Shown here: in pieces, positions 1 through 64,000 of the stretch | Layout: each line of letters starts with the position of its first letter | Numbering within the stretch: the stretch's first letter is position 1 | Origin: Armatimonadota bacterium | GTDB taxonomy: Bacteria; Vulcanimicrobiota; JACPDS01; JBDRKI01 | Direction: 5' to 3' | Assembly: GCA_043814095.1 (NCBI GenBank) | Contig: JBDRKI010000075.1 | Location: 424 to 64,423 of the forward strand | Length of the DNA stretch: 64,000 nucleotides | The notes under the pieces: model-generated | Database searches by the model: none | Seen by the model: only the letters and a program-made list of their open reading frames with translations | Told to the model about the DNA's origin: nothing | Program-made: the position numbers and the translations under genes

Positions 1-1089
1 TGGTCGTCCCCCGAATCGGTTGAAGCGCGCCTTATATGCGATGTGTATAACCCGGACGATACGCCTTTTGAGGGATGCCCGCGGGTAATACTTAAAAAAA
101 TAATAGAGGAAGCTTCAAAAATGGGCTATACATTAAACGCGGGTCCTGAAGCCGAATTCTTCCTGTTTTTAAAAGACCAGGACGGCAAACCCACTACAAA
201 AACTCATGATCAGGGCGGATATTTTGACATGCCCCCCATAGATCTCGGAGAAGAAACAAGACGAGAGATGGTTCAAGCTCTTGAAAAGATGAACTTTAAA
301 ATTGAATCTTCGCACCATGAAGTCGCGCACGGACAGCATGAAATAGATTTCATGTACGCTGACGCTTTAAAAACCGCGGACAATATCGCCACATTCAGAA
401 TTGTCGTCAAAACAATCGCCCTTAAACACAACCTGCATGCTACTTTCATGCCTAAACCCATTTTCGGCATAAACGGATCGGGCATGCATACTCATATGTC
501 ATTATTTAAAAACGGAAAAAATATTTTTTACGATCCGAAAGGTCCAAACTACTTAAGCCAGACATGCCTGTATTTTACAGGCGGGGTATTAAAGCACGTG
601 CCGGGATTTACATTAATTACCAACCCGCTCATTAATTCATATAAGCGGCTTGTCCCCGGCTACGAAGCGCCCGTTCATATCGCGTGGTCGGTGCGCAACC
701 GATCCCCGCTTGTGCGCGTACCCGCAGCAAAAGGAGAAGGAACCCGGATAGAGCTAAGATCTCCGGATCCTTCATGCAACCCGTATCTTGCGCTTGCGGT
801 AATGTTAAAATCAGGGCTTGAAGGCATAAAAAACAAAATCAAACCTCCTGCGCCGGTCAATAAAAATATCTATGATATGTCGGAAAAAGAAAAAGAAAAA
901 GAAGGCATCGGCGCTCTTCCCGGAAACCTATTTGAAGCCATAGAAGCATTTAAAAAAGACAAAATAATACAGGACGCGGTCGGGAAACATATTACGGAGC
1001 ATATGATCCACGCAAAAACTCTTGAATGGTATTTATACAACATATCGGTTCACGGATGGGAGAAAGAAAGATACCTGGCCGTATTTTAA
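1..1089 (+). CDS. glnA: Glutamine synthetase type I, C-terminal catalytic region. The 5' end is cut by the window edge.
   Basis: Open frame from nt 1 (…EARLICDVYNPDDTPFEGCPRVILKKI…). Conserved GS catalytic-domain motifs (NAGPEAEFFLF, MPKPIFGINGSGMHTHMSLF, RVP…GTRIELRSPDPSCNPYLA). No start codon in the window. Confidence 0.85.
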   Translation, partial: WSSPESVEARLICDVYNPDDTPFEGCPRVILKKIIEEASKMGYTLNAGPEAEFFLFLKDQDGKPTTKTHDQGGYFDMPPIDLGEETRREMVQALEKMNFKIESSHHEVAHGQHEIDFMYADALKTADNIATFRIVVKTIALKHNLHATFMPKPIFGINGSGMHTHMSLFKNGKNIFYDPKGPNYLSQTCLYFTGGVLKHVPGFTLITNPLINSYKRLVPGYEAPVHIAWSVRNRSPLVRVPAAKGEGTRIELRSPDPSCNPYLALAVMLKSGLEGIKNKIKPPAPVNKNIYDMSEKEKEKEGIGALPGNLFEAIEAFKKDKIIQDAVGKHITEHMIHAKTLEWYLYNISVHGWEKERYLAVF

Positions 1090-1110
1090 AATAATGATCG
1101 CGAGGTAATT

Positions 1111-2931
1111 ATGTGCGGTATAGTCGGATACATAGGCAAAAAACAAGTTATTCCCATACTCTTAAACGGCTTAAAGCTCCTGGAATACAGGGGATATGAC
1201 TCTTCCGGAGTCGCCGTATACAACGGCAACCATAAAATCCAGGAAAGAAAAAGCCTTGGCAAGCTTATAGAACTTGAAAACCTTTTAAAGGGACTGCCCT
1301 TGAAGGGCTCCCTTGGCATAGGCCATACACGCTGGGCAACTCACGGCAAGCCGTCCGACATGAACGCACACCCGCATCTTGACTGCCGCGGAAAAATAGC
1401 CGTGGTGCACAACGGTATCATAGAAAATTTTCTCCCCCTGCAGAATAAGCTTGAAAAAAGGGGACATAAATTTAAATCGGAAACAGATACTGAAATTTTA
1501 GCTCACTTAATTGAAGATAATTATACAGGCAGCATTGAGAAAGCGGTAAGAAAAGCATTGAAACAGGTGAGGGGTTCATACGCTCTAGGGGTAATATGCG
1601 TGGACGAACCGGACAAGATCGTCGCCGCGAGAAAAGACTCCCCCCTTATAATCGGTATAGGAAAACATGAAAACTACATAGCATCGGACATCCCTGCTTT
1701 TTTAAGCCATACGAAACGGGCCCTTCTTCTTTATGACGAAGAAATAGCTGTTATAACAAAAGATTCCGTAAAAATAACCGACCTTAACGGTAAAATAATA
1801 GCAAGAAAAAGCTTCGCCGTATCATGGTCGCAGGAACAGGCGTCAAAAGGCGGGTACAAGCATTTTATGCTTAAAGAAATATACGAGCAGCCGAAAATAA
1901 CCGCGGAAACTCTCTCGGGGAGGCTCCGCGGGGATATGTGTGTTGACCTTGAACACATAAAATTAAACAAGAATAAATTAAAAAAGATAAACAGAATATT
2001 TATGTCTGCCTGCGGAACAGCTTACCACGCGGCACTGATAGGAAAATATATAATAGAAGAAATAACAAAAATACCCTGCGAGGTTGACCTCGCGTCCGAA
2101 TTCAGATACAGAAAACCCGTCCTTGATAAAAAAACTCTCTTCATACCGATAAGCCAGTCAGGGGAAACAGCCGACACGCTGGCCGCAACAAGAGAAGCAA
2201 AAAGGCTCGGCGCCCACACACTTGCGATATGCAACGTAATGGGGAGTTCTCTTTCAAGGGAAACCCATGACACATTATACACAAGAGCCGGCATTGAGAT
2301 AGGAGTAGCGGCAACCAAAACTTTTATAGCACAGTTAATAGCCATCTATCTGCTTGCGTTCCATATAGCCCAGGAACTTTCAATTCATTATGACAGAAAA
2401 TATTTAAAAGAACTTTACAAGCTCCCGAACCTGATGGAAAAAATACTCGGAAGCCACGACGAAATAAAAAAATGGGCAAGAAAATACCATAACCGCTTCA
2501 ACTTCCTGTATCTCGGCAGGGGATTAAACTACCCTATCGCTCTTGAAGGCGCGTTAAAATTAAAAGAGATATCATACATGCACGCGGAAGGCTACGCGGC
2601 AGGGGAAATGAAGCACGGCCCTATAGCGCTTATAGACAAGCATGTACCTGTTGTGGGAATTCTTACAAAAAACCCTACTTATGATAAAATCGTAAATAAC
2701 GTAAAAGAAGTAAACGCAAGGGGCGGCATCCTGCTCGCGCTTGCAACGGAGAAAGACATCTACGTAAAAACCTTTGCGGATTATGTTTATTATCTTCCAA
2801 AAACAGTTCCTTTGTTTGACCCTATCTTAAACGTGATACCCCTGCAGCTTCTGGCATATTACATTGCGGATATAAAAAAGAGAGATGTTGATCAACCCAG
2901 GAATCTTGCGAAAAGCGTAACCGTAGAATAA
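1111..2931 (+). CDS. glmS: Glutamine--fructose-6-phosphate aminotransferase (isomerising)
   Basis: N-terminal MCGIVGY class-II amidotransferase Cys, two SIS domains, 606 aa. RBS-like GAGG upstream. Confidence 0.9.
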   Translation: MCGIVGYIGKKQVIPILLNGLKLLEYRGYDSSGVAVYNGNHKIQERKSLGKLIELENLLKGLPLKGSLGIGHTRWATHGKPSDMNAHPHLDCRGKIAVVHNGIIENFLPLQNKLEKRGHKFKSETDTEILAHLIEDNYTGSIEKAVRKALKQVRGSYALGVICVDEPDKIVAARKDSPLIIGIGKHENYIASDIPAFLSHTKRALLLYDEEIAVITKDSVKITDLNGKIIARKSFAVSWSQEQASKGGYKHFMLKEIYEQPKITAETLSGRLRGDMCVDLEHIKLNKNKLKKINRIFMSACGTAYHAALIGKYIIEEITKIPCEVDLASEFRYRKPVLDKKTLFIPISQSGETADTLAATREAKRLGAHTLAICNVMGSSLSRETHDTLYTRAGIEIGVAATKTFIAQLIAIYLLAFHIAQELSIHYDRKYLKELYKLPNLMEKILGSHDEIKKWARKYHNRFNFLYLGRGLNYPIALEGALKLKEISYMHAEGYAAGEMKHGPIALIDKHVPVVGILTKNPTYDKIVNNVKEVNARGGILLALATEKDIYVKTFADYVYYLPKTVPLFDPILNVIPLQLLAYYIADIKKRDVDQPRNLAKSVTVE

Positions 2932-2935
2932 AAAA

Positions 2936-2980
2936 ATCCCGTCGCGACTTTTATATCGTGGCGGGATATTTTTTTGTGAA
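2936..2980. terminator. Bidirectional rho-independent terminator between convergent glmS and the HU gene
   Basis: Inverted repeat ATCCCGTCGCGAC…CGTGGCGGGAT flanked by A-run and T-run. Confidence 0.5.
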
Positions 2981-2991
2981 CGCAACTTTTA

Positions 2992-3282
2992 TTATACTGC
3001 GCTTCTAAGATATTTGCCGGGTTTGAAATAAGGAACATTTCTGGCTTTAATTTTGATCGGTTCGCCGGTTCTCGGGTTTCTGCCGGTTCTTGAACTTCTC
3101 TTTCTTACTTCAAAGGATCCGAAAGGAATTAATCTAACCGGTGTGCCTTTTTTAAGGTTGGTTCTAACTCCTTCGATGAAGCTGTTTAAAGCTCTCTCTG
3201 AATCTCTCTTTGAAAGTTTGGTTTTGTCGGATATATAATTGATCATATCCTGTTTGCCCCAAGTCTTTGTTCTGGTTGCCAT
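2992..3282 (-). CDS. hup: HU/IHF-family nucleoid DNA-binding protein
   Basis: 96 aa. Typical HU fold sequence (…RLIPFGSFEVRKRSSRTGRNPRTGEPIKIKARNVPYFKPGK…). Confidence 0.8.
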   Translation of the reverse strand: MATRTKTWGKQDMINYISDKTKLSKRDSERALNSFIEGVRTNLKKGTPVRLIPFGSFEVRKRSSRTGRNPRTGEPIKIKARNVPYFKPGKYLRSAV

Positions 3283-3531
3283 CTCACTTCACCTCCCCTC
3301 TTTTTATAATTAAGGTGCGTATCAACACCTTGATAAACTTGCACTTTAGTATTCTATGGTCTTTTTGAAAATCCTCTTTTTCCCATCAAATATGGAGAAA
3401 AAATTTTTAATCGGCGAAAAACCTTTATTTTGCAAGGTTTTTAGATTTATCTTTTTTAAAAAAATAAAAAGGGTATTTCAATTTAAATCAAGAATGCTTC
3501 TACATCTCTATAAAATATTTTTAAGTTTTTT

Positions 3532-3927
3532 TTGAAAGGAGTGTGTGAAATTTTGAACAATCATCCTTTTCTGCGCTACAAATATAAAAATGGAATGATA
3601 GCGTGGGCGCTGCAGAGGCTCTCCGGTTTATGCCTCGCGTTTTATCTCGTTGCTCATCTTCTGGTTACGAGCTTGCTTATAAAAGGGCCGGCTTCTTTTG
3701 ACAAAATGATGGAGATGCTGCACAGCCCCATTACGGTTGCTCTTGAGATATGCCTTATAGGTGTTGTGATGTATCACGCTTTAAACGGGATAAGACTGGC
3801 TCTTTTAAGCTTCGGAGTTCCCACAAAATACCACAGTGCGCTATTCTGGATTTTAATGTTTATAGGGGTTGTCCTTTTCGCATTAAGCTGGTATGTGATT
3901 TTCCCGTGGGACGCGATCGGATTTTAA
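3532..3927 (+). CDS. sdhC: Succinate dehydrogenase/fumarate reductase cytochrome b subunit
   Basis: Three-TM small hydrophobic protein with conserved His (…MYHALNGIRL…) directly upstream of sdhD/A/B. The start codon is ambiguous: the track start is TTG, but an in-frame TTG at 3553, 11 nt after a GGAG, is more likely. Confidence 0.7.
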   Translation: MKGVCEILNNHPFLRYKYKNGMIAWALQRLSGLCLAFYLVAHLLVTSLLIKGPASFDKMMEMLHSPITVALEICLIGVVMYHALNGIRLALLSFGVPTKYHSALFWILMFIGVVLFALSWYVIFPWDAIGF

Positions 3928-3949
3928 AGTTTAATCGGAGGAATATGCT

Positions 3950-4309
3950 ATGAGTAAATTTAAAGCCGGGAGATTCCAGGGAATACTCTGGGGCTTCCAG
4001 ATATTATCGGGACTCTTTTTAGTGATAGTGCTCGGGATCCATTTCTGGTTCCTGCATTTTATAACAGGCGCGAGCAAGACCATGATAACTTATGAGGTGG
4101 TGGCGCAGAGACTGCGCACCCCTTTATGGAAAGCGATTGACACGATCTTCCTGCTTCTTGTTCTTTATCACGCGTTAAACGGCGTACGGGCTGTTCTTCT
4201 GGATTACAACTTAAGCAAAGGATTAAGAAAAACCCTTTTTGTGTTTTTTGCCGTACTGGCAGTCATCTGCTTCGTATTCGGGGTAAGGATAATAAATTCA
4301 ATTTACTAA
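3950..4309 (+). CDS. sdhD: Succinate dehydrogenase hydrophobic membrane anchor subunit
   Basis: 119 aa, 3 TM, LYHALNGVRAV motif. Operon position between sdhC and sdhA. Confidence 0.65.
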   Translation: MSKFKAGRFQGILWGFQILSGLFLVIVLGIHFWFLHFITGASKTMITYEVVAQRLRTPLWKAIDTIFLLLVLYHALNGVRAVLLDYNLSKGLRKTLFVFFAVLAVICFVFGVRIINSIY

Positions 4310-4335
4310 GACAGGACTTATAACGGAGGATATAG

Positions 4336-6045
4336 ATGAACGATATTATTAAACATGATGTTGTTATTATAGGTGGCGGTCTCGCGGGCATGAGAGCCGC
4401 TCTTGAGATATGCGACAATCATGATGTGGCAATTATATCAAAAGTGCACCCGGTAAGATCACATTCCGGCGCGGCGCAGGGCGGAATAGCCGCATCTCTG
4501 GGCAACGTGGCCGATGATGACTGGGAAAAACATATGTTTGACACGGTAAAGGGGAGTGATTATCTCGGAGACCAGGATGCAATAGAGATACTTGTTAAAG
4601 AAGCTCCCCAGAATATTATAGAGCTTGAACATATGGGTACGCCCTTTTCAAGAACCGAGAACGGCAGAATCGCGCAAAGGCCCTTCGGCGGACATTCCTC
4701 TCCCAGAGCCTGCTATGCGGCCGACTTAACAGGGCATGTAATACTCCATACATTATACGAGCAGATTATAAAGAAGAAAATAAAAGTATATTCCGAATTC
4801 TATGTGCTGGATATCATACTTAAAGACAATATCTGCCGCGGCCTTATAGGTTTTGACCTTACAACAGGCACCATACACACATTCCATTCAAAAGCCGTAA
4901 TGTTCGCAACAGGCGGTTACGGAAGAGCATTTAAAATAACCTCAAACGCGCACGCCAATACCGGAGACGGGTTAAGCATAATTTACAACCAGAGCCTCCC
5001 CATCCAGGATATGGAATTCGTGCAGTTCCACCCCACGGGATTATGGAAGCAGGGAATTCTCGTAACAGAAGGCGCGCGAGGCGAAGGCGGATACCTCTTA
5101 AACAAAGACGGCGAGCGGTTCATGAAGCGCTACGCGCCAAACATGATGGAAATAGCTCCCAGGGATGTAGTATCGCGCGCGATCCAGACAGAGATAAATG
5201 AAGGAAGGGGCATAGACGGAAAAGATTACGTGCATCTTGACCTGCGCCACTTAGGAAAAGAAAAAATTATGAAGCTCCTGCCCCAGATAAGAGAGCTTGC
5301 GATGGATTTTGTCGGAGTAGACTGCATTGAAGGCCCGATACCCATCCAGCCCACAGCCCATTATTCCATGGGGGGGATACCCGTAAATATAGACGGAAAC
5401 GTCATATCGGACGAAAAAGGAACTCTTATTACAGGATTATACGCCGCGGGAGAATGTTCGTGCGTGTCCGTTCACGGCGCGAACAGGCTGGGATGCAATT
5501 CCCTGCTTGAAGCAGTCGTATACGGAAGGCGTACCGGCAAATACATAAATGAATTTTTGCAAGACGCTAAATTAGAACTTCTTCCCGAAGAGGCTGACAA
5601 AAAAGTGCAGGATAAAATATCAAAACTTCTAAGCAGTGAAGGAACAGAGCTCCCTGCGAAAATACGCGAAGAACTGCAGGAAGTCATGTTCAAAAAATGC
5701 GGTGTTTACAGAAACGAAGACGACTTAAAAGACTGCCTGCAGGCGGTTAAAAAGCTTCAGGAAAGATTCAAAAAAGTCAAGATTGACGACAGAAGCAAGC
5801 TCTATAACACGGACTTAATTGAAACAATAGAACTCAGCCATCTTCTTGATTTCTCCGAAGTAATAGCAGCAGGCGCCCTGGCAAGAACAGAATCCCGGGG
5901 AGGCCACTCAAGAGTGGACTTCCCAAAAAGAGACGACGCGAACTGGCTGAAACATACCTTCGCGTATAAAACAGAAACAGGGCTGAAATTTACATATAAA
6001 GATGTAGCAATAACAAAATTCCAGCCGCAGGAAAGAAAGTATTAG
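4336..6045 (+). CDS. sdhA: Succinate dehydrogenase flavoprotein subunit
   Basis: FAD-binding GGGLAG motif, covalent-FAD His region ([11 protein letters not shown]), conserved HPTG and catalytic regions. 569 aa. Confidence 0.9.
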
Positions 6046-6055
6046 GAGGATATTA

Positions 6056-6754
6056 ATGGAAATTACCTTTAAAATATTCAGATTTAACCCCGAAGAAGAT
6101 AAAAAGCCGTATTACAAGGAATACAAGGTTGAGGTAAAATCCGGCGAAACAGTACTGGACGCGTTAAACCAGATAAAATGGTACCAGGACGGCACACTCG
6201 CTTACAGGAGAAGCTGCAGGTCAGCCATATGCGGTTCATGCGCCATGAAGATAAACGGAATAAACAGGCTTGCCTGCAAAACCCAGGTCTTTGACCTTAA
6301 ATCAAATAAAATAACGGTAGATCCACTGCCTAAATTCAGACTGATAAGGGACCTTATCGTTGACATGGATCCGTTTTTTGACAAGCTTAAAGAAACAAAA
6401 CCCTACCTTATAAATTATTCCGCACCACCGGAGAAAGAAAGAGAGCAGTCCATAAAAGACAGGGAAAAACTTGATGATGTCATTAACTGCATACTCTGCG
6501 GGGGATGCACAACCTCATGTCCGAGCACATGGACGAATAATTCTTACTTAGGCCCCGCCGCGTTTAATAAATCTTACCGATTCGTAGCGGATACGCGCGA
6601 CGAAGGAGAAGAAGAACATTTAGAATCGGTAAACGACGAATCAACCGGAATATGGAGATGCCACGGCATAACAAACTGCTTTGACGCATGCCCTAAGAAT
6701 ATAGACATAACAAAATATATAGGGAACTTAAAGATGAGGTTAAGCAGTTTTTAA
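6056..6754 (+). CDS. sdhB: Succinate dehydrogenase iron-sulfur subunit
   Basis: 2Fe-2S (CRSAICGSCAM), 4Fe-4S (CILCGGCTTSCP) and 3Fe-4S (CHGITNCFDACP) cysteine clusters. Confidence 0.9.
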   Translation: MEITFKIFRFNPEEDKKPYYKEYKVEVKSGETVLDALNQIKWYQDGTLAYRRSCRSAICGSCAMKINGINRLACKTQVFDLKSNKITVDPLPKFRLIRDLIVDMDPFFDKLKETKPYLINYSAPPEKEREQSIKDREKLDDVINCILCGGCTTSCPSTWTNNSYLGPAAFNKSYRFVADTRDEGEEEHLESVNDESTGIWRCHGITNCFDACPKNIDITKYIGNLKMRLSSF

Positions 6755-6797
6755 TAGAAATCTTTTTCGTTAAACTCGGTAAAAAAATCTTTATAAC

Positions 6798-8621
6798 CTA
6801 ATAATCCCTGAAGGATTTAACCAGAATAAGTATAGGATAATTTATTCCCGCCATAGGGAATGTTAATATTTTAACATTTTTTGTCTGCTTGGGACCTACC
6901 GTAAGCTTTTTAAGAAGCTTCTCGTTCGGGAAATAAATTGTATTTGAAATAATGACCGGAGTTCCGTCTAGAAGAAGAACTGCTTTAGCGGGGCCCGCTC
7001 TTGCCTGAAGCAGAATCTCGCATTTTTTAGCGTAATTTTTGTCATTTATAATTGATATATCCATATTATAAAAAACGCCGTAATTACCGTAACAGGGCTC
7101 CCCTGTTGTTATCTCTTTCAAAAAGGGCTTGTTCCCCACATCAATAAAAGTATAAGCTTCGCCCATGTAATGCTTGTATTTAAGATTAAGGTCGGGACTT
7201 GCGAATATTCCCCTCGGATGAACTTCTTTCCCTTCGGAAAGATCAAGGTGCTGGTAATTTGAATGGCGGTACGTGCTTGACTGTATTATTACATTTGGAA
7301 GCGGGCCGTTCAATACCTGGAAGTTCATCAATCCGCTTGTAATCTCGCCGGGTTTTAAATATTTCGCAAAAACAGTTGATACTGAATCCGGAGATATCTC
7401 AATTACATACCCTTTCCTGCTTAAATACGTTAAAAAGTAATTCCTGCCGCCGTAGAAACCTGTGTCAAGCTCGCCGTATCCGTCGGCATACCCCTTTATT
7501 ATATAAACATAACAGCTTTCTTTTGAATCATTAACAAGCCTTACCTGCATATTCCTGGGATAACTGTACTCATAGCATTTGTGATGAAAAAGCATCCTGT
7601 GCAGTCCGTAATCCTGTATGCGTCCCTCAAAAAGCTTGCCGTTATTTACAATGGTCTCAGGGCGGTCGCTTACCATAAGATAGGTCGCCCCGCTTGTATA
7701 CAGGGGGCGGTTTTCTATCTGCACATATACTTTCCCGCTGACTTTAAAAAGATATTTTCCGGTTAAGCTTACCGGTATATATAAAGATTTGCCCTTGTTG
7801 GGATAAAGCTTTCCTATCTTATTTAAGCTTCCTTTGTCTATGTGTATGTGGGCTTTATGCCTTGCTTCAATCTTCTGGTGAAGATTAAGCATGACAGCTT
7901 CTTTTATCACGTCAGGTGTCGCAGGATTGCCGGTAACCGTTACCTTCATGCTTTTAGGTATAGATCCGGCGGTCTCCTTAACAACGACCGTAAGTCTTTT
8001 CTTTAAAGGCGGATAAACAAAATAAAGGGGGGAATTGCCTGTTCCTACGCCCTTTAGTTTAAAAGAACCTGCGGATTTACTTACAATTTCCACTATGGAT
8101 TTATCATACTCTTCAAGGGTGTAGCCGTCATTCCTTACGCCCGTAAATTCAACCGTTACCGTATCTGCTTTGGGCACAACAATTATGGTTTCTGAAAATT
8201 TTACTTCCGGAAGAGTTTTTATCGCTTTTATAAGGTTATCAAGAAATTCCGAGGCGGTATTATGATAGGAAAAAGTCCCCGGCTCAAGTTCTGAACTGTT
8301 AACCGTAAATAAAATATCGTTTTTTGACTTAACAATGGCTTCCCTTGAAGCATTCGCGCTTTCAAGCGTATCCAGCGGGGTAGAATCGGAGATAAATTTT
8401 TCCAGCCTGGATGCAACATTTGTTATTTTTAACTTTAAGTTATTTTCGTTTTTTGAATAAAACCTGCATATAAACACATCGTTAATATATACTTTGCCTA
8501 CGTATATATCGCCGTCCTTAAGTACTTCGGTTTTAATCATCTCATAAGAGGCAAATGCGGAGATTGATAATATAAAAATAAATGTTAAGGTTAAAACAGT
8601 AAATATAATATTTCTTTTCAT
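6798..8621 (-). CDS. Hypothetical secreted protein (607 aa) with N-terminal signal peptide
   Basis: Long ORF with a hydrophobic signal-like N-terminus (MKRNIIFTVLTLTFIFILSISAFA). No family recognised by eye. Confidence 0.5.
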   Translation of the reverse strand: MKRNIIFTVLTLTFIFILSISAFASYEMIKTEVLKDGDIYVGKVYINDVFICRFYSKNENNLKLKITNVASRLEKFISDSTPLDTLESANASREAIVKSKNDILFTVNSSELEPGTFSYHNTASEFLDNLIKAIKTLPEVKFSETIIVVPKADTVTVEFTGVRNDGYTLEEYDKSIVEIVSKSAGSFKLKGVGTGNSPLYFVYPPLKKRLTVVVKETAGSIPKSMKVTVTGNPATPDVIKEAVMLNLHQKIEARHKAHIHIDKGSLNKIGKLYPNKGKSLYIPVSLTGKYLFKVSGKVYVQIENRPLYTSGATYLMVSDRPETIVNNGKLFEGRIQDYGLHRMLFHHKCYEYSYPRNMQVRLVNDSKESCYVYIIKGYADGYGELDTGFYGGRNYFLTYLSRKGYVIEISPDSVSTVFAKYLKPGEITSGLMNFQVLNGPLPNVIIQSSTYRHSNYQHLDLSEGKEVHPRGIFASPDLNLKYKHYMGEAYTFIDVGNKPFLKEITTGEPCYGNYGVFYNMDISIINDKNYAKKCEILLQARAGPAKAVLLLDGTPVIISNTIYFPNEKLLKKLTVGPKQTKNVKILTFPMAGINYPILILVKSFRDY

Positions 8622-8728
8622 AATATTTCTCAGTCTTCTACCTTTACCCGTATTTCCCTTTTTAATAAATTATTTTACCTCAAAGGAGATTGCTTTTTAT
8701 AATAGAAAAGTTTTCTTTGAGGTAAATT

Positions 8729-9658
8729 ATGAAAATACGCGCAGGATCAAGATCAAGCTTGCTTGCTTTAATACAGACAAGGGAAGTTTTAAAAGCCATA
8801 AAGGGAAAATTTCCCCATCTTGAGCTTGAACTTGTCCTTGTAAAGACTACGGGAGATAAGTCTTCTGATCCCCTGGACAAACTAAATACGGTAGGCATAT
8901 TCACAAAAGAAATCGAAGAACAGCTGCTTAAAGGAAGAATAGATATAGCAGTACATTCCTTAAAAGACCTGCCTACAGCCCTGCCTAAAGGGCTTGCCGT
9001 AGGAGCAGTACTGAAAAGAAGCTCGCCCATGGATGTGCTTGTATCATTAAATTATTCATGGGACAACCTTCCCGGGAACGCGGTAATAGGAACCGGGAGT
9101 TTAAGAAGGCGGACCCAGCTTTCATCCATAAAGCCGGAGGTTGAATTTAAAGATCTGCGCGGGAATATAGATACGCGTCTTGAAAAGATAAGAACGGAAA
9201 ATTTAGACGGTATAATATGCGCGCATGCCGCGTTAATAAGGTTAAATATTATTGACCTTAAGGGAAAACTTCTCTCCGAAAAATATGCGGATTATAAATT
9301 TACCCCCCTTCCCGTGGAAATTATGATCCCTGCCGTAGGCCAGGGCATAATAGGAATTGAATTCTGCAGTGGGAATGAAATGATAGAAGAAATTTTAAAG
9401 GCCGTTAACCACCGGGAAACTTTTACCGAAGCTTCCGTTGAAAGAAGCTTCCTTGCGGAACTTGGCGGGGGATGCATGATCCCGGCGGGAGGCCTTGCCT
9501 CGGTTAAAAGAGACCAGATTGAACTTGAAGCCTTCTGGGCGAGAGAGGAAACCGCATCTTTCAAAAGAGAAAAACTTATCTACCCGCTTGAAAAAGCACA
9601 TGATATAGGTCCGGAGCTGGCTAAAAAAATTAAGGGTATCCAAACGGAGGACAAATGA
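8729..9658 (+). CDS. hemC: Hydroxymethylbilane synthase (porphobilinogen deaminase)
   Basis: Conserved N-terminus (IRAGSRSSLLALIQT) and the dipyrromethane cofactor Cys region (GGGCMIPAG). Confidence 0.9.
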   Translation: MKIRAGSRSSLLALIQTREVLKAIKGKFPHLELELVLVKTTGDKSSDPLDKLNTVGIFTKEIEEQLLKGRIDIAVHSLKDLPTALPKGLAVGAVLKRSSPMDVLVSLNYSWDNLPGNAVIGTGSLRRRTQLSSIKPEVEFKDLRGNIDTRLEKIRTENLDGIICAHAALIRLNIIDLKGKLLSEKYADYKFTPLPVEIMIPAVGQGIIGIEFCSGNEMIEEILKAVNHRETFTEASVERSFLAELGGGCMIPAGGLASVKRDQIELEAFWAREETASFKREKLIYPLEKAHDIGPELAKKIKGIQTEDK

Positions 9659-11172
9659 AAGGTAAGGTTTACCTTGTAGGCGCGGGACCCGGGGATACAA
9701 AGCTTTTAACCCTGCGCGGCAAAGAACTGATTGAGAACGCCGATGTCATAATATATGACCGGCTCATAAGCGAACAGATATTTGATTTTGCCGGTCCCGG
9801 GTGCGAAAAAATATATGTAGGCAAAGAAGCCGGAGCTCATTCTCTTTCACAGGATAAAATAGAGAAACTCCTTTATAACAAAGCGGCCGAGGGCAAAAAA
9901 GTAATAAGGTTAAAGGGCGGCGACCCTTATCTTTTCGGCAGGGGCGCCGAAGAAGCCCTTTACCTGGCGGATAAAAAAATAGATTTTGAAGTAGTGCCCG
10001 GCGTAACATCCGCCATAGCGGGGCCCGCTTACGGGGGGATCCCCGTAACACACAGGGATGACGCCTATATGGCAACTTTTGTAACCGGACACAGGGCAGG
10101 AGCGCTTGCGGATGACCTGGACTGGGATAACCTGGCAAAGAATAAAGGCACCCTTGTATTTTTAATGGGGGTGAAAAACCTCGGAAAAATATGCGCAAAC
10201 CTTATAAAACACGGCAAAGACAAAAAAACTCCCGCGGCCATAATAAGTATGGCAACCTATCCCGTCCAGAAAAAAGCCGTCGGGACTCTTTCAGACATAA
10301 AGAAAAAAGCTGAAAGTAAAAACATCGCTTCCCCCGCCGTTATAATAATAGGCGGAGTTGTTAAGTACTCCAACAAACTTGACTGGTTCTCAAAAAAAGA
10401 AAAAAAACTTGCCGGCAAAAACATTCTGATAACGCGCGCAAGGGAAAAACAAAGCAGGTTAAACGACGCCCTGGCTTTTCTGGGAGCAAACCCTTTGTCA
10501 TTCCCTGTTATAAGGCATGCGGTTATAAAAAATAAAAAAACAAATGATACCTTAAAAAAAGTTGATGAATTTGACTACCTTGTATTTACAAGCCCCACCA
10601 CAATAGATTTTCTGATTCCTTTAATAAATGATATACGCTGCCTTAAGGGCCCTAAAATATGCGCCCTGGGCCCGGGAACGAAAAGGTCGCTTGAAGAAAA
10701 AAATCTTAAGGTGGGCATGCTTCCCAAAGAATTTATAGCTGAAGGATTATTAAAAACCTTTAAAAACAAAAATATAAAAAATAAAAGATTTTTAATCATA
10801 AGATCAAGCGCCGGGAGAGATGTTCTACCCGAAGGATTAAAAAAACTCGGGGCAGAAGTTACGGTTCTGAACATTTATAAAACGATGCCGAACAAACCGT
10901 CTAAAGAATTAATAGACCATACTGCCGGGCTTATTAAAAACAAGGAAATAGATCTGGTTGTTTTCATGAGCGCCTCGCAGGTAGAAAATTTTACTTATCT
11001 TTTAAAAAAACACGCTCCCATTAAAGGATTAAAATGCGCCTGTATAGGCCCTGTGGCCGCGGAATATGCCCGCAGGCACGGATACTCGGTTAAAATAGAA
11101 GCAAAACAGCACTGCCTGGAAGGATTGATAGGCGCCGTTGTAAAATACTACAGTCAAAACTTGCAAAAATAA
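9655..11172 (+). CDS. cobA/hemD: Uroporphyrinogen-III C-methyltransferase / uroporphyrinogen-III synthase fusion
   Basis: N-terminal SAM-dependent tetrapyrrole methylase motif (VYLVGAGPGDTKLLTLRG…GGDPYLFGRG). C-terminal about 250 aa HemD-like domain. Overlaps the hemC stop by 4 nt, indicating an operon. Confidence 0.85.
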   Translation: MKGKVYLVGAGPGDTKLLTLRGKELIENADVIIYDRLISEQIFDFAGPGCEKIYVGKEAGAHSLSQDKIEKLLYNKAAEGKKVIRLKGGDPYLFGRGAEEALYLADKKIDFEVVPGVTSAIAGPAYGGIPVTHRDDAYMATFVTGHRAGALADDLDWDNLAKNKGTLVFLMGVKNLGKICANLIKHGKDKKTPAAIISMATYPVQKKAVGTLSDIKKKAESKNIASPAVIIIGGVVKYSNKLDWFSKKEKKLAGKNILITRAREKQSRLNDALAFLGANPLSFPVIRHAVIKNKKTNDTLKKVDEFDYLVFTSPTTIDFLIPLINDIRCLKGPKICALGPGTKRSLEEKNLKVGMLPKEFIAEGLLKTFKNKNIKNKRFLIIRSSAGRDVLPEGLKKLGAEVTVLNIYKTMPNKPSKELIDHTAGLIKNKEIDLVVFMSASQVENFTYLLKKHAPIKGLKCACIGPVAAEYARRHGYSVKIEAKQHCLEGLIGAVVKYYSQNLQK

Positions 11173-11264
11173 AGGTCCGGATGCAAAACTCCCGATAACA
11201 TACCGGGAGGAAATATAATCCAGATAGTGAAAAATTACACAAACATCTGAAGGGAGAAAATGAT

Positions 11265-12167
11265 ATGCTAAAAGATCTTAACCAGCTGGTGGAAAAAGCG
11301 AAACAGGACAGACCCAAAAAAATCGTTCTCGTGAAAGCGGAAGACAAAAACGCGCTTCCCGCCCTTAAAGCGGCATGCGATGAAGGCATAGTAGAAGCCA
11401 TCCTTGTCGGAAATAAAACTATTATTGAATCATCTCTTAAAGATCTGGATTTTAAAAAAGGAATAAAAGATATCTTTGACTTCGATGACCCGTATAAGGC
11501 ATCCGCGGAATCGGTAAAGCTCATAAACAGCGGAGAAGGAGACGCTCTTTTAAAAGGACTCCTCCATACGGATATACTTCTTTCCGCGATATTAAACAAA
11601 GAATGCGGATTAAGAACCGGAAAACTCCTGAGCCATGTTGTGGTAGCGGAAATAAAAAGATACCACAAACTTCTCCTTATAACGGATGTGGCGATGAACA
11701 TAGCCCCTGATCTTGACCAGAAAAAACAGATTGTCCAGAACGCGATAGATCTGGCCGCAAAACTGGGAATAGACGATATAAAAGTTGCGTGCCTGGCGGC
11801 TGTGGAAGACGTAAACTCCAAAATGCAGTGCACGCTTGACGCGGCATGCCTTGCCAAGATGAGCGATCGCGGCCAGATAAAAGGCGGAAAAGTTGACGGC
11901 CCGCTCGCGTTTGACAACGCTATAAGCAAAAAAGCCGTGGAGATAAAAGGCATAAAAAGCTCCGTCGCGGGAGACGCCGACATACTTTTAGTACCGCAGA
12001 TAGAATCAGGAAACATATTATTTAAAGCCCTTGACTACTTCGGGGAAGAAACAAAAATGGCCGGCATTATCGTAGGAGCAAAATGCCCTGTCGCCCTGCT
12101 CTCAAGAGCTGACAGCGCTGAAAATAAGTTTTACAGCCTGGTACTCGCGGCTTTAAATGCCAATTAA
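11265..12167 (+). CDS. Phosphate acetyl/butyryltransferase family protein (PTA_PTB)
   Basis: 300 aa, typical phosphotransacylase fold sequence (…IVLVKAEDKNALPALKAACDEGIVEAILVG…GPLAFDNAIS…). No adjacent acyl kinase gene. Confidence 0.75.
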   Translation: MLKDLNQLVEKAKQDRPKKIVLVKAEDKNALPALKAACDEGIVEAILVGNKTIIESSLKDLDFKKGIKDIFDFDDPYKASAESVKLINSGEGDALLKGLLHTDILLSAILNKECGLRTGKLLSHVVVAEIKRYHKLLLITDVAMNIAPDLDQKKQIVQNAIDLAAKLGIDDIKVACLAAVEDVNSKMQCTLDAACLAKMSDRGQIKGGKVDGPLAFDNAISKKAVEIKGIKSSVAGDADILLVPQIESGNILFKALDYFGEETKMAGIIVGAKCPVALLSRADSAENKFYSLVLAALNAN

Positions 12168-13479
12168 TATGATTAAAAAATATTTCTATATCATAATTGT
12201 GCTTCTGTTTGCCTTGTCGGGTTTTTGCTCCGCAGGCAGCTTGAATATAAAGAACACAAACCTTTCCAACGGCTTGACTGTAATTACATGCCCTCAAAAA
12301 GAAACGGGAAAGATAACCCTGTGCGGGTTAATAAAGGCGGGCTCCATATACGACCCCGGTGACAAACACGGCCTTTCCAACATAACCGCCAGGATGATAT
12401 CTTCCTCTCTTGCAAGTTACGCGGAAAAATATAAAAAAATAAAAGCCGGTTTAAAATTTACCCTCCATGATTCAAATTACTACACCGAAAATATAAGGTT
12501 TGAAATTACGGCAAATCCCCGGGATCTGGCCGCATTTTTAAACATATTCTGCCATTACCTTATAAACCCCGATTTCGGCAAAGAAGATTTTTCAAAAATT
12601 AAAGGTGAAATCAAAGATGAGCTTTCTGAAAAAATAAATACCGTTGAATTCAAAAAACAGAATATCATTTACAACCAAAACTATCCCGAAAACCACCCTT
12701 ACAACCATTATTATATGGGAAATGAAGAATCTCTTGAAAATATTTCTTTTGAAGATGTTGTAAATTTTTATAAAACCCATTATATACCAAATAATACAAT
12801 AATAGGCATAACCGAACCCGTAAAAGCGGAAAATACCGAAAACCTGCTTAAACAGTATCTGGGCAACTGGAAAAAATGCAAAGATATAAATCTTTCATTC
12901 CCTCCCTTTAAAGAAAATAAAAGAAATGTTGCCATACTGGCCGGGGAGCTGGAGGAAGGAAGCTATGCAATGATCTTAAGCACCCCCACCATTTCCAGAA
13001 CTTCGCCTGATTACTACGCATTAAACATACTGAATTATACTCTGGGGGCTAACCCTTACGAAAACAAGCTCATGGACAATCTGCTTAAAGAAGGAGCGGA
13101 CTACGCGTTTTCCGTATTCCCGCCCGCGCTTGCGGCCAGCTGCTGGCAAATAAACATAAGCTTCAACACCCCCGACAAACTGGACAAAGTAATAGAAACG
13201 GTAAATAAGGTTCTCTTAAAAATATCCTCTGAAGAGCTTTCGGATGAAGAATTAAAAAGAACTAAAAACTATTTCACGGAGAGGTTCCCTCTTCTTATGG
13301 AAATGCCGGGAAATCTGGCGCTCATGCTCGCGTTAACGGAATATTACGGCCTGGGGACGGATTATTTTGATAAGTATAAAACCTATTATACTGCTGTCAG
13401 CGGGGGAAATATTCAAACCCTGGCCCGGAAATATTTAAATCCCGACACCCTTAATATCCTTATAATTAAAGAAGATTAA
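12157..13479 (+). CDS. M16-family (pitrilysin-like) peptidase homologue, probably non-catalytic. Secreted.
   Basis: Signal peptide. M16 fold-like length and composition, but no HxxEH zinc motif is seen. Confidence 0.55.
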   Translation: MPINMIKKYFYIIIVLLFALSGFCSAGSLNIKNTNLSNGLTVITCPQKETGKITLCGLIKAGSIYDPGDKHGLSNITARMISSSLASYAEKYKKIKAGLKFTLHDSNYYTENIRFEITANPRDLAAFLNIFCHYLINPDFGKEDFSKIKGEIKDELSEKINTVEFKKQNIIYNQNYPENHPYNHYYMGNEESLENISFEDVVNFYKTHYIPNNTIIGITEPVKAENTENLLKQYLGNWKKCKDINLSFPPFKENKRNVAILAGELEEGSYAMILSTPTISRTSPDYYALNILNYTLGANPYENKLMDNLLKEGADYAFSVFPPALAASCWQINISFNTPDKLDKVIETVNKVLLKISSEELSDEELKRTKNYFTERFPLLMEMPGNLALMLALTEYYGLGTDYFDKYKTYYTAVSGGNIQTLARKYLNPDTLNILIIKED

Positions 13480-13615
13480 CTGTTTTTGTATTATCAATAT
13501 GTAAAACTTCTCAATATTTCCTTTATAGCATGAATATTACAAAAGGAATATTTAATTTTATAAAGAAATTAAATTTTTAAGGATTATTAATGTATTATAA
13601 AGGTATATATTTATA

Positions 13616-15535
13616 ATGAAAAAAGAAAAAGTAAAGCTTAATTTTAAATTATTAATTACTCCTATTATGCTTTCTATTGTTCTTGGCATAATTATATCCA
13701 TTACCTCCATTGTTTTAAGTCCTACCGCTTTTTATAAATCAGCCGAGACGGTATTCCAGAGAGCTTTCTTTTCGCAGCAGAATAAAAATGCCAGCATTTA
13801 TCATGCTTCTCCCTACCTGAGAGATTTTGTTCTTATCCCCATAGATGACCAGACCTTCAGCAGTCTTAATGCCGAATGGCCGATTCCGAGATCATATTAT
13901 GCCAAACTAATAGAAAAACTCTCCAAAAGCGGAGCAAAATTAATATGCTTTGACATAATATTTCCCGACAAAAGCAGTTTCCCGCAAGACGAAGCTCTTG
14001 CTCAACAGATAAAAGACAATCCGGATCTCCTGCTGGCATATCATTTATCCCTGCTGGGCGTTAATCCCGACAATCCCAGCGAAAAAAAACTCGAAATAAT
14101 TCTCCCTTATAAATTATTTCTTGACGCCCTGGGAAACAGTGAAACCGAACACTTTGAAAAGCTGGGCTTTGTGTCAACTTCAACCGACCAGGATGTTGAC
14201 GGCCTGATAAGATCCGTTACATTCATACAGCCCCATGAAAACAAATCCCTTGTTTCTTTTGACGTAAAAATACTCATGAATATTTTAAATGCCGGGGCAG
14301 ACGATGTAAAAGTAGACAGCGTAAACAACACCCTGATAATAAAAGATAAGGTAATACCCTTAAATAAAAATTATGCCCTGGATTTAAATTTCGGATTCAC
14401 ACCGAAAAACACGGATTATACCGTAGATATAATACCTTTCAGCGAAGTCCTTAACATGCCCGACGATAAACTGGCGGGATATTTCAAGGATAAAATTATA
14501 CTTCTGGGCGTTACCGCGACCGGAGGTCATGATATAAAATATTTCCCCGTAGGTTCCATGCCGGGCATATACGGCCATCTAAATGCCATATTCACGGTAT
14601 TAGACAATAAATTCATACATACTATTCCTCCTTCGAAACAGACACTGTGGATACTGGCATTCGGCTTGATTGTCGGGATAGCGTCCGCGCTGTTGAGGCC
14701 GCGGTATTCCATAATAATACTTATATTGTTTTCTGCTCTGGCCGTATGGTTAAGCTATGATATATTTAAGAAATACTGTGCATTTATACCCATACTACCG
14801 ACCCTATCAAACATTATTCTTACCTTTGTAGTGGTCAGCCTCTACAAATACCAGCAGGAACAGCACGCCAAAAAGAAGCTTTCTGTCATGCTCAGAGAAT
14901 TCGCGCCGCTGCCGCCGGACTACCTTGATCAGGTTATTGCCGAAACAACCGGCTCTGCTCAGCTCGGCGGCCATAGAGTCACTGTAAGTATACTCTTCTC
15001 CGATATACGGGGGTACACCGACCTTTCGGAAAAACTTGACCCTGTTGAAGTTATGAATATGCTAAACGAATACCACAGCGCTATGGGGCATATATTTGAA
15101 GAAAACGGCGGAGTGATATTTGATTACCAGGGCGACGCCCAGATGGTGGTATTCGGGCTGGTTGAGCCGTCAAAAGAAAACCACGCTTTCTATGCCGTAA
15201 AATCCGGGCTCCAGATGCAGGAAAAAGTAAAAGGCTTAATGGAACAGTGGGGCGGAAGGCACGCTTTTGAAGTCGGAGTCGGCGTATGCACAGGTCCTGT
15301 TTCTTTGGGTATTGTAGGTTCAGCCCAGAGAAAACAGTACGCGGCGATAGGAGACTCCACAAACGTGTCCGCAAGACTTCAGGGTATGAGTAAACAGCTG
15401 GAAAGCCCTGTCCTTATAAGTGAATCAACTTATCTTATGTGCAAAGATAAAATTGAAACGGATAAATTGGAACCGGTTAAATTAAAAGGAAAAAGCGAAC
15501 CCCTGCAGGTTTACAGGGCAAATAAAGTTAAATAG
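13616..15535 (+). CDS. Class III adenylate/guanylate cyclase with an N-terminal CHASE2 extracytoplasmic sensor and TM segments
   Basis: N-terminal TM, CHASE2-like region (…GAKLICFDIIFPD…), three TM helices, then a cyclase catalytic domain (SILFSDIRGYTDLSEKL…GDAQMVVFG…GDSTNVSARLQ). Confidence 0.8.
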   Translation: MKKEKVKLNFKLLITPIMLSIVLGIIISITSIVLSPTAFYKSAETVFQRAFFSQQNKNASIYHASPYLRDFVLIPIDDQTFSSLNAEWPIPRSYYAKLIEKLSKSGAKLICFDIIFPDKSSFPQDEALAQQIKDNPDLLLAYHLSLLGVNPDNPSEKKLEIILPYKLFLDALGNSETEHFEKLGFVSTSTDQDVDGLIRSVTFIQPHENKSLVSFDVKILMNILNAGADDVKVDSVNNTLIIKDKVIPLNKNYALDLNFGFTPKNTDYTVDIIPFSEVLNMPDDKLAGYFKDKIILLGVTATGGHDIKYFPVGSMPGIYGHLNAIFTVLDNKFIHTIPPSKQTLWILAFGLIVGIASALLRPRYSIIILILFSALAVWLSYDIFKKYCAFIPILPTLSNIILTFVVVSLYKYQQEQHAKKKLSVMLREFAPLPPDYLDQVIAETTGSAQLGGHRVTVSILFSDIRGYTDLSEKLDPVEVMNMLNEYHSAMGHIFEENGGVIFDYQGDAQMVVFGLVEPSKENHAFYAVKSGLQMQEKVKGLMEQWGGRHAFEVGVGVCTGPVSLGIVGSAQRKQYAAIGDSTNVSARLQGMSKQLESPVLISESTYLMCKDKIETDKLEPVKLKGKSEPLQVYRANKVK

Positions 15536-15571
15536 TTTATTAGTCCGCCTTACAGGCGGTCAGGAGGCTTT

Positions 15572-17161
15572 ATGCGTAATAAACAATACGAGGATATCAT
15601 ACAATCAAATCCAATATTTTATTCTCTGGATAAGGAAATAGTAGCGGAACTTGCTTCCCAGCTCGAAGAAAAGCATTTCAACCCGGATGATATCATCGTA
15701 AAAGAAGGAGACATGGGTGACAGCTTCTACCTTATATTATCCGGCCACGTTTCGGTCCTTAAGCACGATGATAAAAACGAAGAACTTTTAATGGCACAGC
15801 TGGGCCCCGGTGACGGGTTCGGGGAGATGTCCTTATTCTTTGACCAGCCCAGATCCGCAACCATAAAGGCCGCGGATGAAGTCACCGCGCTTGAACTTAA
15901 AAGAACAGCATTTAAAGACCTTATAGAGAAATACCCCCAGATGAACATACAGATATCCCGGCTTATTGAATCACGCGTGTCCCTGCTTGATTCGGCCGAT
16001 CAGATATCAAAAGATAAATTCCGGGCAAGAAGCACTTTAAAGATAGACCTGCCTCTTTTAGACCTGCTTTCAAAATTCAACCTAGCCGCGGGCGGCTCTC
16101 CCCAGGTGCGCAACGCCAGAGAGACAGCTATCCTGGCGGACGAGATGAGTAAAATGCTCTGCCCTATGGTAAGCGATCAAATTACATGCGCGGCATATCT
16201 TTATGAGATAGGAAAGCTTTCCTTAAGCGAAGGGCTGATAAATAAACACAGAAAGCGCTTTCCTTTAACGGAAGAAGAAGAAGAAAAAATCAAGAATATC
16301 TATGAGATAGCATTAAATATACTTGAACCGTTTAAATCTTTAAAAGAAAACATACAGTTTATAAAATACCTGACGAAACAGAACTATACCGATATGCCGC
16401 TTGAAGCGCAGATACTGAAAGTGGCTATTGATTTCCAGGAAATGATAAATACCGAATACCAGAACATACCTAAAAACGAGGCGTTAAAGCGCTTAAAAAA
16501 TAAAGGCGGCACATTATATAATCCCAAAGTAATTATCGCCCTTGAAAAAGTACTGGACAAATTCGTAAAGGTAGGCGTGGAAAACCAGCTTAACTTTTTA
16601 AAGTCCATGAACATAGCTCTGGACTACAAAGACCATTACACACTCAGCCACTCCATGCATACCAGGGATATGGCTCTTAAAATAGCGCAAAAAATGATGC
16701 TGAGCAGGAAAGAATCTGATATGCTTAAGCTTTCAAGCGAACTGCACGATATCGGTAAAATATACATAAAAGACGAAATACTGAACGCCCCCAGAAAACT
16801 TACGGAACTGGAATTTGATATAATGAAGCAGCATCCCGTATGGTCCGCGGCGTTTTTCGCGGAAATACCGGGAATGGAAGAACTTACAACAATCATACGC
16901 CACCATCACGAAAAATACGACGGCTCGGGATATCCGGACAGGTTAAAAGGCGATGAGATACCGCTGCTTTCAAGAATAATGGCTCTTGCCGATGTATACA
17001 GCGCGCTTACGACCGAGCGAGTATACAGGCTGGACATGAGGGGCAAAAAACTCGCCTATGATCCGGAAAAAGCCCTGGAGATCATGGAAAAAATGCAGCC
17101 GGGACAGTTTGACCCTGAATTATTCAAGATATTTAAGGAGATTATCCTTGAAGAAAAATAA
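15572..17161 (+). CDS. Cyclic-nucleotide-binding domain protein fused to an HD-GYP phosphodiesterase domain
   Basis: N-terminal cNMP-binding motifs (GDGFGEMSLF…PRSATIKA). C-terminal HD-GYP signature (HSMHTRDMA…ELHDIGKIYI…HHHEKYDGSGYPDRLKGDEIPLLSRIMALADVYSALT). Confidence 0.8.
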   Translation: MRNKQYEDIIQSNPIFYSLDKEIVAELASQLEEKHFNPDDIIVKEGDMGDSFYLILSGHVSVLKHDDKNEELLMAQLGPGDGFGEMSLFFDQPRSATIKAADEVTALELKRTAFKDLIEKYPQMNIQISRLIESRVSLLDSADQISKDKFRARSTLKIDLPLLDLLSKFNLAAGGSPQVRNARETAILADEMSKMLCPMVSDQITCAAYLYEIGKLSLSEGLINKHRKRFPLTEEEEEKIKNIYEIALNILEPFKSLKENIQFIKYLTKQNYTDMPLEAQILKVAIDFQEMINTEYQNIPKNEALKRLKNKGGTLYNPKVIIALEKVLDKFVKVGVENQLNFLKSMNIALDYKDHYTLSHSMHTRDMALKIAQKMMLSRKESDMLKLSSELHDIGKIYIKDEILNAPRKLTELEFDIMKQHPVWSAAFFAEIPGMEELTTIIRHHHEKYDGSGYPDRLKGDEIPLLSRIMALADVYSALTTERVYRLDMRGKKLAYDPEKALEIMEKMQPGQFDPELFKIFKEIILEEK

Positions 17162-17972
17162 AGCTAACTTAAGTTTATCAACCTGGGATTATTTATACCT
17201 GCCGCCTTTTAAAGCGTTGGATAAAATATCTTCCATGGGGTTTGATTCGGTTGAATTATGGGGAGATTATCCCCATTTCTGGCCCAGGAAGTATCTGATT
17301 AAAGACAATCTTCAGAAACTAAAAAACAAACTAAAAAAATTCACGGGGCTTAATTCCGTACATGCCCCCATAGTAAGACTTACAAGCAAAAACGCGGGCC
17401 TGCGTGAAGAAGCCATTAAGCAAGTAAAGGAAACCATACTGCTGGCCGGAAAGCTCGGCATAAAATACATAACGCTGCACGGCGGAGAAAAGCCTTTTAA
17501 TATGCAGAACTGCAACTTCACCGGGCAAACATACAATTTATTCATCAATGACCTTAAAAAACTAGGGATTCTGGCCGGCAGAAAAAGCGTAATCCTTTGC
17601 CTTGAAAATATACCCGGAGAATTCGGTTTTGAAGCTCATGAGATGAAAAAACTTTTAAGCAGGGTTAACTCTAAAGGGGTCTGCATGACTCTTGATATAG
17701 GGCATGCCAATCTCGCGGGAGGCGATAAAGTGTTTGAATTTTTCAAACTATTAAAGAATAAAATAAGAGTGATGCATATAAATGATAATGACGGATCCGG
17801 AGACGATCACCTGGCGATAGGGTCCGGAAACATAAAATTCTGCGAGTTTTTCAATAAATTCGGCAAGGATTTGGAAAACAAAGTGCTTGTTGGAGAGCTT
17901 GCATATAATAAAAAGAACCCCGAAAAACCGATACTCGGATTTATTAATTTTATGAAAAATTTCACCGCATAA
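17058..17972 (+). CDS. Sugar phosphate isomerase/epimerase (xylose-isomerase-like TIM barrel) family protein
   Basis: Motifs such as GFDSVELW, KYITLHGG and TLDIGHAN. The track ORF start overlaps the previous gene, so the real start is probably internal (first ATG at 17235; a conserved LSLSTWD lies upstream of it). Confidence 0.7.
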   Translation: MIRKKPWRSWKKCSRDSLTLNYSRYLRRLSLKKNKANLSLSTWDYLYLPPFKALDKISSMGFDSVELWGDYPHFWPRKYLIKDNLQKLKNKLKKFTGLNSVHAPIVRLTSKNAGLREEAIKQVKETILLAGKLGIKYITLHGGEKPFNMQNCNFTGQTYNLFINDLKKLGILAGRKSVILCLENIPGEFGFEAHEMKKLLSRVNSKGVCMTLDIGHANLAGGDKVFEFFKLLKNKIRVMHINDNDGSGDDHLAIGSGNIKFCEFFNKFGKDLENKVLVGELAYNKKNPEKPILGFINFMKNFTA

Positions 17973-18005
17973 TATATATATAAATATATCGCGGTATGCG
18001 GCAGA

Positions 18006-19637
18006 TTGGAGAATATTATGTCTAACGAAGAAAACAAAAAGACAGATGAACCCACGGAGCAAAAAGAAAAAAAGAGAACTCCCAAAGAAATAGAGATGGA
18101 AGCGCGCGCGAAAAAAATGAGGGTAGAGTATGTCAACATAGCAAAACTTACTTTTGACCCTAAGGTCTCCAACATTATACCCGAAGACCTCTCAAAAAGA
18201 GACAAGCTTGTGTGCATAGAAAAAAAAGAAAATAAAATAACCGTGGCGATGGCCGACCCCATGGATGTTTTCGCCATAGATGACGTAAAAATGCGCACCG
18301 GCATGGATGTTAAAATAGTGCTTGGCGCCATTGACGATATTGAAAAAGCGCTTGTAGACATCTACGGCGAGGATACTTCGTGGAAATCCAAACTTGAAGA
18401 AGATTTCGGGGATATAAACGTAGACATCTTAAAAGATGAAGACGCGCACTCCGATGAAGACGTAGTTATAGACCAGCCCGTCATAATAGCGGTTAATAAA
18501 ATCATAACACAGGCACTGGAAAGAAAAGCATCCGATATCCATATAGAACCTTTTGAGAACGAACTAATCGTAAGATACAGGATTGACGGTATTCTTCATG
18601 AAATTATGCAGTTTCCCAAAAGCGTCGCTCCCGCCCTTATATCAAGGGTCAAAATCATGTCCAACCTTGATATAGCCGAAAAAAGAATCCCGCAGGACGG
18701 AAGAATACACATGAGAATACAAAAAAGGGATATAGACTTCCGTGTGTCAACGCTGCCCAGCTTATACGGCGAAAGCGTTGTGATGAGAATTCTGGACAGA
18801 AGAAGCATGCAGGTTGATCTTGAAGAGCTGGGCTTTGCTCCCGAGGACCTTAAAAAATTTAAAAACCTTGTTGAGCGCCCGAACGGCGTGGTCCTTGTAA
18901 CAGGCCCTACGGGTTCGGGAAAAACAACAACTCTTTAGTCCACATTAAATTTTATAAACAATCCCGACACAAAAATATTAACCATTGAAGACCCTATAGA
19001 ATACAACCTAAGAGGCATTATACAGGTTCAGACCCATGCAAGGGTAGGCCTTACATTCGCAACGGGATTAAGATCATTTCTCAGGCAGGATCCCGATATA
19101 ATAATGGTCGGAGAGATAAGAGATAAAGAAACAGCGAGCATAGCCATAGAATCAGCATTAACGGGCCACCTGGTTTTAAGCACCCTCCATACAAATGACT
19201 CCGTCGGCGCCGTTACCAGGTTAACAGATATGGGCATAGAGCCGTTTTTGACGGCTTCAACATTAAACGGGGCGCTCGCCCAGAGGCTGGTAAGAAAAGT
19301 ATGCGAGGAATGCAAAAAACCCGTAGACCTGGAAAAAATACCTGACCTTAAAAAATCTTTTGAGGATCATAACATTGACCTTAAAAAAGTAACTCTTTTT
19401 AAGGGAGAAGGGTGCGGGGTCTGCAACCAGACCGGTTATAAAGGACGTCTCGGCATTTATGAAATATTTGCCGCCTCGGATAAAATAAAAGAAATGATCG
19501 TGCAGAGGATTCCTTCACCGGTTCTGCTGGAACAGGCAAGAAAAGAAGGACTGGTTCTGCTTTATGAAGACGGGTTAAATAAAGTTGCCAAGGGCATAAC
19601 TTCATATGAAGAACTGTGCAGGGTAACCATGGATTAA
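18006..19637 (+). pseudogene. pilB: GspE/PilB-family type II secretion or type IV pilus assembly ATPase, interrupted by a single in-frame TAG at 18936-18938
   Basis: N-terminal T2SSE_N-like domain and Walker A (GPTGSGKTTTL). The frame continues through the TAG into the conserved [16 protein letters not shown]…[14 protein letters not shown]…LSTLHTND and C-terminal tetracysteine region. The TAG replaces the conserved Tyr codon position. Confidence 0.8.
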
Positions 19638-20029
19638 CAGTATCCTTTGCCTTTTTTATAGCCCGCGTCCACCGTAAGCTCCATCCCGCCGCGGGATGCA
19701 AATTCCCCCATTACATGCGCTTCAACGGGCTTACACGCGTTAACCACATCTTTTAAAATACGGTTAACGGCATTTTCGCAGAATATTCCCATGTCCCTGT
19801 ATGCAAGCAGGTAAAATTTTAAAGACTTCATCTCCAGGCAAAGCTTATCTGGCACATAACTTATTGTTATAGTGCCGGAATCAGGCAGGCCGGTCTTTGG
19901 ACAGATTGAAGTAAACTCGGGTATACTGAAATTAATTCCGTAGTTTTTATACTGGTTCTCCCAGCATTCTATTCGCGGGAGTTTTTCTTTAATCCCTGAT
20001 TTTGCGTGCTTTTCGGTATATTCCCTCAT
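19634..20029 (-). CDS. queF: NADPH-dependent 7-cyano-7-deazaguanine reductase
   Basis: 131 aa YkvM-type QueF. Conserved catalytic Cys (ICPKTGLPD) and the E(F/M)KSLK motif ([10 protein letters not shown]). Confidence 0.85.
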
Positions 20030-20038
20030 AATTATCTC

Positions 20039-21112
20039 CTAGTAAGGCAGGGCCATAAGTTTCTTAAATTCTTCAAGCCGCACAGCTTTAGATTCGGCTT
20101 CTTCCTGGGTTATTACATTTTTCTTAACAAGAGCTCTTAAGGCCTGTTCCTGTGTCTGCATGCCGAAATCTCTGCCCTGTGTCCCCATAATATTCTGAAT
20201 CTGGGCAAACTTACCGTCTTTTATCATGGTCTTAACCTGCGGGATACCCAGCAAAATTTCAAATACCGGCATCATGCTGTCCCCCGTGGCTTTAGTGCAT
20301 AAAGTCTGGGATATAACAAGCTCCAACCCTATGGATAAAAGCGTTTTTGCCTGATGCTGGAGATGCGGAGGATAAAAGTCGATAAATTCTTCAATAAACA
20401 CAACCGAAGAAGGCGCCTGAGCGGCCACCAAAACAAGCGAGCCGCCGGATGAAAGCTCGGCAATCATTTTAGCCGTAGTGTAAGAATTTACCTTATTAAA
20501 AATATATACATCCGCGTTCAAACGGCTGATCGTTTCAAATGCTTTCTCATAAGAGCTGACATCCGTGCCTATTTCTCTCTGACATATTATGCCTTTTTTG
20601 TTTTTGAAAAGAAATTCTATCGGATCTTCCAGGCTTATCATCTGGCAGCTGCGGTTCTCCAGAATATGGTTGATTATCGCGGCAAGGGTTAAGCTTTTCC
20701 CGCTGCCTTCAGTGCCTGTCACGACAATTAAACCCTGGCGAATTTTTAAGATCTGCTCTTTAACAAATTCCGGGAGCAGTAGATCATCAATCGTGGGAAT
20801 TTTCAAGGGATTCATAAAAATTACAGCCGCGTAAGTTCCCCTCTGCATAAATATATTTATTCTAAACCGAGACATCCCCGGCATACTGTATGAAAATTCA
20901 ATCTCTTTTTCTTCTTTAAGTATTTTTTTCTGTTCATCGGTTAACAGCTCGTCAATGAACTCATTTATATCCTGCGGTTTTAAAATACTGTTGTCCAGAG
21001 GGACAAATACGGTTCTCTGCCTTATAATAACAGGACTCCCCGGGACCAGATGCAGGTGCGAAATCTGCTTTTCCACCATCATGCCGAATAATTTATTACG
21101 ATCTAATAACAT
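20039..21112 (-). CDS. pilU: PilT/PilU-family type IV pilus retraction ATPase (paralog 2)
   Basis: Walker A (GTEGSGKS), Asp/His boxes, 357 aa. Adjacent to the canonical pilT. Confidence 0.75.
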   Translation of the reverse strand: MLLDRNKLFGMMVEKQISHLHLVPGSPVIIRQRTVFVPLDNSILKPQDINEFIDELLTDEQKKILKEEKEIEFSYSMPGMSRFRINIFMQRGTYAAVIFMNPLKIPTIDDLLLPEFVKEQILKIRQGLIVVTGTEGSGKSLTLAAIINHILENRSCQMISLEDPIEFLFKNKKGIICQREIGTDVSSYEKAFETISRLNADVYIFNKVNSYTTAKMIAELSSGGSLVLVAAQAPSSVVFIEEFIDFYPPHLQHQAKTLLSIGLELVISQTLCTKATGDSMMPVFEILLGIPQVKTMIKDGKFAQIQNIMGTQGRDFGMQTQEQALRALVKKNVITQEEAESKAVRLEEFKKLMALPY

Positions 21113-21133
21113 TACAACCTCCGTACCGTTAAA

Positions 21134-22267
21134 TTATTTCTTCTTTTTCTCCTCGCCCAGCTCAATTAATCTGTTAAAATCACCGGGACTGGAAGATTTA
21201 CTTAATGCTTCTTCGTAGGTTACCAGCCCTTCGTTATAAAGGTCTCTTAAGGACATATCCATTGACCTCATTCCGTAAACAGAACCCGCCTGTATCAGAT
21301 TCGGGATCTGGTGAGTCTTGCCTTCCCTTATGGTATTTCTTACCGCCGGGTTTACAGGCATAAGCTCCATTGCCATAATCCTGCCGTGCCCGCTTGCTTT
21401 GGGAAGAAGCGTCTGACAGAGAACCCCCTCTAAAGTAACCGAGAGCTGCATCCTGATCTGCTGCTGCTGGTGGGAAGGGAATATATCTATCATCCTGTCT
21501 ATCGTGGCAGGAGCGCTGTTTGTGTGAAGGCTCGCGAGAACAAGGTGTCCGGTTTCGGCAGCGGTAACCGCGATCTGTGTCGTTTCAAGATCGCGCAGCT
21601 CGCCTATCATAACAACATCGGGATCCTGGCGCAAAATATGACGCAATGCATTCCCGAAAGAATGGGTATCTTCATTAATCTCTCTCTGGGAAATAACACT
21701 TATCCGGTCTTTATGCAGGAATTCTATGGGGTCTTCAATTGTTACAATATGGCATTTCTTGTTCTCGTTTATATGGTTTATCATAGCGGCAAGGGTTGTG
21801 GATTTACCGGATCCGGTGGGACCGGTTACAAGTATCAAACCCCTGGGCTTCATTGCCAGATCTTTCAATAACGAAGGAAGTTTTAATTCTTCAATCGTAA
21901 AAGGCCTTACCGGCACAATCCTGAAAGCAGCGGCCCAGCTCCCTCTCTGGAAATAAAGGTTGACCCTGAACCTTGCAAGTCCGGGCACGGAATACGCGAA
22001 ATCAAGCTCTTTCTCCGCGATAAACTCGGCTTTCTGCCTGTCGGTTATGATGCTTTCGCAGAGAAGCCTTATCCTGTCCCCGCTTAATACCAGTGAACTG
22101 TTGGGTATCAGCTCCCCGTCAACTCTTATCATAGGAGGGCTTCCCGCTTTTATGTGAAGGTCGGACGCGGCTTTTTTTACCATATCGGCAAGCATATCTT
22201 CCATTGTAAATTCTTCATCAAGCATCTGCCGGGTATCTTTTGCTTTTTCTTCGGCCATTTTAAACAC
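21134..22267 (-). CDS. pilT: Twitching motility ATPase PilT
   Basis: GPTGSGKSTT Walker A. PilT-specific regions (AHLVLASLHTNSA, GMRSMDMSL). 377 aa. Confidence 0.85.
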   Translation of the reverse strand: MFKMAEEKAKDTRQMLDEEFTMEDMLADMVKKAASDLHIKAGSPPMIRVDGELIPNSSLVLSGDRIRLLCESIITDRQKAEFIAEKELDFAYSVPGLARFRVNLYFQRGSWAAAFRIVPVRPFTIEELKLPSLLKDLAMKPRGLILVTGPTGSGKSTTLAAMINHINENKKCHIVTIEDPIEFLHKDRISVISQREINEDTHSFGNALRHILRQDPDVVMIGELRDLETTQIAVTAAETGHLVLASLHTNSAPATIDRMIDIFPSHQQQQIRMQLSVTLEGVLCQTLLPKASGHGRIMAMELMPVNPAVRNTIREGKTHQIPNLIQAGSVYGMRSMDMSLRDLYNEGLVTYEEALSKSSSPGDFNRLIELGEEKKKK

Positions 22268-22389
22268 CTCTTATATATTTTAAATATAACTGATTTAAAC
22301 TAAAAAAATAATATCTTATTCACAGCTTATATCTTTTCTATATATTAATAATAATCCCTGTTACAGCTTATTACTAATTATATCTTTGC

Positions 22390-22815
22390 TTATTCTTTAT
22401 AAATAAAACCGAGTATGGCTCCGTTAACTAAATTAACAAACAAGGCCTGCAGTATCCAGTATATAACTACTGTTGTGGCTATTGTCATATAGAAGGGCAT
22501 GGAGCCCACCCCTATAAGAGCAGATACCATCCATATAAAGAAGCCGTATGTCATCCCCTTTACCGCACCCTGGCCCGGTATGCCTTTATAGAATACGGCA
22601 TATACCAGAGCAAATATTATGGAGCTTATTAACCCGACCAGGTTCATCAATGCCATATTGGTTGTATTCATCATCATAGCCGGATCTTTCCAGATTACAG
22701 GGGGAATTTTATAAACCCAGTTAAATAAATGACCGCATGTAACAATACCGACAACGGTACTAACTATCCACATAATAAAGCCGGCAAGTAAAATTTTACC
22801 TGTTTTCATATGCAC
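22390..22815 (-). CDS. Hypothetical small integral membrane protein (4 TM)
   Basis: Strong RBS (GGGAGGTG) 5 nt upstream of the ATG. Hydrophobic TM-segment composition. Confidence 0.5.
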   Translation of the reverse strand: MHMKTGKILLAGFIMWIVSTVVGIVTCGHLFNWVYKIPPVIWKDPAMMMNTTNMALMNLVGLISSIIFALVYAVFYKGIPGQGAVKGMTYGFFIWMVSALIGVGSMPFYMTIATTVVIYWILQALFVNLVNGAILGFIYKE

Positions 22816-22861
22816 CTCCCTGGTTTGACTTAAATTCTCCTTTTCGGCTTAAAAACCTCCA

Positions 22862-22941
22862 AAAATACTCCTTTTGGTAGCATTTTTCACTAAAAATTAC
22901 CCCACTTGACCTATATCCGTATACGCGGGGGGGGGTATAAT
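22862..22941 (+). promoter_or_regulatory. Conserved promoter module for family copy 1: AAAATACTCCTTTTGG motif, TTGACC box, G9 tract, TATAAT
   Basis: Motif 22862-22877, TTGACC 22906-22911, poly-G 22927-22935 (9 G), TATAAT 22936-22941. The same module lies upstream of the 25082 and 39879 genes. The 57595(-) copy keeps only the poly-G tract and TATAAT. Confidence 0.45.
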
Positions 22942-23033
22942 ATAGATGGGAAGAGGAAACAAGGTTTCTTACAACTGATATTTTATGGTAAAAAAGCCAT
23001 TAAATAAAATAAAAAGAACGGAGGTTAACCAAG

Positions 23034-23507
23034 GTGAAAAAACTACTTATAGCGCTTGTAGCGATAGCATTTCTGACAACAGCGGCATTTGCCGGGTCAA
23101 CTGACACACAGACTGTGTATTATGAGATTGATGCAATTAATGAACTTGTTTTTGGCGATGATACAACCTTAACAATGGACACTGCAACTGCAGGGGATGA
23201 ACCTTTTCACGATTTCAAATATCCTACCTATAACATTACTACTAACGAAGCTGCTAAAAAATTAACTGCTTCAATTAACGCAACAATGCCGAATCGTGTA
23301 TACTTCAGAGTAAAGGCAGAAGCACCAACCGGCGCTAGCAGTACCGGCTTACAATATATGAACACAACTGCCAAAAATCTTGTAACCGGTATTGAAACCG
23401 TAGTAGAGTCCGGTATAACTTATACCTTAAATACCTATGCATATGCTGATGCCGGTCTACCGCCTGATGGTTCAAGAGTCATAACCTTCACATTATGTGA
23501 CGAATAA
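23034..23507 (+). CDS. Small secreted protein, variable-core family copy 1 (157 aa)
   Basis: GTG start after a GGAGG RBS. Sec signal with AFA|GS cleavage site. Conserved STDTQTVYYEIDAINE N-terminus and LPPDGSRVITFTLCDE C-terminus shared with three paralogs. Divergent middle. Confidence 0.7.
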   Translation: MKKLLIALVAIAFLTTAAFAGSTDTQTVYYEIDAINELVFGDDTTLTMDTATAGDEPFHDFKYPTYNITTNEAAKKLTASINATMPNRVYFRVKAEAPTGASSTGLQYMNTTAKNLVTGIETVVESGITYTLNTYAYADAGLPPDGSRVITFTLCDE

Positions 23508-23533
23508 ACAGATATTTTAAGTTAGTGTTGAAA

Positions 23534-23560
23534 AAGCATACTCATGCGGTATGCTTTTTT
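23534..23560. terminator. Rho-independent terminator (AAGCATAC-loop-GTATGCTT plus T-run), bidirectional, shared with the convergent ATPase gene
   Basis: Perfect 8-bp stem followed by TTTTTT. An A-run precedes it on the other strand. Confidence 0.6.
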
Positions 23561-24816
23561 ATATCCTGTGCCGCGGCAAAAATCTCCCACGGATATAAAG
23601 ATTTAATTCTTTCATCTTCGCCGGAAGATAGTTTTTGCAGGGATATAACCCAGGCATCTTTCTGTTTGTATTTATCTATAAATGAGATGAGTGTTGACAG
23701 TGATTTTTGCGGATACGAAAGTTTGGCTTCTGCCGGGATTTTCTTAAAATTAAGATCCGCGATAAAATCTATCTCCGTTTTCTGTTTAGTCCTCCAGTAT
23801 TTTACAATCTCTTTTCCTAATGCCGAACGGATTGCGCAGTAAACAGCGTTTTCAAACAGCTCCCCGCTTACTTTATCCAGAAAAACGCCGTATTTTAAAA
23901 GATTGGCTATGCCTGTATCCTCAAAAAATATTTTAGACATTTTCGATATCTCGCTTCTTATATTCGTATAAAACGGCGGTACCATCTTTATAATGTAAGT
24001 GTTTTCCATAATAAAAAGATATTCTTCTATTGTCGGCCTTGATATCCCTATGGTAGAAGAAAGCTCCAGAACATTTAACAAAGATCCTGTTTTATCCGCC
24101 AAAACCCGGAGAAGTTTATTAAATCGGTTAACATCCCGTATATGACCTAAATCTCTTATATCTTTCTTAACATATGTATTTATAACTTGTTTAAGATATG
24201 TTTCTTTTGCATCGATAGATTTTTCAAGCACAATTTTGGGATACCCGCCGTAAATTAGGTACTCCTTAAAAAGACCGGACAGCTCCTTATTAACGGTTTC
24301 AGACTGAAAGGCTTTGAAAGATGACAGATCGTAATTAATTTCTTTAAACACCAGAAACTCTTCAAAATCCAGAGGATAAAGTTCGAAGTCTACGGTTCTT
24401 CCTGCCAGGGAATCTTTAAATTTACTTTTTACCTGAAAACTGGATGATCCGGAAACGATAATCTTCAACCATTCGTAATGATCGTGGAGTATTTTAAGAA
24501 GCGGGGATGGGTTATCCAGATATTGAATTTCATCTATCAGTATGTAAATTTTATTGTTTTTGTCTATATTCTTATGACTTTCAATATAGCTAACGACTTC
24601 TTTATGTCCCTTATTAAACATTTCTAAGAAAGTAAAATCTTCCAGATCAAAATAAAAAATATTATCAGGCAGAACTCCTTTCTCATTTATAAGCTTATCC
24701 CTTATAATTTTTAATAAAGTAGTTTTTCCCGTCTGCCTGGCGCCATGAATAACCAGAATCTCTCCTTTTTTCAAAAACTTATCGATAGGCTTTAATAATT
24801 TTCTCGGCTTATACAT
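23542..24816 (-). CDS. AAA+ superfamily ATPase, COG1373 / DUF4143-type
   Basis: Walker A (HGARQTGKTTLL), Walker B (ILIDEIQYL), about 420 aa with a C-terminal DUF4143-like region. Paralogs at 44101 and 55711. Confidence 0.8.
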   Translation of the reverse strand: MYKPRKLLKPIDKFLKKGEILVIHGARQTGKTTLLKIIRDKLINEKGVLPDNIFYFDLEDFTFLEMFNKGHKEVVSYIESHKNIDKNNKIYILIDEIQYLDNPSPLLKILHDHYEWLKIIVSGSSSFQVKSKFKDSLAGRTVDFELYPLDFEEFLVFKEINYDLSSFKAFQSETVNKELSGLFKEYLIYGGYPKIVLEKSIDAKETYLKQVINTYVKKDIRDLGHIRDVNRFNKLLRVLADKTGSLLNVLELSSTIGISRPTIEEYLFIMENTYIIKMVPPFYTNIRSEISKMSKIFFEDTGIANLLKYGVFLDKVSGELFENAVYCAIRSALGKEIVKYWRTKQKTEIDFIADLNFKKIPAEAKLSYPQKSLSTLISFIDKYKQKDAWVISLQKLSSGEDERIKSLYPWEIFAAAQDIKKHTA

Positions 24817-24906
24817 AATCTTATTTTACATTTTCCCTTACTTTTTGTCAAGTATGTTTATCATTTTATCTGTAAATATGCTATAAAGACGACTTAAAAA
24901 CCTGCC

Positions 24907-24988
24907 AAAATACTCCTTTTGACCTATGGTTTTAGTCGAAAATTGCCCCACTTGACCTATATCCGTATACGCGGGGGGGGGGTATAAT
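24907..24988 (+). promoter_or_regulatory. Conserved promoter module for family copy 2 (motif, TTGACC, G10 tract, TATAAT)
   Basis: Motif 24907-24924, TTGACC 24952-24957, poly-G 24973-24982 (10 G), TATAAT 24983-24988. Confidence 0.45.
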
Positions 24989-25081
24989 ATAGGTGGGAAG
25001 GGAGAAAGAGACTTCCCTCAATCAAGATTTAAAGGCATAAAAAGCCATTAAATAAAACTAAAAGAAAGGAGGTTAACCAAT

Positions 25082-25564
25082 GTGAAAAAACTACTGATAG
25101 CACTTGTAGTAATAGTATTTCTAGCAGGAGCGGCATTTGCGGCATCAACAGATACCCAGACTGTGTATTATGAGATTGACGCGATAAATGAAATTGATCT
25201 TGATGTGGGTAGCTTAACATTAACAGTTGATTCAGTAGCACAAGCTGGATATCAGCCGGCTTCGGATGTTACCGATTGGATGTTATATGGTATTACAACT
25301 AATTCCACGGGTAAAAAAATAACCGGTTCAATTAATGCAAATGTACCAAGTAATTGTCAGTTGGAGGTTCTTTTGGAAGCCCCTAGCAATGCTGTTTCTA
25401 CGGGATTGAAAAATTTATATTTTCAAGCGACAAATTTAGTAACCAGTATTGAAACGGTTGCAGAAGGAGATGTTAGGTATCGTTTCTATTGGCACGCAAA
25501 TGTTGAAGCCGGTCTCCCCCCAGACGGCTCAAGAGTCGTAACCTACACATTAACGGATGAATAA
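25082..25564 (+). CDS. Small secreted protein, variable-core family copy 2 (160 aa)
   Basis: GTG start, GGAGG RBS. Same conserved termini (…STDTQTVYYEIDAINE… / …LPPDGSRVVTYTLTDE). Confidence 0.7.
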   Translation: MKKLLIALVVIVFLAGAAFAASTDTQTVYYEIDAINEIDLDVGSLTLTVDSVAQAGYQPASDVTDWMLYGITTNSTGKKITGSINANVPSNCQLEVLLEAPSNAVSTGLKNLYFQATNLVTSIETVAEGDVRYRFYWHANVEAGLPPDGSRVVTYTLTDE

Positions 25565-25592
25565 ACAGATATTTTAAGTTAGTGTTAAAAAA

Positions 25593-25620
25593 ACAGCTCC
25601 TTTTTGAGCTGTTTTTTTTA
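25593..25620. terminator. Rho-independent terminator (ACAGCTC-loop-GAGCTGT plus T8), bidirectional with ssrA
   Basis: Stem-loop followed by TTTTTTTT. ssrA 3' end abuts on the opposite strand. Confidence 0.6.
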
Positions 25621-25621
25621 A

Positions 25622-25981
25622 CTTTCTTTTCTGGTGGAGGTGGAGGGATTCGAACCCTCGTCCGAAAAGGTCCCCACAGAGATTCTACAAGCTTATTCCA
25701 GATTTTGTTTCTCGGCGCCCCGGCTCCTCTGAACAGGATCCGCAGAACCCAGCCCCTTTAATTTCCCGCTTAGATAAGAGGCGGTTTCAAAACGGTAAGC
25801 CATCCTATTTTGGCGCCCTTATTTAGGCCGGCTGGCGGACCTAAGAGGACGTAGCCGCGTTAAGCGGCTAGTGCTAATTCGTTATCAGCGTTTATTTGTT
25901 TTCTAACTTTTTAACGAGCTGTCAGCAACTCGGCCTGCTGCCTCTGCCAAAACACATCCCGTCGAAACCTTGTCACCCCCC
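25622..25981 (-). ncRNA. ssrA: tmRNA (transfer-messenger RNA, SsrA)
   Basis: Minus-strand 5' end GGGGGTGACAAGGTTTCGACGGG. 3' end GGTTCGAATCCCTCCACCTCCACCA (T-arm plus CCA). Internal tag reading frame GCT GAT AAC GAA TTA GCA CTA GCC GCT TAA gives (A)ADNELALAA*. smpB lies 1.6 kb away. Confidence 0.8.
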
Positions 25982-26098
25982 ATGAGCATTATAGCATTTA
26001 AAATTACTTTAGGCAATGATAATTTTGATATCTAAAGGTAAAAATTCTTAATGGAAGAATATAGATTGTATCTTGTTATTTAAAAGGAGACGGTAAAT

Positions 26099-27313
26099 AT
26101 GCATCAATCTAAAAAGATATTGACTTATCTTGTTTTTATCTTTATTTTTCTTTTTCTTACGGTTAGTTGCGTCATGGCTAAAGAAAATATTTATTTTATG
26201 CGCAATAATGATATATGGCTGCTTGATTTAAACACTAATAATTACAAGCAGTTCACAAATTCGGGCAAGTATTACGACATAGTCCTCTCACCCGATAAAA
26301 CAAAAGCCGCTTATATAGTAAACCTGAAACGCAACGATATGGGCGGGTACTCGGGAATCCTTGCGGCATCAAATATAGACGGGACGGGTGAGATTATTTA
26401 TAAGGATATTTCGGTTTTCCCCGGACAGTTCTCCTGGAGTCCTGACGGAAAAAAAATAGCCGTGATACCTGAGACGGAAAAATTAACCATTCTTGATTAC
26501 GAAACAGGAAAAACAGCGCCTCTTGAAATTGAAGCGGAAAAAATATGGTACCCAAGCTGGTCGCCTGACGGCAAAAAGATAGCACTGCGCGCAAGTAAAA
26601 AAGGGATAGGCGATGTTTTAATATATAATACAGAAAGCAAAGATACCGTTTCCGCTTACGAATCACTATTTAAATGGGGTTCGGGATACTTTCCCGCGCC
26701 TGCAGACTGGACACCCGACAGCAAAAAAATAGTCTTTGAAATACAGCAGTTAAATAATGCCAATAATAAGCTGCTGGTAGAAGATCTGGAAACAGGTGAA
26801 GTGGAACAGATAGGTGAAGGATTCTCTCCCCTGTTCTCCTCAAAAGGCAATATGATTGCCTTTATAGCGTTCAAGCAGGATATGAATCAGGACAATATCG
26901 TTGATCTTATGGACGCCGATATTTACATTTACTATATGGACTCGAAAGAAACTAAAAACATAACTAAATCCCCTGAACCGGAAAGAATAGTTGCATGGGC
27001 TGAAGAGATAGATAAAATTCTTTATAACCAGATATACTACCAGGGCAATAAAGAAACGGCTAACCTGCATTCGGCTAATATAGCTTACGGCACAAACCAG
27101 GAGCTTATAAAAAACGCTTACGGGCTCGCATGGGAAGAAAAAGGAAAAGCCGTGGGCATAGCATCAACTACACCCGCAGCCGATAAAACAGAAACTCCGG
27201 AGAAAACCTCCAAAACAAAAGCAGCTACACTTCCTTTTATAATAATATTCTTACTGATTGCGGTACTGGCTGCAGCGGTTTTAATAATGCGCATCAAACG
27301 TAAAAACATGTAA
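26099..27313 (+). CDS. Secreted/anchored beta-propeller (TolB-like WD40 repeat) protein with C-terminal TM anchor
   Basis: Signal peptide. Repeated …SPDGKKIA… blades. C-terminal hydrophobic helix followed by basic residues. Confidence 0.6.
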   Translation: MHQSKKILTYLVFIFIFLFLTVSCVMAKENIYFMRNNDIWLLDLNTNNYKQFTNSGKYYDIVLSPDKTKAAYIVNLKRNDMGGYSGILAASNIDGTGEIIYKDISVFPGQFSWSPDGKKIAVIPETEKLTILDYETGKTAPLEIEAEKIWYPSWSPDGKKIALRASKKGIGDVLIYNTESKDTVSAYESLFKWGSGYFPAPADWTPDSKKIVFEIQQLNNANNKLLVEDLETGEVEQIGEGFSPLFSSKGNMIAFIAFKQDMNQDNIVDLMDADIYIYYMDSKETKNITKSPEPERIVAWAEEIDKILYNQIYYQGNKETANLHSANIAYGTNQELIKNAYGLAWEEKGKAVGIASTTPAADKTETPEKTSKTKAATLPFIIIFLLIAVLAAAVLIMRIKRKNM

Positions 27314-27334
27314 TGAAAAAGAGGATGTCCTCAA

Positions 27335-27583
27335 CTAAGCCACCTCAAACTGCTGTATTCCGATAAATTCCGGCAGGTGTCTTTTTTCATATAAGGTCAT
27401 TTCTTCTAAGCATAATTCCGCTACTTCTTTAAGATTTTTTTGCAGTTCCTCCAGGGTTTTTGCTTGAGTATGCGCCCCGCGGATCGAGGGAACAATTCCT
27501 ACATATAATCCAGATTCCGAGTCTTTTTCAATATATGCTGTTATTCTATGCATTGAAATTCTTCCACAAATTCTATTTAACAA
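27335..27583 (-). CDS. HicB-like (UPF0150) type II antitoxin-family protein. Apparently orphan.
   Basis: …YIEKDSESGLYVGIVPSIRGAHTQAKTLEEL… matches the HicB N-domain family. The likely true start is the internal ATG at 27553. No hicA-like ORF is seen adjacent. Confidence 0.5.
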   Translation of the reverse strand: MLNRICGRISMHRITAYIEKDSESGLYVGIVPSIRGAHTQAKTLEELQKNLKEVAELCLEEMTLYEKRHLPEFIGIQQFEVA

Positions 27584-27623
27584 AATTATATAAAATTCTC
27601 ACATGAAACACAATTGATAATTA

Positions 27624-28085
27624 TTACTCTTTTCCTTTATCCCTTACCGCTCTGTCAATTTCTCTTTGCTGTTCTTTCTTTTTTAAGCTTTCGCGCTTAT
27701 CGTATGTATGTTTTCCCTTGGCAAGGCCAAGCTCTACTTTGGCATAACCGCCCTTAAAATACATTTTTGTGGGCACCAGGGTAAGCCCTTTCTGCTGTGT
27801 CGCGCCTATAAGGCGCTTTATTTCTGACTTATTTAAAAGAAGCTTCCTTTTTCTTTTGGGATCGCGGTTGTAATAAGAGCCTTTCTCGTAAGGCGAGATA
27901 TGGCAGTTCACGAGATACGCTTCTCCTTTTGTAATCTGAGCGTAAGAATCCTGGAGGCTTACTTTTCCCTGGCGCAGGGACTTAACTTCAGTGCCTGCAA
28001 GAACAATGCCGGCCTCATACTTTTCTATGATATGATACTGGAAATACGCTTTTTTATTTGTGACTATATTTTTCTCGCCCTTCAC
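27624..28085 (-). CDS. smpB: SsrA-binding protein
   Basis: Conserved SmpB sequence (…NKKAYFQYHIIEKYEAGIVLAGTEVKSLR…). 153 aa. Confidence 0.9.
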   Translation of the reverse strand: MKGEKNIVTNKKAYFQYHIIEKYEAGIVLAGTEVKSLRQGKVSLQDSYAQITKGEAYLVNCHISPYEKGSYYNRDPKRKRKLLLNKSEIKRLIGATQQKGLTLVPTKMYFKGGYAKVELGLAKGKHTYDKRESLKKKEQQREIDRAVRDKGKE

Positions 28086-28087
28086 TC

Positions 28088-28498
28088 TTAACCTCTCTTA
28101 GCCGATTCGCTCACCTTAATAAAAGTTGATGTGCCTTCCGCCACAATTTCTCCTTTTGAATTTTCAATGCGGGCTTTGCCGAAAACAAGCTTCCCCTTTT
28201 CTTCGGTAATTGCGGCATATGCCTTTAAATTATCTCCTACCAAAGCGGGTTTTTTAAATTTAACTTCCAGCTTTCCGGTAACGCCGTAATAGCCTTTCCC
28301 GATGCACAGATAAGCCATTGCCTCATCAAGAAGGGTGCTTATTATCCCCCCGTGAACTACATCCTTAAATCCCTGATGAATTTTCAGAGGGGTAAAAGAA
28401 CAGGTTAAACTGTCTTTATCATGGTTAAACTTAAGTTTAAGACCTGCCGGGTTATCCGGCCCGCAGGCAAAACAGTATCTATCATCGGTAAAATCCAT
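28088..28498 (-). CDS. PaaI/YbgC-type hotdog-fold acyl-CoA thioesterase
   Basis: 136 aa. HGG motif (DVVHGGIISTLLDEAMA) typical of PaaI-family thioesterases. Confidence 0.7.
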   Translation of the reverse strand: MDFTDDRYCFACGPDNPAGLKLKFNHDKDSLTCSFTPLKIHQGFKDVVHGGIISTLLDEAMAYLCIGKGYYGVTGKLEVKFKKPALVGDNLKAYAAITEEKGKLVFGKARIENSKGEIVAEGTSTFIKVSESAKRG

Positions 28499-29111
28499 AT
28501 CTTTTCTCCAAATTTTGAAGTATCTGTCTTTTTAAATCTTTTTTTGTTCCGTTATTTTCTATTATGACATCTGCAAATCCTGATTTTTCCTTCAAGCTCA
28601 TCTGGGACCTTATCCTGAGGAGGGCACCGGCTCTGCTTACTTTATCTCTTTTCATAACCCTTTCAATCTGCCTTTTCTGAGAGCAGGTTATGAGCCAGAT
28701 ATCTTTAACAAGCTTGGTCTGCCCGGCCTCTATTAACAAAGGAGCCGCCAGCACCGTAATACCGGCTCCGGCGGCTTTAATCCGTTTTTTTATTTCCTTT
28801 ATTATTTCAGGATGGGTTATACTACTTAACCTGGCGAGCTTATTTTTATCTTTAAAAACTATTTTTGCCAATATTTTTTTATCAAGAGTCAGGTCTTTAT
28901 TTAAAATATTTCTGCCGAACTCTTTAGCTATTTTTAAGTTTAATCCGCTCCCTGCTTCTGTCAGGTCTTTATAAATCTCATCCGCGTTAATTACAAAGGC
29001 GCCTATAGAAGCAAATACGGAAGATGCCGTTTTTTTGCCTGTGGCAATTCCCCCCGTAAGCCCTATAACTATTTTACCGGCCTTCTGTTTTTTCTTCTTC
29101 GTTTTTCTCAT
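28482..29111 (-). CDS. coaE: Dephospho-CoA kinase
   Basis: P-loop GLTGGIATGKKT and the CoaE fold. 209 aa. Confidence 0.85.
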   Translation of the reverse strand: MRKTKKKKQKAGKIVIGLTGGIATGKKTASSVFASIGAFVINADEIYKDLTEAGSGLNLKIAKEFGRNILNKDLTLDKKILAKIVFKDKNKLARLSSITHPEIIKEIKKRIKAAGAGITVLAAPLLIEAGQTKLVKDIWLITCSQKRQIERVMKRDKVSRAGALLRIRSQMSLKEKSGFADVIIENNGTKKDLKRQILQNLEKRYGFYR

Positions 29112-30318
29112 TTAAATTCTTCAACTTATCCTTAAGCAGGTCACCCACAGTAAATGAGCCTGTTTTTTCTTCCGCTATAAAAGGCTTATATTCTTCTTTT
29201 AAAACATCGGCTTCAATCTGGCTGGCTGAAAGAAGCATTCTTTTCTCAAGCGGTTTTATATCCACAATTTTAACTTTTATCTTCTGTCCTTTCTGGACAA
29301 CATCTTCAGGTCTTGAAACACGCTCTATTGCAAGTTCAGATAACGGGACAAGGCCTTCTATGCCTTCGTCTACTTCCACAAAAACATAGTTTTTTGCGAT
29401 TCTTGTAATTACGCCCTCTATTGCCTGGCCCGCTTTAAACTTATCTTCCACAAGAAGCCACGGATCGGGTTTGGTCTGTTTGAGAGATAAAGCTATTTTT
29501 TTCTTTTCTTTGTCTATGTTAATAACTACTACTTCTACCCTGTCCCCGGCATTAATTACTTCCTGAGGATTTTTAACTCTTTTATATGATAATTCGGAAA
29601 TATGTATAAGTCCGTCAACTCCGCCAAGATCAACAAACGCGCCGAAATTCGCAAGACGAACCACTCTGCCTGTCAGCATGGCGCCTTCATAAATATTGTC
29701 CCAGAGTTCGGTTCTTTTTCTTGCCTGTTCTTCTTCTAAGTATTTTCTTCTGGATACGACTATATTTCTTTTGTCCTCGTCAACCTGGATTACTTTGACC
29801 TGCATTGATTCGCCGAGGAGGCTGTTGAGATCCCTTACGGGCATTATATCGGCATGGGAGCCGGGCAGAAACGCGCGGACGCCCATTATATTTAAAATCA
29901 AACCGCCTTTAACTTTTTCTGTGCATGTACCGCTTAAAACAGTGTTGTTCTTGAAGGATTCCACCATATTTTTCCAGCTTAATTCGGCATCAGCTCTCTT
30001 TTTGGAAAGTATGGGATGGCCTTCCCTGTTTTCCTGTTTTAAAACTATAACCTCTATCTCATCGCCTTCGCTGACCGCTTCTGAAAGATGTTTTACGGGC
30101 TTTAAGCTGACTTCGTTCGGCGGGATAATTCCTTCGGATTTATAGCCAACATCCACAAGAACCGCGTCCGCGTCAACCTTTACTACCGTGCCTTTAACCT
30201 GCTGGCCTACCTCCAGCCTCTTTAAACTTTTCTCAAAATCAGCCATGTTTTCCATAGTGCTTTCTCCCTGTGCGATAGTTTCCATCGGTAATCTCCTTAT
30301 TATATAAGTATTATTCAA
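29074..30318 (-). CDS. rpsA: 30S ribosomal protein S1 (short, 4 S1-domain form)
   Basis: Repeated S1 domains (…GTVVKVDADAVLVDVG…, …GRVVRLANFGAFVDLG…, …GVITRIAKNYVFVEVD…). Confidence 0.8.
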   Translation of the reverse strand: MNNTYIIRRLPMETIAQGESTMENMADFEKSLKRLEVGQQVKGTVVKVDADAVLVDVGYKSEGIIPPNEVSLKPVKHLSEAVSEGDEIEVIVLKQENREGHPILSKKRADAELSWKNMVESFKNNTVLSGTCTEKVKGGLILNIMGVRAFLPGSHADIMPVRDLNSLLGESMQVKVIQVDEDKRNIVVSRRKYLEEEQARKRTELWDNIYEGAMLTGRVVRLANFGAFVDLGGVDGLIHISELSYKRVKNPQEVINAGDRVEVVVINIDKEKKKIALSLKQTKPDPWLLVEDKFKAGQAIEGVITRIAKNYVFVEVDEGIEGLVPLSELAIERVSRPEDVVQKGQKIKVKIVDIKPLEKRMLLSASQIEADVLKEEYKPFIAEEKTGSFTVGDLLKDKLKNLNEKNEEEKTEGR

Positions 30319-30408
30319 ATAATAACAATTATAATCACTGTGAGAAAAATTGCAACTTGAGGCCTTAAAATCTTTATTTTAAGCCAATAATCCCTACTTC
30401 AAAGCGAG

Positions 30409-31854
30409 TTATTTATCGGAAACCTCAACCGGAGCGATCTTGCCCATGTCGTCTTTAATGTTTTCCGCATCCCCTACTATAACAATCTTTATCTTTTCAG
30501 GATGAAAGTATTTTTGCGCGCATCTTAATATATCTTCTTTTGTCACTTTTTCTATATTGCTTATATAATTACTGTAATAATCGCGGGGGAGGTTGTAAAA
30601 CTCAAGCAGCATTAACCTGTACAGCACCGAAGACGGCTGAGCCATAGTAAAAACAAAACTGTTTATGTATTTTTCTTTTGTTTGTTTCAGCTTTTTTTCC
30701 GTCACGCCGCTTTTCTTAAGCTCTTCCATTATATCAAGTATCAGCTCTATTGATTTGTAAGTATTCTTATTGGCGGTCTTTAAATTTGTATAGAATAATC
30801 CCGTATAAAGAAGGGGGTATCCGAAACTGCTGTAAACTCCGTAAGTAAGTCCTCTTTTTTCCCTTAATTCATACATAAGAAGAGAACCGAACCCGCCCCC
30901 TCCGTATATTTCATCCAGTACAATAAGGGGCATTATATCCGGGGTGTCCGCGCGCACTCCCAGGTCCCCAGCATAAACAGTTGACTGCGCGAGCGCCTTG
31001 TTTATTATAAGGCACTCTTTCCGGGGGGCTTCCACGGGCTCCGGTATATCGGGAAATAAAACTTGTTTTCTTTCCCAGTCGCCGAAAGCTTCATTGAGTT
31101 TTTCCTTAAGCAGGAGGGGATCAAAATCCCCGCTTACCGCCATAATTGTATTATTAGGGGCAAAATATTTATTATGCCATTTTTTCAGGTCATCCGTGGT
31201 TATTTTCTCAACCGCATCTTTTTTGTATTCCCAGCCGTAAGGATGGTCCCCGTAAACCAGATTATAAAACTTAACACTTGCCAGGGTACCGGGATTGTCT
31301 TCTATTCTGTCTATGGAATCCAGAAACATCATTTTATCTGTTTTAAATTTTTCTTCATTAAATACGGGATTCATAATCATATCGGCAAATATTCTCAAAG
31401 CCTGGTCAAAATCTTTGATTAGAACATTTAAGCCGCCGCCCGTATAATCAGAATAAGAAGAGAAGCTGATATTTATACTTTTATAATCCAGTTCTTTGTC
31501 AATATAGTCCGCGGTATAATTCTTTGTGCCGCCGCTTCTTAATCCTTCGGCGCAAAGAGACGCCGTGCCGAATATGTCCTTTTGCTCAAAAACTTCCCCG
31601 GCCTTAACAATAAGGTCTATGTTTATAAGGGGCAGTCTTCTGTCCGGCATAATAAGAACTGTAAGCCCGTTGGGGAGTATATATTTTTCAACTTCCCCGC
31701 CTATGCTCGGAAAATTAAAGTCTATATTTTTAAATTTCATTCCATCTATAATTTTCTGGCCTTCTGATGTTTTTTGCTCATCCGCGTAAGAAAAGCAGGA
31801 TAAAATAAATCCGGTTAATATTAATATCAAAAAAACCTTTAACGCTTTTTTCAT
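30409..31854 (-). CDS. M16-family peptidase, non-catalytic (beta-like) subunit. Secreted.
   Basis: Signal peptide and M16 fold sequence without an HxxEH motif. Forms a pair with the adjacent active M16 gene. Confidence 0.7.
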   Translation of the reverse strand: MKKALKVFLILILTGFILSCFSYADEQKTSEGQKIIDGMKFKNIDFNFPSIGGEVEKYILPNGLTVLIMPDRRLPLINIDLIVKAGEVFEQKDIFGTASLCAEGLRSGGTKNYTADYIDKELDYKSINISFSSYSDYTGGGLNVLIKDFDQALRIFADMIMNPVFNEEKFKTDKMMFLDSIDRIEDNPGTLASVKFYNLVYGDHPYGWEYKKDAVEKITTDDLKKWHNKYFAPNNTIMAVSGDFDPLLLKEKLNEAFGDWERKQVLFPDIPEPVEAPRKECLIINKALAQSTVYAGDLGVRADTPDIMPLIVLDEIYGGGGFGSLLMYELREKRGLTYGVYSSFGYPLLYTGLFYTNLKTANKNTYKSIELILDIMEELKKSGVTEKKLKQTKEKYINSFVFTMAQPSSVLYRLMLLEFYNLPRDYYSNYISNIEKVTKEDILRCAQKYFHPEKIKIVIVGDAENIKDDMGKIAPVEVSDK

Positions 31855-31855
31855 T

Positions 31856-33358
31856 TTATCTCGCCTCCTTCTCGGTTTCTTTCAGCACAATAACGGTGCT
31901 TTTATCCCTGTTAAGATATTTTTGCGCTACTTTTTGTATATCATCGGCAGTAACCTCTTCGTAATTCTTCCTCAAATCAAAAAGGCGCCAGTCACCGAGC
32001 ACCCCTTCGGCGTAAGCAAGTTCGGAAGCAAGATTGCTTCTTCCCTTGAGACCCCGCACAAAATACGCGTTCACGCCGTTTTTTACTTTCTGGAGCTCCC
32101 ACTGCGACACTTTTTCCGTTTTCAATTTCTCAATTTGCGTAAAAATTTCTTCTTCCACGGCTTTTAAATCAACGCCTTCAACAGGGGTTGCCCCTATCAT
32201 AAACGGAACATCATATTTAAACGGGGCTACGCCCGCCCATATTCCGGATGTAAGCTTTTTGTTCTCAACAAGCTCTTTATACAATCTTGAAGTCTTGCCC
32301 GAACCGGCTATATCGCTGAGCAGATCAAGCGCGAAACGCTCCTTTGAGAGCGGCTTGGGGCCGTGGAATCCTATCAGAATCTGCGGCTTTGCGTCAAATT
32401 TAACTTCCACACGCCTCGCGCCCGACTGCTTCTTCTCCTCGGTGAAAACAGTGCGCACTTTTGCGCTGTTTTCAATATCCCCGAAATATTTTTCCATAAC
32501 TTTAACAGCCCGGTCCGGATAAATGTCCCCGCAAAGAACAATAACTGTGTTTTGCGGAGAATAATTTCTTTTGAAAACTTCCATTACATCACCCGGGGTA
32601 AAATTTTCTATATCGGACGCCCAGCCGACAATGGGATTATGCCTGGGATTCGCCTGGTAAAGAGCGGCGAAAAATTCCTCCCACATCCTGCCTGAAGGAC
32701 TGTCTTCGTTTCTCAGCTTTCTTTCTTCAAGAACGGTATCTCTTTCGGAAGTAAACATCCTGAAAACCGGATTTTTAATCCTGTCTGATTCAAGAAACGC
32801 CCAGAGAGAAAGCCTGTTTGAAGGAAGCGAAATAATATAGCAGGTCCTGTCATTTGCAGTATATGCATTAAATCCCTCTTCTCCGTTTCTCGCGTAAATG
32901 GCGTCCATTTCGTTGGGTATCACATATTTTTCCTGCTCTTTTTCAAGTTTCTTAATTTCTGCCTCTGCTTTCTTGATTTTCTCCCAGTCCACATCCGAGG
33001 AGGAAACTATGCCATTTGCTTTTTCTTTTTCAATTTCACCTAAAAGACTGTCTATTTTTTCCATTATGGGAACTTCCGCTTCATAATCCGTCGTTCCTAT
33101 AATTTTTGTTCCCTTAAACATCATATGCTCAAGCATATGGGCAACACCCGTAAGCCCCGTGGGATCATCCACGGATCCGACTTTAAATAAAATATGCGCA
33201 GAAAATATCGGTGCATCATGCCTTTCGGCAATAAGAACGGTTAAAAGGTTTGAAAGCACGTATTTTTTTACCGGGATATCCAGGTTCCCCGCGCCGAAAA
33301 CAACTGTTCCGGCAAATAAAAATATTAATATGATGGTTGTAAAAATTTTCTTTTTCAC
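31856..33358 (-). CDS. M16-family zinc metallopeptidase (pitrilysin/insulinase-like), catalytic subunit
   Basis: Inverted zinc motif HMLEHMMFKGT. Signal peptide. 500 aa. Confidence 0.8.
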   Translation of the reverse strand: MKKKIFTTIILIFLFAGTVVFGAGNLDIPVKKYVLSNLLTVLIAERHDAPIFSAHILFKVGSVDDPTGLTGVAHMLEHMMFKGTKIIGTTDYEAEVPIMEKIDSLLGEIEKEKANGIVSSSDVDWEKIKKAEAEIKKLEKEQEKYVIPNEMDAIYARNGEEGFNAYTANDRTCYIISLPSNRLSLWAFLESDRIKNPVFRMFTSERDTVLEERKLRNEDSPSGRMWEEFFAALYQANPRHNPIVGWASDIENFTPGDVMEVFKRNYSPQNTVIVLCGDIYPDRAVKVMEKYFGDIENSAKVRTVFTEEKKQSGARRVEVKFDAKPQILIGFHGPKPLSKERFALDLLSDIAGSGKTSRLYKELVENKKLTSGIWAGVAPFKYDVPFMIGATPVEGVDLKAVEEEIFTQIEKLKTEKVSQWELQKVKNGVNAYFVRGLKGRSNLASELAYAEGVLGDWRLFDLRKNYEEVTADDIQKVAQKYLNRDKSTVIVLKETEKEAR

Positions 33359-36012
33359 ATATCCTCCAGTTCATTCCAGTTTTTGCCGGCTTCAATACTT
33401 ACTTTTACGGGCACATCCATCCTGACCGCGTCTGTCATAATCTCTTTAACTCTGAGTCCGACAGATTCCGAGTCTTTTGCGTTGCATTCCAAAACAAGTT
33501 CATCATGCACCTGCAGAAGCAGTTTAGCCGGTATTTTTCCTTCTTTAATATCCTTGTACAGGTTTATCATGGCAATCTTAATTATATCCGAAGCGCTCCC
33601 CTGCATCGGGGCATTTACCGCCATGCGCTCCGCCTGTTTTTTAATTGTGGCGTTCCTGCTCGTTATGTCTTTTATTATCCTGCGCCTTCCCATAATTGTG
33701 GCAACATATCCCTCTTTCTCCGCGGACCTTATTGTGGCTTCTATATATTTTTTTACTCCGGGATATGTTCTAAAATAACCCTCTATATAATTGCGCGCCT
33801 CTGCTCTTGATATTCCAAGCCTCTGCGAAAGACCGAACTCGCCCATCCCGTAATTTATCCCGAAATTTATCTCTTTGGCTTTTCTTCTGTGAGATTCATT
33901 AACATCTTCCGGCGCTATGCCGAAAATGTACGCCGCAGTCTGGGTATGTATATCAAGATTATCTTTAAATGCCTTTATTAATTTATCATCACCCGATAAG
34001 TGGGCCAGGATCCTTAATTCAATCTGCGAGTAATCGGCAACAACAAACACATTTCCGGAAGAGCCTGCCGTAAAAGACGCGCGTATCTGCCTGCCGGCTT
34101 CTGATTTTATCGGTATATTCTGCAGGTTGGGGTCTCTGCTTGAAAGCCTTCCTGTGGATGTGCCTGTCTGGTTATAATTGGTATGAAGTTTCCCTGACAT
34201 ATCAACAAGCCGGGGCAGAGCGTCAATATATGTTGATTTTAATTTCGCGAGTTCCCTGTATTCCAGGATCTTTTCCGCTGCGGGAAAACTTCCAGAAAGC
34301 TCCCGGAGGGTCTGGGCATCCGTCTTATACCCTGTTTTCGTCCTGCCCGGGGAAGGGATAAGCATTTTCTCAAATAAAACTTCACCCACCTGCTTGGGAG
34401 AGTTTATGTTAAACTCGCACCCGGCAAGAGAGAAAATTTCCGCCTCTTTTTCTTCTATCTTTTTGGAAAACCGCCCCGAAAGCTTCTTAAGATAATTAAC
34501 ATCAAGGCTTACACCCTCTTCTTCCATGCGGGCAAGAATCTGCGTAAGAGGAACTTCAACCCTGTAATACAGATCTTCCAGGGAAAGTTCCGGCAATTTC
34601 TTAACCAGAACCGGTCTTAATTTATATACAATCTCAGATTGAGCGGCTAAATACCCGGCCAGCTCGAAGTCCGGGACCATATCAATTGTTCTTGCTTTTT
34701 TCCCCGAACCCAGAAGCTCTTTTTTTCCGGGAATGGCTTCACCGAAATATTTTCCCGATGCGTCCGCGAGTTTTGTGTTCGTCCTGTCTGGATCTATAAG
34801 GTATTCGGCTATAAGCACGTCAAAATACTGCGCGTCTATTTTTATATCAAAAAGCTTGAACGCTTTTATGAAATTTTTAAGATTTGAAAAAGCTTTTATT
34901 ATATTGCATTCCGTTATCTTTTGAACCAAACCGCGTATTTTTTCTATGCTGATATTCCTGCTGTCAATAAAATAATTTTTCTTTTCCGCGCTTAAGCCGA
35001 GAGCAAGAATATTATTTTCATATATTATTGAAACAGCGCACTTTTTTTCTTTTTCTATGACTTCTATGCATTCTTTAATTTCTTTTTCGTTTTTTACAAC
35101 CGTAAAATCCGCCGCCTCTCTCTGCTCAAGAGAAGCGGATGACTGCATCCTTGAAAGTATGCTCTTAAACTCAAGCTTTTTATACCAGTCTATAAGCTCC
35201 GCTGGAGGGAGAGAGTCATAAACAGATTTATTCTCAAGCTCATCCCAGTCCGTCTTTATATCAAGCTTGTCATTTAAAACAACAAGCTCCCTGCACAGTT
35301 CAAGGATATCCTTATTGTTCTCTATCCTGTCTTTTAATTTCTGAGGAAGTTTCTCCGTGTTCTTTAAAAGCTCAGCGACTGAGCCGTACTCATTTAAGAG
35401 CTTGGCGGCTGTTTTTTCCCCGATACCCGGAACTCCGGGTATATTGTCCGACTGATCGCCTGACAGGGCTTTTAAGTCCGGTATCTGATCCGGGGTTAAA
35501 TCAAACCTTTCTTTAACCGCTTCTTTATCATACAGCTTTAAATCCTTAATGCCCCTTCTCATCATCAAAACTTTTATTTTGTCATTCACAAGCTGTAGAA
35601 AATCAAGATCTCCGGTCAGTATTAAAACTTCAATGTCTTTTTCCGCGGCTTGTTTTGCGACCGTCGCGAGGCAGTCATCGGCTTCATAGCCTTTCACAAA
35701 ATATACCGGTATATGGAGAAGGTTAAGGTATTCTTCTATTAAAGGAAACTGGGCTGACAAGCTCTCCGGCTGCTTCTGCCTGTTTGCCTTATAATCCTTA
35801 AACTTTTCAATCCGCACCGTGGGAGCGTATTTATCAAATGAAGAAGCGATATAATCGGGCTTTTCTTTTTCCAGAACGCTTAAAAGCATGTTGACAAACC
35901 CGTAAACGGCATTCGCGGGCACACCCGTTGAAGTCGTAAGCTCGGGCAGGGCGTAAAAAGCCCTGTAAGCAAGCCCGCTCCCGTCAATTAAAAGCATTTT
36001 TTTGTTTTTCAT
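33355..36012 (-). CDS. polA: DNA polymerase I
   Basis: 5'-3' exonuclease N-terminus (MLLIDGSGLAYRAFYA). Pol A motifs (…DYSQIELRILAHLS…, QVHDELVLE). 885 aa. Confidence 0.9.
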   Translation of the reverse strand: MKNKKMLLIDGSGLAYRAFYALPELTTSTGVPANAVYGFVNMLLSVLEKEKPDYIASSFDKYAPTVRIEKFKDYKANRQKQPESLSAQFPLIEEYLNLLHIPVYFVKGYEADDCLATVAKQAAEKDIEVLILTGDLDFLQLVNDKIKVLMMRRGIKDLKLYDKEAVKERFDLTPDQIPDLKALSGDQSDNIPGVPGIGEKTAAKLLNEYGSVAELLKNTEKLPQKLKDRIENNKDILELCRELVVLNDKLDIKTDWDELENKSVYDSLPPAELIDWYKKLEFKSILSRMQSSASLEQREAADFTVVKNEKEIKECIEVIEKEKKCAVSIIYENNILALGLSAEKKNYFIDSRNISIEKIRGLVQKITECNIIKAFSNLKNFIKAFKLFDIKIDAQYFDVLIAEYLIDPDRTNTKLADASGKYFGEAIPGKKELLGSGKKARTIDMVPDFELAGYLAAQSEIVYKLRPVLVKKLPELSLEDLYYRVEVPLTQILARMEEEGVSLDVNYLKKLSGRFSKKIEEKEAEIFSLAGCEFNINSPKQVGEVLFEKMLIPSPGRTKTGYKTDAQTLRELSGSFPAAEKILEYRELAKLKSTYIDALPRLVDMSGKLHTNYNQTGTSTGRLSSRDPNLQNIPIKSEAGRQIRASFTAGSSGNVFVVADYSQIELRILAHLSGDDKLIKAFKDNLDIHTQTAAYIFGIAPEDVNESHRRKAKEINFGINYGMGEFGLSQRLGISRAEARNYIEGYFRTYPGVKKYIEATIRSAEKEGYVATIMGRRRIIKDITSRNATIKKQAERMAVNAPMQGSASDIIKIAMINLYKDIKEGKIPAKLLLQVHDELVLECNAKDSESVGLRVKEIMTDAVRMDVPVKVSIEAGKNWNELEDM

Positions 36013-36072
36013 AATACTTATACTCCCGAATGCATATACAATTTAAGAAAACACAAAAAAGAAGACAGCGGG

Positions 36073-36438
36073 CTACCATTTTAAAGCGGTGCTTATGACA
36101 ATATGGGCAGTAAGACTTAAGCCCAGCATAATGACGGATATTATATATAAAATTTTTCCAACTTTCCTGCCCGAGAAAAAGCCCAGAATGACCGCGCAGA
36201 GTAGAAATACCAAAACTATTACTCCTGAGCCTTTTATCAAAATTTCTTTAACCCGCGGTCTTTTTACAATTGACGGATATTCGTAAACGTTGGAATCAAC
36301 TTCATACTCAAGCACTTCTATATTTTTTATGGGATTCTCGCGCTTTGCCGGCTTAGTTTTCTGCGCCAGGACAAAATTTAAACTTAAAGATATCAGAAAA
36401 AACAATACAAGTAATATAATAATTCTATTTTTACGCAT
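36073..36438 (-). CDS. Hypothetical small membrane protein
   Basis: Two hydrophobic helices. The track ORF 5' end overlaps glmM; the likely start is the internal ATG (MRKNRIIILL…). Confidence 0.4.
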   Translation of the reverse strand: MRKNRIIILLVLFFLISLSLNFVLAQKTKPAKRENPIKNIEVLEYEVDSNVYEYPSIVKRPRVKEILIKGSGVIVLVFLLCAVILGFFSGRKVGKILYIISVIMLGLSLTAHIVISTALKW

Positions 36439-36442
36439 GGAA

Positions 36443-37807
36443 CTATGCTCCCAAATTCTGTTCAAGCGCTTTAGATATTCTGCGGGCAAGTTTTTCCAGT
36501 TCATCCTTATCGGGACCTTCGGCCATAACCCTTATTATGGGTTCTGTGCCCGAAGGACGGACAAGCAGGCGCCCCTTGCCTTTTAATGCGCTTTCCACTT
36601 CTTCTATTGCCTTGCGGATTTCATCATGAGTCTCATATCCGGTATTGTTTTTAACTTTCACATTTATCAGAATCTGCGGATACTTTGTAACAACCTTTGC
36701 GAGCTCGCTTAACGGCTTGGCCGATTTTCTGACGATATCCGCAAGCATAACCGCGGTTATTATGCCGTCACCCGTTGTATTGTAATCAAGCATGATAATG
36801 TGGCCTGACTGCTCTCCGCCAAGAATTGCTTTTACTTTTTTCATCTCTTCAAGAACATAACGGTCCCCTACCTTTACCCTTAACATCTCTATCTGTTCGG
36901 CCTCAAGGGCTTTCTGGAGCCCTATATTGCTCATAACCGTGGTTACCACTTTATTATTAACCAGCTTATTTTCCGTTTTTAAATGGCCAGCGAATATAGC
37001 CATTATATGATCGCCGTCTATCATCCGGCCTTTATCGTCAACGGCAAGAGCCCTGTCGGCGTCACCGTCAAAAGCGATGCCCATATCATATGAAGACGCG
37101 ACGACTACTTTCTTTAAAAGCTCCATATTGGTTGAACCGCAGTTAACATTTATATTCACCCCGTTCGGCTGATGGTTAAGAACCAGGGTTTCCGCGCCCA
37201 GGTCCTGGAAAATACGCGGAGCCAGCTTGTATGAAGCGCCGTGCGCGCAGTCTAAAACTATTTTTAATCCGGTAAGATCCGCGTTTGTTTTCTCTTTAAC
37301 ATAATTGGAATAAAGCTTTCCCGCGTGACGGACCTGTACGAGTCTGCCGACATCGCCGTGAGTCGGCCTGGGAAGCTCATCTGAATTATTGAAAACAAGA
37401 TTTTCTATCTCTTTCTCAACCTCATCCGGAAGCTTAAAACCGTCGGACGAGAAAAATTTTATGCCGTTATCTTCTATGGGGTTATGCGAAGCGGATATCA
37501 TAACGCCTGCTGAAGCTTCAAGTTTTCTTGTAAGATAAGCAACTGCCGGGGTGGGAACAACATCTATATCAAATACGTCCCCGCCCACCGAACAGATACC
37601 CGAAATAAGGGCGCCTTCCAGAAGATCACCGGATATCCTGGTATCTTTGCCGAGCACTATTGTGCACTTCTTCTTTCCCCTGCTTAAAACATAAGCGCCC
37701 GCCCTGCCTAAACGGAAAACCGTCTCGGGGGTCAGGTCTAAATTCGCAACGCCCCTTACCCCGTCTGTACCGAATAATTTTCTCATTTTACAGCTACCCC
37801 TATTCAA
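36443..37807 (-). CDS. glmM: Phosphoglucosamine mutase
   Basis: Active-site SASHNP motif. GlmM length and organisation. Sits downstream of cdaA-cdaR as in Firmicutes-type operons. Confidence 0.9.
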   Translation of the reverse strand: MNRGSCKMRKLFGTDGVRGVANLDLTPETVFRLGRAGAYVLSRGKKKCTIVLGKDTRISGDLLEGALISGICSVGGDVFDIDVVPTPAVAYLTRKLEASAGVMISASHNPIEDNGIKFFSSDGFKLPDEVEKEIENLVFNNSDELPRPTHGDVGRLVQVRHAGKLYSNYVKEKTNADLTGLKIVLDCAHGASYKLAPRIFQDLGAETLVLNHQPNGVNINVNCGSTNMELLKKVVVASSYDMGIAFDGDADRALAVDDKGRMIDGDHIMAIFAGHLKTENKLVNNKVVTTVMSNIGLQKALEAEQIEMLRVKVGDRYVLEEMKKVKAILGGEQSGHIIMLDYNTTGDGIITAVMLADIVRKSAKPLSELAKVVTKYPQILINVKVKNNTGYETHDEIRKAIEEVESALKGKGRLLVRPSGTEPIIRVMAEGPDKDELEKLARRISKALEQNLGA

Positions 37808-37827
37808 TATATCTATAAAAACTCTAT

Positions 37828-38754
37828 TTATTTTTTCTCTACCGTAATTTTAATATATACCTCGTCTTCTGTCTTTAATATAACTCTCGGAGGAACTTCA
37901 AGCTTAACTTCCTTTCTTAAGTTCTTGTCTATCCCTCCGACATAAATTCTCTCGGTATATATTTTATCAACTTCAACGTCCTGCGGGCACTGCACCATAA
38001 CGGATAACGGATTCAGTTTTATGGAAGTGATCTCATACCCGTTCTCAACAGAACCCGATATGCGGGCTTCAACCGGCACTGTTTTAGTTGTAAAATTCTG
38101 CTCTACCTTTACGGTTACAAAAACATATTTCGGGTTTATCGTAAGCTGGGACAGCGGCTTTTCCCTGCTGTCATAAGCCGCAAGCTCCACTTTCTGAACA
38201 AAATCTGTTTTCTCATCGGTTAAAGTCGGCTGGGCGTACACATTCCTTATTCTGTCCAGTATGGTGCTGGGGCCCTCAATAACGGCCGTGTCTTTATCAA
38301 TTAATATCTTCTCAAGAGAATACGAGGGAGGAAGGCTTCCCACGGGCTTAGATTCTACCGGAAAAAATCTTTTTTCCTTCTCATCCAGCATTATTTTTAC
38401 CCTTTTGGGATTTACGTCTACAACATCAACCCCGGACGGAGAGTTAACTTTTATGTAAACCCAGTTGCTTCCCAGCTTTTTATCCGCAAGATCCATATAC
38501 ACATCAAACTTGTCGGGCTTAATGCTGCTTATAATCTTCGGAACGCCTTTAACTTTTAAAGTTACCTTCTTCGGCATATCAAGGACAATAAGGTTTGCCG
38601 GAACATTCTTAATCTTAACGTCAACAACATCCACCCTGGCAAGCACTTCACTCAGCGGATTCTGGTAAAAGCAAACATATATCCAGAGCAGTACCGCAAA
38701 GAACAAAGATAACAGTTTTAAGTTAATGTTTTTTCTTAAAGATTGTAAAAACAT
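37828..38754 (-). CDS. cdaR: YbbR-domain protein (CdaR, regulator of diadenylate cyclase)
   Basis: N-terminal TM plus repeated YbbR-like beta domains. Position between cdaA and glmM. Confidence 0.7.
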   Translation of the reverse strand: MFLQSLRKNINLKLLSLFFAVLLWIYVCFYQNPLSEVLARVDVVDVKIKNVPANLIVLDMPKKVTLKVKGVPKIISSIKPDKFDVYMDLADKKLGSNWVYIKVNSPSGVDVVDVNPKRVKIMLDEKEKRFFPVESKPVGSLPPSYSLEKILIDKDTAVIEGPSTILDRIRNVYAQPTLTDEKTDFVQKVELAAYDSREKPLSQLTINPKYVFVTVKVEQNFTTKTVPVEARISGSVENGYEITSIKLNPLSVMVQCPQDVEVDKIYTERIYVGGIDKNLRKEVKLEVPPRVILKTEDEVYIKITVEKK

Positions 38755-39586
38755 TTTTTAAATCAAACCCTTTAAATATTTTTGCCGGCCTGGCCAGACC
38801 GGGACTTAGATAACTTTTTAACATCTTTTTAAAATTCTCGGTATTTAAATTGCGGGTCATCTTGCCGCCCCTTACAATTGAAACCCCGCCTGTTTCTTCG
38901 GAAACCACAATCGCTATTGCATCGGCCTCCTCGGTAATGCCGAGTGCCGCCCTGTGCCTCGCTCCCATTTTTTCCTTCATGGCGGATACCTCTTCGGACA
39001 ATGGCAGGTAGCATGAAGCCGCCGCGACCTTGCCCGCCCTTATTATAACCGCGCCGTCATGAAGCGGGGACTGGGTAACAAAAATTGAAAGCAGAAGCTT
39101 CGCGGAAACATCCGCGTCTATTTTTATGCCTGTCTCAATAAAGTCCTGCAGGCCCGTAGCTTTTTCTATGATGATAAGAGAGCCCATACGGTTCTGTGAA
39201 AGAATGTATACTGCCCATGTAAGCTCATCTATAAGTTTCGCGAGAACCTCTTTGTCCAGTTTATAAATAGAAGTGCGGAATACGCCGCCGCGCCTTCCTA
39301 TATGCTCAAGCGCTCTTCTTAACTCCGGCTGGAAAACTATAGGCAGGGCAACAGCCGCCGCAAGCAGTGCTTTTTCTAAGATCCAGTATACCGTATCCAG
39401 TTTAAAATAAGAGCTTGCCAGCATTAAAAACAGCAGGATGCCTATACCCTGCAGTATCTGAACAGCCCTGGTTCCCCTTATAAGTAAAAGCAGATAGTAA
39501 AAAAGAACCGCGACAAGCAAGATATCAACGGCATTTCTTAAAATATCCGCCCATGGCAGATTTGAAAAAATGTTAAAATCAAGCAT
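38723..39586 (-). CDS. cdaA: Diadenylate cyclase (c-di-AMP synthase), membrane-anchored
   Basis: 3 TM plus DAC domain motifs (DGAVIIR, RHRAALGITEEADAIAIVVSEETGGVSIV). Confidence 0.85.
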   Translation of the reverse strand: MLDFNIFSNLPWADILRNAVDILLVAVLFYYLLLLIRGTRAVQILQGIGILLFLMLASSYFKLDTVYWILEKALLAAAVALPIVFQPELRRALEHIGRRGGVFRTSIYKLDKEVLAKLIDELTWAVYILSQNRMGSLIIIEKATGLQDFIETGIKIDADVSAKLLLSIFVTQSPLHDGAVIIRAGKVAAASCYLPLSEEVSAMKEKMGARHRAALGITEEADAIAIVVSEETGGVSIVRGGKMTRNLNTENFKKMLKSYLSPGLARPAKIFKGFDLKNVFTIFKKKH

Positions 39587-39699
39587 AATACCTACTTTAT
39601 TTTACATTCCCCTCTTTCTATTTTAACTTAAAAAAGTCCTTTTTTATTAAATAATGATATATAAAAAATATGGTAGCAATGCAATATTTATAATTTATA

Positions 39700-39786
39700 G
39701 GTCAAAAATACTCCTTTTGACCCATAGTTTTAGCCGAAAATTACCCCATTTGACCTATATCCGTAAATGCACGGGGGGGGTATAAT
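39700..39786 (+). promoter_or_regulatory. Conserved promoter module for family copy 3 (palindromic GGTCAAAAATACTCCTTTTGACC, TTGACC, G8 tract, TATAAT)
   Basis: Motif 39700-39722, TTGACC 39750-39755, poly-G 39773-39780 (8 G), TATAAT 39781-39786. Confidence 0.45.
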
Positions 39787-39878
39787 ATAAGTGGGAAGAG
39801 GAAACAAGGTTTCTTACAACAGATATTTTATGGTAAGAAAACCATTAAATAAAACAACAAGAAGGGAGGTTAACCACA

Positions 39879-40337
39879 GTGAAAAAACTACTGATAGCAC
39901 TTGTAGCAATTGTCTTTCTAGCAGGAGCGGCATTTGCAGGGTCAACAGATACTCAGACAATTTACTATGAGATTGATGCAATTAATGAGATTAGCTTTGA
40001 TACAAATATAACAATGACGGTTAATGCCGCAACAGCCGGTTCACAGCCAGCAGAAGTAAGTGTATGTTCTCTCGAATATAACATTACTACCAATGAAACC
40101 GGCAAGAAATTAACAGGCCAGCTTAATGCGAATATGCCGGGTAACACTACTCTTAAGGTTAATGTAGACGGCGGTGAAGTCGCATTATCAACCACCGCAA
40201 ATAATCTATACACTAATATTTCAACCATGGTAACAGCAGGCGACTGGTATTACAGCTTCTCTTTTCGAGCAACAGTCGCAGCCGGTCTCCCCCCAGACGG
40301 CTCAAGAGTCGTAACCTACACATTAACGGATGAATAA
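39879..40337 (+). CDS. Small secreted protein, variable-core family copy 3 (152 aa)
   Basis: GTG start, GGAGG RBS. Conserved termini (STDTQTIYYEIDAINE / LPPDGSRVVTYTLTDE). Confidence 0.7.
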   Translation: MKKLLIALVAIVFLAGAAFAGSTDTQTIYYEIDAINEISFDTNITMTVNAATAGSQPAEVSVCSLEYNITTNETGKKLTGQLNANMPGNTTLKVNVDGGEVALSTTANNLYTNISTMVTAGDWYYSFSFRATVAAGLPPDGSRVVTYTLTDE

Positions 40338-40364
40338 ACAGATATTTTAAGTTAGTGTTAAAAA

Positions 40365-40392
40365 AGACTGTTCGTTTTGAACAGTCTTTTTT
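40365..40392. terminator. Rho-independent terminator (GACTGTTC…GAACAGTC plus T-run)
   Basis: Stem-loop followed by TTTTTT directly after the conserved 3'UTR. Confidence 0.6.
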
Positions 40393-40430
40393 ATATAAAT
40401 CATACAAAATCAAAAAAAATTAATATGATC

Positions 40431-41366
40431 TTAAACGGCCGCAGGCGCGTGCTGAAATTTTACACCGTCTCTAAGAACTTCAGTTTGTTTATCTATCGCT
40501 TCGCGAAAGTATTTAGGCAGATTGAACATATGCTTATGTGTTATGCTGTCATAATATCTTAAGGGTTTTGTAATAAGATTTGATATTGTTTTGTCTATCT
40601 CTTCTTCTGAAAGAGTTAACGGATCTCTTGTGTCCGAACAAAGGACAAAAGTCCATATGGTATCATAAGCAGGAACACGCGATATAAAGGAACGGGTATA
40701 TTTAAAAACCTGTTTTAAGGTATTGCGTATTACGGTATGCGTCCTTAAATTATGGACATCCCCTGTTGAGGCCTGCAGAACAAACACACCGCCCTCGTTT
40801 AAGCGTTTTTGCAGTATTTCAAAAAAATCTTTAGTGAACAATTTATGTGAAGGACCGTCGGAAGTAGGTTCCGTAAGGTCGCTTATAATAACATCGTATT
40901 TTTGTGAAGTTTCTTCCATGTATTTTCTCGCGTCGTCAACGACAAGTTTTACCTTTTCGTTTTTAAACGCGCCGTCGCTCCATTCGGGCAGGTATTTCTC
41001 ACAGAGATCCACGACTTCACCGTCTATATCAACCATCTCTACCGACCCCATTGTCTTGCAGTAAAGAAGGTCTCTTGCTGTTGCGCCTTCTCCTCCGCCG
41101 AGTATGACCGCGTTTTTAGGATTTTTATGAAGCACTAATGCCGGATAAACCAGCGATTCATGATATATGAATTCATCAAGTGATGTAGACTGGATATCAT
41201 CGTCCAGAATCAGCATTTTTCCGTAAGTCGGATTTTCCATAACATCCACAGACTGGAATTTTGTATAACCGGAAAAATACGTTTTGTCTATAGCGTGGAT
41301 GTGAGCTTCTCCTTCGCCCTGAGCCGCTCTTTCAACATACCAGTGACGCTGTTTTGTCTTCAGCAT
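40431..41366 (-). CDS. speE: Spermidine synthase (polyamine aminopropyltransferase)
   Basis: Motifs VLILGGGEGATARDLL-like (VILGGGEGATARDLL) and DLTEP. 311 aa. Confidence 0.85.
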   Translation of the reverse strand: MLKTKQRHWYVERAAQGEGEAHIHAIDKTYFSGYTKFQSVDVMENPTYGKMLILDDDIQSTSLDEFIYHESLVYPALVLHKNPKNAVILGGGEGATARDLLYCKTMGSVEMVDIDGEVVDLCEKYLPEWSDGAFKNEKVKLVVDDARKYMEETSQKYDVIISDLTEPTSDGPSHKLFTKDFFEILQKRLNEGGVFVLQASTGDVHNLRTHTVIRNTLKQVFKYTRSFISRVPAYDTIWTFVLCSDTRDPLTLSEEEIDKTISNLITKPLRYYDSITHKHMFNLPKYFREAIDKQTEVLRDGVKFQHAPAAV

Positions 41367-41784
41367 TGTACTTCACCTCCTCTGTCTGTTCGGATGTAAA
41401 TACCTTATGGCTAAAGGTATTATCTTTGCTTTCATCAGAAATAAGCCCTCTGTCTATAACAGACCAGCAGACCTTTTTTGCTTTGAAAGCTTCCTGCAGA
41501 TACTGACACGCTCTCTGCGGAATTGTGTTTTCGCCGCATGTGTAGATATCAACTGCGGCATAGCCGTACTCCGGCCATGTGTGGATCGCAAGATGTGATT
41601 CTGCAATTACCACTACCCCGCTTATGCCCTGCGGGTTAAACTTGTGAAAAGCGATTTCACGAACTTCAGCCTTGGCTTCCAAGGCAGCCTTTACCATGCT
41701 GGACTGCACTTTCTCCATGCTTCCTATTGTTTCAGAATCACACATTGAAAGTTCCAGTATAAAATGTTTTCCTAATGCTTTCAT
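41332..41784 (-). CDS. speH: S-adenosylmethionine decarboxylase proenzyme (class 1A/B, SpeH type)
   Basis: Conserved self-cleavage region (…VIAESHLAIHTWPE…). 150 aa. Overlaps speE. Confidence 0.8.
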   Translation of the reverse strand: MKALGKHFILELSMCDSETIGSMEKVQSSMVKAALEAKAEVREIAFHKFNPQGISGVVVIAESHLAIHTWPEYGYAAVDIYTCGENTIPQRACQYLQEAFKAKKVCWSVIDRGLISDESKDNTFSHKVFTSEQTEEVKYNAEDKTASLVC

Positions 41785-41979
41785 GGCACGCCACCCCTTT
41801 CATTTTGTTTGAGGAATCCCACCTCCAAATTCTTTAGCTGTTTTCAAGCTATGTAAATACCCCGGTTTTCACCCCGAGGCAACCGACCGCAACCAATATT
41901 CTATATCAAATTTCCATTAATTAAGTAAAAACATAATAACGTTTTTTCACTGATAAGTAAAGGGTTTTTCTAAAAAAAA

Positions 41980-42540
41980 TTAACGCAGAATTTTAGACAT
42001 TTTTTTATAAATAAGGAAGGTGGCAAGAGAGTTCAAAATTCCCTTTAAAAGGTTAAAGGGAATAATGCCCGCGACAATCATTTTAGTCAGAGTTTTTCCC
42101 GCGGGAACGCCGAAAGACGGAAAAAAGAGCTTTAGATAAGCGGGAACAATGAAATAATTAATAACAGCCATAAAAACCGTCATAAAAAAAACAGCGGCCA
42201 GAAGCGCCGTAACGGCGCCTTTTTTTGTTTTTCTTCTGTGATAAACAATTCCCGCAATAAAAACAAAACTGCCGGAAGCAAGAAAATCCATGGGCACGCC
42301 GATTAAATTATATATATCGGGCTTTAAAAGCATATAAAGGAGATCTTTTACCAGAACAACCGCAAGCCCGGAGAAAGGTCCCAGCGCGAAAGAAATAATT
42401 AATGCCGGTATGTCTGACGGGTCATATTTTAAAAAAGGCATATGGACGAGCAAAACAAACTGGAAAAAAATCATGAAAACCGCGGCAACCGCGGAGAATA
42501 TGCCTATCTTTACAATTTTAGAAAGCCTTGTGTCTTTCAC
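41980..42540 (-). CDS. ECF-transporter S-component-like membrane protein (substrate unknown)
   Basis: 186 aa, 5-6 TM. Composition typical of ECF S components or RibU/QueT-like proteins. Confidence 0.5.
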   Translation of the reverse strand: MKDTRLSKIVKIGIFSAVAAVFMIFFQFVLLVHMPFLKYDPSDIPALIISFALGPFSGLAVVLVKDLLYMLLKPDIYNLIGVPMDFLASGSFVFIAGIVYHRRKTKKGAVTALLAAVFFMTVFMAVINYFIVPAYLKLFFPSFGVPAGKTLTKMIVAGIIPFNLLKGILNSLATFLIYKKMSKILR

Positions 42541-42562
42541 AGATAAACCCCTGTTAAAATAC

Positions 42563-42597
42563 GGGGAACAGCTTAACTGTTCCCCGTATTACATTTT
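42563..42597. terminator. Perfect 14-bp inverted repeat (AATACGGGGAACAG-CTTAA-CTGTTCCCCGTATT), a probable terminator
   Basis: Sits between the stop of the 42624 gene and the start of the 41980 gene. Flanked by A and T runs. Confidence 0.5.
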
Positions 42598-42623
42598 AAT
42601 ATGCGTTGAGTGAATGATAGATT

Positions 42624-44009
42624 TTAGCAGTTAGTTTTTACTTTGATTTTCTTGATTATGGGATTAAGCAATTCCGTTAAGTCAGGTTGAGTTATCTCCT
42701 CCAGTTCATACTTAAGGCTGGTTGCTTCTTTATCTATCTTCATTATTCTTCTTAAATCAACCGGGGTGCCTATAACCACCAGGTCGCAGGGTGTTGCTTC
42801 TATTGTTTTTTCAAGCTCCGTTATCTGTTTTGACGAATATCCCATAGCGGGCAGAACAGCGCCCAGGTGTCCGTACTTTGCATATACTTCTTTAATGCTT
42901 CCTACGGCATACGGACGCGGATCAACTATCTCGGACGCGCCGTATTTTTTGCACGCTATTACCGCCGCTCCGTAGCTCATCTCGCCGTGTGTTATTGTGG
43001 GGCCGTCTTCTATGGCGAGAACTCTTTTGCCCTTAATTATATTCGGGTTGTCAATTGTAATGGGAGATGCCGCATCTATAACTTTTGCCGCGGGATTATT
43101 TTTCTTTATTGTTTCTTTAACCGCTTTTACATTCTCGGGAAGAGCGGTATCAACTTTGTTAATGACTATTATGTCGGCCATCTTTAAATTCATTTCCCCG
43201 GGGTGGTACGCGACTTCATGACCGGCCCTGTGCGGGTCAACAAGAGTAATTGCCACATCGGGTTTATAGAAGGAATAATCGTTATTCCCGCCGTCCCAGA
43301 TTATAACATCGGCTTCTTTCTGGGCTTCTTCCATGATTTTTTTATAGTCTATGCCCGCGTAAACTATAATGCCGCGTTCTATGTGGGGAGCGTACTCTTC
43401 CTGTTCTTCAATGGTGCACTTATGTTTTTCAAGGTCTTCAAAAGTTTCAAATCTCTGGCAGATCTGTTTGGTAAGGTCTCCGTAAGGCATGGGGTGCCTT
43501 ATTGCAACAACTTTCAATCCGGCATTTTTGAATATATCGCATACTTTTCTTGTTGTCTGGCTTTTACCGACGCCCGTTCTTACCGCGCATACGGAAACTA
43601 CCGGCACTTCGGCTTTCAGCATCGTGTGTGAAGGACCGAGCAGCATGAAATCCGCGCCTGCCGCCGTAACGGTTGACGCTTTATGCATAACTTCCATATG
43701 AGAGATATCTGAATACGAAAATGCGACCTCATCAATATTGTGTTTTTTAATTAAGCCTGTGAGTTCTTCTTCGGCATAAATCGGTATCCCCTGCGGATAA
43801 AGCTTTCCGGAGAGCTCGGCGGGATATGTTCTCCCCTCTATATCGGGGATCTGGGTTGCCGTAAACGCTACCACTTCATAATCTTCATTATCCCTGTAGT
43901 GCACGTTAAAATTATGGAAATCCCTTCCCGCGGCGCCCATGATAATTACTTTTCTTTTGTTTTTCATAGATTTTTTCTCCTTTCGCGTTTTTCGCAAAAA
44001 AATAAACAC
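42624..44009 (-). CDS. Cyclic 2,3-diphosphoglycerate synthetase-like protein (P-loop nucleotide-binding domain)
   Basis: 461 aa. N-terminal VIIMGAAGRDFHNFN and a P-loop-like TGVGKSQTT. Recalled resemblance to archaeal cDPG synthetase. The identification is tentative. Confidence 0.4.
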   Translation of the reverse strand: MFIFLRKTRKEKKSMKNKRKVIIMGAAGRDFHNFNVHYRDNEDYEVVAFTATQIPDIEGRTYPAELSGKLYPQGIPIYAEEELTGLIKKHNIDEVAFSYSDISHMEVMHKASTVTAAGADFMLLGPSHTMLKAEVPVVSVCAVRTGVGKSQTTRKVCDIFKNAGLKVVAIRHPMPYGDLTKQICQRFETFEDLEKHKCTIEEQEEYAPHIERGIIVYAGIDYKKIMEEAQKEADVIIWDGGNNDYSFYKPDVAITLVDPHRAGHEVAYHPGEMNLKMADIIVINKVDTALPENVKAVKETIKKNNPAAKVIDAASPITIDNPNIIKGKRVLAIEDGPTITHGEMSYGAAVIACKKYGASEIVDPRPYAVGSIKEVYAKYGHLGAVLPAMGYSSKQITELEKTIEATPCDLVVIGTPVDLRRIMKIDKEATSLKYELEEITQPDLTELLNPIIKKIKVKTNC

Positions 44010-44100
44010 AAATAGGTATTTGCGCTTATTTATTATATCAGTTTAAATTTTGTTGTAAAGAGGTGATATATTAAATTTTTATAATGCCGAATAGCTTTAA

Positions 44101-45426
44101 TTAGCATAAGACAAGAAAATACCATGCCGGATAAAAAATTACTTCTTTGTTTCTAAATTTTTGAATTTGAAATTCACCCTGATAAACAACATAGCCTCTT
44201 GTTAATTTATTTTTCTCCATGATATAAAGCAGGTTCTTCGGAATTTCCTGCCTTTGCGAATTTTTCACTTCGATCGGGATTATTTCTTTATCTTTTATAA
44301 TACAATCCACTTCATGAATTTGGTCCCTCCAGAAATATAAATTCTTTTGCGACCTCGTAAAAAGAGATGATGCTATAAGGCTTTCAAATACCTGATCGGG
44401 GGATGCACTGAAAAAATTGGCCAGCGAAGGATCTATTAAATGTCCTTTGGGATTCGAGCGCGAGCTTTCTTTTAAAGCTTTACTGAATTTGGGCAGCCTA
44501 AAATACAGCAATGATTTCTCAATGTAAGAAATGTATCTTTCGACGACTTCTCTTGAAACTCCCATGAGACGAGAAATTGTTGTAACATTTATTATAAATG
44601 AAGTGGCGGCACCCAGATAATAAAATATTTTTTCTAAATACGACGGCTCCCTTATCTTATAAAGTTCAACTATATCTCTAAATATAACTTTATCTAAAAT
44701 GTCTTCTTTGATAAATCTATTATGTAAATCTTTATCCTCTGAATACAGCTGAGGGAAGCCGCCCTCTCTTAAAAAGTTTGCAAAGTGAACTTTTATCTCG
44801 CCGGAGAACGGAATAAGTCCGGCAGGAAAATTATCCGTAAATAACTCTTCTTGCTTTATATGGCTGCTTGCGGCAATATGCGGCGCGGAAAAACTTAAAT
44901 ATTCTTTAAATGAAAACGGAAATAAAATTTCTTCTACGGTTCTACCCGCCAAAGACTCGGTCTTCTGGGTTAGAAGAGATATTGATGAACCCGAGATAAA
45001 AAACGTTGTGGGAAATTTTCTATCCACATACAGTTTTACCGTAAATTCCCAGTTTTTTAAAAACTGTGCTTCATCAAGAAAAAAATATACCCTGCCCTTA
45101 TTTAATTCTTTCCCCCTGTACTGTTCATATGCCTTGAAAATATCATCAAGAGAAACTCTTAATATCGGATCATCAAATGAAAGATAGCAAATATCTACTG
45201 GAGAAACTTTTTCTTCTATGAGCGTATTTATCAACTGATAAAATAAAGTCGTTTTTCCAACCCGCCTGGGACCCTTTAAAAGAACCGCTCTTTTTCCTTG
45301 TAAATATGAATATAACCGGGCATAAATATTTCTTTTAAATTCCGGCAAAAAAGCAGAAGGAACCATACCTGTATGCCACCAGGGATTATGAAAAGAAAGC
45401 CTTTCAATTAATACGTTGTTTTTCAT
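44101..45426 (-). CDS. AAA+ superfamily ATPase, COG1373 / DUF4143-type (paralog)
   Basis: Walker A LKGPRRVGKTTLF, Walker B FFLDEAQFL. 441 aa. Confidence 0.8.
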   Translation of the reverse strand: MKNNVLIERLSFHNPWWHTGMVPSAFLPEFKRNIYARLYSYLQGKRAVLLKGPRRVGKTTLFYQLINTLIEEKVSPVDICYLSFDDPILRVSLDDIFKAYEQYRGKELNKGRVYFFLDEAQFLKNWEFTVKLYVDRKFPTTFFISGSSISLLTQKTESLAGRTVEEILFPFSFKEYLSFSAPHIAASSHIKQEELFTDNFPAGLIPFSGEIKVHFANFLREGGFPQLYSEDKDLHNRFIKEDILDKVIFRDIVELYKIREPSYLEKIFYYLGAATSFIINVTTISRLMGVSREVVERYISYIEKSLLYFRLPKFSKALKESSRSNPKGHLIDPSLANFFSASPDQVFESLIASSLFTRSQKNLYFWRDQIHEVDCIIKDKEIIPIEVKNSQRQEIPKNLLYIMEKNKLTRGYVVYQGEFQIQKFRNKEVIFYPAWYFLVLC

Positions 45427-45490
45427 ATTTATAGTTTACAATATTGCTATGTTTTTGTCAACTATATATTACAAGAATATGACAAACCGC

Positions 45491-45862
45491 TTATTCCTTC
45501 ATGTATCCCTTTATAATCCCCACGCTTTTCTCATAATCGCTTTTGGGCACCAGAACCTCGCCCCAGTAGCCCATATCCGTCTGGAATATACCGTCATACA
45601 TGGGAACCTGTTTTGATGCGGCCACTGCTTCTATCTCCTGTTCTTCCAGGAGGCTCACAATGGCAAGAGCCTGAACTTCGCTGTCTGCCCTAAAAACAGA
45701 AACTCTTCCCTCAACCTGTTTCTTTTCCACAATTAATTTGTCTTTGGTCACAAGGGCAGTCTGGCATTCCCTGCATTCTTTTGCATGGGGCTCATATTCG
45801 GTTAAACATATAGGACAGTACAGATAATCCACATTAACCCCCTGCCACCTTAACAGACTCAT
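45491..45862 (-). CDS. Hypothetical protein with N-terminal zinc-ribbon (CPIC…CREC)
   Basis: ORF with a Cys4 motif. Overlaps cutA by 29 nt. No further support. Confidence 0.35.
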   Translation of the reverse strand: MSLLRWQGVNVDYLYCPICLTEYEPHAKECRECQTALVTKDKLIVEKKQVEGRVSVFRADSEVQALAIVSLLEEQEIEAVAASKQVPMYDGIFQTDMGYWGEVLVPKSDYEKSVGIIKGYMKE

Positions 45863-46163
45863 CTATCCAGTTAAGATAATCCCTGTTCCCTTCAAGCACG
45901 GGCAGGGATATTATCTCGGGCACCGTATATGAATGCTCTGATTTTACCCTATCTATCAATTCATTGATCTTATTTTTTCTTGTTTTTATTATCATAAGAG
46001 TTTCCGTTGATGTATCAATTTTGCCTTCCCACCAGTACATGGACTTTATTTTATCAACCATATTAACGCACGCGGCGAGTTTCTCGTTAAGAAGTATGTT
46101 CGCGATTTTCTCGGCTTCTTCTGCGCTGGAGACGGTTATCAGAACAACTTGATGCTGGCTCAT
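45834..46163 (-). CDS. cutA: Divalent-cation tolerance protein CutA
   Basis: 109 aa, CutA1 fold sequence (…LAACVNMVDKIKSMYWWEGKI…). Confidence 0.8.
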   Translation of the reverse strand: MSQHQVVLITVSSAEEAEKIANILLNEKLAACVNMVDKIKSMYWWEGKIDTSTETLMIIKTRKNKINELIDRVKSEHSYTVPEIISLPVLEGNRDYLNWIDESVKVAGG

Positions 46164-46316
46164 AAGGATACCCTCCTTGAGTAAAAATTAATCACGCTTA
46201 ATTTATTTTATAACAGAAAGCAAAATTCCTTTTAACGGTATTGAAGTAAACGTGGGTATTATACTATAATAGATGATATTTCTATTAACTGTTCAGCGAA
46301 CAGGCGGGGGCATATT

Positions 46317-46589
46317 ATGGATAAACAGGAATTCATAAAACGGATTTCCATGAAAATGAATATTAAAAAAGTTTCCGCGGAAATGATTCTTGATGATATA
46401 ATTGAAATTCTTACTGACGCCATAGCCGGCGAAAAAAACGTTAAAATAATGGCGCTTGGTTCTTTTCAGGTTAAAAACAGGTCCGCGAGACACCGCATAA
46501 ACCCGCGCACCAAAGAAAGAATCCTTATATCCCCCAGAAAATACGTACAGTTCACGGCAAGCAAAAAATTAATCGGAAAGATAAAATAA
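46317..46589 (+). CDS. HU-family DNA-binding protein (second copy)
   Basis: 90 aa, …GSFQVKNRSARHRINPRTKERILISPRKYVQF…. Confidence 0.8.
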   Translation: MDKQEFIKRISMKMNIKKVSAEMILDDIIEILTDAIAGEKNVKIMALGSFQVKNRSARHRINPRTKERILISPRKYVQFTASKKLIGKIK

Positions 46590-46592
46590 AAA

Positions 46593-49382
46593 ATGAATAC
46601 TGATTATATTTTCATAAAAGGTGCGAGAGAACATAATCTTAAAAACATAGACGTTAAGATTCCCCGCAACAAACTCGTTGTTATAACAGGTCTTTCCGGT
46701 TCGGGAAAATCTTCTCTGGCATTTGACACTCTTTACGCTGAAGGTCAGAGAAGGTACGTGGAATCCCTTTCGGCTTACGCCAGGCAGTTTTTGGGTATGA
46801 TGGAAAAACCGGATGTAGATCATATTGAAGGGATATCCCCTGCCATATCCATTGACCAGAAAGGCATAAGCAAAAACCCCAGGTCAACGGTCGGAACTAT
46901 CACGGAAATATATGATTATCTGCGCCTTCTTTACGCGAGGATAGGCGTGCCTCACTGCTATAAATGCGGCAGGGTCATAACCACACAGACCGTACAGCAG
47001 ATGGTTGACCGGATCCTGAAACTGCCGGAAAGCACAAAAATTCAGCTCCTTGCTCCCGTTGTGAGAGGTCGCAAAGGCACATACCAGTCACTTTTAAGCC
47101 AGATAAAACAAAAAGGGTTTACAAAACTGCGGGCAAACAAAATCCTTTACGACATAGAAGAAAACATAGTCCTGGACAGATATAAAAAACATGACATAGA
47201 AGTTGTCGTGGACAGGCTGATCATTAAAGAAGATATAAAAACAAGGCTCGCGGACTCCCTTGAGACCGCGCTCAAGCTTTCCGACGGATACGCGCTTGTC
47301 CTTATAAACGAAGAAGAAGAAGTTTTATTCAGCCGGATGCTTACCTGCCCAAAATGCAGTATAAGCATAGAAGAACTCCAGCCCCGGATGTTTTCGTTCA
47401 ACAGTCCGTACGGCGCGTGCCCGGAATGCACCGGCTTAGGATATAAAATAGAACTTGACCCCGATCTTGTCGTGCCGGACACATCTTTATCAATCACAGA
47501 AGGCGCGATAAAGCCGTGGAAAAAGCCTGTCTTTGACGCAGCTCACCACGCCGCGGCAACCTGGTTTTGGAAAAAACTCTTCCGCCTGGCCGGTACGCAC
47601 AACATAGCTCTTGAGAAGCCTTTCGGGCGCCTGACAAAAAAGCAGGAAGAAATTCTGCTCCATGGTTCGGATGACGGAGATTTTGAAGGCGCCATACCCA
47701 ACCTTGAAAGAAGATACACCCAGACCGATTCAGAAGCGATAAGAACCGAGATAGAAAAATATATGGCATACCATCCCTGTCCCTCCTGCAAGGGCGCGCG
47801 CCTTAAAAAAGAAGCTCTCTCGGTAAAAGTGCAAAACTTAAATATTTCACAGATGACTTCCATGTCCATCTCCGATGTTTTTGACTTTTTAAAAAATCTG
47901 AGCTTAAAAGAAAAAGATAAATTAATCTCCGCGGAAATCATAAAAGAGATAATGGCTCGTTTGATTTTTTTAAAAAACGTGGGGCTCAACTACCTTACTC
48001 TGAACAGGCCCGCGCAGACTCTCGCAGGAGGAGAATCCCAGAGAATACGCCTTGCCACCCAGATAGGATCGGGGCTTGTCGGGGTCCTTTACATACTTGA
48101 CGAACCCTCAATAGGGCTTCACTCAAGGGACACAAAAAAACTCTTAGAGACGCTTACCTCCTTAAGAGACCTGGGAAACACCGTTATTGTTATAGAGCAC
48201 GACGAAGAAACAATTAAAATAGCCGATCATATAATTGATATAGGACCCGGCGCCGGGGCTCACGGCGGAAAAATAGTATTTACGGGCACGCCCAAACAAC
48301 TGGTCAAAGATAAAAAATCACTGACGGGCAGGTACCTGTCCGGAAAAATCAAAATAAAGGTCCCGGAAAAAAGAAGAAAGGGCTCCGGGAAATTCATTGA
48401 GATAATAGGAGCCGAAGAACATAACCTTAAAAATATAAATGTCGCGATCCCCCTTGGCGCGTTTACATGCGTAACCGGGGTGTCCGGCTCGGGCAAGAGC
48501 ACCCTTATAAACGACATATTATATAACCAGCTGGCGCATAACTTTTACCGTACCCATATAAAAGCCGGCAAACACAAACAAATAAAAGGCGCTGACAACA
48601 TAGATAAAATAATAGTCATAGACCAGTCGCCCATAGGAAGAACGCCCAGATCCAATCCCGCGACCTATACAGGCGCCTTTGATCCGGTAAGAACGCTTTT
48701 CTCCCAGACTTATGAAGCGCGTATGCGCGGGTATAAACCGGGAAGATTCAGCTTCAATGTGCCCGGGGGCAGATGTGAAGCGTGCCAGGGACAGGGAATA
48801 TTAAAAATAGAGATGCATTTTCTGCCCGATGTTTACGTGCCGTGCGAAGTATGCAAAGGAAAAAGATACGGCAGGGAGACTCTTGAGGTTTATTATAACG
48901 GTAAAAACATCTCCGAGGTTTTAAATATGACTGTGGCGGAAGCGCTTGATTTTTTCAAAGCCATCCCCCAGATTAAATCAAAACTGCAAACTTTATATGA
49001 TGTAGGACTCGGATATATAAAACTTGGCCAGAGCGCCACTACCCTCTCGGGCGGCGAAGCCCAGAGAATAAAGCTCGCGGCGGAACTTGCAAAAAGAGCG
49101 ACAGGTAAAACTTTATACATACTGGATGAACCGACAACAGGGCTTCATTTCCACGACATATACAAACTGTTAGGCGTGCTTAACAGGCTGACAGATGCCG
49201 GAAATTCCGTAATAATAATAGAACACAACCCCGATATAATAAAATGCGCTGATTACATAATAGACTTAGGTCCCGAAGGCGGGGATAAAGGCGGAAGAAT
49301 TGTGGCGGAAGGCACCCCTGAGAAAGTATCTTTGTCTAAAAAATCATACACCGGCCAACTATTAAAAAAAGTTCTCAAATAA
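46593..49382 (+). CDS. uvrA: Excinuclease ABC subunit A
   Basis: Two ABC ATPase modules ([14 protein letters not shown]; [13 protein letters not shown]), zinc fingers, 929 aa. Confidence 0.95.
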
Positions 49383-49471
49383 AAACTTTTCTCTTTTTTT
49401 TATTTAAAAATCTTTGTTTTACAATATTTTCCCTGTATTTCCGATAAAAACCCCCGCATGTTTCTTTAATA

Positions 49472-49522
49472 GGTCAAACGGAGTATTTTTATATGCTTTT
49501 TTACAAAATACTCCGTTTGACC
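49472..49522. promoter_or_regulatory. Perfect 18-bp inverted repeat (GGTCAAACGGAGTATTTT, 15-nt spacer, AAAATACTCCGTTTGACC), a double copy of the shared upstream motif
   Basis: The arms are exact reverse complements. Each arm matches the motif found upstream of the small-protein family and the 53693 gene. Lies about 85 nt upstream of the 49606 start. Confidence 0.5.
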
Positions 49523-49605
49523 GATACCCGCTTTATTTCCCCGATGGTAAAATAAAGTTAGGAGAACAAGAAATAAAGAAAATTTGACATAAAAGCGAGG
49601 GTTTT

Positions 49606-50580
49606 ATGAAAAAACAAATATTTTACGTATACCTGCTTATCTGTTTCGCTCTGCTAACCTTCGGCTGCGGGAGCGGCGGAGGAGGAGGCGGCGGCGGTGG
49701 CGGCGGCGGCACCTCCAGTGGAGGAAGCAGTACGCCCACTCCTACGCCCACGGCAACCGCGGAACCCGCAAATAATGGATCATTAATAGTATTATCAAAA
49801 GCTGACGGCTCCTTTTACGCGGTGCTTGCCGGTGTATGCGATTATCCCGGCTCGGTAAATGACTTAAACTATACCGCGAATGACGCCATAGATTTATATA
49901 ACTGCCTTAACGGCAGCAGTTTCTGGAGCGGGGTAACAGTATCAATAGAAAACGATATACACGTAACTTACGCGAAAATCCAGAACGCCGTGGCAACCGC
50001 AGCGGCGAATATCGCCGATGACGGCTTATTCGTATTCCTGTTCTCCGGACACGGTACAAATTCCGGAGGCATAGGATACCTGCTTCCTTATGACGGGATA
50101 AGCTCCTCATCGTGCAGAATAAGCGAAACTACCCTGCGCGTATGGCTTGACAGTTTTCCAACAAATTCAAAAAAATACATACTTATAGATTCCTGCTACA
50201 GCGGAGAATTTGTTGACATGTCGCCAAGGGGAGAAGAAGTCCTAACTTCCAAGTTTGTAGCAATAGAAGGATCTGATATTGCTTTCAGCAGGGATACGGC
50301 AAGATCCCTGGTCGGCGCGAACAATACTTATGTTATGGCTTCTTCCGCGGGAGACGAAGTAAGCTATGAATCAAGCCTGCTCCAGAACGGCGTATTCGGA
50401 TATTATGTGGCACAGGGGCTCGGCACGGGCGCTATAATAGGTCCGGCAGACGCGAACTTGAGCAATACTATAACCGCGGAAGAGATGACCGTATATGTAC
50501 CGCCTCTTGTAACGATTTATGTGGCAGGCCAGCATCCTCAATCTTATGATAATGTAATAGGCGATTTAAGAATAAAATAA
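49606..50580 (+). CDS. Caspase-like (peptidase C14, clan CD) domain lipoprotein with poly-Gly tether
   Basis: Signal peptide ending …LTFGC then G13. Caspase His (FLFSGHG) and Cys (LIDSCYSG) motifs. C-terminus …YDNVIGDLRIK shared with paralogs. Confidence 0.7.
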   Translation: MKKQIFYVYLLICFALLTFGCGSGGGGGGGGGGGGTSSGGSSTPTPTPTATAEPANNGSLIVLSKADGSFYAVLAGVCDYPGSVNDLNYTANDAIDLYNCLNGSSFWSGVTVSIENDIHVTYAKIQNAVATAAANIADDGLFVFLFSGHGTNSGGIGYLLPYDGISSSSCRISETTLRVWLDSFPTNSKKYILIDSCYSGEFVDMSPRGEEVLTSKFVAIEGSDIAFSRDTARSLVGANNTYVMASSAGDEVSYESSLLQNGVFGYYVAQGLGTGAIIGPADANLSNTITAEEMTVYVPPLVTIYVAGQHPQSYDNVIGDLRIK

Positions 50581-50692
50581 TACACCTCGACCCGCCCGCA
50601 GATAAAGGCTCTGTGTAAAAACAGGGCTTTTATCCATTTAACCTCAAAGGAACTTTGCTCTGCTTGTAAAATTAATCCTATAATTAAACGCT

Positions 50693-51538
50693 TTGGAGAT
50701 TTTTATGAAAAAATTTGTTTTATTTATGATGTGCTCTTTGTTTGTCTTGGCTTTTTCTTTGCATGGCACGGGACACTGCAAGCTGTTAATGCCCGAAACG
50801 GAAAAAAACATATTGGGCGCGGCTTATTTTAAAGACGGCAAAGTAAACATAGCTATTGCAAATAACTCCGATGAAAAACAATATTTAAAAATATCTTACG
50901 GATATTACGAACTTAATCCGGTAAAAGTCCATACCAAAGATATCCTCGTAGGCTCAAAAGAGGTTATGCTTCTTGCTTTTAACAAAGCTTACGCGAAAAC
51001 AAAAACAGGACAGAAAAAAACATGCGACACCGTTTTTATATACAATGACTCCGGCGAACTGCTGAATCTTATTAACGTTCAGGGGTTGACCGCCGGAACG
51101 AACTACTTTAAATGCTACTCATATTTTATGAATGATTATAAAATGTGCAGGATACTGCTTAATTTAAACGCATTAAAAAATGAAAATTATATATATATCG
51201 TTGATAAAAATCCTTTATCTTCATCCGGTGAAGCCGATATAACCCTGCAGGCATCGGGATTTATGGGATTGAACCAGATAAACTCCCGGGATCTTTATAA
51301 TATTGATATAGATAAAGATTATATAGAACAGATCTGCAAAGAATCATCCGGAAGCTGTCTTTTCTACGGTGCCGGCTATATGTATTTAAGAATAACTACA
51401 GGAGAGCTGGAAAAAGCAGTTCTTGTATCCCCTAAAATAAAAAAATACCATTTCGGAACCCAGGGAGTAACTTCCGGGAATATATCCACGCCTCAGATAC
51501 TATTTTACCCGCAGAAATATAAAGTAAAAGAATTATAA
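50693..51538 (+). CDS. Hypothetical secreted protein
   Basis: Signal peptide. Embedded within the caspase-like cluster. No recognisable motif. Confidence 0.5.
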   Translation: MEIFMKKFVLFMMCSLFVLAFSLHGTGHCKLLMPETEKNILGAAYFKDGKVNIAIANNSDEKQYLKISYGYYELNPVKVHTKDILVGSKEVMLLAFNKAYAKTKTGQKKTCDTVFIYNDSGELLNLINVQGLTAGTNYFKCYSYFMNDYKMCRILLNLNALKNENYIYIVDKNPLSSSGEADITLQASGFMGLNQINSRDLYNIDIDKDYIEQICKESSGSCLFYGAGYMYLRITTGELEKAVLVSPKIKKYHFGTQGVTSGNISTPQILFYPQKYKVKEL

Positions 51539-51665
51539 CTTGATTTTTTAAATTTTATTATCTTACTTTTTTATTTTATTTATATGGAAATAAAACCTGT
51601 TTTGTGTTACAATGTTATATGATGTAATTAAGCCGCTCTTATAATAACCGATAAGAGGTTTTTTT

Positions 51666-53471
51666 ATGAGAAAAATAAGCCCTTATATATTTTTAATTAT
51701 ACCTTTTTTAATAATTGTATTATTCTCTTCTTTAAGCTGTTCCGGAGGAGGAGGGGGAGGCGTAACCTACGACACAAGCACCATATCTTTTGATCTCCCC
51801 ACCCCAATAGCCGCAGGAACTCCCGAACCGGCAAATAAAGGCGAATTAATATACATATCAAAAAATGACGGATCGGCATATGCGGTTCTTGCCGGTGTAA
51901 CCGATTACCCTGAAGGAGAAAATGATTTAAATTTCACCGCTAATGACGCGATAAATATGATGAACTCATTATCCGGGAACGATTTCTGGTCAACTTCAAC
52001 CGTAACACGGTACAGCGATGTACACGTCACAAAATCGATGATACAGAATGCAATACAAACAGCCCAGGCCGCTCTTAATAACGGCGGATTGTTTATATTT
52101 ATGTATTCCGGTCACGGCGCCGCATCCGGGAGCACGGGATACCTTGTCCCGTTTAACGGTGTTTACTCAGAATCAGAATGCATAAGTGAGGGCGAGATGC
52201 AGGGCTGGTTAAGCAATTTTGACGCGTCCATAAAAAAATGCATACTCTTAGACGCGTGCTTCAGCGGCAGTTTCATAAATAAAAGAACAGATTCTAAAAC
52301 TAAAAATATGGTACCCAAATTCATAAAGCTGGATCATTCCGATACTTATTACGAAAATGATAAATACGCAAAGTCCCTGCTCGGTATCCCGAACTGTTAT
52401 GTTATGACATCTTCTAGAGGAAGCGAAGTAAGTTATGAAGACTATAACGTACAGGGCGGCGTATTTGTGCATTATATCCACGAAGCACTCGGTGACGGCA
52501 ACAGGATGGGTCCTGCCGATTCAAACGGGGATATCATAATAACGGAAGAAGATCTGACCAATTACGTGCCCTCACAGGTACGCAACTATACAGAATGGGC
52601 GCAGAACCCGCAGGTTTACGATAACTATACAGGATCATTCACCGTTAAATCAGGAAGCAAGGGTACAATTATCACAATAGCCAAAGCCGATAGTTCGGCT
52701 TATGCTGTGCTTGTCGGGGTACGTGATTATGAGAACGGCAGAACCAATGACTTAAGCTTTACCGTAAACGATGCCGTTGATTTAAAAGATTCTCTCCTAA
52801 ACAGCACTTTCTGGAGCGGAGCGACAGTATCAATCCAGAATAATATCCAGGTTAACAAATCAATGATAGAAACTGCCGTTAATAACGCCAAAAATAATAT
52901 AGCAAACAGCGGCCTGTTTGTATTTATGTTTTCCGGACACGGCACCAATTCAAATGGATTAGGATATTTAATACCCTACGGGGGAACCGGAGGCGCGGCA
53001 AACTGTATCAGTGAAAATGATTTAAGAAGCTGGTTGAATAATTTTAATTCTTCCGTTAAAAAATATGTTCTTTTAGATTCATGTTACAGCGGATATTTCA
53101 TAGATAAAAGCTTAAGCACCGGTTTAATACCAAAAACCATAGCAATAGATAATAATTATAACTCATTTTACAGCAGTGAAAAATTCGCTAAAACTCTTGT
53201 TGGGCTTTCAAACTGCTGTGCCATGACATCCTCAAAGGGGAGCGAAGTAAGCTATGAAGACATCCCCCTGCAGAACGGCGTATTCGGATATTATGTGGCG
53301 CAAGCTTTAGGCACAGGCGCCACAATAGGTCCGGCTGACACTAACTCAAGCGGCAGTATAACAGCCCTGGAGATGGGAAATTATGTCTCCGTGTATGTAT
53401 CAAGCTATACATCGGGGGTGCAGAACCCTCAAACTTATGATAATTATTCAGGCGAGTTAAGGGTAAAGTAG
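51666..53471 (+). CDS. Tandem double caspase-like (C14) domain lipoprotein
   Basis: Signal plus Cys plus G7. Two complete His/Cys dyads (FMYSGHG…LLDACFSG; FMFSGHG…LLDSCYSG). Ends …YDNYSGELRVK. Confidence 0.7.
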   Translation: MRKISPYIFLIIPFLIIVLFSSLSCSGGGGGGVTYDTSTISFDLPTPIAAGTPEPANKGELIYISKNDGSAYAVLAGVTDYPEGENDLNFTANDAINMMNSLSGNDFWSTSTVTRYSDVHVTKSMIQNAIQTAQAALNNGGLFIFMYSGHGAASGSTGYLVPFNGVYSESECISEGEMQGWLSNFDASIKKCILLDACFSGSFINKRTDSKTKNMVPKFIKLDHSDTYYENDKYAKSLLGIPNCYVMTSSRGSEVSYEDYNVQGGVFVHYIHEALGDGNRMGPADSNGDIIITEEDLTNYVPSQVRNYTEWAQNPQVYDNYTGSFTVKSGSKGTIITIAKADSSAYAVLVGVRDYENGRTNDLSFTVNDAVDLKDSLLNSTFWSGATVSIQNNIQVNKSMIETAVNNAKNNIANSGLFVFMFSGHGTNSNGLGYLIPYGGTGGAANCISENDLRSWLNNFNSSVKKYVLLDSCYSGYFIDKSLSTGLIPKTIAIDNNYNSFYSSEKFAKTLVGLSNCCAMTSSKGSEVSYEDIPLQNGVFGYYVAQALGTGATIGPADTNSSGSITALEMGNYVSVYVSSYTSGVQNPQTYDNYSGELRVK

Positions 53472-53592
53472 CCAAAATCCTGTCAAGTACCTGATTAACC
53501 ATAAACCGCTTCATTTCAGAGGCGGTTTTTTTATTTCCTTATTTCAAGGCATTATTTTGTCGAACATATTTTTGTAGTTCTTTTGGAACATT

Positions 53593-53613
53593 CAAAAATA
53601 CTCCTTTTGGTCC
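53593..53613 (+). promoter_or_regulatory. Shared upstream motif copy (CAAAAATACTCCTTTTGGTCC), about 80 nt upstream of the 53693 gene
   Basis: 18/20 identity with the motif at 22862, 24907, 39700 and 49505. Confidence 0.4.
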
Positions 53614-53692
53614 CTCAAAATAGGTCTTTTGATGGATATTTTTATAATCTTCCCGGGCTTATAATATTAATAGGAAGCCGTAAAAAAAGGAG

Positions 53693-54751
53693 ATGATTGT
53701 TATGAACCTCTCCCAAAACATAAAAAAAACACTTAAAAGCTCAATTTTTTTAGGTTTAGCTGCGATCGCCGCCCTTATAATCACCGCTCTCGTAGGATGC
53801 GGTGGCGGCGGAGGAGGAACAGGCGGCGGCGGCGGAGTATCTGCCGGAAACCCGCCCGCCATACTTTTACCGGATTACACCCCTCCCCCTGCGCCTGATA
53901 CGCACAGCGATGACCCGCCCCCGCCCGAAGAAACTTCAACAAAAGCATTTGTCATACTCGTAGGCATGGCAGACTACCCCGGGACCATAAACGACCTGCG
54001 TTATACCGCTAAAGACGCTCAAGATGTTTACAACTGCCTGATATCTTCAAGCGTATGGGGCGAAGCCACATTCAAAGTCTTTTTAAATTCCAACGCGACA
54101 AAAAGCGCTATCGCAAACGCTTTTTCCGAAGCCAAAAACACTTTAGATGATGACGGTATATTCTTATTCTACTATTCCGGGCACGGTACTAATTCGGGCA
54201 CAACTGGCTATATAATTCCTTACGATGCTCTTACATGGGAAGGATTTATAAACCAGTCCAACCTCATAAGCGGTGATGATTTAAACTCTTACTTAAGCCA
54301 GCTTCCCGAAACCGTAAAGAAATATGTAGCATCTGATTCATGCCACAGCGGATACCTTATAGGCGCGAGATCCGAATTTGATACTGCTGAAAATAAAGTT
54401 AAATTTGTTCCCATGGCCGATTCCAATCCCGGCTACAGCGAAGAAGAATTCGCCAGATCCATTGTGGGAACTTCAAACTGCTATGTAATGACTTCCTCAA
54501 GCGGAACTGAATTAAGCTGGGAAACCAGCATACTGCAGGCGGGAGTATTCAGTTACTATCTCTGCCAGGGACTCGGCAACGGCAGCGCCCTGGGCGCAGG
54601 AGATATTAACTCCGACAGCACAATAACAGCTGAAGAATTATCCGTCTATGTTCCCCCGGCCGTAAGCAATTATATTTCAAGTCATATAGAAGGGTATACA
54701 CAGACTCCTCAAAGTTATGATAACTTTGAAGGCGAGTTAAGGGTAAAATAA
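53693..54751 (+). CDS. Caspase-like (C14) domain lipoprotein with Gly/Pro-rich tether
   Basis: Lipobox LVGC plus GGGGGGTGGGGG. Motifs YYSGHG / SDSCHSG. C-terminal YDNFEGELRVK. Confidence 0.7.
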   Translation: MIVMNLSQNIKKTLKSSIFLGLAAIAALIITALVGCGGGGGGTGGGGGVSAGNPPAILLPDYTPPPAPDTHSDDPPPPEETSTKAFVILVGMADYPGTINDLRYTAKDAQDVYNCLISSSVWGEATFKVFLNSNATKSAIANAFSEAKNTLDDDGIFLFYYSGHGTNSGTTGYIIPYDALTWEGFINQSNLISGDDLNSYLSQLPETVKKYVASDSCHSGYLIGARSEFDTAENKVKFVPMADSNPGYSEEEFARSIVGTSNCYVMTSSSGTELSWETSILQAGVFSYYLCQGLGNGSALGAGDINSDSTITAEELSVYVPPAVSNYISSHIEGYTQTPQSYDNFEGELRVK

Positions 54752-54949
54752 AAAAGTGCGGATTCCTTGGTCTTTGTTTTGGTGTTGCCGCGCAGCCCCG
54801 CAAGAGATGCGGGACTGTGTATTGAAGAGAAAAGTCAGAGATAACCTAATGAAACAGGGATGTGATCCACGACACATCCCTGTTTCATTATATTAAAGAC
54901 ATGATTATAAAGAAGGACACCTTTATATATAATAGAAATAATTTTAATT

Positions 54950-55714
54950 ATGGCAAAAATTAAAATAAAAAACAGAACAATTGATATTGACGCGGTAATC
55001 TTTGATAAAGACGGGACATTAATTGAAATATTTCCCATGCTTCACGCCGTATTAAAAGAAAGAATCAAAGAACTGCTTAAATTTATTCCAAAAAAAATAA
55101 TACCTGACTACAAAAAAGGCGTGGGCATAAACCTTAAAACAGGCACGATAAACCCCTACGGCCCGCTCGCGTGCGCCCCGCGCCATGAAGAGATAATTGT
55201 CTGCGCCCAGATACTCTTCCGGCACGGATACCCCTACCATGAAGCAAGAAATATCGCGAAAAAAGCATATGATAAAGCGGATTTCGGGATGGATCTTAAA
55301 AAGGGGCTTAAAATTATACCCGGAGCTGACAAACTTCTCAAAGAACTTAAAAAGAAGAAAATAAAGATATTTATTGTTACAAGCGATTCGGTATGCAGGA
55401 CAAACAAAATGTTAAAAATCCTGAATCTGTCAAAATACATTGATCATGTAGTTGGCTCCGATTCTGTCCAAAACTGCAAACCCGAGCCCGACGCGGTAAA
55501 TTTCATCTTGAAAAAATACAACTTAAAACCGGATAAGGTCGCCATGTGCGGGGATTCCGTTATAGATATGCAGATGGGTAAAAACGCAAAGGTAAGATAT
55601 AATATAGCGGTATTAACAGGTACCAGCACTAAAAAAGAACTGAAAAAATATACAGGTTTTGTGTTAAGCTCCGTAAAGGAATTAAAACTGCCGCTACCTA
55701 TCCATTATTCTTGA
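54950..55714 (+). CDS. HAD-superfamily hydrolase (phosphoglycolate phosphatase-like)
   Basis: Motif I (AVIFDKDGTL), motif III/IV (…GDSVIDMQMG…). 254 aa. Confidence 0.7.
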   Translation: MAKIKIKNRTIDIDAVIFDKDGTLIEIFPMLHAVLKERIKELLKFIPKKIIPDYKKGVGINLKTGTINPYGPLACAPRHEEIIVCAQILFRHGYPYHEARNIAKKAYDKADFGMDLKKGLKIIPGADKLLKELKKKKIKIFIVTSDSVCRTNKMLKILNLSKYIDHVVGSDSVQNCKPEPDAVNFILKKYNLKPDKVAMCGDSVIDMQMGKNAKVRYNIAVLTGTSTKKELKKYTGFVLSSVKELKLPLPIHYS

Positions 55715-56880
55715 CAAATCCTGTTTTTTGTATTAAAATTGGGAGTATGAATCCCAAAATTAAGTATATTAAGCGCGATTTAGAGCCAATATTAAAATCG
55801 CATCTCAACAAGGGTAAAATTATTGTTTTATACGGTGCCCGTCAGGTCGGTAAAACCACACTTTTGCTAAATCTTTTTCCCGAAAAAGAGGAAAAAACAA
55901 TTTATCTTTCCTGCGATCAGAGCCGCATCCAAGAACAACTAATACCCGATGCTTTACAGTTAAAGAAAATAATCGGTAATCATCAAAATATAATTTTTGA
56001 TGAAGCGCAGTATTTAAACAATCCGGGACTTATTTTAAAAGTTCTAATAGACAATTTTCCGGATAGAAATATAATTGCCTCGGGCTCATCTTCTTTTGAC
56101 CTGGCGCATAAAATAAGCGAACCGCTTACGGGAAGGCATTTTAAATTCATTCTTTTTCCTTTATCTGTGCGGGAGATATATAAAGAAATTCCGGCTACAG
56201 ACAGGAAATTTTACATGGAACAATCTTTTTTGTTCGGCACATATCCTGAGATTTTCATGCTTATCACCGCGCAAGAGAAAATAACGCATTTACAGACGCT
56301 TGTCGACGCCTATCTTTACAGGGACATCCTTGCTTTTAATCTCGTAAAAAATACTCAAAAAGTAAGAGAACTAATCCTGTCATTGGCTTTGCAAATAGGC
56401 AGTGAGGTTTCCTATTCAGAACTGGCAAATCATATAAGTGTTGACAGAAAAACTGTTGAGCATTATCTGGATCTTCTTGAGAAATCCTTCGTCATTTTCA
56501 GGTTATACGGTTTTAGCCGAAATTTGCGAAGCGAAATTAACAGAAAAATTAAAATATATTTCTATGACACGGGAGTGAGAAACGCTCTTATAAATAATTT
56601 TAATGAGATGGATTTACGCACCGACGGCGGCGCTATTTTTGAAAATTTTGTAGTTTCAGAAAAAATAAAACAAGAAACAAATGCTCCTCAAAAAACAAAT
56701 TTTTATTTCTGGCGCACTTATGACCAGAAAGAAGTTGACATTATTTCCGAGAAAAACGGGGTAATTATCGCCGGAGAAATTAAGCTTAAAAAAACAAAAA
56801 AAATGCCCGGACTTTCAGCTTTTAAAAGGCAATACCCGCAGGCAAAAACAGAATTAATAACAATGGATTCTTTGCTGTGA
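55711..56880 (+). CDS. AAA+ superfamily ATPase, COG1373 / DUF4143-type (paralog)
   Basis: Walker A YGARQVGKTTLL, Walker B IIFDEAQYL. 389 aa. Confidence 0.8.
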   Translation: MTNPVFCIKIGSMNPKIKYIKRDLEPILKSHLNKGKIIVLYGARQVGKTTLLLNLFPEKEEKTIYLSCDQSRIQEQLIPDALQLKKIIGNHQNIIFDEAQYLNNPGLILKVLIDNFPDRNIIASGSSSFDLAHKISEPLTGRHFKFILFPLSVREIYKEIPATDRKFYMEQSFLFGTYPEIFMLITAQEKITHLQTLVDAYLYRDILAFNLVKNTQKVRELILSLALQIGSEVSYSELANHISVDRKTVEHYLDLLEKSFVIFRLYGFSRNLRSEINRKIKIYFYDTGVRNALINNFNEMDLRTDGGAIFENFVVSEKIKQETNAPQKTNFYFWRTYDQKEVDIISEKNGVIIAGEIKLKKTKKMPGLSAFKRQYPQAKTELITMDSLL

Positions 56881-57030
56881 CATACTTACGGGGTTAAAAT
56901 CCCATGCGTTTTATGATGTGCGAGTTTCTTGATTCAACGACACCCAACTCGCAGATCGCTCCAAGCATATTTGGAACCTTCCGTTCTGTGAAGGGAACAG
57001 TTTATATGATTAACGGGATAGATTAATAAA

Positions 57031-57062
57031 AACCTTATTCGTTTCAACGAATAAGGTTTTAT
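57031..57062. terminator. Bidirectional terminator hairpin (AACCTTATTCG-TTTCAA-CGAATAAGGTT)
   Basis: Perfect 11-bp stem with a T-run on the plus strand and an A-run on the minus strand. Confidence 0.5.
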
Positions 57063-57120
57063 GCTATCAATATTCTTGACCGTAGGGGCGGGTCGCGACC
57101 TGCCCTACATGCTATTTCAT

Positions 57121-57595
57121 TTATTCATCCGTCAGGGTGAAGGTTATGACTCTTGAGCCGTCCGGCGAAAGACCGGCTTCGACAATAGCACTTAAATAAA
57201 TGGTATAATATGATTCTGCTGCATTTGTTTCAATGCTGGTTATTGCGCTTTGAGCGGTGGTATTTAAAGTTACTATGCCGGGGCAAGAACAGCCACTCGG
57301 TGCAGACAAATACACCTTAAGAGTTACTCCGCTTGGCATAGTTGAATTAATTGCCGCAGTTATTTTTTTTTGCTGTTCCGTTTGTGGTAAGATAGTAATC
57401 TTGCACGCCTGTGCTATCACCGGCCGGTCCCGTACCAGCCCCTCCATGATCAATTGTTAAGGTTACATCCGCGCCAAATGCAATCTCATTAATCGCATCT
57501 ATTTCATAATAGATTGTCTGGGTATCTGTTGATGCCGCAAATGCTACCGCTGTTAGAAATGCTATAGCTACAAGTGCTATAAGTAGTTTTTTCAC
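57121..57595 (-). pseudogene. Small secreted protein family copy 4, frameshifted within an A9 homopolymer
   Basis: Two overlapping minus-strand ORFs (57347-57595 and 57121-57453). They carry the family N-terminus (…STDTQTIYYEIDAINE…) and C-terminus (…SPDGSRVITFTLTDE) respectively. The junction is an A9 tract (plus-strand T9 at 57372-57380). With A8 the frame would read …TAKKITAAINSTMPSG…, as in the paralogs (KKITGSIN / KKLTASIN). Confidence 0.7.
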
Positions 57596-57686
57596 GGTAG
57601 TTAACCTCCTTTCTTGTTGTTTTATTTAATGGCTTTTTGCCATGAAATATCAGTTATAAAAAACCTTGTTTCCTCTTCCCACCTAT

Positions 57687-57701
57687 ATTATACCCCCCCC
57701 C
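57687..57701 (-). promoter_or_regulatory. TATAAT preceded by a G9 tract (minus strand): promoter of family copy 4
   Basis: Plus-strand ATTATA then C9 (57693-57701). The reverse complement gives G9-TATAAT-ATAGGTGGGAAGAGGAAACAAGG…, the same as the other copies. The region upstream of it has diverged. Confidence 0.4.
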
Positions 57702-57838
57702 GCGCATATACGGCTAAAGCCGGGGAGGCCAAAAAGGTAGCCTAAAGATGAAAATGTGACATTTCTAAATTGGCTTGACAGAACGCAGTATCAGTATTTA
57801 CAAATTATAAATTTTCCTTTATAATTACAACCTGGTGT

Positions 57839-57917
<79 letters not shown>

Positions 57918-57918
57918 T

Positions 57919-59292
57919 TTAAGTTTTTTTATACGTGTCAATCCTGAAGAACTGTTTAAGAAGCCCCATAAAAAACAGAAACGCTATCGTTTTATATGAC
58001 AGCTCCCCCGTAATAAGGCCTTTTATCGCTGTTGTGAAATATCTCTGATTCTTATTTTTCTTTTCCTCGTTTTTCAGTGTTTTTAGAAACAGCCTGCCGA
58101 AAAAAGGTTTGCCTTTTAAAAAGTTGTTTACGTGAAAAAGTATCATTCCTATGCGGTTGTCAAAAATCTGAGGCTTTAACTTTTTGTAATAATATTTATC
58201 AAATGATTTTTTCAAAGCCCCTTTATATATTATCGTCCATGCCGCGTAATATGCCTGTTTAACTGCGTGGTAATAGCCGTCCTTTAAAGTCCTCCCCATT
58301 CCGGTAAGATCCCCTATCGTTACCCAGCCCTGCCCGTAAAAATTATGGGCTTCTTTTGTAAACACATAGGTAGGGCATACTATCCCGCACTTTAACGAAG
58401 ATTTGACATCCTTAAGATATATATACTCCCTTACGGCGGGATGGTTAAAAAGCTTTGTAAGATCCGGGATCGTCAGGACTTTATTAAGGGAGCTTACTGT
58501 AAGCCAGTCCTCTCTTTTGGATACAAGACCGATGACGGTGTTGGGTATAATCTGGTCAACGATAAAGACCCTGTTATGCATGTGATTATACTCGGCAAGG
58601 GATAAATCTATCTCTGTCACGGAAGACGCCATAAGCTTTGGCGGGGCATAACCGAATTTTGCCTGAACCCTGTCAGCAAGCTTTGTTTTTATCTTCTGCA
58701 GGCCGCCGGTAAAAACAACGCAGTCTGTTTTTAATATACTGGGCATTCCTTTGTATGTATAGTAAACATTATATTTTCTTTCCTCCGGGATATGATCAAG
58801 GTCGGTAACCATGGCGGGCTCTACCATTTTAAAATTACCGCCGAGCTCTTCATAGCCGTCAAGGATCTCTTTTTTAATATAATCGTCAAAACCCTGTATC
58901 CCGAACTTATTCGTGCGCAGAACAGAGATAAGGGGGTTCTCAAGCGGGATAATATCACTTCCTTTTTCATTAATAAAGACGCAGTCCGTTATTTTAGATA
59001 AAACAACAGAATCAAGCAGGTTGTATCCGGCTATATACTCAAGCGACTCATAGGCGGCATTGGTCATAAGGCCCGCGCAGTAATTACAGGTTATATTGTT
59101 TATCACGGTAACCTTTATATCTATATTTTCTTTTTTCGCGAAATCAAATATTAATCTTGCGAATATAGTGCCGGCAACTCCCGCCCCTATAACCGTTATA
59201 TGCAGTTCTTTATAATAAGGCGGCGGGGATTCCTCAACCGGCTTAAAGCATTTTAAAGTTAAATTTTTCTCTATATAATCAAGAAGGCTCAA
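57919..59292 (-). CDS. FAD/NAD(P)-binding oxidoreductase family protein (function unknown)
   Basis: Rossmann dinucleotide motif VIGAGVAGT near the N-terminus. 457 aa. No closer family assignment from sequence alone. Confidence 0.5.
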   Translation of the reverse strand: MSLLDYIEKNLTLKCFKPVEESPPPYYKELHITVIGAGVAGTIFARLIFDFAKKENIDIKVTVINNITCNYCAGLMTNAAYESLEYIAGYNLLDSVVLSKITDCVFINEKGSDIIPLENPLISVLRTNKFGIQGFDDYIKKEILDGYEELGGNFKMVEPAMVTDLDHIPEERKYNVYYTYKGMPSILKTDCVVFTGGLQKIKTKLADRVQAKFGYAPPKLMASSVTEIDLSLAEYNHMHNRVFIVDQIIPNTVIGLVSKREDWLTVSSLNKVLTIPDLTKLFNHPAVREYIYLKDVKSSLKCGIVCPTYVFTKEAHNFYGQGWVTIGDLTGMGRTLKDGYYHAVKQAYYAAWTIIYKGALKKSFDKYYYKKLKPQIFDNRIGMILFHVNNFLKGKPFFGRLFLKTLKNEEKKNKNQRYFTTAIKGLITGELSYKTIAFLFFMGLLKQFFRIDTYKKT

Positions 59293-59315
59293 TTAATAAC
59301 TCCCTGCGTTCCGTA

Positions 59316-60773
59316 TTATTTTACGGTTATTTCTTTCACGTTTTTTATGTCTATGGGCTTATTATATTTAGCGATAGTCCTGACTATCTCATCCTCTATG
59401 TGTTTAAGGTAGCCGTTATAGCAGTTCTCATTGTTAAATATTATTGAAAAAACAACCGTCTGGCCTGTTTTTGTTTTTACATACCCCGAAAGGGAAGAAA
59501 CTCCATGAAGAGTGCCTGTCTTGGCGTAAACAGTCACCCCGCTTAACCTGTATCTTAATGTGCCGTCTATCCCGCCCCTTGCCAGGGTTTTCATGAAGCT
59601 TTTGCCGTGCCCGCTGTTGTATATATATTCAAGAAAAGAAACAAGGAGGGAGGCCGGTATTCTGTTTTCCAGAGACAATCCCGAGCCGTCAAATATTTTC
59701 ACGCCCCTGGTATCTATATTCATTTCCCCGCAGAAATCAAGAATTATCTCCCTTGAACCCTTTACCGTGCCGCACCCTTTAGAATCAGCCGATATTGTCT
59801 TAAAAAGCTGTTCCGCAAGAAAATTATCGCTTTCCTTGTTCATCTGCCTTATTATCTCTATAAGACAGCAGGACTGATTCTCATACCATTTAATCAGGCT
59901 GTCTTTTAAAAAATATTCATACTCATTGGCGGGTCTGACCCTGCCGGCAACGGTTATTCCCCTTTTATTAAGAATTTTCTCAAACGCCGTAATCGCGCAC
60001 AATACCGGATCATAGACAGGCAGAACCCTGGTCTGATCATATGAAGACACGCCTTTTACATATATGGTATCGCCGTTATCGGCTCTTTTCACCGTTAATA
60101 CTCCGCCGCTTCCCAGCTTATTAACCACTTTTATATTCGGCGAATCGGGATAAATATAAATTTTATTATTGTATATCTTAACGCTGACAAGGTTGGCGTT
60201 TAAAGAAAGCCCGCTCACGGGGGATGTGTATGACTGCTGTTCGTCTTTCCACCCGCGGGGAGTAAACTCCCTGTCAAAAAAAAGATCGTCCGCTATAAGA
60301 TCGCCTTCTATTCTCCTTACGCCCATTTTATATAGATAATCCGCCATTTTCTCAAGAACATCCGTAGGTTCCGCCGAAAACTCGTATACCCATGTAGGAT
60401 CACCCCGCCCTTCAAGAACAAGGGGCCCGTACATAACACCGGTTACGGGGTCAATCTTTCCTCCGTAAAGATATGTCTTGTACGTGTAATACTCCCCCAG
60501 CTCATTTAACGCGGCGGCGGATGTCAGAATCTTCATGCAGGATGCCGGCATGAGCGCGAGATTTTCGTTTTTTGAATATATTACGGGGCCGTTTAACGCC
60601 TTGATCTTTACCGACAGGCTTCCTTTATACAATAAGGGGTCGCTGTTTATTATTCTTGATATGGACTTTGAAAGATCATCAAAAGGATAAACGGCATAAT
60701 TAAGGAAAATAAAAAATGCGAGAATCAGTATAAATATTTTGTTGTATTTTTTAGTACATATATTAATAGACAT
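59316..60773 (-). CDS. dacB: D-alanyl-D-alanine carboxypeptidase/endopeptidase (PBP4, peptidase S13)
   Basis: Signal/TM N-terminus. SxxK active site (PASCMKILTSAAAL). PBP4-like length. Confidence 0.75.
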   Translation of the reverse strand: MSINICTKKYNKIFILILAFFIFLNYAVYPFDDLSKSISRIINSDPLLYKGSLSVKIKALNGPVIYSKNENLALMPASCMKILTSAAALNELGEYYTYKTYLYGGKIDPVTGVMYGPLVLEGRGDPTWVYEFSAEPTDVLEKMADYLYKMGVRRIEGDLIADDLFFDREFTPRGWKDEQQSYTSPVSGLSLNANLVSVKIYNNKIYIYPDSPNIKVVNKLGSGGVLTVKRADNGDTIYVKGVSSYDQTRVLPVYDPVLCAITAFEKILNKRGITVAGRVRPANEYEYFLKDSLIKWYENQSCCLIEIIRQMNKESDNFLAEQLFKTISADSKGCGTVKGSREIILDFCGEMNIDTRGVKIFDGSGLSLENRIPASLLVSFLEYIYNSGHGKSFMKTLARGGIDGTLRYRLSGVTVYAKTGTLHGVSSLSGYVKTKTGQTVVFSIIFNNENCYNGYLKHIEDEIVRTIAKYNKPIDIKNVKEITVK

Positions 60774-60821
60774 ACAATTAGTTTTTTGAAAAAATGAATT
60801 TTTCCTCTTAAGGAGCGCCTG

Positions 60822-61811
60822 ATGAAAAAGTTTTTATTTGAAAAAATAACAAAACCCGCCGGAGCTTTTAAAGAAAGCCGCATAATACTAACGGCTAATG
60901 AACTTGATGTTTTTACTCATATTGAGAAAGGGGCAAGAACTTTCCCTGATATGGCAAAAAAAATAAAAGCGGATAAAGATTCTCTTGAGACACTTTTAAA
61001 CGCGCTATGCGCCTTAAATTTCTTAAAAAAGAAAGGCGGGAAATATTATAATACGGCCCTCGGATCCCAAATGCTGGTTAAGGGGAAAAAAGATTATCTG
61101 GGAGATACCCTGCTTCATTATTCCAATATGTGGAAAACATGGAGCGAACTTACCGAAACGGTAAAGCGCGGGCAGAAGATAAAAAACAAGCACATGATAA
61201 AAGAAAAGAAAAAGAGCAAAAACCGCTCCGCCTTTATAATGGCAATGCATAATAACGCGAAATACAAAGCCGAAGAGCTTGCGGAAAAACTAAAATTAAA
61301 AGGGGTTAAAAAGCTTCTGGACTTAGGAGGCGGCCCCGGGACTTACGGAATTTACTTCGCAAAAGCAAATAAGAATCTTAACTGCACGGTATATGATCTT
61401 CCCAACATCACTGGGATAACAAAAAAAATAATTAAGCAGCTCAAAGCAGATAATAAAGTCAGTGTTGTTTCCGGAGATTTTCTTACTGATCCCGTCCCGG
61501 GCGGGTTTGATGCGGCGTTCCTCTCTTCAATAATACATATATACGGAGAAAAAGAGAACATAAAGGTATTTAAAAAAGTATATTCCTCCTTGAAAGATAA
61601 AGGTAAAATCATAATAAAAGACTATATTCTTGATAATTCAAAGACAAAACCCGTATATCCGGCAATTTTCGCGATAAATATGCTTGCGGCCACAAAAACA
61701 GGCGGTGTTTACACGCAGAACGAGATAACGGCCTGGCTCAAAGCCGCGGGCTTTAAAAATATTAAAAGACGTGATATACTGGATTTCAGTATCATAACTG
61801 GAGAAAGGTAA
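60822..61811 (+). CDS. Class I SAM-dependent O-methyltransferase (OMT family 2-like)
   Basis: N-terminal dimerisation/winged-helix-like region. SAM motif LDLGGGPGTYG. 329 aa. Confidence 0.7.
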   Translation: MKKFLFEKITKPAGAFKESRIILTANELDVFTHIEKGARTFPDMAKKIKADKDSLETLLNALCALNFLKKKGGKYYNTALGSQMLVKGKKDYLGDTLLHYSNMWKTWSELTETVKRGQKIKNKHMIKEKKKSKNRSAFIMAMHNNAKYKAEELAEKLKLKGVKKLLDLGGGPGTYGIYFAKANKNLNCTVYDLPNITGITKKIIKQLKADNKVSVVSGDFLTDPVPGGFDAAFLSSIIHIYGEKENIKVFKKVYSSLKDKGKIIIKDYILDNSKTKPVYPAIFAINMLAATKTGGVYTQNEITAWLKAAGFKNIKRRDILDFSIITGER

Positions 61812-61822
61812 CCGGAGGAGTT

Positions 61823-63247
61823 ATGGCTCTTAAATTTTTAGACACATACACCAGAAAAATGGAAGAATTTAAGCCCATCTGCGAAAATCAGGTAAAAATG
61901 TACACGTGCGGGCCTACTGTTTATGATTACCCGCACATAGGCAATTACCGCGCATACACTTTTGAAGACATCTTGAGAAGATATTTAAAATACAAGGGCT
62001 TTCAGGTAATGCAGGTCATGAACATTACCGATATTGAAGATAAAATCATAAAAAAAAGCATGGAAGAAAAATTAAACGTGGCTGATATCACAAAAAAATA
62101 CACGGACGCTTTTTTCCAAGACTTAAATAAGTTAAACATAGAACGGGCGGAAATCTATCCCAAAGCCACGGAACATATAAACGAGATGGTTGAGCTCATA
62201 CAGACCCTCATGGAAAAAGGATACGCGTATAAAGCGGAAGACGGTTCCGTATATTTTTCAGTTGAAAAATTCAAAGATTACGGGAAACTCGCGCATATAA
62301 ACACCGAAGAGCTAATAAAAGGCGTAAGGATCTCCCATGACGAGTATTCAAAGGACAACCTATCGGATTTCGCATTATGGAAAGCATATGACGAAAATGA
62401 CGGGGACGTCTTCTGGGAAACCCCCTTAGGCAAGGGAAGACCCGGCTGGCATATAGAATGCTCCGCGATGAGCATGAAATATCTGGGCAACCATTTTGAT
62501 ATCCATACGGGAGGGGTTGACAATATATTTCCTCACCATGAAAACGAAATCGCCCAGTCGCAAGCCGCAACCGGCGAAAAATTCGTAAATTACTGGATGC
62601 ATAACGAACACCTCCTGGTTGACAACAAAAAAATGAGTAAATCCCTGGGGAATTTCTATACCATAAGAGACCTGGTCGGGAAAGGTTTTGACCCCCTCGC
62701 GGTAAGATACCTTTATATCTCAAACCACTACAGAAGCAAAATAAACTTTACTCTGGAGGGAATAGCTTCCGCCCAGAATACATTAGAAGGGCTTTACGGC
62801 TTTATAAAAAAGATGAAAAACTCCTCCCGCGAAGGACGCCTGCACGCGGACTTAAAAAACATGATCAACAAGACAAAGGAAGAATTTGAAGCCTTTATGG
62901 ATGATGATCTTAACACCCCCAGGGCAATAGCTGCGGTATTTGATTTCATCAGAGAATTAAACATACTTTATACCAATGACAAACTTACTAAAGATGACGC
63001 GGCGGCAATAATATCAACCCTGCTGGGATTTGACCGGGTGCTGGGATTAAACCTTAATAAGGGGCTTGCCGAAGATTCTTTTTCCGAAGAAGTAAATAAA
63101 TTAATAGAAGAAAGAAATTCCGCGAGAAAAAATAAAGACTTTAAAACCGCCGACCGGATAAGAGACAGGCTCCAGGAGATGGGCATAATACTGGAAGACA
63201 AAAAAGACGGCACCGTAAATATAATATCAAAGGGGCAGCATGTCTAA
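61823..63247 (+). CDS. cysS: Cysteine--tRNA ligase
   Basis: HIGN (PHIGNYR) and KMSKS class-I motifs. Zinc-binding Cys. 474 aa. Confidence 0.95.
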   Translation: MALKFLDTYTRKMEEFKPICENQVKMYTCGPTVYDYPHIGNYRAYTFEDILRRYLKYKGFQVMQVMNITDIEDKIIKKSMEEKLNVADITKKYTDAFFQDLNKLNIERAEIYPKATEHINEMVELIQTLMEKGYAYKAEDGSVYFSVEKFKDYGKLAHINTEELIKGVRISHDEYSKDNLSDFALWKAYDENDGDVFWETPLGKGRPGWHIECSAMSMKYLGNHFDIHTGGVDNIFPHHENEIAQSQAATGEKFVNYWMHNEHLLVDNKKMSKSLGNFYTIRDLVGKGFDPLAVRYLYISNHYRSKINFTLEGIASAQNTLEGLYGFIKKMKNSSREGRLHADLKNMINKTKEEFEAFMDDDLNTPRAIAAVFDFIRELNILYTNDKLTKDDAAAIISTLLGFDRVLGLNLNKGLAEDSFSEEVNKLIEERNSARKNKDFKTADRIRDRLQEMGIILEDKKDGTVNIISKGQHV

Positions 63248-63986
63248 TATTGTTTACGGAAAAAACTCCGTGATTGAATTTTTAATCTCCAGCCCGGAAA
63301 AGGCTGAAAAAGTATACATCTATAAAAACATAGAGAACAATAAAGCCGTGCAGAAAATTTTCAATCTCATAAAAAACAACAGAATTGTTTTTATCAAGGT
63401 TGACAGAAATAAGTTAAACACCTTGGCCGGCGGAGGAAACCATCAGGGTGTGGTTTTAACATTCGCATCACGCGAATATTCTTCTGTTAAAGACATCTTT
63501 GAAAAAGCGAAAAAGAAAAACCAGCTGCCGTTTATCCTTATACTGGATTCGGTCACGGACCCGCATAATTTCGGATCCATAATAAGGACCGCGGAATTTG
63601 CCGGGGTACACGGCATTATAATATCAAAAAGAAACTCGGCCGGCTTAACGCCTGTTGTTGAAAAAACATCTTCCGGGGCTTCCTTCTATATGCCGATTGT
63701 GAAGGTTTCTAATTTAAATTACACCGTTACCGACCTGAAAAAAGAAGGCGTCTGGATAATAGGCGCCGAAGGCGGCGCGGAAAAACCATATAATGAAGTT
63801 GATTATAAAATGCCTGCCGCGCTTGTCCTTGGAAGCGAAGGATCCGGGATAAGCAGTCTTTTGAAAAAATCATGCGATATTCTGGTTAAGATACCGAAAT
63901 ACGGGAACGTAACATCTTTAAACGTTGGAGTCTCTGCCGGCATATTAATATACGAAGTAATAAACAACCGGCTGAAACAGGCTTGA
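63240..63986 (+). CDS. rlmB: 23S rRNA (guanosine-2'-O)-methyltransferase, SpoU/TrmH family
   Basis: SpoU_sub_bind N-terminus plus SpoU methylase motifs (…ILDSVTDPHNFGSIIRTAE…, …LVLGSEGSGIS…). Overlaps the cysS stop. Confidence 0.85.
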   Translation: MSNIVYGKNSVIEFLISSPEKAEKVYIYKNIENNKAVQKIFNLIKNNRIVFIKVDRNKLNTLAGGGNHQGVVLTFASREYSSVKDIFEKAKKKNQLPFILILDSVTDPHNFGSIIRTAEFAGVHGIIISKRNSAGLTPVVEKTSSGASFYMPIVKVSNLNYTVTDLKKEGVWIIGAEGGAEKPYNEVDYKMPAALVLGSEGSGISSLLKKSCDILVKIPKYGNVTSLNVGVSAGILIYEVINNRLKQA

Positions 63987-64000
63987 TCGCTGGCATTTAC

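Follow-up and report, generated by a model that had tools for sequence, protein, structure and literature searches.

The window analysed here, a stretch of 64,000 nt, contains four copies of a small-protein gene that belongs to a family of at least 18 paralogs (50–63% identity) in the Armatimonadota MAG (locus tags ABIH00_). Each of the four is a self-contained cassette of approximately 0.7 kb formed by promoter, 5′UTR, ORF and terminator. The 5′UTR is approximately 100 nt long with two predicted hairpins, the first of which starts at the predicted transcription start, and is followed by a strong ribosome-binding site, a GTG start codon, an ORF of 152–160 aa, a conserved 3′UTR and the terminator. 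A homopolymeric run of G residues directly adjoins TATAATATA in all four copies. The features of the cassettes are as follows.

Copy 1, 22898–22911 (+): proximal box TACCCCACTTGACC, with TTGACC at 22906–22911, 24 nt from the −10 element
Copy 1, 22927–22935 (+): poly-G tract (G9), at predicted positions −13 to −21
Copy 1, 22936–22941 (+): −10 element TATAAT, within the invariant TATAATATA
Copy 1, 22946–23006 (+): 5′UTR, with hairpins at 22946–22972 and 22979–23006 (RNAalifold prediction)
Copy 1, 23034–23507 (+): ORF (P0001), 157 aa, signal peptide and predicted pilin-like beta-sandwich
Copy 1, 23536–23560 (+): terminator hairpin and T run
Copy 2, 24911–24924 (+): distal box TACTCCTTTTGACC, 33 nt 5′ of the proximal box
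Copy 2, 24944–24957 (+): proximal box, with TTGACC at 24952–24957, 25 nt from the −10 element
Copy 2, 24973–24982 (+): poly-G tract (G10), the rest of the spacer being that of copy 1
Copy 2, 24983–24988 (+): −10 element TATAAT
Copy 2, 25082–25564 (+): ORF (P0012), 160 aa
Copy 2, 25587–25627 (+): terminator
Copy 3, 39709–39722 (+): distal box, at the centre of a near-perfect palindrome, ATAGGTCAAAA-ATACTCC-TTTTGACCCAT
Copy 3, 39742–39755 (+): proximal box, with TTGACC at 39750–39755, 25 nt from the −10 element
Copy 3, 39773–39780 (+): poly-G tract (G8), with two extra spacer bases (ATGCAC versus ACGC) that bring the total to 25
Copy 3, 39781–39786 (+): −10 element TATAAT
Copy 3, 39879–40337 (+): ORF (P0015), 152 aa
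Copy 3, 40366–40392 (+): terminator
Copy 4, 57693–57701 (−): poly-G tract (G9; C9 on the + strand), without upstream proximal box
Copy 4, 57687–57692 (−): −10 element TATAAT
Copy 4, 57121–57595 (−): ORF, the sole defect of which is a +1 frameshift in an A9 run
Copy 4, 57363–57371 (−): the A9 run (T9 on the + strand), the only 9-nt A/T run in the window

The RNAalifold support for the 5′UTR hairpins consists of one-sided G-U/G-C changes and one compensatory pair; transcription is predicted to start at GGGAAG, 6–8 nt past TATAAT. The terminators of copies 1–3 lie at the same position after a 97%-conserved 3′UTR segment and have entirely different stem sequences so that, as read from the three copies, the structure is retained and the sequence replaced. 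All four cassettes are divergent from their upstream neighbour, namely a 141-aa protein gene, a DUF4143 ATPase gene, the CdaA gene and tRNA-Pro, respectively (coordinates, 22815/23034, 24816/25082, 39586/39879 and 57595/57839). The end of copy 2 and the 3′ end of the tmRNA gene are 14 nt apart, and the start of copy 4 adjoins tRNA-Pro. Genes for DUF4143/AAA_14 ATPases are present in two of the cassette neighbourhoods; a link between cassettes and ATPases was considered and set aside, since the two ATPases are only 32% identical and their presence is probably a coincidence.

The encoded protein carries a signal peptide and gave no match in Pfam and NCBIfam searches. Its AlphaFold model, obtained from a 24-sequence alignment with a pLDDT of 85.5, shows an Ig-like pilin fold with an N-terminal extension after the signal peptide and resembles donor-strand-exchange pilins, the same set being returned by Foldseek with weak E-values. 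The product is a predicted surface and variable determinant, as expected for a simple-sequence-repeat (SSR) contingency locus. In other phyla, the homologs (35–48% identity) occupy the first position in a conserved operon of four genes. Its hosts include Verrucomicrobiota, Deltaproteobacteria, Marinobacterium and others (loci L001, L003, L007, L009, L010, L015 and L026; approximately 2500–5400 in each locus), and its unannotated products are of approximately 160 aa, approximately 155 aa, approximately 267 aa and more than 360 aa. The fourth of these proteins gives matches to PapD-like/ASH-type Ig domains (Cep192_D3, HYDIN-type), and no recognizable usher was found. The four-gene operon may be an undescribed fibre-assembly system. 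None of the operon partner genes is present within the 64-kb window, which points to the amplification of the subunit gene as orphan cassettes in this MAG.

That the cassettes are insertions is indicated by the neighbourhood of copy 3. The nearest relatives identified through the flanking cdaA gene (71–74% identical) are without the cassette; in one of them (L022, CdaA 71% identical; 3374–3416) speE is directly followed by cdaA with a 41-nt gap, whereas in the window the copy 3 cassette (39587–40430) sits at the speE/cdaA junction on the opposite strand. The tract itself was not encountered outside the MAG: a protein-guided scan of a GTDB genome collection, which excludes the source MAG, covered 21 loci in other phyla and detected no run of 7 G/C or longer 5′ of the distant homologs; P0019, at 44% identity the closest homolog outside the MAG, is found on six contigs in the standard operon with no tract, and the conserved promoter and 5′UTR patterns gave 0 matches in two metagenome scans and one viral scan.

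A homopolymer census identified the four tracts as the only G/C runs of 8 nt or longer in the window, the next longest being one G7 (5370–5376) and eleven runs of 6, with approximately 0.55 runs of 8 or longer expected per 64 kb from the extrapolated run-length distribution. Re-reading of the sequence reproduced exactly the coordinates and the lengths (G9, G10, G8 and G9) that the initial annotation had placed at TATAAT. The GC content of approximately 38% given there needs to be corrected to the 41.1% measured for the window. For the accompanying argument, that a G8–10 run at the same position in every paralog is very unlikely by chance, a set of independent coincidences is the wrong null, since the four sites are paralogous; more weight attaches to the retention of the tract, considered below. 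The further statements that the tract sits in a promoter spacer, with a conserved box on its upstream side and a consensus −10 element following it, and that TTGACC lies 24, 25 and 25 nt 5′ of TATAAT in copies 1–3 while being absent from copy 4, were both borne out.

Inspection of the upstream region showed that TTGACC forms the 3′ end of a box that is longer and partly palindromic, AAAATAC[T/C]CCN[T/C]TTGACC. Copies 1–3 each have two of these boxes, one proximal and one distal, 33 nt from one another. Counted from the last base of TTGAnn up to the −10 element, the spacers are built as follows.

Copy 1 spacer, 24 nt: 15 nt plus G9
Copy 2 spacer, 25 nt: the same 15 nt as in copy 1 plus G10
Copy 3 spacer, 25 nt: 17 nt plus G8

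No −35-like hexamer is found 16–18 bp upstream of TATAAT at the tract-bearing genes, and a canonical sigma-70 promoter was, therefore, rejected for the cassettes. Canonical promoters do occur in the same DNA, at the tmRNA gene (TTGCCT-17-TGcTATAAT) and at two DUF4143 genes (TTGACA-17-TAAAAT), so that the organism uses the 17-bp arrangement and the cassette promoters form a different class. The box recurs at two other promoters, both preceding genes for Peptidase_C14 proteins, which are unrelated to the fibre genes.

49509–49553 (+): box, 25-nt non-repetitive spacer and TAAAAT (49548–49553), 5′ of the Peptidase_C14 gene at 49606–50580
53599–53665 (+): distal box (2 mismatches), degenerate proximal TTGATG (53629–53634), 25-nt non-repetitive spacer and TATAAT (53660–53665), 5′ of the Peptidase_C14 gene at 53693–54751

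Three Peptidase_C14 (caspase-domain) genes cluster at 49.6–54.8 kb. The box at 49.5 kb is one of an inverted pair (49472–49485 on the − strand and 49509–49522 on the + strand). Downstream of the inverted twin, on the minus strand at 49430–49485, TTGACCtattaaagaaacatGCGGGGGtttttatcgg resembles a fibre promoter; the site carries no more than G5 and a degenerate −10, is not followed by a gene, and may be what is left of a decayed cassette promoter.

The spacing histogram of TTGA[CT][CAG]-N-TA[TA]AAT across the window shows no peaks other than N17 (2 sites) and N25 (5 sites), with approximately 0.35 sites expected per spacing and a maximum of 2 in 300 simulations; one of the five N25 sites, located inside a gene, is probably due to chance. 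The spacers of the caspase-domain genes differ in sequence and share the length of 25 nt, which implies that spacer length is constrained in this promoter class. They are also non-homopolymeric, so that the class can do without a pure G run, and purity is something that the fibre genes have in addition. From these spacings, the box-to-(−10) distance appears to be held to 25 nt in a class defined by two independent non-fibre promoters and one probable chance match inside a gene besides the fibre genes, so that the gain or loss of one G should matter. The box looks like an activator site, and its presence at the fibre genes and at two Peptidase_C14 genes suggests a shared regulon served by a non-canonical box-N25-(−10) promoter class.

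The extent of divergence among the copies provides a measure of how unusual the conservation of the tract is. In the best-conserved parts of the coding sequence, four-fold degenerate sites are 25–58% different between copies (pooled, 38%), a level at which a neutral stretch of 8 nt would almost never be identical in four copies. The tract is, nevertheless, uninterrupted in 4/4 copies though its length differs. Mean pairwise identity is 0.88–0.90 for the 30-nt core promoter that includes the tract, 0.88–0.91 for the ribosome-binding site and signal peptide, only 0.23–0.57 for the mid-coding sequence, and again 0.84–0.97 for the C-terminus and 3′UTR. Recent gene conversion was rejected as the cause of tract identity, as 31% of the codons for identical amino acids and 38% of the four-fold sites differ, even in the conserved ends. 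On the strength of this comparison, the purity of the tract is constrained.

The lengths of the tracts, as read from one consensus assembly and for four copies of a family with at least 18 paralogs in the MAG, reach the value (approximately 8 G/C or more) at which such runs are hypermutable in other bacteria (threshold from PMC1891110 and PMC7864442), and may be so in this organism as well. The initial annotation took the length differences between paralogs to show that the tract is mutable. They do testify to change over evolutionary time, but are no proof of a high switching rate. A model of the Neisseria type, with tract length tuning a sigma-70 −35/−10 distance near 17 bp, had to be abandoned, given a spacing of 24–25 and no −35 at 16–18 bp.

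Our preferred reading, to which we assign a somewhat better than even chance, is that the tract gives a variable length to the spacer separating the −10 element from an activator-type box, and that it is switched by slippage. The promoter, with a consensus TATAAT and no −35, would depend on an activator probably bound at one or two copies of the box and required at a precise position, exactly 25 nt from the end of TTGACC to the start of the −10. The G8–10 run would occupy the promoter-proximal part of this spacer, at predicted positions −13 to −21/−22, and slipped-strand mispairing at replication would add or remove one G, displacing the box by 3.4 angstroms and approximately 34 degrees relative to RNA polymerase so that the register is gained or lost. 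Copies 2 and 3 (N25) would be in register and copy 1 (N24) one G short. Independent switching of each copy would result in a combinatorial, stochastic choice among hypervariable pilin-like subunits of a surface fibre. The single difference between the spacers of copies 1 and 2 is in fact one G, while copy 3 offsets its G8 by a 2-nt insertion and still measures 25. The single G by which copies 1 and 2 differ may also have become fixed as a neutral change or, with lower probability, stem from an error of assembly.

Copy 4 departs from the other three in two respects. Removal of one A from its A9 run restores a 157-aa protein; at the matching Lys-Lys codon site the run is A6 in copy 1 and A7 in copy 2, and it is interrupted in copy 3. 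The A9 run could act as a further slip switch, at the level of translation, or else mark a recent pseudogene or an error of assembly; that one homopolymer slip is the sole defect of this ORF was counted in favour of the slippage reading. The absence of the proximal box is consistent with a 27-nt deletion between CCG repeats. Copy 4 holds G9 without the proximal box, so that retention of the tract is not strictly box-dependent.

Among the systems described, the promoters of the Bordetella fim2, fim3, fimX and fimN genes combine a fim box, a C-stretch and a −10 element, the gain or loss of one C switching expression (PMC10172299, PMC1891110). As in the present case, they serve paralogous genes for pilin-type major subunits that are orphan and away from the assembly genes, have a conserved upstream box and a G/C homopolymer before the −10 but lack a functional −35 at 17 bp, and the box-to-(−10) distance is well above 17 bp (literature threshold, approximately 22; PMC10172299, PMC1891110). 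The fim box belongs to a wider regulon; the recurrence of the present box at two Peptidase_C14 genes would be consistent with a candidate regulon here. There are also differences: the phylum is not the same, and the present organism is environmental and uncultured and was read from its sequence alone; the fim promoters are activated by the response regulator BvgA, whereas the box found here is unrelated to BvgA sites; the tracts are of 8–10 rather than 7–22 nt, and the copies at least 18 rather than 3–4. Since the box resembles an activator site and recurs at other genes, the fim promoters would seem to be a closer analogue than those of the Neisseria porA type and, of the systems compared, the nearest in design.

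In the tpr genes of T. pallidum, G7–11 tracts vary within isolates, and 8 versus 10 G alters promoter activity (PMC7864442). The similarity of tpr/tp0126 with the cassettes lies in a paralogous surface-protein family, a G7–12 tract in the core promoter and 8–10 G as the relevant range. However, the tprL tract overlaps the −10 region, with the start 4 nt downstream, and that of tp0126 tunes a 17-bp −35/−10 spacer, whereas in the cassettes the tract is separated from the predicted start by a complete TATAAT, with a spacing of 25. Neisseria meningitidis porA (poly-G) and opc (poly-C) likewise have a G/C homopolymer in the promoter of a surface protein, with volume control by slippage. The porA tract, however, is the sigma-70 −35/−10 spacer itself, with an optimum of 17 bp, unlike the present TTGACC at 24–25 bp without a −35 at 16–18 bp, and a porA-type spacer switch was, therefore, dismissed. 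The Mycoplasma hyorhinis vlp genes form a variable surface multigene family in which the highly conserved 5′ region of each gene includes a homopolymer in the promoter, with combinatorial independent switching. The vlp tract is reportedly, unlike the present one, a poly-A in a conventional −35/−10 spacer, and the products lipoproteins rather than pilin-like subunits. The vlp system is listed in a review (PMC11868660).

The slippage reading needs to be weighed against others. The tract may be a static GC-rich spacer or clamp element, or a protein-recognition site, the length differences of which are tolerated with no regulatory consequence. We regard this as rather unlikely, although the promoters of the caspase-domain genes are also GC-rich just 5′ of the −10 (TTCCCGGGCT, TCCCCGATGG) and copy 4 retains G9 in spite of having lost the box. 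Indeed, the same caspase promoters indicate that the class works with non-homopolymeric sequence, which leaves the purity of the run unexplained by a static element; the length of 25 nt is reached by two routes (G10, or G8 plus 2 nt), implying that length matters, and G8–10 tracts are slippage-prone in every bacterium where they have been examined (PMC7864442, PMC1891110). It is improbable that the length differences and the A9 frameshift are homopolymer errors of sequencing or assembly, the true lengths being equal. Homopolymers are the classic site of such errors, a single consensus is at hand, and the one frameshift of the family falls in the longest A run; however, long ORFs are intact in spite of 14 A8 and 41 A7 runs in the window, which speaks for an accurate homopolymer consensus, and the G8 of copy 3 comes with substitutions and a 2-nt indel beside the tract, so that the copies truly differ. 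Even equal lengths would leave the tract and its position standing.

A different type of promoter (an upstream sigma-I-like or other one, A-tract/CCCC ... CGTA, with the G run at or after the start and reiterative transcription) or a G-quadruplex or hairpin structure was given very little credence. What favours it is that CCGTA is invariant in 4/4 copies, that the proximal box has an A-tract and CCCC, and that G-rich segments follow the −10. The sigma-I consensus consists of CCCC, then AAA, 13–15 N and CGWA (PMC4711584), but here the order of the elements is reversed, their distance is approximately 10 nt, and the caspase promoters that share the box have no CGWA; a sigma-I-dependent promoter was rejected on these grounds. 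A hairpin or cruciform between the tract and the upstream CCCC was also discarded, as single-strand DNA folds no better than shuffles (z −0.4 to +0.6), and a G8–10 run cannot provide the four G runs of a quadruplex, the next GGG being 12 nt away. Neither at the curated gathering thresholds nor at E up to 1 was there an Rfam match in the 5′UTR or promoter, and the invariant TATAAT is at the right distance from the 5′-terminal hairpin, which argues against another promoter.

If slippage at the tract is taken as the starting point, a broader picture can be drawn, which we put forward tentatively and consider possible, if doubtful, as a whole. It would be a full contingency system of at least 19 orphan cassettes for hypervariable subunits of an uncharacterized, widely distributed pilus-like fibre, each with its own poly-G tract of adjustable length and with a hitherto undescribed box-N25-(−10) promoter class, lacking a −35, that is shared with caspase-like proteases. 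One or more copies would also have a poly-A slip site in the coding sequence, and the system would serve the stochastic display of varying subunit combinations, plausibly for phage evasion.

Promoter homopolymer switches on surface-protein families are well documented, but almost exclusively from host-restricted pathogens, for example Bordetella, Neisseria, Treponema, Mycoplasma and Campylobacter, and a full-text literature search returned no paper in which Armatimonadota and phase variation appear together. If confirmed, the cassettes described here would indicate that bet-hedging of the same design arose in an uncultured lineage of free-living bacteria, in which phage or grazers, not antibodies, would be the likely selective pressure. 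They would also provide a testable regulatory logic for an unannotated pilin-like family found across many phyla, as well as for the promoter class with the 25-nt spacing and for the candidate regulon of fibre and caspase-like protease genes. The broader picture drawn above would, if true, give this phylum its first SSR phase-variation system as well as its first defined non-canonical promoter class.

Follow-up and report, generated by a model that had tools for sequence, protein, structure and literature searches.

The window, that is, the whole stretch of 64,000 nucleotides that was analysed, carries two gene sets that are unrelated to each other: a family of small secreted proteins with a pilin-like predicted fold, and a cluster of caspase-like genes. 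Both are preceded by copies of an 18-nt motif. The features concerned are the following, in order of position.

22862..22879, forward strand: distal site of the copy 1 promoter (AAAATACTCCTTTTGGTA)
22893..22911, forward strand: degenerate proximal site of copy 1 (AAAATTACCCCACTTGACC, a 19-nt variant), its TTGACC end 24 nt from the -10 box
22927-22935, forward strand: G9 run of copy 1, followed by the -10 box TATAAT at 22936-22941
23034..23507, forward strand: small-family gene 1, encoding 157 aa with a signal peptide and a fold predicted to be pilin-like
24907..24924, forward strand: distal site of the copy 2 promoter (motif and weight-matrix scan)
24939..24957, forward strand: degenerate proximal site of copy 2, TTGACC 25 nt from the -10 box
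24973-24982, forward strand: G10 run of copy 2, followed by TATAAT at 24983-24988
25082..25564, forward strand: small-family gene 2 (160 aa), to which NCBI ABIH00_07805 is identical
39700..39722, forward strand: distal site of the copy 3 promoter, with the 8-bp dyad GGTCAAAA-N7-TTTTGACC; the 18-mer proper is at 39705-39722
39737..39755, forward strand: degenerate proximal site of copy 3, TTGACC 25 nt from the -10 box
39773-39780, forward strand: G8 run of copy 3, followed by TATAAT at 39781-39786
39879..40337, forward strand: small-family gene 3 (152 aa)
49472..49489, reverse strand: inverted motif copy before casp1, its centre 33 bp from that of the proximal site
49505..49522, forward strand: proximal site of the casp1 promoter, a perfect consensus, TTGACC 25 nt from TAAAAT
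49548-49553, forward strand: casp1 -10 box TAAAAT, preceded by TGG
49606 (start), forward strand: casp1, a 324-aa lipoprotein with Peptidase_C14
50693-51538, forward strand: ORF281, secreted
51666-53471, forward strand: casp2, with two caspase domains
53503-53528: terminator-like hairpin
53595..53612, forward strand: distal site of the casp3 promoter (AAAATACTCCTTTTGGTC)
53617..53634, forward strand: degenerate proximal site of casp3 (AAAATAGGTCTTTTGATG), 22 bp from the distal site
53660-53665, forward strand: casp3 -10 box TATAAT, 25 nt after TTGATG
53693..54751, forward strand: casp3, caspase-like lipoprotein (349 aa in the NCBI gene call)
57121..57701, reverse strand: fourth small-family gene (57595-57121) with its promoter and the same 5' UTR
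57692-57687, reverse strand: -10 box of the fourth copy, with its G9 run at 57693-57701

At least 19 paralogs of the small family are present in this genome assembly. The translations show a signal peptide that ends in AFA before GS, and the proteins have no match in Pfam or NCBIfam. An AlphaFold model (pLDDT 86) has the FimA, CfaB and CooA pilins as its best PDB matches (E-values from 8e-7, for FimA, with a TM-score of about 0.5), which predicts a FimA-like pilin fold; no chaperone or usher gene was seen. The fourth gene has a reading frame broken at an A9 run (57363-57371), and its upstream AAAAT...TTGACC sites are degenerate or lost, while its G-run and -10 box are kept. The three caspase-like proteins all match Peptidase_C14 and retain the catalytic His (SGHG) and Cys (D[SA]CxSG); the translations of casp1 and casp3 contain the lipoboxes LTFGC and ALVGC, respectively. 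The genes casp1, ORF281 and casp2 (49606..53471) probably form one transcription unit that ends at the hairpin.

An earlier, sequence-only reading of this DNA had pointed to a recurrent motif of about 20 nt upstream of both gene sets, and such a motif is real. The consensus AAAATACTCC(T/G)TTTG(A/G)(C/T)(C/A) has six matches with at most two mismatches in the 64-kb window against 0.04 expected, and none of 100 shuffles reached six. The 18-mers start at 22862, 24907, 39705, 49505 and 53595 on the forward strand and at 49472 on the reverse strand, and they are confined to five intergenic regions. Two of the positions given earlier (22862 and 24907) were exact; 39700 is the start of the palindrome rather than of the 18-mer, and 53593 is 2 nt off. 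The inverted pair at 49472-49522 does exist, with arms slightly longer than the 18 bp described (49469-49525; 21 nt, 95% complementary). From motif start to start codon, the distances are 172, 175, 174, 134/101 and 98 nt for the successive promoters along the window. Scanned with a weight matrix derived from these six, the 64 kb contain no further site above the shuffle range; only 5 of the 21 intergenic gaps longer than 100 nt bear the motif. A scan with a relaxed pattern (13 matches versus 3.4 expected) adds four degenerate copies. Within the window, signal peptides and lipoboxes bear out that the motif always precedes genes for secreted proteins or lipoproteins. This does not extend to one related bacterium, in which the element precedes the gene for a 218-aa protein without signal peptide. 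The 49472 copy is directed away from casp1 and has TATCGG instead of a -10 box 25 nt downstream. With 0-2 mismatches, all six consensus copies of the window are unusually uniform for transcription-factor sites.

Near-identical copies may also be expected if the motif belongs to a REP/MITE-like sequence, a dispersed repeat or a miniature transposable element, located in intergenic DNA by chance, and the inverted pair at 49469-49525 resembles a small palindromic element. We consider this origin very improbable, as the context of the copies is strictly promoter-like, both in the window and at related loci: they occupy few of the longer gaps, always upstream of a gene and always at 25 nt from a -10 box (24 nt in copy 1). 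Moreover, no terminal inverted repeats or flanking repeats surround the promoters, the element is kept at orthologous positions in other genera, and a search of IMG/VR did not find the motif, save one chance-like match in GC-rich coding DNA. A check for invertible promoters likewise revealed no inverted repeats bracketing any of the five, and there is no recombinase among the annotated genes.

Each promoter comprises two motif copies, of which the distal one follows the consensus and the proximal one is more degenerate (at 22893, 24939, 39737 and 53617), except in the casp1 promoter, where the proximal copy is the perfect consensus. When the five upstream regions are aligned, the proximal site of casp1 shares one column with the degenerate sites of the small family and casp3, and the -10 boxes align too. 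The TTGAYS end of the proximal copy is followed, after 25 nt, by a TATAAT or TAAAAT box; this spacing holds in seven of the eight promoters from the window and its relatives, with 24 nt in copy 1. The pattern TTGAYS-N24/25-TAWAAT occurs in all five window promoters and only once more in 128 kb of two-strand sequence. The composite pattern of two sites, 25 nt and a -10 box gave no chance matches in window shuffles, and in the whole JGI metagenome collection it matched a single contig, the carrier of a casp3 ortholog. Beyond the -10 box, at a distance of 5 nt, a TAG is conserved. The two motif copies of a promoter are 22-23 or 32-33 bp apart, i.e., about two or three helical turns, which places both on the same face of the helix. 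Given the distance to the -10 box, the proximal site spans roughly -55 to -38, with its centre near -46; the distal site lies at about -70 to -90, and neither overlaps the -10 box or the start.

The dyad symmetry of the motif had been taken as a sign of a dimeric operator, which does not hold. Full 8-bp arms occur in the 39700 copy only (GGTCAAAA-ATACTCC-TTTTGACC); arms of at least 5 bp are found in 7 of 15 sites and arms of 4 bp or less in the other 8, with an arm spacer of 6 or 7 nt. The invariant positions (AAAAT, C10 and TTTG) are asymmetric. Together with the constant direction towards the -10 box, this argues for an oriented element rather than a palindromic operator. Internal repetition in the 18-mer is weak (WWWWKAC at a 10-nt phase), with no clear direct repeat of 10-11 bp.

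A consensus scan detected no -35 box at about 16-18 nt from the -10 box in the motif promoters and did not call them as sigma-70 promoters. The same genome does have canonical ones, such as that of the tmRNA (TTGCCT-17-TG-TATAAT) and a TTGACA-17-TAAAAT promoter; that the motif promoters remain uncalled fits activator dependence. Alternatively, RNA polymerase could read the element directly, as an unusual upstream promoter element in which TTGACC acts like a -35 box, with or without an A/T-rich UP-like part, by means of a lineage-specific or alternative sigma factor. The strict orientation and the 25-nt spacing are of the kind that sigma-dependent elements show, and the element does contain TTGAC and A/T runs. 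Known -35/-10 spacers measure 13-19 nt, however, and to our knowledge no holoenzyme of the sigma-70 family spans 25 nt. The -10 box is the standard TATAAT in a genome with ordinary 17-nt-spaced promoters, and a second copy 22-33 bp upstream, once inverted, suits a DNA-binding protein better. Direct reading by the polymerase is an unlikely explanation.

The sites could also be operators at which a repressor silences both the pilin-like and the caspase genes, with looping between the distal and the proximal site. Cooperative repression would likewise be served by same-face sites two to three turns apart, and the proximal site with the adjoining GATAT block extends to the -35 region. Yet the core promoters, lacking a -35 box, would be weak unaided, the position of the sites is upstream of the core, clear of -10 and start, and neither the exact 25-nt spacing nor the placement of a spacing-changing G-run makes much sense for repression, which leaves this reading with a low probability.

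The G-run is a peculiarity of the small family. Directly 5' of the -10 box, copies 1, 2, 3 and the fourth copy carry runs of G9, G10, G8 and G9, lengths that may include assembly errors in a genome assembled from a metagenome. These are the only G or C runs of at least eight in the 64 kb, and the caspase promoters have the sites without the run. The differences in tract length are between paralogs, and the run is placed where its length changes the spacing of the elements: copy 1 (G9) has 24 nt, while copy 3 keeps 25 nt with G8 and two extra bases. The upstream cassette of the small family is 83-87% identical over 175 nt, compared to 65-67% for the coding part of the mature protein. Three of the six motif instances are therefore not independent, being copies of one duplicated cassette. 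The sequence-only reading had excluded duplication, which stands for the caspase promoters but not for these three. The shared cassette, the degenerate second copies, the fixed 24/25-nt spacing and the fourth small-family gene had gone unmentioned there.

All similarity may have been inherited: duplication or recombination would have placed copies of one promoter cassette, made up of sites, spacer, -10 box and start region, before different genes, with neither a dedicated regulator nor common regulation implied. Besides the three cassettes and the nearly identical window copies, a TATACGC spacer block common to the small-family promoters and one promoter of a related bacterium (L122) is compatible with this, as is the sequence GCGGGGGTTTTTATCGG after the leftward 49472 copy, which resembles a decayed G-run and -10 box. 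The uniform copies and the TATACGC block indeed suggest that part of the similarity may reflect common descent of a promoter cassette instead of independent selection. As a full account, nonetheless, inheritance seems rather improbable. The promoters of casp1, casp3 and the casp3 orthologs of two relatives (L115 and L119) have in common the site blocks, GATAT, the -10 box and TAG, and differ in spacers and 5' UTRs; the element persists at casp3 orthologs at a divergence (UvrA 80% identity) where neutral DNA is unalignable; and copying is compatible with function.

Conservation was assessed over five promoter lineages, with the three small-family instances of the window being paralogous. Upstream of a casp3 ortholog with 54% identity (L115/L116), the arrangement is AAAATAGTTCTTTTGACC-5 nt-AAAATGGGCCGTTTGACC-25 nt-TATAAT, and upstream of one with 49% identity (L119) it is AAAATACTTCTTTTGACC-5 nt-AAAATGGACCGTTTGACC-25 nt-TATAAT. 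A third promoter (L122/L123) reads AAAATACTCCTTTTGACC-25 nt-TATAAT. The divergence from these related uncultured bacteria amounts to 80% identity for UvrA, 69% for HU and 61% for a HAD hydrolase. In the alignment with the orthologous promoters, conserved columns are confined to the site, -10 and start blocks, whereas the flanks have diverged. The proposal of a gene-context-specific cis-element common to two unrelated gene sets is strengthened by this conservation, along with the fixed orientation and the 25-nt spacing.

The fixed distance to the promoter and the conservation in related bacteria make the 18-mer most likely the docking site of a putative activator. We propose, with a probability of about 60%, an activator-dependent promoter module that defines a regulon and is combined, at the pilin-like genes, with a homopolymer switch like that of Bordetella fim. 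The activator would recognize the 18-mer. From the proximal site it would recruit RNA polymerase or set its position, as class II activators or response regulators do, and the distal site would assist through cooperative binding. The genes bearing the module would be co-expressed as one regulon of a secreted pilin-like multigene family and caspase-like lipoprotein operons. In the small-family promoters, the 3' end of the 25-nt spacer consists of the G8-G10 run; slippage there would move the site relative to the -10 box and turn individual paralogs on at 25 nt and off at 24 nt. The caspase genes would be under activator control only. We count in favor of the activator model that the fourth copy, with its broken frame, has also lost the sites. 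Against it, we count that the motif is absent at the L122 casp1 ortholog and at more distant casp1 homologs (L117, L118, L120 and L124), and that no specific transcription factor is obvious in the window, which encodes just HU and three DUF4143 ATPases.

More speculatively, the genes might constitute a contingency system, in which some 20 pilin-like genes are individually switched by slippage and share a single master activator with the membrane-anchored caspase-like proteases, which possibly mature the subunits. We regard this extension as doubtful. Clan-CD gingipains mature type V pilins, and contingency systems of such kind are mainly encountered in host-adapted pathogens. If true, an environmental uncultured Armatimonadota bacterium would possess one, in the form of a new protease-dependent surface-fibre system that combines global and stochastic control.

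Among known systems, a close analogue is provided by the fim2, fim3 and fimX promoters of Bordetella pertussis, which have BvgA sites and a C-stretch whose length sets transcription, and whose activator also governs other, non-phase-variable envelope genes (PMC1891110, PMC7250471). Shared traits are several paralogous genes of the fimbrial-subunit type, each with a conserved promoter, upstream activator sites (putative here), a -35 box that is poor or lacking, and a C or G run in the promoter. By contrast, the heptad inverted repeats of BvgA are unrelated to the 18-mer, the run occupies the -35 position in Bordetella but abuts the -10 box here, the 25-nt spacing differs, and the present family, from an uncultured Armatimonadota bacterium, is much larger, with at least 19 paralogs. 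The vlp genes of Mycoplasma hyorhinis, an example of variable surface-protein families, likewise form a multigene family in which a highly conserved cassette of promoter, 5' UTR and signal peptide precedes a divergent mature region, and they too have a homopolymer in the promoter spacer; there, however, it separates a true -35 box from the -10 box, and no shared activator site is involved. For CRP/FNR, the sites are genuine palindromes with their centre at -41.5. Class II promoters of this type resemble the present ones in a site centred in the -40s that overlaps or replaces the -35 box, in strict spacing and in possible further upstream sites, but the element here is asymmetric, oriented and centred near -46. 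Finally, sites of the OmpR/PhoB family (ompF F1-F3, pho boxes) are oriented, tandem, about 18-20 bp long and on the same helical face. Here too, tandem oriented sites are found, of which the one nearer the promoter adjoins the -35 region or takes its place, next to a good -10 box; the differences are that the 18-mer lacks a clear 10-11 bp direct repeat and that the window contains no response regulator. The distant casp1 homologs in L117, L118, L120 and L124, though without the present motif, lie directly downstream of a gene pair for an OmpR-type regulator and a histidine kinase, and in the relatives where this two-component system is linked, different repeats are present (TTTCTTCATAA, two copies).

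The element is an 18-mer (AAAATACTCCKTTTGRYC) that occurs, with two mismatches at most, at 22862, 24907, 39705, 49505 and 53595 on the forward strand and at 49472 on the reverse strand. These six matches compare to 0.04 expected for an 18-mer in dinucleotide-preserving shuffles of the 64-kb window, which bears out the occurrences claimed from the sequence alone. The proposed location 80-175 nt upstream of genes holds as well within the window, with start codons at a measured 98-175 nt downstream of the motif starts. A weight matrix of the six sites finds no further site above shuffle level anywhere in the 64 kb. The information content of the 18-bp site is high, approximately 24 bits as calculated from a matrix. 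The motif is present in five of the 21 intergenic gaps longer than 100 nt, the majority of such gaps adjoining housekeeping genes (e.g., glnA, glmS, sdh, hem, polA, uvrA, smpB, speE and cysS). In GTDB genomes, at least 113 single 18-mer matches in unrelated taxa are ascribed to chance, as BLAST found none of these loci to be related to the window. A viral 21-mer scan gave one match, in GC-rich coding DNA without a -10 box, which was judged to be chance. Likenesses to the ComK box (AAAA-N5-TTTT), IHF sites and the FNR box were considered and dropped for a misfit in spacing or orientation. The genes concerned are the following.

23034, 25082 and 39879 (+): small-family copies 1, 2 and 3, secreted proteins predicted to be pilin-like
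57595-57121 (-): fourth small-family copy
49606, 51666 and 53693 (+): casp1, casp2 and casp3, caspase-like
50693-51538: ORF281

Alignment of five upstream regions places the 18-mer in a larger, ordered module. In the small-family and casp3 promoters, a second, more degenerate (proximal) copy lies 3' of the consensus (distal) copy; casp1 has a perfect downstream copy (49505) and an inverted upstream one (49472).

22893, 24939 and 39737: proximal copy AAAATT(A/G)CCCCA(C/T)TTGACC, small-family copies 1-3
53617: proximal copy AAAATAGGTCTTTTGATG, casp3

The two copies are separated by 32-33 bp (about three helical turns) in the small family and casp1, compared to 22 bp (about two turns) in casp3. 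The downstream copy ends in TTGAYS; (G/T)ATA comes next, and TATAAT or TAAAAT stands at a total distance of 25 nt, to which small-family copy 1, with 24 nt, is the sole exception among the window promoters. A regular expression joining TTGAYS to the -10 box has only one other match on both strands of the window, and shuffles yield no chance match to the complete composite pattern. No module promoter carries a -35-like hexamer at 16-18 nt, and a consensus scanner skips all of them, although it calls good canonical promoters in this region for the tmRNA gene and a gene next to it. TAG or TGG, a plausible transcription start, lies five nucleotides 3' of the -10 box in every promoter and would put the proximal site at approximately -55 to -38.

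The best-supported reading of this arrangement is an activator-dependent promoter module. A putative DNA-binding protein on the proximal site, beside the missing -35 box, would contact RNA polymerase, helped cooperatively by the distal site, and the genes that carry the module would form one regulon. If an unusual sigma factor recognised the element directly, the 25-nt spacer next to a standard -10 box would be difficult to explain. A repressor operator is disfavoured by the position of the site and by the weakness of the core promoters. The idea of an invertible promoter was rejected, as no inverted repeats flank the module promoters.

The sequence-only reading had deduced a dimeric operator from dyad symmetry, and this part fails. 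The copy at 39700-39722 is indeed self-complementary (GGTCAAAA-ATACTCC-TTTTGACC), but the arms of the best internal inverted repeat reach 8 bp in only one of 15 sites, measure 5-6 bp in six and 4 bp or less in eight, and are separated by either 6 or 7 nt. Much of the apparent symmetry is accounted for by an A-run opposite a T-run, and the invariant positions of the 18-mer are asymmetric. All proximal sites (8/8) face the same direction relative to the -10 box, which makes this an oriented element.

The inverted pair at casp1 spans 49469-49525, with 21-nt arms that are 95% complementary and 15 nt between them. Its leftward copy at 49472, only 89 nt from the end of uvrA, is followed at 25 nt by TATCGG, which is not a -10 box, and by no ORF. 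The pair may be a remnant of back-to-back promoters, because in L122, a metagenomic locus with a casp1 ortholog, the equivalent intergenic region has a single copy, which points to the left, before an extra 218-aa gene. Alternatively, the 49472 copy could be a plain distal site of casp1, since its 33-bp distance is the same as that of the small-family distal sites. All that the inverted copy shows is that the distal position tolerates both orientations, or that this copy was once part of a divergent promoter.

The small-family promoters have a further peculiarity. The only G/C homopolymers of at least eight nucleotides in the 64 kb are four G-runs, each directly 5' of a small-family -10 box, compared to a chance expectation of approximately 0.3 as estimated from base composition.

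22927-22935: G9, small-family copy 1
24973-24982: G10, small-family copy 2
39773-39780: G8, small-family copy 3
57693-57701: G9, fourth small-family copy

The G-run counts towards the 25-nt spacer. A spacing of 25 nt is found in copy 2 (G10), in copy 3 (G8 with two extra bases) and in all promoters lacking a run, and one of 24 nt in copy 1 (G9). The G8-G10 runs are candidate slippage (phase-variation) tracts, through which the pilin-like genes would be switched stochastically, gene by gene. Such homopolymer-driven switching of a large family predicts that a spacing of 25 nt is on and one of 24 nt off. The paralogs are 83-87% identical in promoter and 5' UTR, 81-86% in the first 120 nt of coding sequence and 65-67% in the rest of the gene, and thus share with variable surface-protein families the hallmark of a conserved 5' part and a divergent remainder. 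The small-family promoters also closely parallel those of the Bordetella fimbrial subunits in combining upstream sites and a homopolymer without a -35 box. In Bordetella, a 'C-stretch' lies beside a conserved 'fim box' and its length sets the transcription level (PMC1891110); BvgA~P binds the upstream sites, the homopolymer stands in for the -35 box, and replacing it by TTGACA makes the promoter constitutive (PMC7250471). A literature search on phase variation in Armatimonadota found nothing relevant.

Three small-family copies were listed in the sequence-only reading, correctly so, with the fourth member on the minus strand absent from the list. This gene adjoins tRNA-Pro and has kept its 5' UTR, -10 box and G9 run; its AAAAT...TTGACC sites are degenerate or deleted. 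Its frame is broken at an A9 run (57363-57371; the paralogs need A8) into 82 and 110 aa, which could reflect a pseudogene, a slippage tract in the coding region or an assembly error. A decaying copy would look like this, although it is a single case. The 5' UTR of approximately 95 nt is highly conserved in the four genes (22942-23033, 24989-25081, 39787-39878 and 57596-57686) and contains short hairpins, e.g., GGGAAG...CTTCCC and ATGG-N8-CCAT. No known RNA element is found in it, as Rfam gave only the tmRNA and one tRNA.

Relatives were found in other metagenomes by means of homologs of the caspase proteins. L115 (ENA) and L116 (JGI) are one contig from two sources, with a syntenic cluster of a 613-aa caspase, a 273-aa ORF, 372-aa and 344-aa caspases and a HAD hydrolase. 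L122 and L123 contain the syntenic DUF2007-CutA-HU-UvrA-casp1 region from the same organism or a similar one. Identities to the window copies (UvrA 80%, HU 69%, HAD 61%, caspases 49-55%) indicate that these loci come from at least a different genus. Upstream of the casp3 ortholog, L115 reads AAAATAGTTCTTTTGACC-TATAT-AAAATGGGCCGTTTGACC-GATAT...(25 nt)-TATAAT and L119, from a third organism, AAAATACTTCTTTTGACC-TATAT-AAAATGGACCGTTTGACC-GATAT...(25 nt)-TATAAT. L122 has a perfect AAAATACTCCTTTTGACC-GATAT...(25 nt)-TATAAT before its 218-aa gene (4376-5032, minus strand). This gene sits between uvrA and the casp1 ortholog and is absent from the window; the encoded protein, with neither a signal peptide nor a Pfam match, may belong to the regulon or even be the regulator itself. 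Across promoters, the invariant alignment columns are AAAAT, C, TTTGA, GATA, TA-AAT and TAG; the remaining spacer and the DNA 5' of the distal site are unconserved. Over the whole JGI metagenome collection, the composite pattern hits exactly one contig, the one with the casp3 ortholog, and has no chance match. This conservation is a phylogenetic footprint, which speaks for a function of the element and counts against its being a random or mobile repeat. The gene context, the orientation, the absence of flanking repeats and the conservation at orthologous genes all speak against a MITE- or REP-like repeat.

That the promoters resemble each other because one cassette was copied is partly true of the small family, and possibly of L122, whose spacer has TATACGC in common with the small-family promoters. 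The earlier exclusion of duplication therefore does not hold within the small family, only for the caspase promoters. Cassette descent leaves the conservation across genera unexplained. A profile search of all ORFs of L115-L125 found no small-family gene, so these loci provide no independent neighbourhood link between that family and the caspase genes. Other repeats were also observed in the relatives. Tandem 11-nt GTTAACA(A)TTTT repeats precede the 613-aa and 372-aa caspase genes of L115 (915-960 and 3834-3868), and two AATC(C/T)GTGTAAT boxes approximately 22 nt apart lie just 5' of the distal site in L115 (5044-5078) and L119 (115-150). Both may be sites for other regulators.

The annotated genes of the window include no candidate for the binding protein of the proposed activator-dependent module. 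In more distant relatives, casp1 homologs (49-51% identity in L117, L118 and L120) lie immediately 3' of a gene pair for an OmpR-family regulator and a histidine kinase; L124 has one near such a pair.

L117 3379-6431: regulator, kinase and casp1-like genes
L118 1885-4924: regulator, kinase and casp1-like genes
L120 189-2544: regulator, kinase and casp1-like genes
L124 1023-5732: regulator, kinase and casp1-like genes

Because of this adjacency, a winged-helix response regulator is a reasonable guess for the binding protein. It is only a lead, as the 18-mer is absent from these four loci, which carry other repeats instead: two 11-nt direct repeats (TTTCTTCATAA) precede the regulator-kinase-casp1 operon.

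The genes at 49606, 51666 and 53693 match Peptidase_C14. All three proteins, of which the 601-aa one has two such domains, keep the catalytic residues (SGHG and D[SA]CxSG) and have lipoprotein-type N-termini followed by Gly-rich linkers. ORF281, amid these genes, encodes a signal peptide and belongs to no recognisable family; its model (pLDDT 36) is unusable. At 157, 160 and 152 aa, the small proteins each carry a cleavable signal peptide and match nothing in Pfam or NCBIfam. The source genome (locus tags ABIH00_*) has at least 19 paralogs (P0001-P0019) spread over many contigs; their N- and C-terminal strands are conserved, and the middle varies. A profile search yielded approximately 1,500 clusters of relatives of about 160 aa from other uncultured bacteria, and no cluster has an informative name or belongs to a Pfam family. 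An AlphaFold model built from the paralog alignment (pLDDT 86) has its best solved-structure matches in the chaperone-usher pilins FimA (E = 8e-7, TM-score 0.5), CfaB and CooA, and the family is named 'pilin-like' for this predicted fold only. The small-family alignment gave no confirmed relatives in metagenomes, tblastn of one member against plasmids no match, and the distant homolog L114 just 48 nt of uninformative upstream DNA.

To our knowledge, almost nothing is known of how Armatimonadota and related uncultured lineages regulate their genes, and the roles of bacterial caspase-like lipoproteins are largely unknown. A literature search on the regulation of orthocaspase lipoproteins found nothing relevant. 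Judging by the literature that was searched, the site sequence and the 25-nt geometry are new, and so is the linking, in an uncultured phylum, of caspase-like lipoproteins with a large pilin-like family. Activator sites paired with slippery promoters are a well-known kind of element, and the advance lies in the instance from an unexplored phylum, not in the principle. The site ties the caspase-like lipoproteins to a secreted family resembling fimbrial subunits, which is a functional lead. With its defined geometry, the 18-bp site can serve as a probe for fishing out the regulator and allows its regulon to be defined across metagenome-assembled genomes.

Some neighbourhood observations concern the small family. 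P0160, a 329-aa protein from a JGI contig, appears to be a gene-call fusion of a CheY-like receiver domain and a complete small-family gene. In that case, another organism would have a receiver-domain gene immediately 5' of a small-family gene. In the window, there are three AAA_14 + DUF4143 ATPase paralogs (23542-24816, minus strand; 44101-45426, minus strand; 55711-56880, plus strand), two of which are directly flanked by the small family (copy 1-DUF4143-copy 2 and DUF4143-copy 4). A further DUF4143 gene lies near the caspase homolog of L124. Finally, a cluster of genes for PilB/PilT-type (T2SSE) ATPases adjoins small-family copy 1 (18006-18938 and 19104-19637, plus strand; 20039-22267, minus strand), its PilB-like gene seemingly split into two ORFs.

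What the first reader, a model, noticed from the sequence alone, without database searches (positions are those of the whole stretch)
49606..54751. Cluster of three paralogous caspase-like (C14) lipoproteins with poly-Gly tethers, including an internally duplicated double-domain member
Genes 49606-50580, 51666-53471 and 53693-54751 each start with a signal peptide and a Cys followed by an uninterrupted Gly run (G13, G7, G6+G5, with Pro/Thr-rich linkers).
- Each then carries a domain with the caspase/metacaspase His (SGHG) and Cys (D[SA]C[YFH]SG) dyad. The middle gene carries two complete domains.
- All end with a conserved …VYVP…Q.YDN..G[ED]LR[VI]K tail.
- The Gly runs are encoded by (GGN)n trinucleotide repeats (for example 49678-49716), which are themselves slippage-prone and could vary the tether length in frame.
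- Surface-tethered clan-CD proteases in triplicate, co-marked by the same upstream motif as the variable small-protein family, suggest a dedicated extracellular proteolytic or processing module of unknown substrate.
Basis: partly seen in the sequence, partly recalled or inferred. Interest (0 to 1): 0.6.

Follow-up and report, generated by a model that had tools for sequence, protein, structure and literature searches.

The report
Membrane-tethered caspase-like proteases plus partner
An uncultured bacterium carries three neighbouring genes for lipid-anchored, exported caspase-family (metacaspase-like) proteases, a known but little-studied kind of enzyme; the new point is that a small unannotated secreted protein encoded among them is next to such a protease gene in every place where its neighbours could be read.

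Summary
ORFs 49606-50580, 51666-53471 and 53693-54751 each encode a signal peptide, a lipobox Cys, a Gly run, a Pro/Thr linker and a Peptidase_C14 domain; the middle gene has two domains. All score above Pfam's threshold, keep the His/Cys dyad, and model as a caspase/paracaspase/metacaspase fold. Both acidic S1 residues of metacaspases are conserved, so cleavage after Arg/Lys is predicted, not after Asp. NCBI already names two of them 'caspase family protein' (Armatimonadota MAG).

- **Corrections:** the Gly runs are C-G-S-G12, C-S-G6 and C-G6-T-G5. Cys-polyGly also occurs in an unrelated lipoprotein and in distant relatives. The (GGN)n tracts are imperfect. The shared upstream motif marks genes 1 and 3 only.
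the intervening ORF (50705-51538) belongs to the module. Its family has 24 representatives among 1.84 billion proteins and no Pfam or PDB match. It lies beside an exported C14 gene in all 12 informative loci, but in none of 80 other C14 loci.
- **Relatives:** some double-domain relatives have one catalytically dead domain.

Best reading: tethered Arg/Lys-specific processing peptidases with a dedicated partner (regulator or substrate), partly co-regulated with a family of small secreted proteins. This is a new variant of a known kind, of moderate interest.

The parts
49472..49522 (+). Two copies of the 18-nt box AAAATACTCCGTTTGACC in inverted orientation (49472-49489 on the - strand, 49505-49522 on the + strand), 33 nt start to start, upstream of gene 1. 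Probably a regulator-binding site.
49548..49553 (+). -10-like hexamer TAAAAT, 25 nt downstream of the proximal box. The small-protein genes and gene 3 have the same spacing.
49606..50580 (+). Gene 1: 324-aa lipoprotein-type Peptidase_C14 protein. Lipobox Cys21 (49666-49668), Gly12 run (49675-49710), alpha1 Asp93, His149 (50050-50052), Cys197 (50194-50196).
50705..51538 (+). Partner gene: 277-aa secreted protein (NCBI hypothetical ABIH00_07935). It has a signal peptide, is beta-rich, and has no Pfam, NCBIfam or PDB match. Its family is next to an exported C14 gene in all 12 informative loci.
51585..51613 (+). Sigma-70-like promoter candidate for gene 2 (TGGAAA, 17 nt, TACAAT with an upstream TG). 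No box motif here.
51666..53471 (+). Gene 2: 601-aa lipoprotein-type protein with two complete C14 domains. Domain 1 is aa 60-328 (nt 51843-52649) with His150 and Cys198. Domain 2 is aa 334-601 (nt 52665-53468) with His425 and Cys473. Lipobox Cys25 (51738-51740), Gly6 run (51744-51761).
53503..53528 (+). Intrinsic-terminator-like hairpin followed by a T run, after gene 2.
53595..53665 (+). Gene 3 promoter region: box A (53595-53612), box B (53617-53634), a 25-nt spacer and TATAAT (53660-53665). The same arrangement is conserved upstream of the orthologue in L001 (5082-5150).
53693..54751 (+). Gene 3: 352-aa lipoprotein-type Peptidase_C14 protein (349 aa from the NCBI start at 53702). Lipobox Cys36 (53798-53800), Gly6 + Gly5 runs (53801-53818 and 53822-53836), alpha1 Asp108, His164 (54182-54184), Cys217 (54341-54343).

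Best explanation
The locus encodes a lineage-specific expansion of exported, lipid-anchored caspase-family peptidases (MEROPS C14, metacaspase-like core without a prodomain). There are three genes and four catalytic domains, plus one dedicated secreted partner protein.

Proposed course of events:
1. Each protease is exported by Sec. It is acylated at the lipobox Cys and held on a membrane by a flexible Gly/Pro/Thr tether of about 35-60 residues. (Inferred from sequence.)
2. The His-Cys dyad and the two acidic S1-pocket residues are intact in all four domains. The enzymes should therefore cut after Arg or Lys, not after Asp. (Inferred by homology.)
3. The partner is exported separately through its own signal peptide. 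It acts on or with the proteases outside the cytoplasm. Most likely it is a latency or inhibitory binding factor, or else a dedicated substrate. (Inferred from strict gene linkage only.)
4. Genes 1 and 3 share a two-box promoter architecture with a family of small secreted proteins. Part of the module therefore probably belongs to the same regulon and may process envelope or surface proteins. (Inferred.)
For: - **Family and fold:** Pfam Peptidase_C14 is above threshold for all three proteins, with two hits in the middle one. His, Cys and the alpha1 Asp are aligned residue by residue with AtMC4 and AtMC9. The AF2 model has pLDDT 84.7 and pTM 0.71, and Foldseek gives probability 1.0 to MALT1, metacaspases, GSU0716 and caspase-8.
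- **S1 pocket:** the Asp in [NK]-D-A and the Asp in D-x-C are invariant. These correspond to TbMCA2 Asp95/Asp211 and MALT1 Asp365/Asp462, which set basic P1 specificity (PMC4357240, PMC6426788).
- **Export:** lipobox pattern is met in all three, and 16 of the 16 nearest relatives have Cys + Gly3-10.
- **Partner rarity:** a 39%-identical homologue sits inside a syntenic caspase cluster in L001. The family has only 24 representatives among 1.84 billion proteins.
- **Partner linkage:** an exported C14 gene is adjacent in the window, L001, L084, L085, L088, L090, L091, L092, L094 and L096. In L089 and L093 the adjacent cut gene shows a caspase C-terminal motif. None of 80 other C14 loci contains the partner.
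- **Promoter:** the architecture is shared with four small-protein genes and conserved in L001.
Against: - There are no activity, localisation or expression data. The organism is an uncultured MAG seen once.
- P1 specificity rests on two aligned residues. The third pocket residue, on L5, could not be mapped with certainty.
- The role of the partner is not shown. Its AF2 model is poor (pLDDT 44.8). The model matches only generic Ig/Fn3-like beta-sandwiches.
- Gene 2 and the partner gene lack the shared boxes, so co-regulation covers only part of the cluster.
- Which membrane or face carries the lipoproteins is unknown.
- Relatives with dead domains show that catalysis is not required of every domain in this family.
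Confidence: 0.6

Rival explanations
1. Gingipain-like nutritional or defensive surface proteases. The tethered enzymes would degrade environmental proteins in bulk for peptide uptake rather than process specific endogenous proteins. The paralogues would simply widen capacity.
For: There are several paralogues with long flexible tethers. Many distant relatives carry extracellular adhesion-type domains such as TIG, PKD, Big, PPC and the T9SS tail. From established knowledge, the Arg/Lys-specific clan CD gingipains serve nutrition (reviewed in PMC4357240).
Against: An obligate, rare partner gene and a promoter shared with a specific family of small secreted proteins point to a dedicated task. No peptide transporters or other degradative enzymes lie in the cluster.
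Confidence: 0.15
2. Toxin-immunity pair. The exported caspases would be antagonistic effectors (Tox-caspase type) directed at competitors' envelope proteins. The partner would be the exported immunity protein.
For: Strict effector-neighbour linkage and fast divergence of the partner (15-38% identity within the family). Zhang et al. 2012 describe caspase-like toxin domains, tandem caspase repeats with inactive copies, and cognate immunity genes (PMC3482391).
Against: The proteases are lipid-anchored to the producer and not released. No delivery domain (RHS, PAAR, WXG, TPS), no polymorphic C-terminal cassette and no secretion-system genes were seen in the proteins scanned or in the annotated neighbours. 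There is no match to known immunity families. One partner serves three or four protease genes. The cluster lies in a housekeeping region between uvrA and a HAD hydrolase, and the HAD side is syntenic in L001.
Confidence: 0.1
3. Mostly non-catalytic binding or scaffold proteins (pseudo-proteases) that use the conserved acidic pocket to hold basic peptides.
For: In relatives one of the two tandem domains has lost the dyad: SGNG/DSSAGG in P0002 domain 1 and SGMG/DSSFSG in P0007 domain 2. Both keep the pocket Asp residues. This resembles the pseudo-orthocaspases of PMC6426788.
Against: All four domains in this window, and every partner-linked caspase checked for both residues, keep the dyad, or Cys alone where His was not matched (L094).
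Confidence: 0.05

Closest known systems
Type I metacaspases and prokaryotic metacaspase-like proteins (MEROPS C14B; AtMC4/AtMC9, Yca1, TbMCA2; Geobacter GSU0716, PDB 3BIJ)
   Same: They share the Peptidase_C14 HMM, the SGHG and DxCxSG dyad motifs, the acidic alpha1 and L4 pocket residues, and the QxPQ C-terminal strand. Sequence hits reach E 1e-11 to 1e-12, and Foldseek gives probability 1.0.
   Different: These proteins have no Pro-rich or zinc-finger prodomain and no type II linker. Instead they have a Sec signal, a lipobox and a poly-Gly/Pro-Thr tether. An extra N-terminal beta-hairpin precedes beta1 in three of the four domains. Conservation of the Ca2+ site was not examined.
Exported prokaryotic metacaspases catalogued by Asplund-Samuelsson et al. 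2012 (PMC3501461)
   Same: A metacaspase domain follows an N-terminal signal peptide or TM helix, with extracellular localisation predicted.
   Different: The passages of that survey read here do not mention a conserved partner gene, a lipobox-polyGly tether or a tandem double C14 domain for this group.
Tandem caspase-domain arrays in polymorphic toxins (Zhang et al. 2012, PMC3482391)
   Same: Repeated caspase-like domains in one polypeptide, some of which have lost the catalytic residues (compare P0002 and P0007).
   Different: Here there is no C-terminal toxin cassette or delivery domain. The proteins are lipid-anchored, and the neighbouring gene is not a known immunity family.
Gingipains (C25) and MALT1 paracaspase as Arg-specific clan CD enzymes
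   Same: The S1 pocket is acidic at structurally equivalent positions. MALT1 was the top fold match.
   Different: They belong to a different family or subfamily, with other accessory domains (Ig, haemagglutinin, death domain) and other secretion or activation routes.
NCBIfam NF047832, caspase, EACC1-associated type
   Same: It is the best NCBIfam hit.
   Different: Scores are 46-104 bits against a cut-off of 140. No EACC1 or NTPase conflict-system genes are adjacent.

Membership tests
Peptidase_C14 (Pfam PF00656, MEROPS family C14) | Profile score above the curated gathering threshold | tested here: met
   51.3, 99.5 (two stretches) and 73.7 bits against 21.4.
Peptidase_C14 (Pfam PF00656, MEROPS family C14) | Catalytic His-Cys dyad at the ends of the beta3- and beta4-equivalent strands | tested here: met
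   SGHG and D[SA]C[YFH]SG are invariant in all four domains and align with AtMC4 His86/Cys139 (residue numbers recalled from memory).
Peptidase_C14 (Pfam PF00656, MEROPS family C14) | Caspase/haemoglobinase alpha/beta fold | tested here: met
   AF2 pLDDT 84.7. Foldseek probability 1.0 to MALT1, AtMC9, Yca1, 3BIJ and caspase-8/-9.
Peptidase_C14 (Pfam PF00656, MEROPS family C14) | Cysteine-dependent peptidase activity | not testable with these tools
   Needs enzyme assays.
Metacaspase/paracaspase subfamily (C14B, basic P1) | Acidic S1 residues: Asp on alpha1 and Asp two residues before the catalytic Cys | tested here: met
   Asp93/94/369/108 and the D of DxC are invariant. Their equivalence to TbMCA2 Asp95/Asp211 and MALT1 Asp365/Asp462 comes from the HMMER alignment to AtMC4 and from the literature.
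Metacaspase/paracaspase subfamily (C14B, basic P1) | Cleavage after Arg/Lys | not testable with these tools
   Needs fluorogenic or proteomic substrate profiling.
Bacterial lipoprotein | Signal peptide ending in a lipobox (PROSITE PS51257-type pattern) with Cys at about residue 15-35 | tested here: met
   A regex equivalent of PS51257 matches all three proteins, with Cys21, Cys25 and Cys36 (Cys33 from the NCBI start).
Bacterial lipoprotein | Actual diacylglyceryl modification and signal peptidase II cleavage | not testable with these tools
   Needs labelling or globomycin sensitivity.
CHAT domain peptidases (PF12770) | Profile match | tested here: not met
   CHAT is not among the Pfam hits at E<=1.
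EACC1-associated caspase (NCBIfam NF047832) | Score at or above the curated cut-off of 140 bits | tested here: not met
   46.5, 104.4 and 53.6 bits.
Polymorphic toxin (Tox-caspase) with immunity protein | Delivery or repeat domains, a C-terminal toxin cassette, and a known immunity family next door | tested here: not met
   Only the C14 domain is found in the proteases. The partner matches no Pfam family.
Phase-variable simple-sequence-repeat gene | A long perfect repeat tract and length polymorphism between reads or strains | tested here: inconclusive
   The tracts are imperfect, at most (GGC)4. All proteins found in the collection are singletons. Orthologues 87% identical differ, G7 against G5.

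The most novel reading that the evidence does not exclude
The exported C14 peptidase and the roughly 270-aa beta-sandwich partner may form a previously undescribed two-component extracytoplasmic protease system: protease plus cognate latency factor or inhibitor, or protease plus dedicated pro-protein. In this genome it has expanded to four catalytic domains. It is wired by a common two-box promoter into the same regulon as a family of small secreted proteins whose promoters carry variable poly-G tracts. On this reading it would be a switchable module that remodels the cell surface by limited proteolysis.
Probability: 0.25. Interest if true: 0.7.

Novelty: new variant of a known kind. Interest (0 to 1): 0.45.

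Why it matters
Bacterial caspase homologues are mostly discussed as cytoplasmic cell-death or defence proteases. Exported ones are catalogued but uncharacterised. This locus gives a concrete handle on them. A rare, unannotated partner family defines a specific subset of exported C14 peptidases. Tandem active and dead domain variants suggest how pseudo-protease domains are recruited. A shared promoter offers candidate substrates to test. If the partner proves to be a regulator or substrate, it would be the first defined accessory component of a secreted bacterial metacaspase. If not, the cluster remains an ordinary paralogue expansion of an already annotated family.

Tried and rejected
- **CHAT and EACC1-type caspase membership:** no CHAT hit, and NCBIfam scores are below cut-off.
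- **Tox-caspase with Imm36-type immunity:** no toxin, delivery or immunity domains.
- **Word-indexed homology search for the partner:** it returned only the protein itself, and a profile search found only 4 proteins. The exhaustive HMMER search was needed.
- **GTDB species-representative scan with the caspase alignment:** Absence of close relatives cannot be concluded.
- **Contig look-up for P0003:** not on record.
- **AF2 model of the partner:** built with only 4 sequences, it was poor (pLDDT 44.8). Its Foldseek hits are generic Ig/Fn3-like sandwiches. The profile-against-PDB hits are spurious.
- **Recent internal duplication of gene 2:** rejected. The two domains are 49% identical, no closer than the other paralogues.
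- **Poly-Gly as a caspase-specific feature:** rejected.
- **Gly-run polymorphism from cluster members:** impossible, because every cluster found has a single member.
- **Inter-domain geometry of the double protein:** no coordinates are accessible. Only pTM 0.71 hints at a defined arrangement.
Full report
**1. Observation**

The three ORFs are real, on the + strand, and at the stated coordinates.
- Each begins with a basic N-terminus, a hydrophobic stretch and a lipobox that fits a PROSITE PS51257-type pattern. The Cys is at residue 21, 25 and 36.
- A Gly run follows the Cys directly: C-G-S-G12, C-S-G6 and C-G6-T-G5. A Pro/Thr/Ser-rich linker comes next.
- No other ORF in the 64 kb window has Cys followed by four or more Gly.
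- Tandem Repeats Finder reports 49662-49710 as a period-3 array of 16.3 copies at 78% matches. Codons are mixed, and the longest perfect tracts are (GGC)4 and (GGA)3.
Everything else in the description is accurate.

**2. Family, dyad and fold**

- Pfam Peptidase_C14 scores are 51.3, 99.5 (two stretches) and 73.7 bits against a gathering score of 21.4. CHAT does not appear even at E<=1.
- The best NCBIfam model, the EACC1-associated caspase, stays far below its cut-off: 46-104 bits against 140.
- The four domains align over about 265 residues at 40-57% pairwise identity. SGHG and D[SA]C[YFH]SG are invariant.
- HMMER aligns these motifs onto the catalytic His and Cys of Arabidopsis metacaspase 4 and 9 (E 4e-12 to 1e-11). 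It also aligns the upstream L-x-Y-T-A-[NK]-D-A onto L-R-G-C-V-N-D-V.
- An AlphaFold2 model of the double-domain protein has mean pLDDT 84.7 and pTM 0.71. The signal peptide, the tether and the loop after the first catalytic Cys (residues 207-213) are disordered.
- Foldseek matches the model to MALT1 paracaspase, AtMC9, AtMC4, Yca1, Geobacter GSU0716 and caspases-8 and -9, all at probability 1.0.
- The 'conserved tail' is mostly the normal end of the C14 fold. The Pfam alignment runs to profile position 224-228 of 233, through Q-x-P-Q-x-Y. About ten family-specific residues follow.

**3. Predicted specificity**

In clan CD, P1 specificity is set by residues on alpha1, L4 and L5.
- Caspases have Arg/Gln/Arg at these positions. 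MALT1 has Asp365/Asp462/Glu500. TbMCA2 uses Asp95 and Asp211 (PMC4357240, PMC6426788).
- Here the alpha1 Asp (residues 93; 94 and 369; 108) and the Asp two residues before the catalytic Cys are invariant in the window and in all 12 close family members.
- I therefore infer cleavage after Arg/Lys, not after Asp. This is homology inference, not a measurement.
- An invariant Lys ends the disordered loop after the catalytic Cys (K237 in gene 3). It is a candidate autoprocessing site, which is speculative.

**4. Source and relatives**

- The sequence is from an NCBI MAG labelled Armatimonadota bacterium. Genes 2 and 3 are already annotated 'caspase family protein', and the ORF between genes 1 and 2 is 'hypothetical protein ABIH00_07935'.
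- Only about a dozen close relatives (over 40% identity) exist among 5.8 billion clusters. They include three other double-domain proteins.
- All 16 nearest relatives carry Cys + Gly3-10, and more distant ones do not.
- Run length differs between close orthologues: P0008 has G7 and P0010 has G5 at 87% identity. The run length is therefore evolutionarily labile.
- The tether is not protease-specific. A lactonase-like beta-propeller lipoprotein on the related contig L001 starts ...PGCGGGGGGF. Two distant partner-linked caspases are also lipobox + poly-Gly.

**5. Dead domains in relatives**

- On L001 the syntenic cluster reads: double (active + dead, cut at the contig end), double (dead + active), partner, single, single, HAD hydrolase.
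- P0002 domain 1 reads SGNG/DSSAGG. P0007 domain 2 reads SGMG/DSSFSG. The pocket Asp residues are kept in both.
- In the window both domains of gene 2 are intact. They are only 49% identical to each other, so the duplication is old.
- Tandem caspase repeats with inactive copies have been described in polymorphic toxins (PMC3482391). Pseudo-orthocaspases with a conserved acidic pocket are known in cyanobacteria (PMC6426788).

**6. The missed component**

- The ORF 50705-51538 has a signal peptide and no Pfam, NCBIfam or PDB relative.
- It is 39% identical (E 4e-65) to the 273-aa gene inside the L001 cluster.
- A profile search of 1.84 billion representative proteins finds only 24 family members, all 255-323 aa and all standalone. 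Most have Sec-type signal peptides and a few have lipoboxes.

I read the neighbourhood of every member I could. An exported Peptidase_C14 gene lies directly beside the partner in each of these loci:

| Locus | Neighbouring C14 gene |
|---|---|
| window | caspase genes on both sides |
| L001 | caspase cluster around the partner |
| L084 | C14 gene 16 nt downstream |
| L085 | C14 gene downstream |
| L088 | VWA + C14 upstream |
| L090 | convergent C14 |
| L091 | 802-aa C14 upstream |
| L092 | cut gene with YSGHG/DACQSG |
| L094/L095 | fn3 + C14 upstream |
| L096 | CarboxypepD_reg + C14 (weak Pfam hit) upstream |
| L089, L093 | only the last 63-75 residues of the upstream gene survive; they carry the family's C-terminal motif (...TAEE..Y...DPQVRDN...) |

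- That makes 12 of 12 informative loci. L086 and L087 are too short to judge.
- Every partner-linked caspase with a complete N-terminus (L084, L085, L088, L091, L094) has a signal peptide or lipobox. All keep a catalytic Cys motif, and all but L094 matched the SGHG-type His motif.
- Conversely, an HMM of the partner finds nothing in the 80 loci around more distant C14 genes from GTDB genomes.
- The partner therefore marks a specific, rare class of exported C14 modules.
- Its structure could not be resolved. The AF2 model built from 4 sequences has pLDDT 44.8, with a moderately confident N-terminal beta-sandwich. That part resembles generic Ig/Fn3-like domains only.

**7. Regulation**

- The 18-nt box AAAATACTCCKTTTGACC occurs six times in the window against 0.05 expected.
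- Aligning seven upstream regions shows a common layout: box A, box B, a 25-nt spacer, TATAAT, then T-x-GGAAG. The seven are four small-protein genes, genes 1 and 3, and the L001 orthologue of gene 3.
- Box spacing is 33 nt for the small-protein genes and for gene 1, where box A is inverted. It is 22-23 nt for gene 3 and its orthologue. These are whole numbers of helical turns.
- The 25-nt distance from TTGAC to TATAAT is too long for a sigma-70 -35 element. I read the boxes as binding sites for an unknown regulator; this is inference.
- Conservation of the arrangement in L001, where the proteins are only about 50% identical, supports function.
- Gene 2 and the partner gene lack the boxes. Gene 2 has its own TG-extended -10 candidate and is followed by a strong terminator.
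- Co-marking with the small-protein family is therefore real but partial.

**8. Mechanism and rivals**

The best-supported reading has these elements:
- Sec export, lipidation and tethering on a flexible linker.
- Limited proteolysis after basic residues outside the cytoplasm.
- A dedicated exported partner that binds, restrains or is processed by the enzymes.
- Partial co-regulation with small secreted proteins, which are candidate substrates.

Shown here: family membership, dyad, fold, pocket residues, export signals, partner linkage and promoter sharing. Inferred: activity, specificity, localisation, the partner's role and the substrates.

Rivals:
- Gingipain-like bulk proteolysis. This is plausible, but it does not explain the obligate partner.
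- A toxin-immunity pair. The linkage fits. The lipid anchoring, the lack of delivery or toxin modules, the housekeeping context and the one-partner-to-many-proteases ratio do not.
- Non-catalytic pseudo-proteases. This is contradicted for this window by four intact dyads.

**9. Novelty and score**

- Exported prokaryotic metacaspases are catalogued (PMC3501461), and two of these genes already carry the correct family name. The core finding is therefore a new member of a known kind.
- The partner family and its strict linkage, the tandem active/dead variants in lipoproteins, and the shared regulon lift it to a new variant of a known kind.
- Interest is moderate at 0.45. A specialist would not be surprised by secreted C14 lipoproteins. 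The partner family does make a poorly understood enzyme class experimentally approachable.

Noticed in passing
window 22927-22935, 24973-24982, 39773-39780, 57693-57701 (- strand): Each of the four paralogous small secreted-protein genes (23034-23507, 25082-25564, 39879-40337, 57121-57595 on the - strand) has a homopolymeric G tract directly abutting its TATAAT. Tract lengths are G9, G10, G8 and G9. The caspase promoters with the same boxes have mixed sequence at that spot. This looks like a candidate slipped-strand promoter switch.
   Followed up: partly
window 57363-57371 (- strand gene 57121-57595): The fourth small-protein copy is split into two ORFs (82 and 110 aa) by a frameshift at an A9 run. 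With one A fewer it reads in frame like its paralogues (...TNGTAKKITAAINSTMPS...). This could be a phase-off allele, a pseudogene or an assembly error.
   Followed up: partly
window 23034-23507, 25082-25564, 39879-40337: The small secreted proteins (about 155 aa) have a conserved signal peptide plus an STDTQT[VI]YYEIDAINE N-terminus, a conserved AGLPPDGSRV[IV]T[FY]TL[TC]DE C-terminus and a variable middle. They have no Pfam match and are singletons in the 15-billion-protein collection.
   Followed up: partly
window 23542-24816 (-), 44101-45426 (-), 55711-56880 (+): There are three paralogous AAA_14 + DUF4143 ATPase genes. Two sit directly beside box-bearing genes: one between two small-protein genes, the other two genes downstream of caspase gene 3.
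   Followed up: no
L001 7207-8355 (- strand): An unrelated lactonase/beta-propeller-like lipoprotein starts ...LPGCGGGGGGFTVTAPTPTFTP. This shows that the Cys-polyGly-Pro/Thr tether is a general lipoprotein feature of this lineage.
   Followed up: partly
L001 3-893 and 1026-2867; proteins P0007, P0002: Double-domain relatives carry one catalytically dead domain (SGMG/DSSFSG or SGNG/DSSAGG) next to an active one, in either order. The acidic pocket residues are retained.
   Followed up: yes
window 54847-54890: A perfect 18-bp-stem hairpin (TAATGAAACAGGGATGTG...CACATCCCTGTTTCATTA) lies between caspase gene 3 and the HAD hydrolase gene. The scan lists it as terminator-like on the - strand only.
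   Followed up: no
window 49606-50580: The exact 324-aa product of gene 1 is not in the 15-billion-protein collection, although gene 2, gene 3 and the partner from the same contig are. The depositor's annotation probably uses another start codon or did not call this gene.
   Followed up: no
window 13616-17161 and 38723-39586 (-): Second-messenger genes lie in the neighbourhood: a CHASE2-adenylate/guanylate cyclase, a cNMP-binding HD-domain protein, and a CdaA/YbbR c-di-AMP module. No link to the caspase cluster was established.
   Followed up: no

Follow-up and report, generated by a model that had tools for sequence, protein, structure and literature searches.

A split gene and its A9 run

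We analyzed a 64-kb stretch of DNA (the window) from one NCBI metagenome-assembled genome (MAG; 'Armatimonadota bacterium', locus tags beginning with ABIH00_). By tblastn, exactly four copies of one gene family were found in the window: c1, c2 and c3 are intact, and copy 4 is frameshifted (Table 1). Copy 4 spans 475 nt on the minus strand (57121-57595), a length that leaves a remainder of 1 when divided by three, and as assembled it is covered by two ORFs that overlap at positions 57347-57453. Signal peptide and conserved TDTQTIYYEIDAINEI segment both lie within the N-terminal ORF, which has about 45 more residues and terminates with the tail ...KKNNCGN. Its sequence is family-like up to ...YYLTTNGTAKK, and the other frame is family-like from ITAAINSTMP to the terminal TFTLTDE. 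Since the family match switches frame between TAKK and ITAAINSTMP, the indel is located inside the A9 run, which is the sole long homopolymer within the gene.

Deletion of one A from this run gave a product of 157 aa (...TAKKITAAINSTMPSGVTLKV...TFTLTDE) that was collinear with the three intact paralogs. Addition of two As (A11) likewise restored the frame, with one extra Lys. No second lesion was detected in copy 4, and the single-base correction yielded a complete family ORF. These data agree with the first-pass annotation of this DNA, which had described a minus-strand gene at 57121-57595 split into two overlapping ORFs, had located an A run within a conserved motif (the site is in the KK(I/L)T motif of the family), and had proposed that A8 restores both the frame and the match to the paralogs. 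It had also placed the A9 run at 57372-57380; the run is real, and its actual position is nine bases lower.

Table 1. Positions of the family copies, their promoter tracts and other features of the copy 4 locus
Feature	Position	Strand	Description
Copy 4 gene, frameshifted	57121..57595	-	With A8, a predicted secreted pilin-like protein of 157 aa; family HMM 216 bits
N-terminal ORF as assembled	57347..57595	-	82 aa; GTG start at 57595; ends ...TAKKNNCGN, stop
Second ORF, other frame	57121..57453	-	110 aa; stop at 57121
C-terminal family-like stretch, other frame	57121..57362	-	80 codons and stop; ITAAINSTMP...TFTLTDE, stop; intact
A9 run, frameshift site	57363..57371	-	T9 on the plus strand; within codons GCA AAA AAA (A)ATA
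Paralog c1, ABIH00_07795	23034..23507	+	Intact, 157 aa; A6, GCT AAA AAA TTA at 23253-23264
Paralog c2, ABIH00_07805	25082..25564	+	Intact, 160 aa; A7, GGT AAA AAA ATA at 25310-25321
Paralog c3, ABIH00_07880	39879..40337	+	Intact, 152 aa; interrupted AAGAAA, GGC AAG AAA TTA at 40101-40112
Copy 4 promoter G9 tract	57693..57701	-	C9 on the plus strand; adjoins the -10 hexamer
c1 promoter G9 tract	22927..22935	+	
c2 promoter G10 tract	24973..24982	+	
c3 promoter G8 tract	39773..39780	+	
Copy 4 TATAAT	57687..57692	-	Perfect -10 consensus, invariant in 4/4 copies; putative function
Copy 4 conserved leader	57596..57686	-	About 90 nt; small hairpin at 57629-57643, GGAGG at 57605-57609
Terminator-like hairpin with T-rich run, 3' of copy 4	57022..57070	-	From folding; not listed by the consensus scan

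A large family of putative pilin-like proteins

The product of these genes is characterized by a signal peptide, a very conserved TDTQT(V/I)YYEIDAINE segment, a TTNE(T)(A/G)KK(I/L)T motif and a conserved C-terminus with a TLTDE end. Searches of Pfam, NCBIfam and PDB sequences with the protein gave no family match. A profile search, on the other hand, returned 1,686 cluster representatives (clusters at 50% identity), and the family is large, widespread and uncharacterized. In an AF2 model of the protein (pLDDT 78), a beta-sandwich core was predicted with a score of about 90, and the N-terminal 60 residues had low scores and were poorly placed. The best PDB matches of this model in Foldseek were pilins of the chaperone-usher type (CfaB, CS17, FimA, CupB6, Csu) and another donor-strand fiber protein, TasA, all of them marginal (E of about 1e-3, TM 0.4-0.47). 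It is reasonable to infer that the family comprises pilin-like subunits of surface fibers. No chaperone or usher genes were detected beside the four window copies.

A scan of GTDB species representatives detected family relatives at 37-46% identity only, in Longimicrobium and Verrucomicrobia, so that the MAG itself is not one of these representatives. One relative, P0018, which is 40% identical, is located in a conserved operon (L031, 2600-10305) behind a response-regulator gene. Several paralogous small secreted proteins are encoded there, along with a pair of about 280 aa and one of 939 aa with putative Ig-like or CarboxypepD_reg-like domains, and the domain matches in the operon (WxLIP_PGBD, CarboxypepD_reg) were sub-threshold only. 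It may represent an uncharacterized fiber-assembly locus.

Paralogs and their promoter regions

At least 19 paralogs are scattered in the same MAG, with a divergence of roughly 40%. Three of the proteins on other contigs are annotated as truncated, namely P0071 (ABIH00_05110, 109 aa), P0017 (ABIH00_10715, 109 aa) and P0014 (ABIH00_01240, 146 aa); broken copies may thus be common in this family. Within the window, the paralogs had been said to carry A7 or A6 at the site of the A9 run. This is correct for c2 and c1, respectively, and does not apply to c3, in which the run is interrupted (AAGAAA).

Two of the window copies, c1 and copy 4, are each convergent with a gene directly downstream that encodes an ATPase with AAA_14 and DUF4143 domains (23542-24816, minus strand, and 55711-56880, plus strand). 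This shared neighbor may reflect either a duplicated two-gene module or a functional link. It was also observed that c2 adjoins the tmRNA gene (25632-25980, minus strand) and that copy 4 adjoins a tRNA-Pro(CGG) gene (57839-57917, plus strand); tmRNA and tRNA genes are typical hotspots of integration or recombination.

A promoter G tract had been assigned to copy 4 by the first-pass annotation, and we found it as a G9 run. In all four window copies such a tract lies immediately 5' of an invariant TATAAT, in upstream regions that are otherwise highly conserved, and no G/C run of eight or more occurs anywhere else in the window. Next in length is a G7 run (5370-5376, plus strand) inside an intact ORF of 569 aa (4336-6045). 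The leader of about 90 nt, with its small hairpin and GGAGG, is likewise common to the four copies, and it had no match in Rfam. The hairpin shows changes that preserve pairing (TGGT/ACCA in c3, TGGC/GCCA in copy 4 and TGGT/GCCA in c1).

A TTGACC element is present 24-25 nt upstream of TATAAT in c1-c3. We considered whether TTGACC might be the -35 partner of TATAAT in a standard sigma-70 promoter and rejected this reading, as the spacing is too long. Copy 4 lacks the upstream block that contains TTGACC, and it also lacks a 3' block common to c1-c3, so that it may be a weaker or degenerating copy. The place of this 30-nt 3' block, just past the copy 4 stop codon, is taken by a GC-rich hairpin (GTAGGGCAGG...CCCGCCCCTAC, 57078-57112, minus strand).

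The promoter organization of the family resembles that of the Bordetella fim promoters, which have a C-stretch between the activator box and the -10 element (PMC1891110). Like fim2, fim3 and fimX, the window copies are scattered paralogous pilin-type genes with their own promoters, in which the tract length varies between copies (PMC1891110): the tracts of c1, c2, c3 and copy 4 are G9, G10, G8 and G9, and TTGACC precedes the first three and is absent from the fourth. It should be noted that this parallel concerns the promoter tract of the family and not the A9 run, that there is no sequence homology between the two systems, and that the host is an uncultured member of the Armatimonadota.

Codon usage and the length of A/T runs

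Codon usage was taken from 39 long CDSs in the window, 16,869 codons in total, and expected run counts from 500 synonymous-codon shuffles. In this set, 77% of Lys codons are AAA, 59% of Lys-Lys pairs are written AAAAAA, and GCA accounts for 21% of Ala codons. The in-frame A8 version of the copy 4 site, GCA AAA AAA ATA (Ala-Lys-Lys-Ile), is the longest run possible for these four residues, and from codon usage alone an A8 is expected at the AKKI motif about 12% of the time. Thus, the tract owes its existence solely to a conserved Ala-Lys-Lys-Ile being encoded as GCA-AAA-AAA-ATA, in line with the preference of this genome for AAA. In distant relatives (30 loci, including low-GC ones), the two lysines are encoded by AAA-AAG or AAG-AAG. 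The tract is neither longer nor more conserved than codon usage predicts, and the A6, A7 and AAGAAA versions of the paralogs, together with the AAG codons of the relatives, give no sign that a long run is being maintained. Nothing suggests that the A9 tract is a purpose-built switch, and codon usage accounts for its origin.

The distribution of A/T runs in the CDSs followed the expectation up to a length of eight and then stopped. Runs of seven were observed 48 times (40.7 expected) and runs of eight 11 times (11.6 expected), whereas no run of nine or more was observed where 9.3 were expected (minimum 4). In addition, none of the 16 Lys-Lys-Lys triplets in the 39 long CDSs was written AAAAAAAAA. 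The CDSs of the window therefore avoid A/T runs of nine or more, and across the 64 kb only the A9 run of copy 4 reaches this length. Baranov et al. (PMC1088944) described selection against slippage-prone A/T runs that can be seen in many bacteria from nine bases on, and the run-length spectrum of the window fits this pattern.

We also compared the two halves of copy 4 with the family using leave-one-out HMMs. The restored copy 4 scored 216 bits and the paralogs 218-255 bits, and the ratio of the C-half to the N-half score was 0.78 in copy 4, with a range of 0.62-0.99 among the paralogs. Both halves of copy 4 scored within the family range, and we therefore rejected the view that decay has already set in within the out-of-frame C-terminal half. 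The lack of extra decay in this half suggests that the shift is recent relative to the divergence of about 40% between paralogs, or else that this half is still expressed.

Nature of the frameshift

The first-pass annotation had offered two explanations of the split gene, a second, translational phase-variation switch or a homopolymer sequencing error. This pair of options is incomplete, in that it omits a simple, recent loss of function (or a nascent pseudogene) in one member of a redundant family. The explanation that we favor, to which we assign roughly an even chance of being correct, is that copy 4 has acquired a genuine and recent A8 to A9 slipped-strand mutation at an incidental run, which leaves one member of a redundant family with a mostly silent allele. 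Slipped-strand mispairing in the A8 derived from codon usage could have expanded the run by one base. The resulting allele would truncate the protein after 82 residues and leave copy 4 mostly silent in the sampled population. As there are at least 19 paralogs in the MAG, the loss of a single copy should have only a small cost. The lesion alone is a routine homopolymer frameshift and a new instance of a well-known event. The more interesting object is the pilin-like family that bears the G tracts, with about 1,700 clusters at 50% identity and at least 19 scattered copies in one environmental genome.

This explanation presumes that the extra A is present in the DNA and not only in the assembly. 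It is conceivable, though unlikely, that the gene is in fact intact, with an A8 run, and that the extra A came from homopolymer miscalling or from the collapse of a mixed population. The source is a MAG, the consensus of which may hide a mixed population. Moreover, the A9 run is the longest A/T homopolymer in the window, where length errors concentrate, and the rest of the copy 4 gene is intact. However, the frame is kept at all 11 of the eight-base A/T runs in other CDSs, which marks the assembly as not error-prone at homopolymers; there is no other split gene in the window; and the abrupt lack of CDS runs of at least nine bases speaks for homopolymers having been called accurately. These indirect data, with a run spectrum that stops cleanly at eight, favor a careful assembly. 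When the window was scanned for further split genes associated with homopolymers, nothing but fusions of neighboring genes came up. The pair that looked most suspect (15572-17161 and 17058-17972) consists of two separate genes, for an HD-domain protein and a xylose-isomerase-like protein. As for other alleles of copy 4, a flank-anchored pattern with a variable gap had no match in JGI metagenomes, a family scan of the same metagenomes detected distant relatives only, and both the A8 and the A11 products were absent from a collection of 15 billion proteins.

If the A9 allele is genuine, it need not be completely silent. The earlier statement was that the copy is OFF either way; "mostly off" fits our data, and fully OFF is too strong, because A9 belongs to the slippage-prone length class and runs of nine or more are avoided in the CDSs. 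The run is located precisely at the junction of the two frames, and its length reaches the threshold of about nine or more A/T for slippage (PMC1088944); A9/T9 is the length class in which bacterial RNA polymerases slip efficiently (PMC1088944). By analogy, RNA polymerase slipping on A9 could produce some A8 (or A11) transcripts and hence some full-length protein, and expression of copy 4 is probably leaky in this way. The reading ...AKKITAAIN... would likewise result if tRNA-Lys slipped by +1 on the ribosome at this run. Reversion by the same slippage that produced the lesion is possible in principle, as the lesion lies in a run of nine bases, and by comparison with known tracts copy 4 may well be reversible. 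With a recent mutation at an incidental run, the site would turn on and off by accident and at a low rate, within a redundant family of surface proteins, and would not be a dedicated second switch.

A dedicated switch, that is, a selected translational phase-variation tract on top of the promoter G tract, would provide two-tier on/off control like that of sabA in Helicobacter pylori, and we consider it quite unlikely. As in translational phase variation, the length of the repeat decides the product, which is full length with A8 or A11 and truncated with A9. The family is multi-copy, its members bear signal peptides and are pilin-like, and their promoter G tracts of 8, 9, 9 and 10 are embedded in conserved sequence. 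There is also precedent for both elements. In sabA, a promoter poly-T tract is combined with a coding CT repeat, and copy 4 likewise has a promoter homopolymer and a slippage-prone repeat in the coding sequence (PMC2715451). A8 and A9 tracts are able to act as contingency loci, as in Vibrio cholerae O1, where the A8 of wbeL and the A9 of manA are coding slippage hotspots, with reversion shown for manA (PMC3441752). These genes and copy 4 share an A run of 8-9 bases in a gene for a surface structure, in which single-base slippage truncates the product (PMC3441752). However, the V. cholerae tracts are conserved across strains and their switching was shown experimentally under phage selection (PMC3441752), whereas copy 4 is represented by one assembled allele, and its tract is not conserved among paralogs and is explained by codon usage. 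Similarly, the sabA repeats are long (T13-19 and (CT)n) and polymorphic within a strain, unlike the short run of copy 4 (PMC2715451).

The codon-usage data above point in the same direction: they account for the length of the tract, the tract is not kept among the paralogs (A6, A7, AAGAAA), and the relatives interrupt the run with AAG. In general, poly-A tracts of 8-9 are much less mutable than G tracts, which also counts against a selected switch. If A8/A9 heterogeneity of copy 4 were nevertheless real, it would amount to two-level, slippage-based surface variation in a free-living, non-pathogenic lineage, in which phages rather than immune systems would be the likely selective agent.

It is very unlikely that the A9 run serves programmed transcriptional slippage, in which, as with dnaX of Thermus or tssM1 of Citrobacter, the 82-aa product and the full-length protein would be made in a fixed ratio. 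In favor of this reading, nine As are a canonical length for slippage (PMC1088944; PMC4256274), such runs are avoided elsewhere in the CDSs, and the short product would retain the N-terminal segment that is most conserved as well as the signal peptide. In Thermus thermophilus, the alternative product arising from the A9 run of dnaX amounts to about 50%, and transcriptional slippage is also required for Shigella mxiE (PMC1088944); in Citrobacter, the A11 run of tssM1 allows rescue of a frameshift by transcriptional slippage (PMC4256274). As in dnaX and tssM1, copy 4 has an A/T run at a frame junction, and the full-length product needs a transcript run that differs from the template (PMC1088944, PMC4256274). 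However, the out-of-frame arrangement of dnaX, mxiE and tssM1 is conserved and experimentally shown, whereas copy 4 is a single copy among in-frame paralogs: the KK site is in frame in the three window paralogs and in the paralog proteins that extend beyond it, including the truncated P0017 and P0071, and no conserved out-of-frame arrangement is seen among them. The short product, with only a 5-residue out-of-frame tail, shows no sign of selection either. It is extremely unlikely that A9 is a functional recoding site, at which slippage of RNA polymerase yields from a single gene both the full-length subunit and an 82-residue product that retains the signal peptide and the highly conserved N-terminal (putative donor-strand) segment. 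Such a short product could cap or end fiber growth, and the site would add graded control to the putative promoter G-tract switch in an uncultured member of the Armatimonadota.

One practical point concerns annotation. The 82-aa fragment has been deposited with an identical sequence as MFH1453900.1 (ABIH00_07970, 'hypothetical protein'), with no pseudogene or frameshift flag. It is thus listed as a normal protein and should be flagged as the product of a frameshifted gene.
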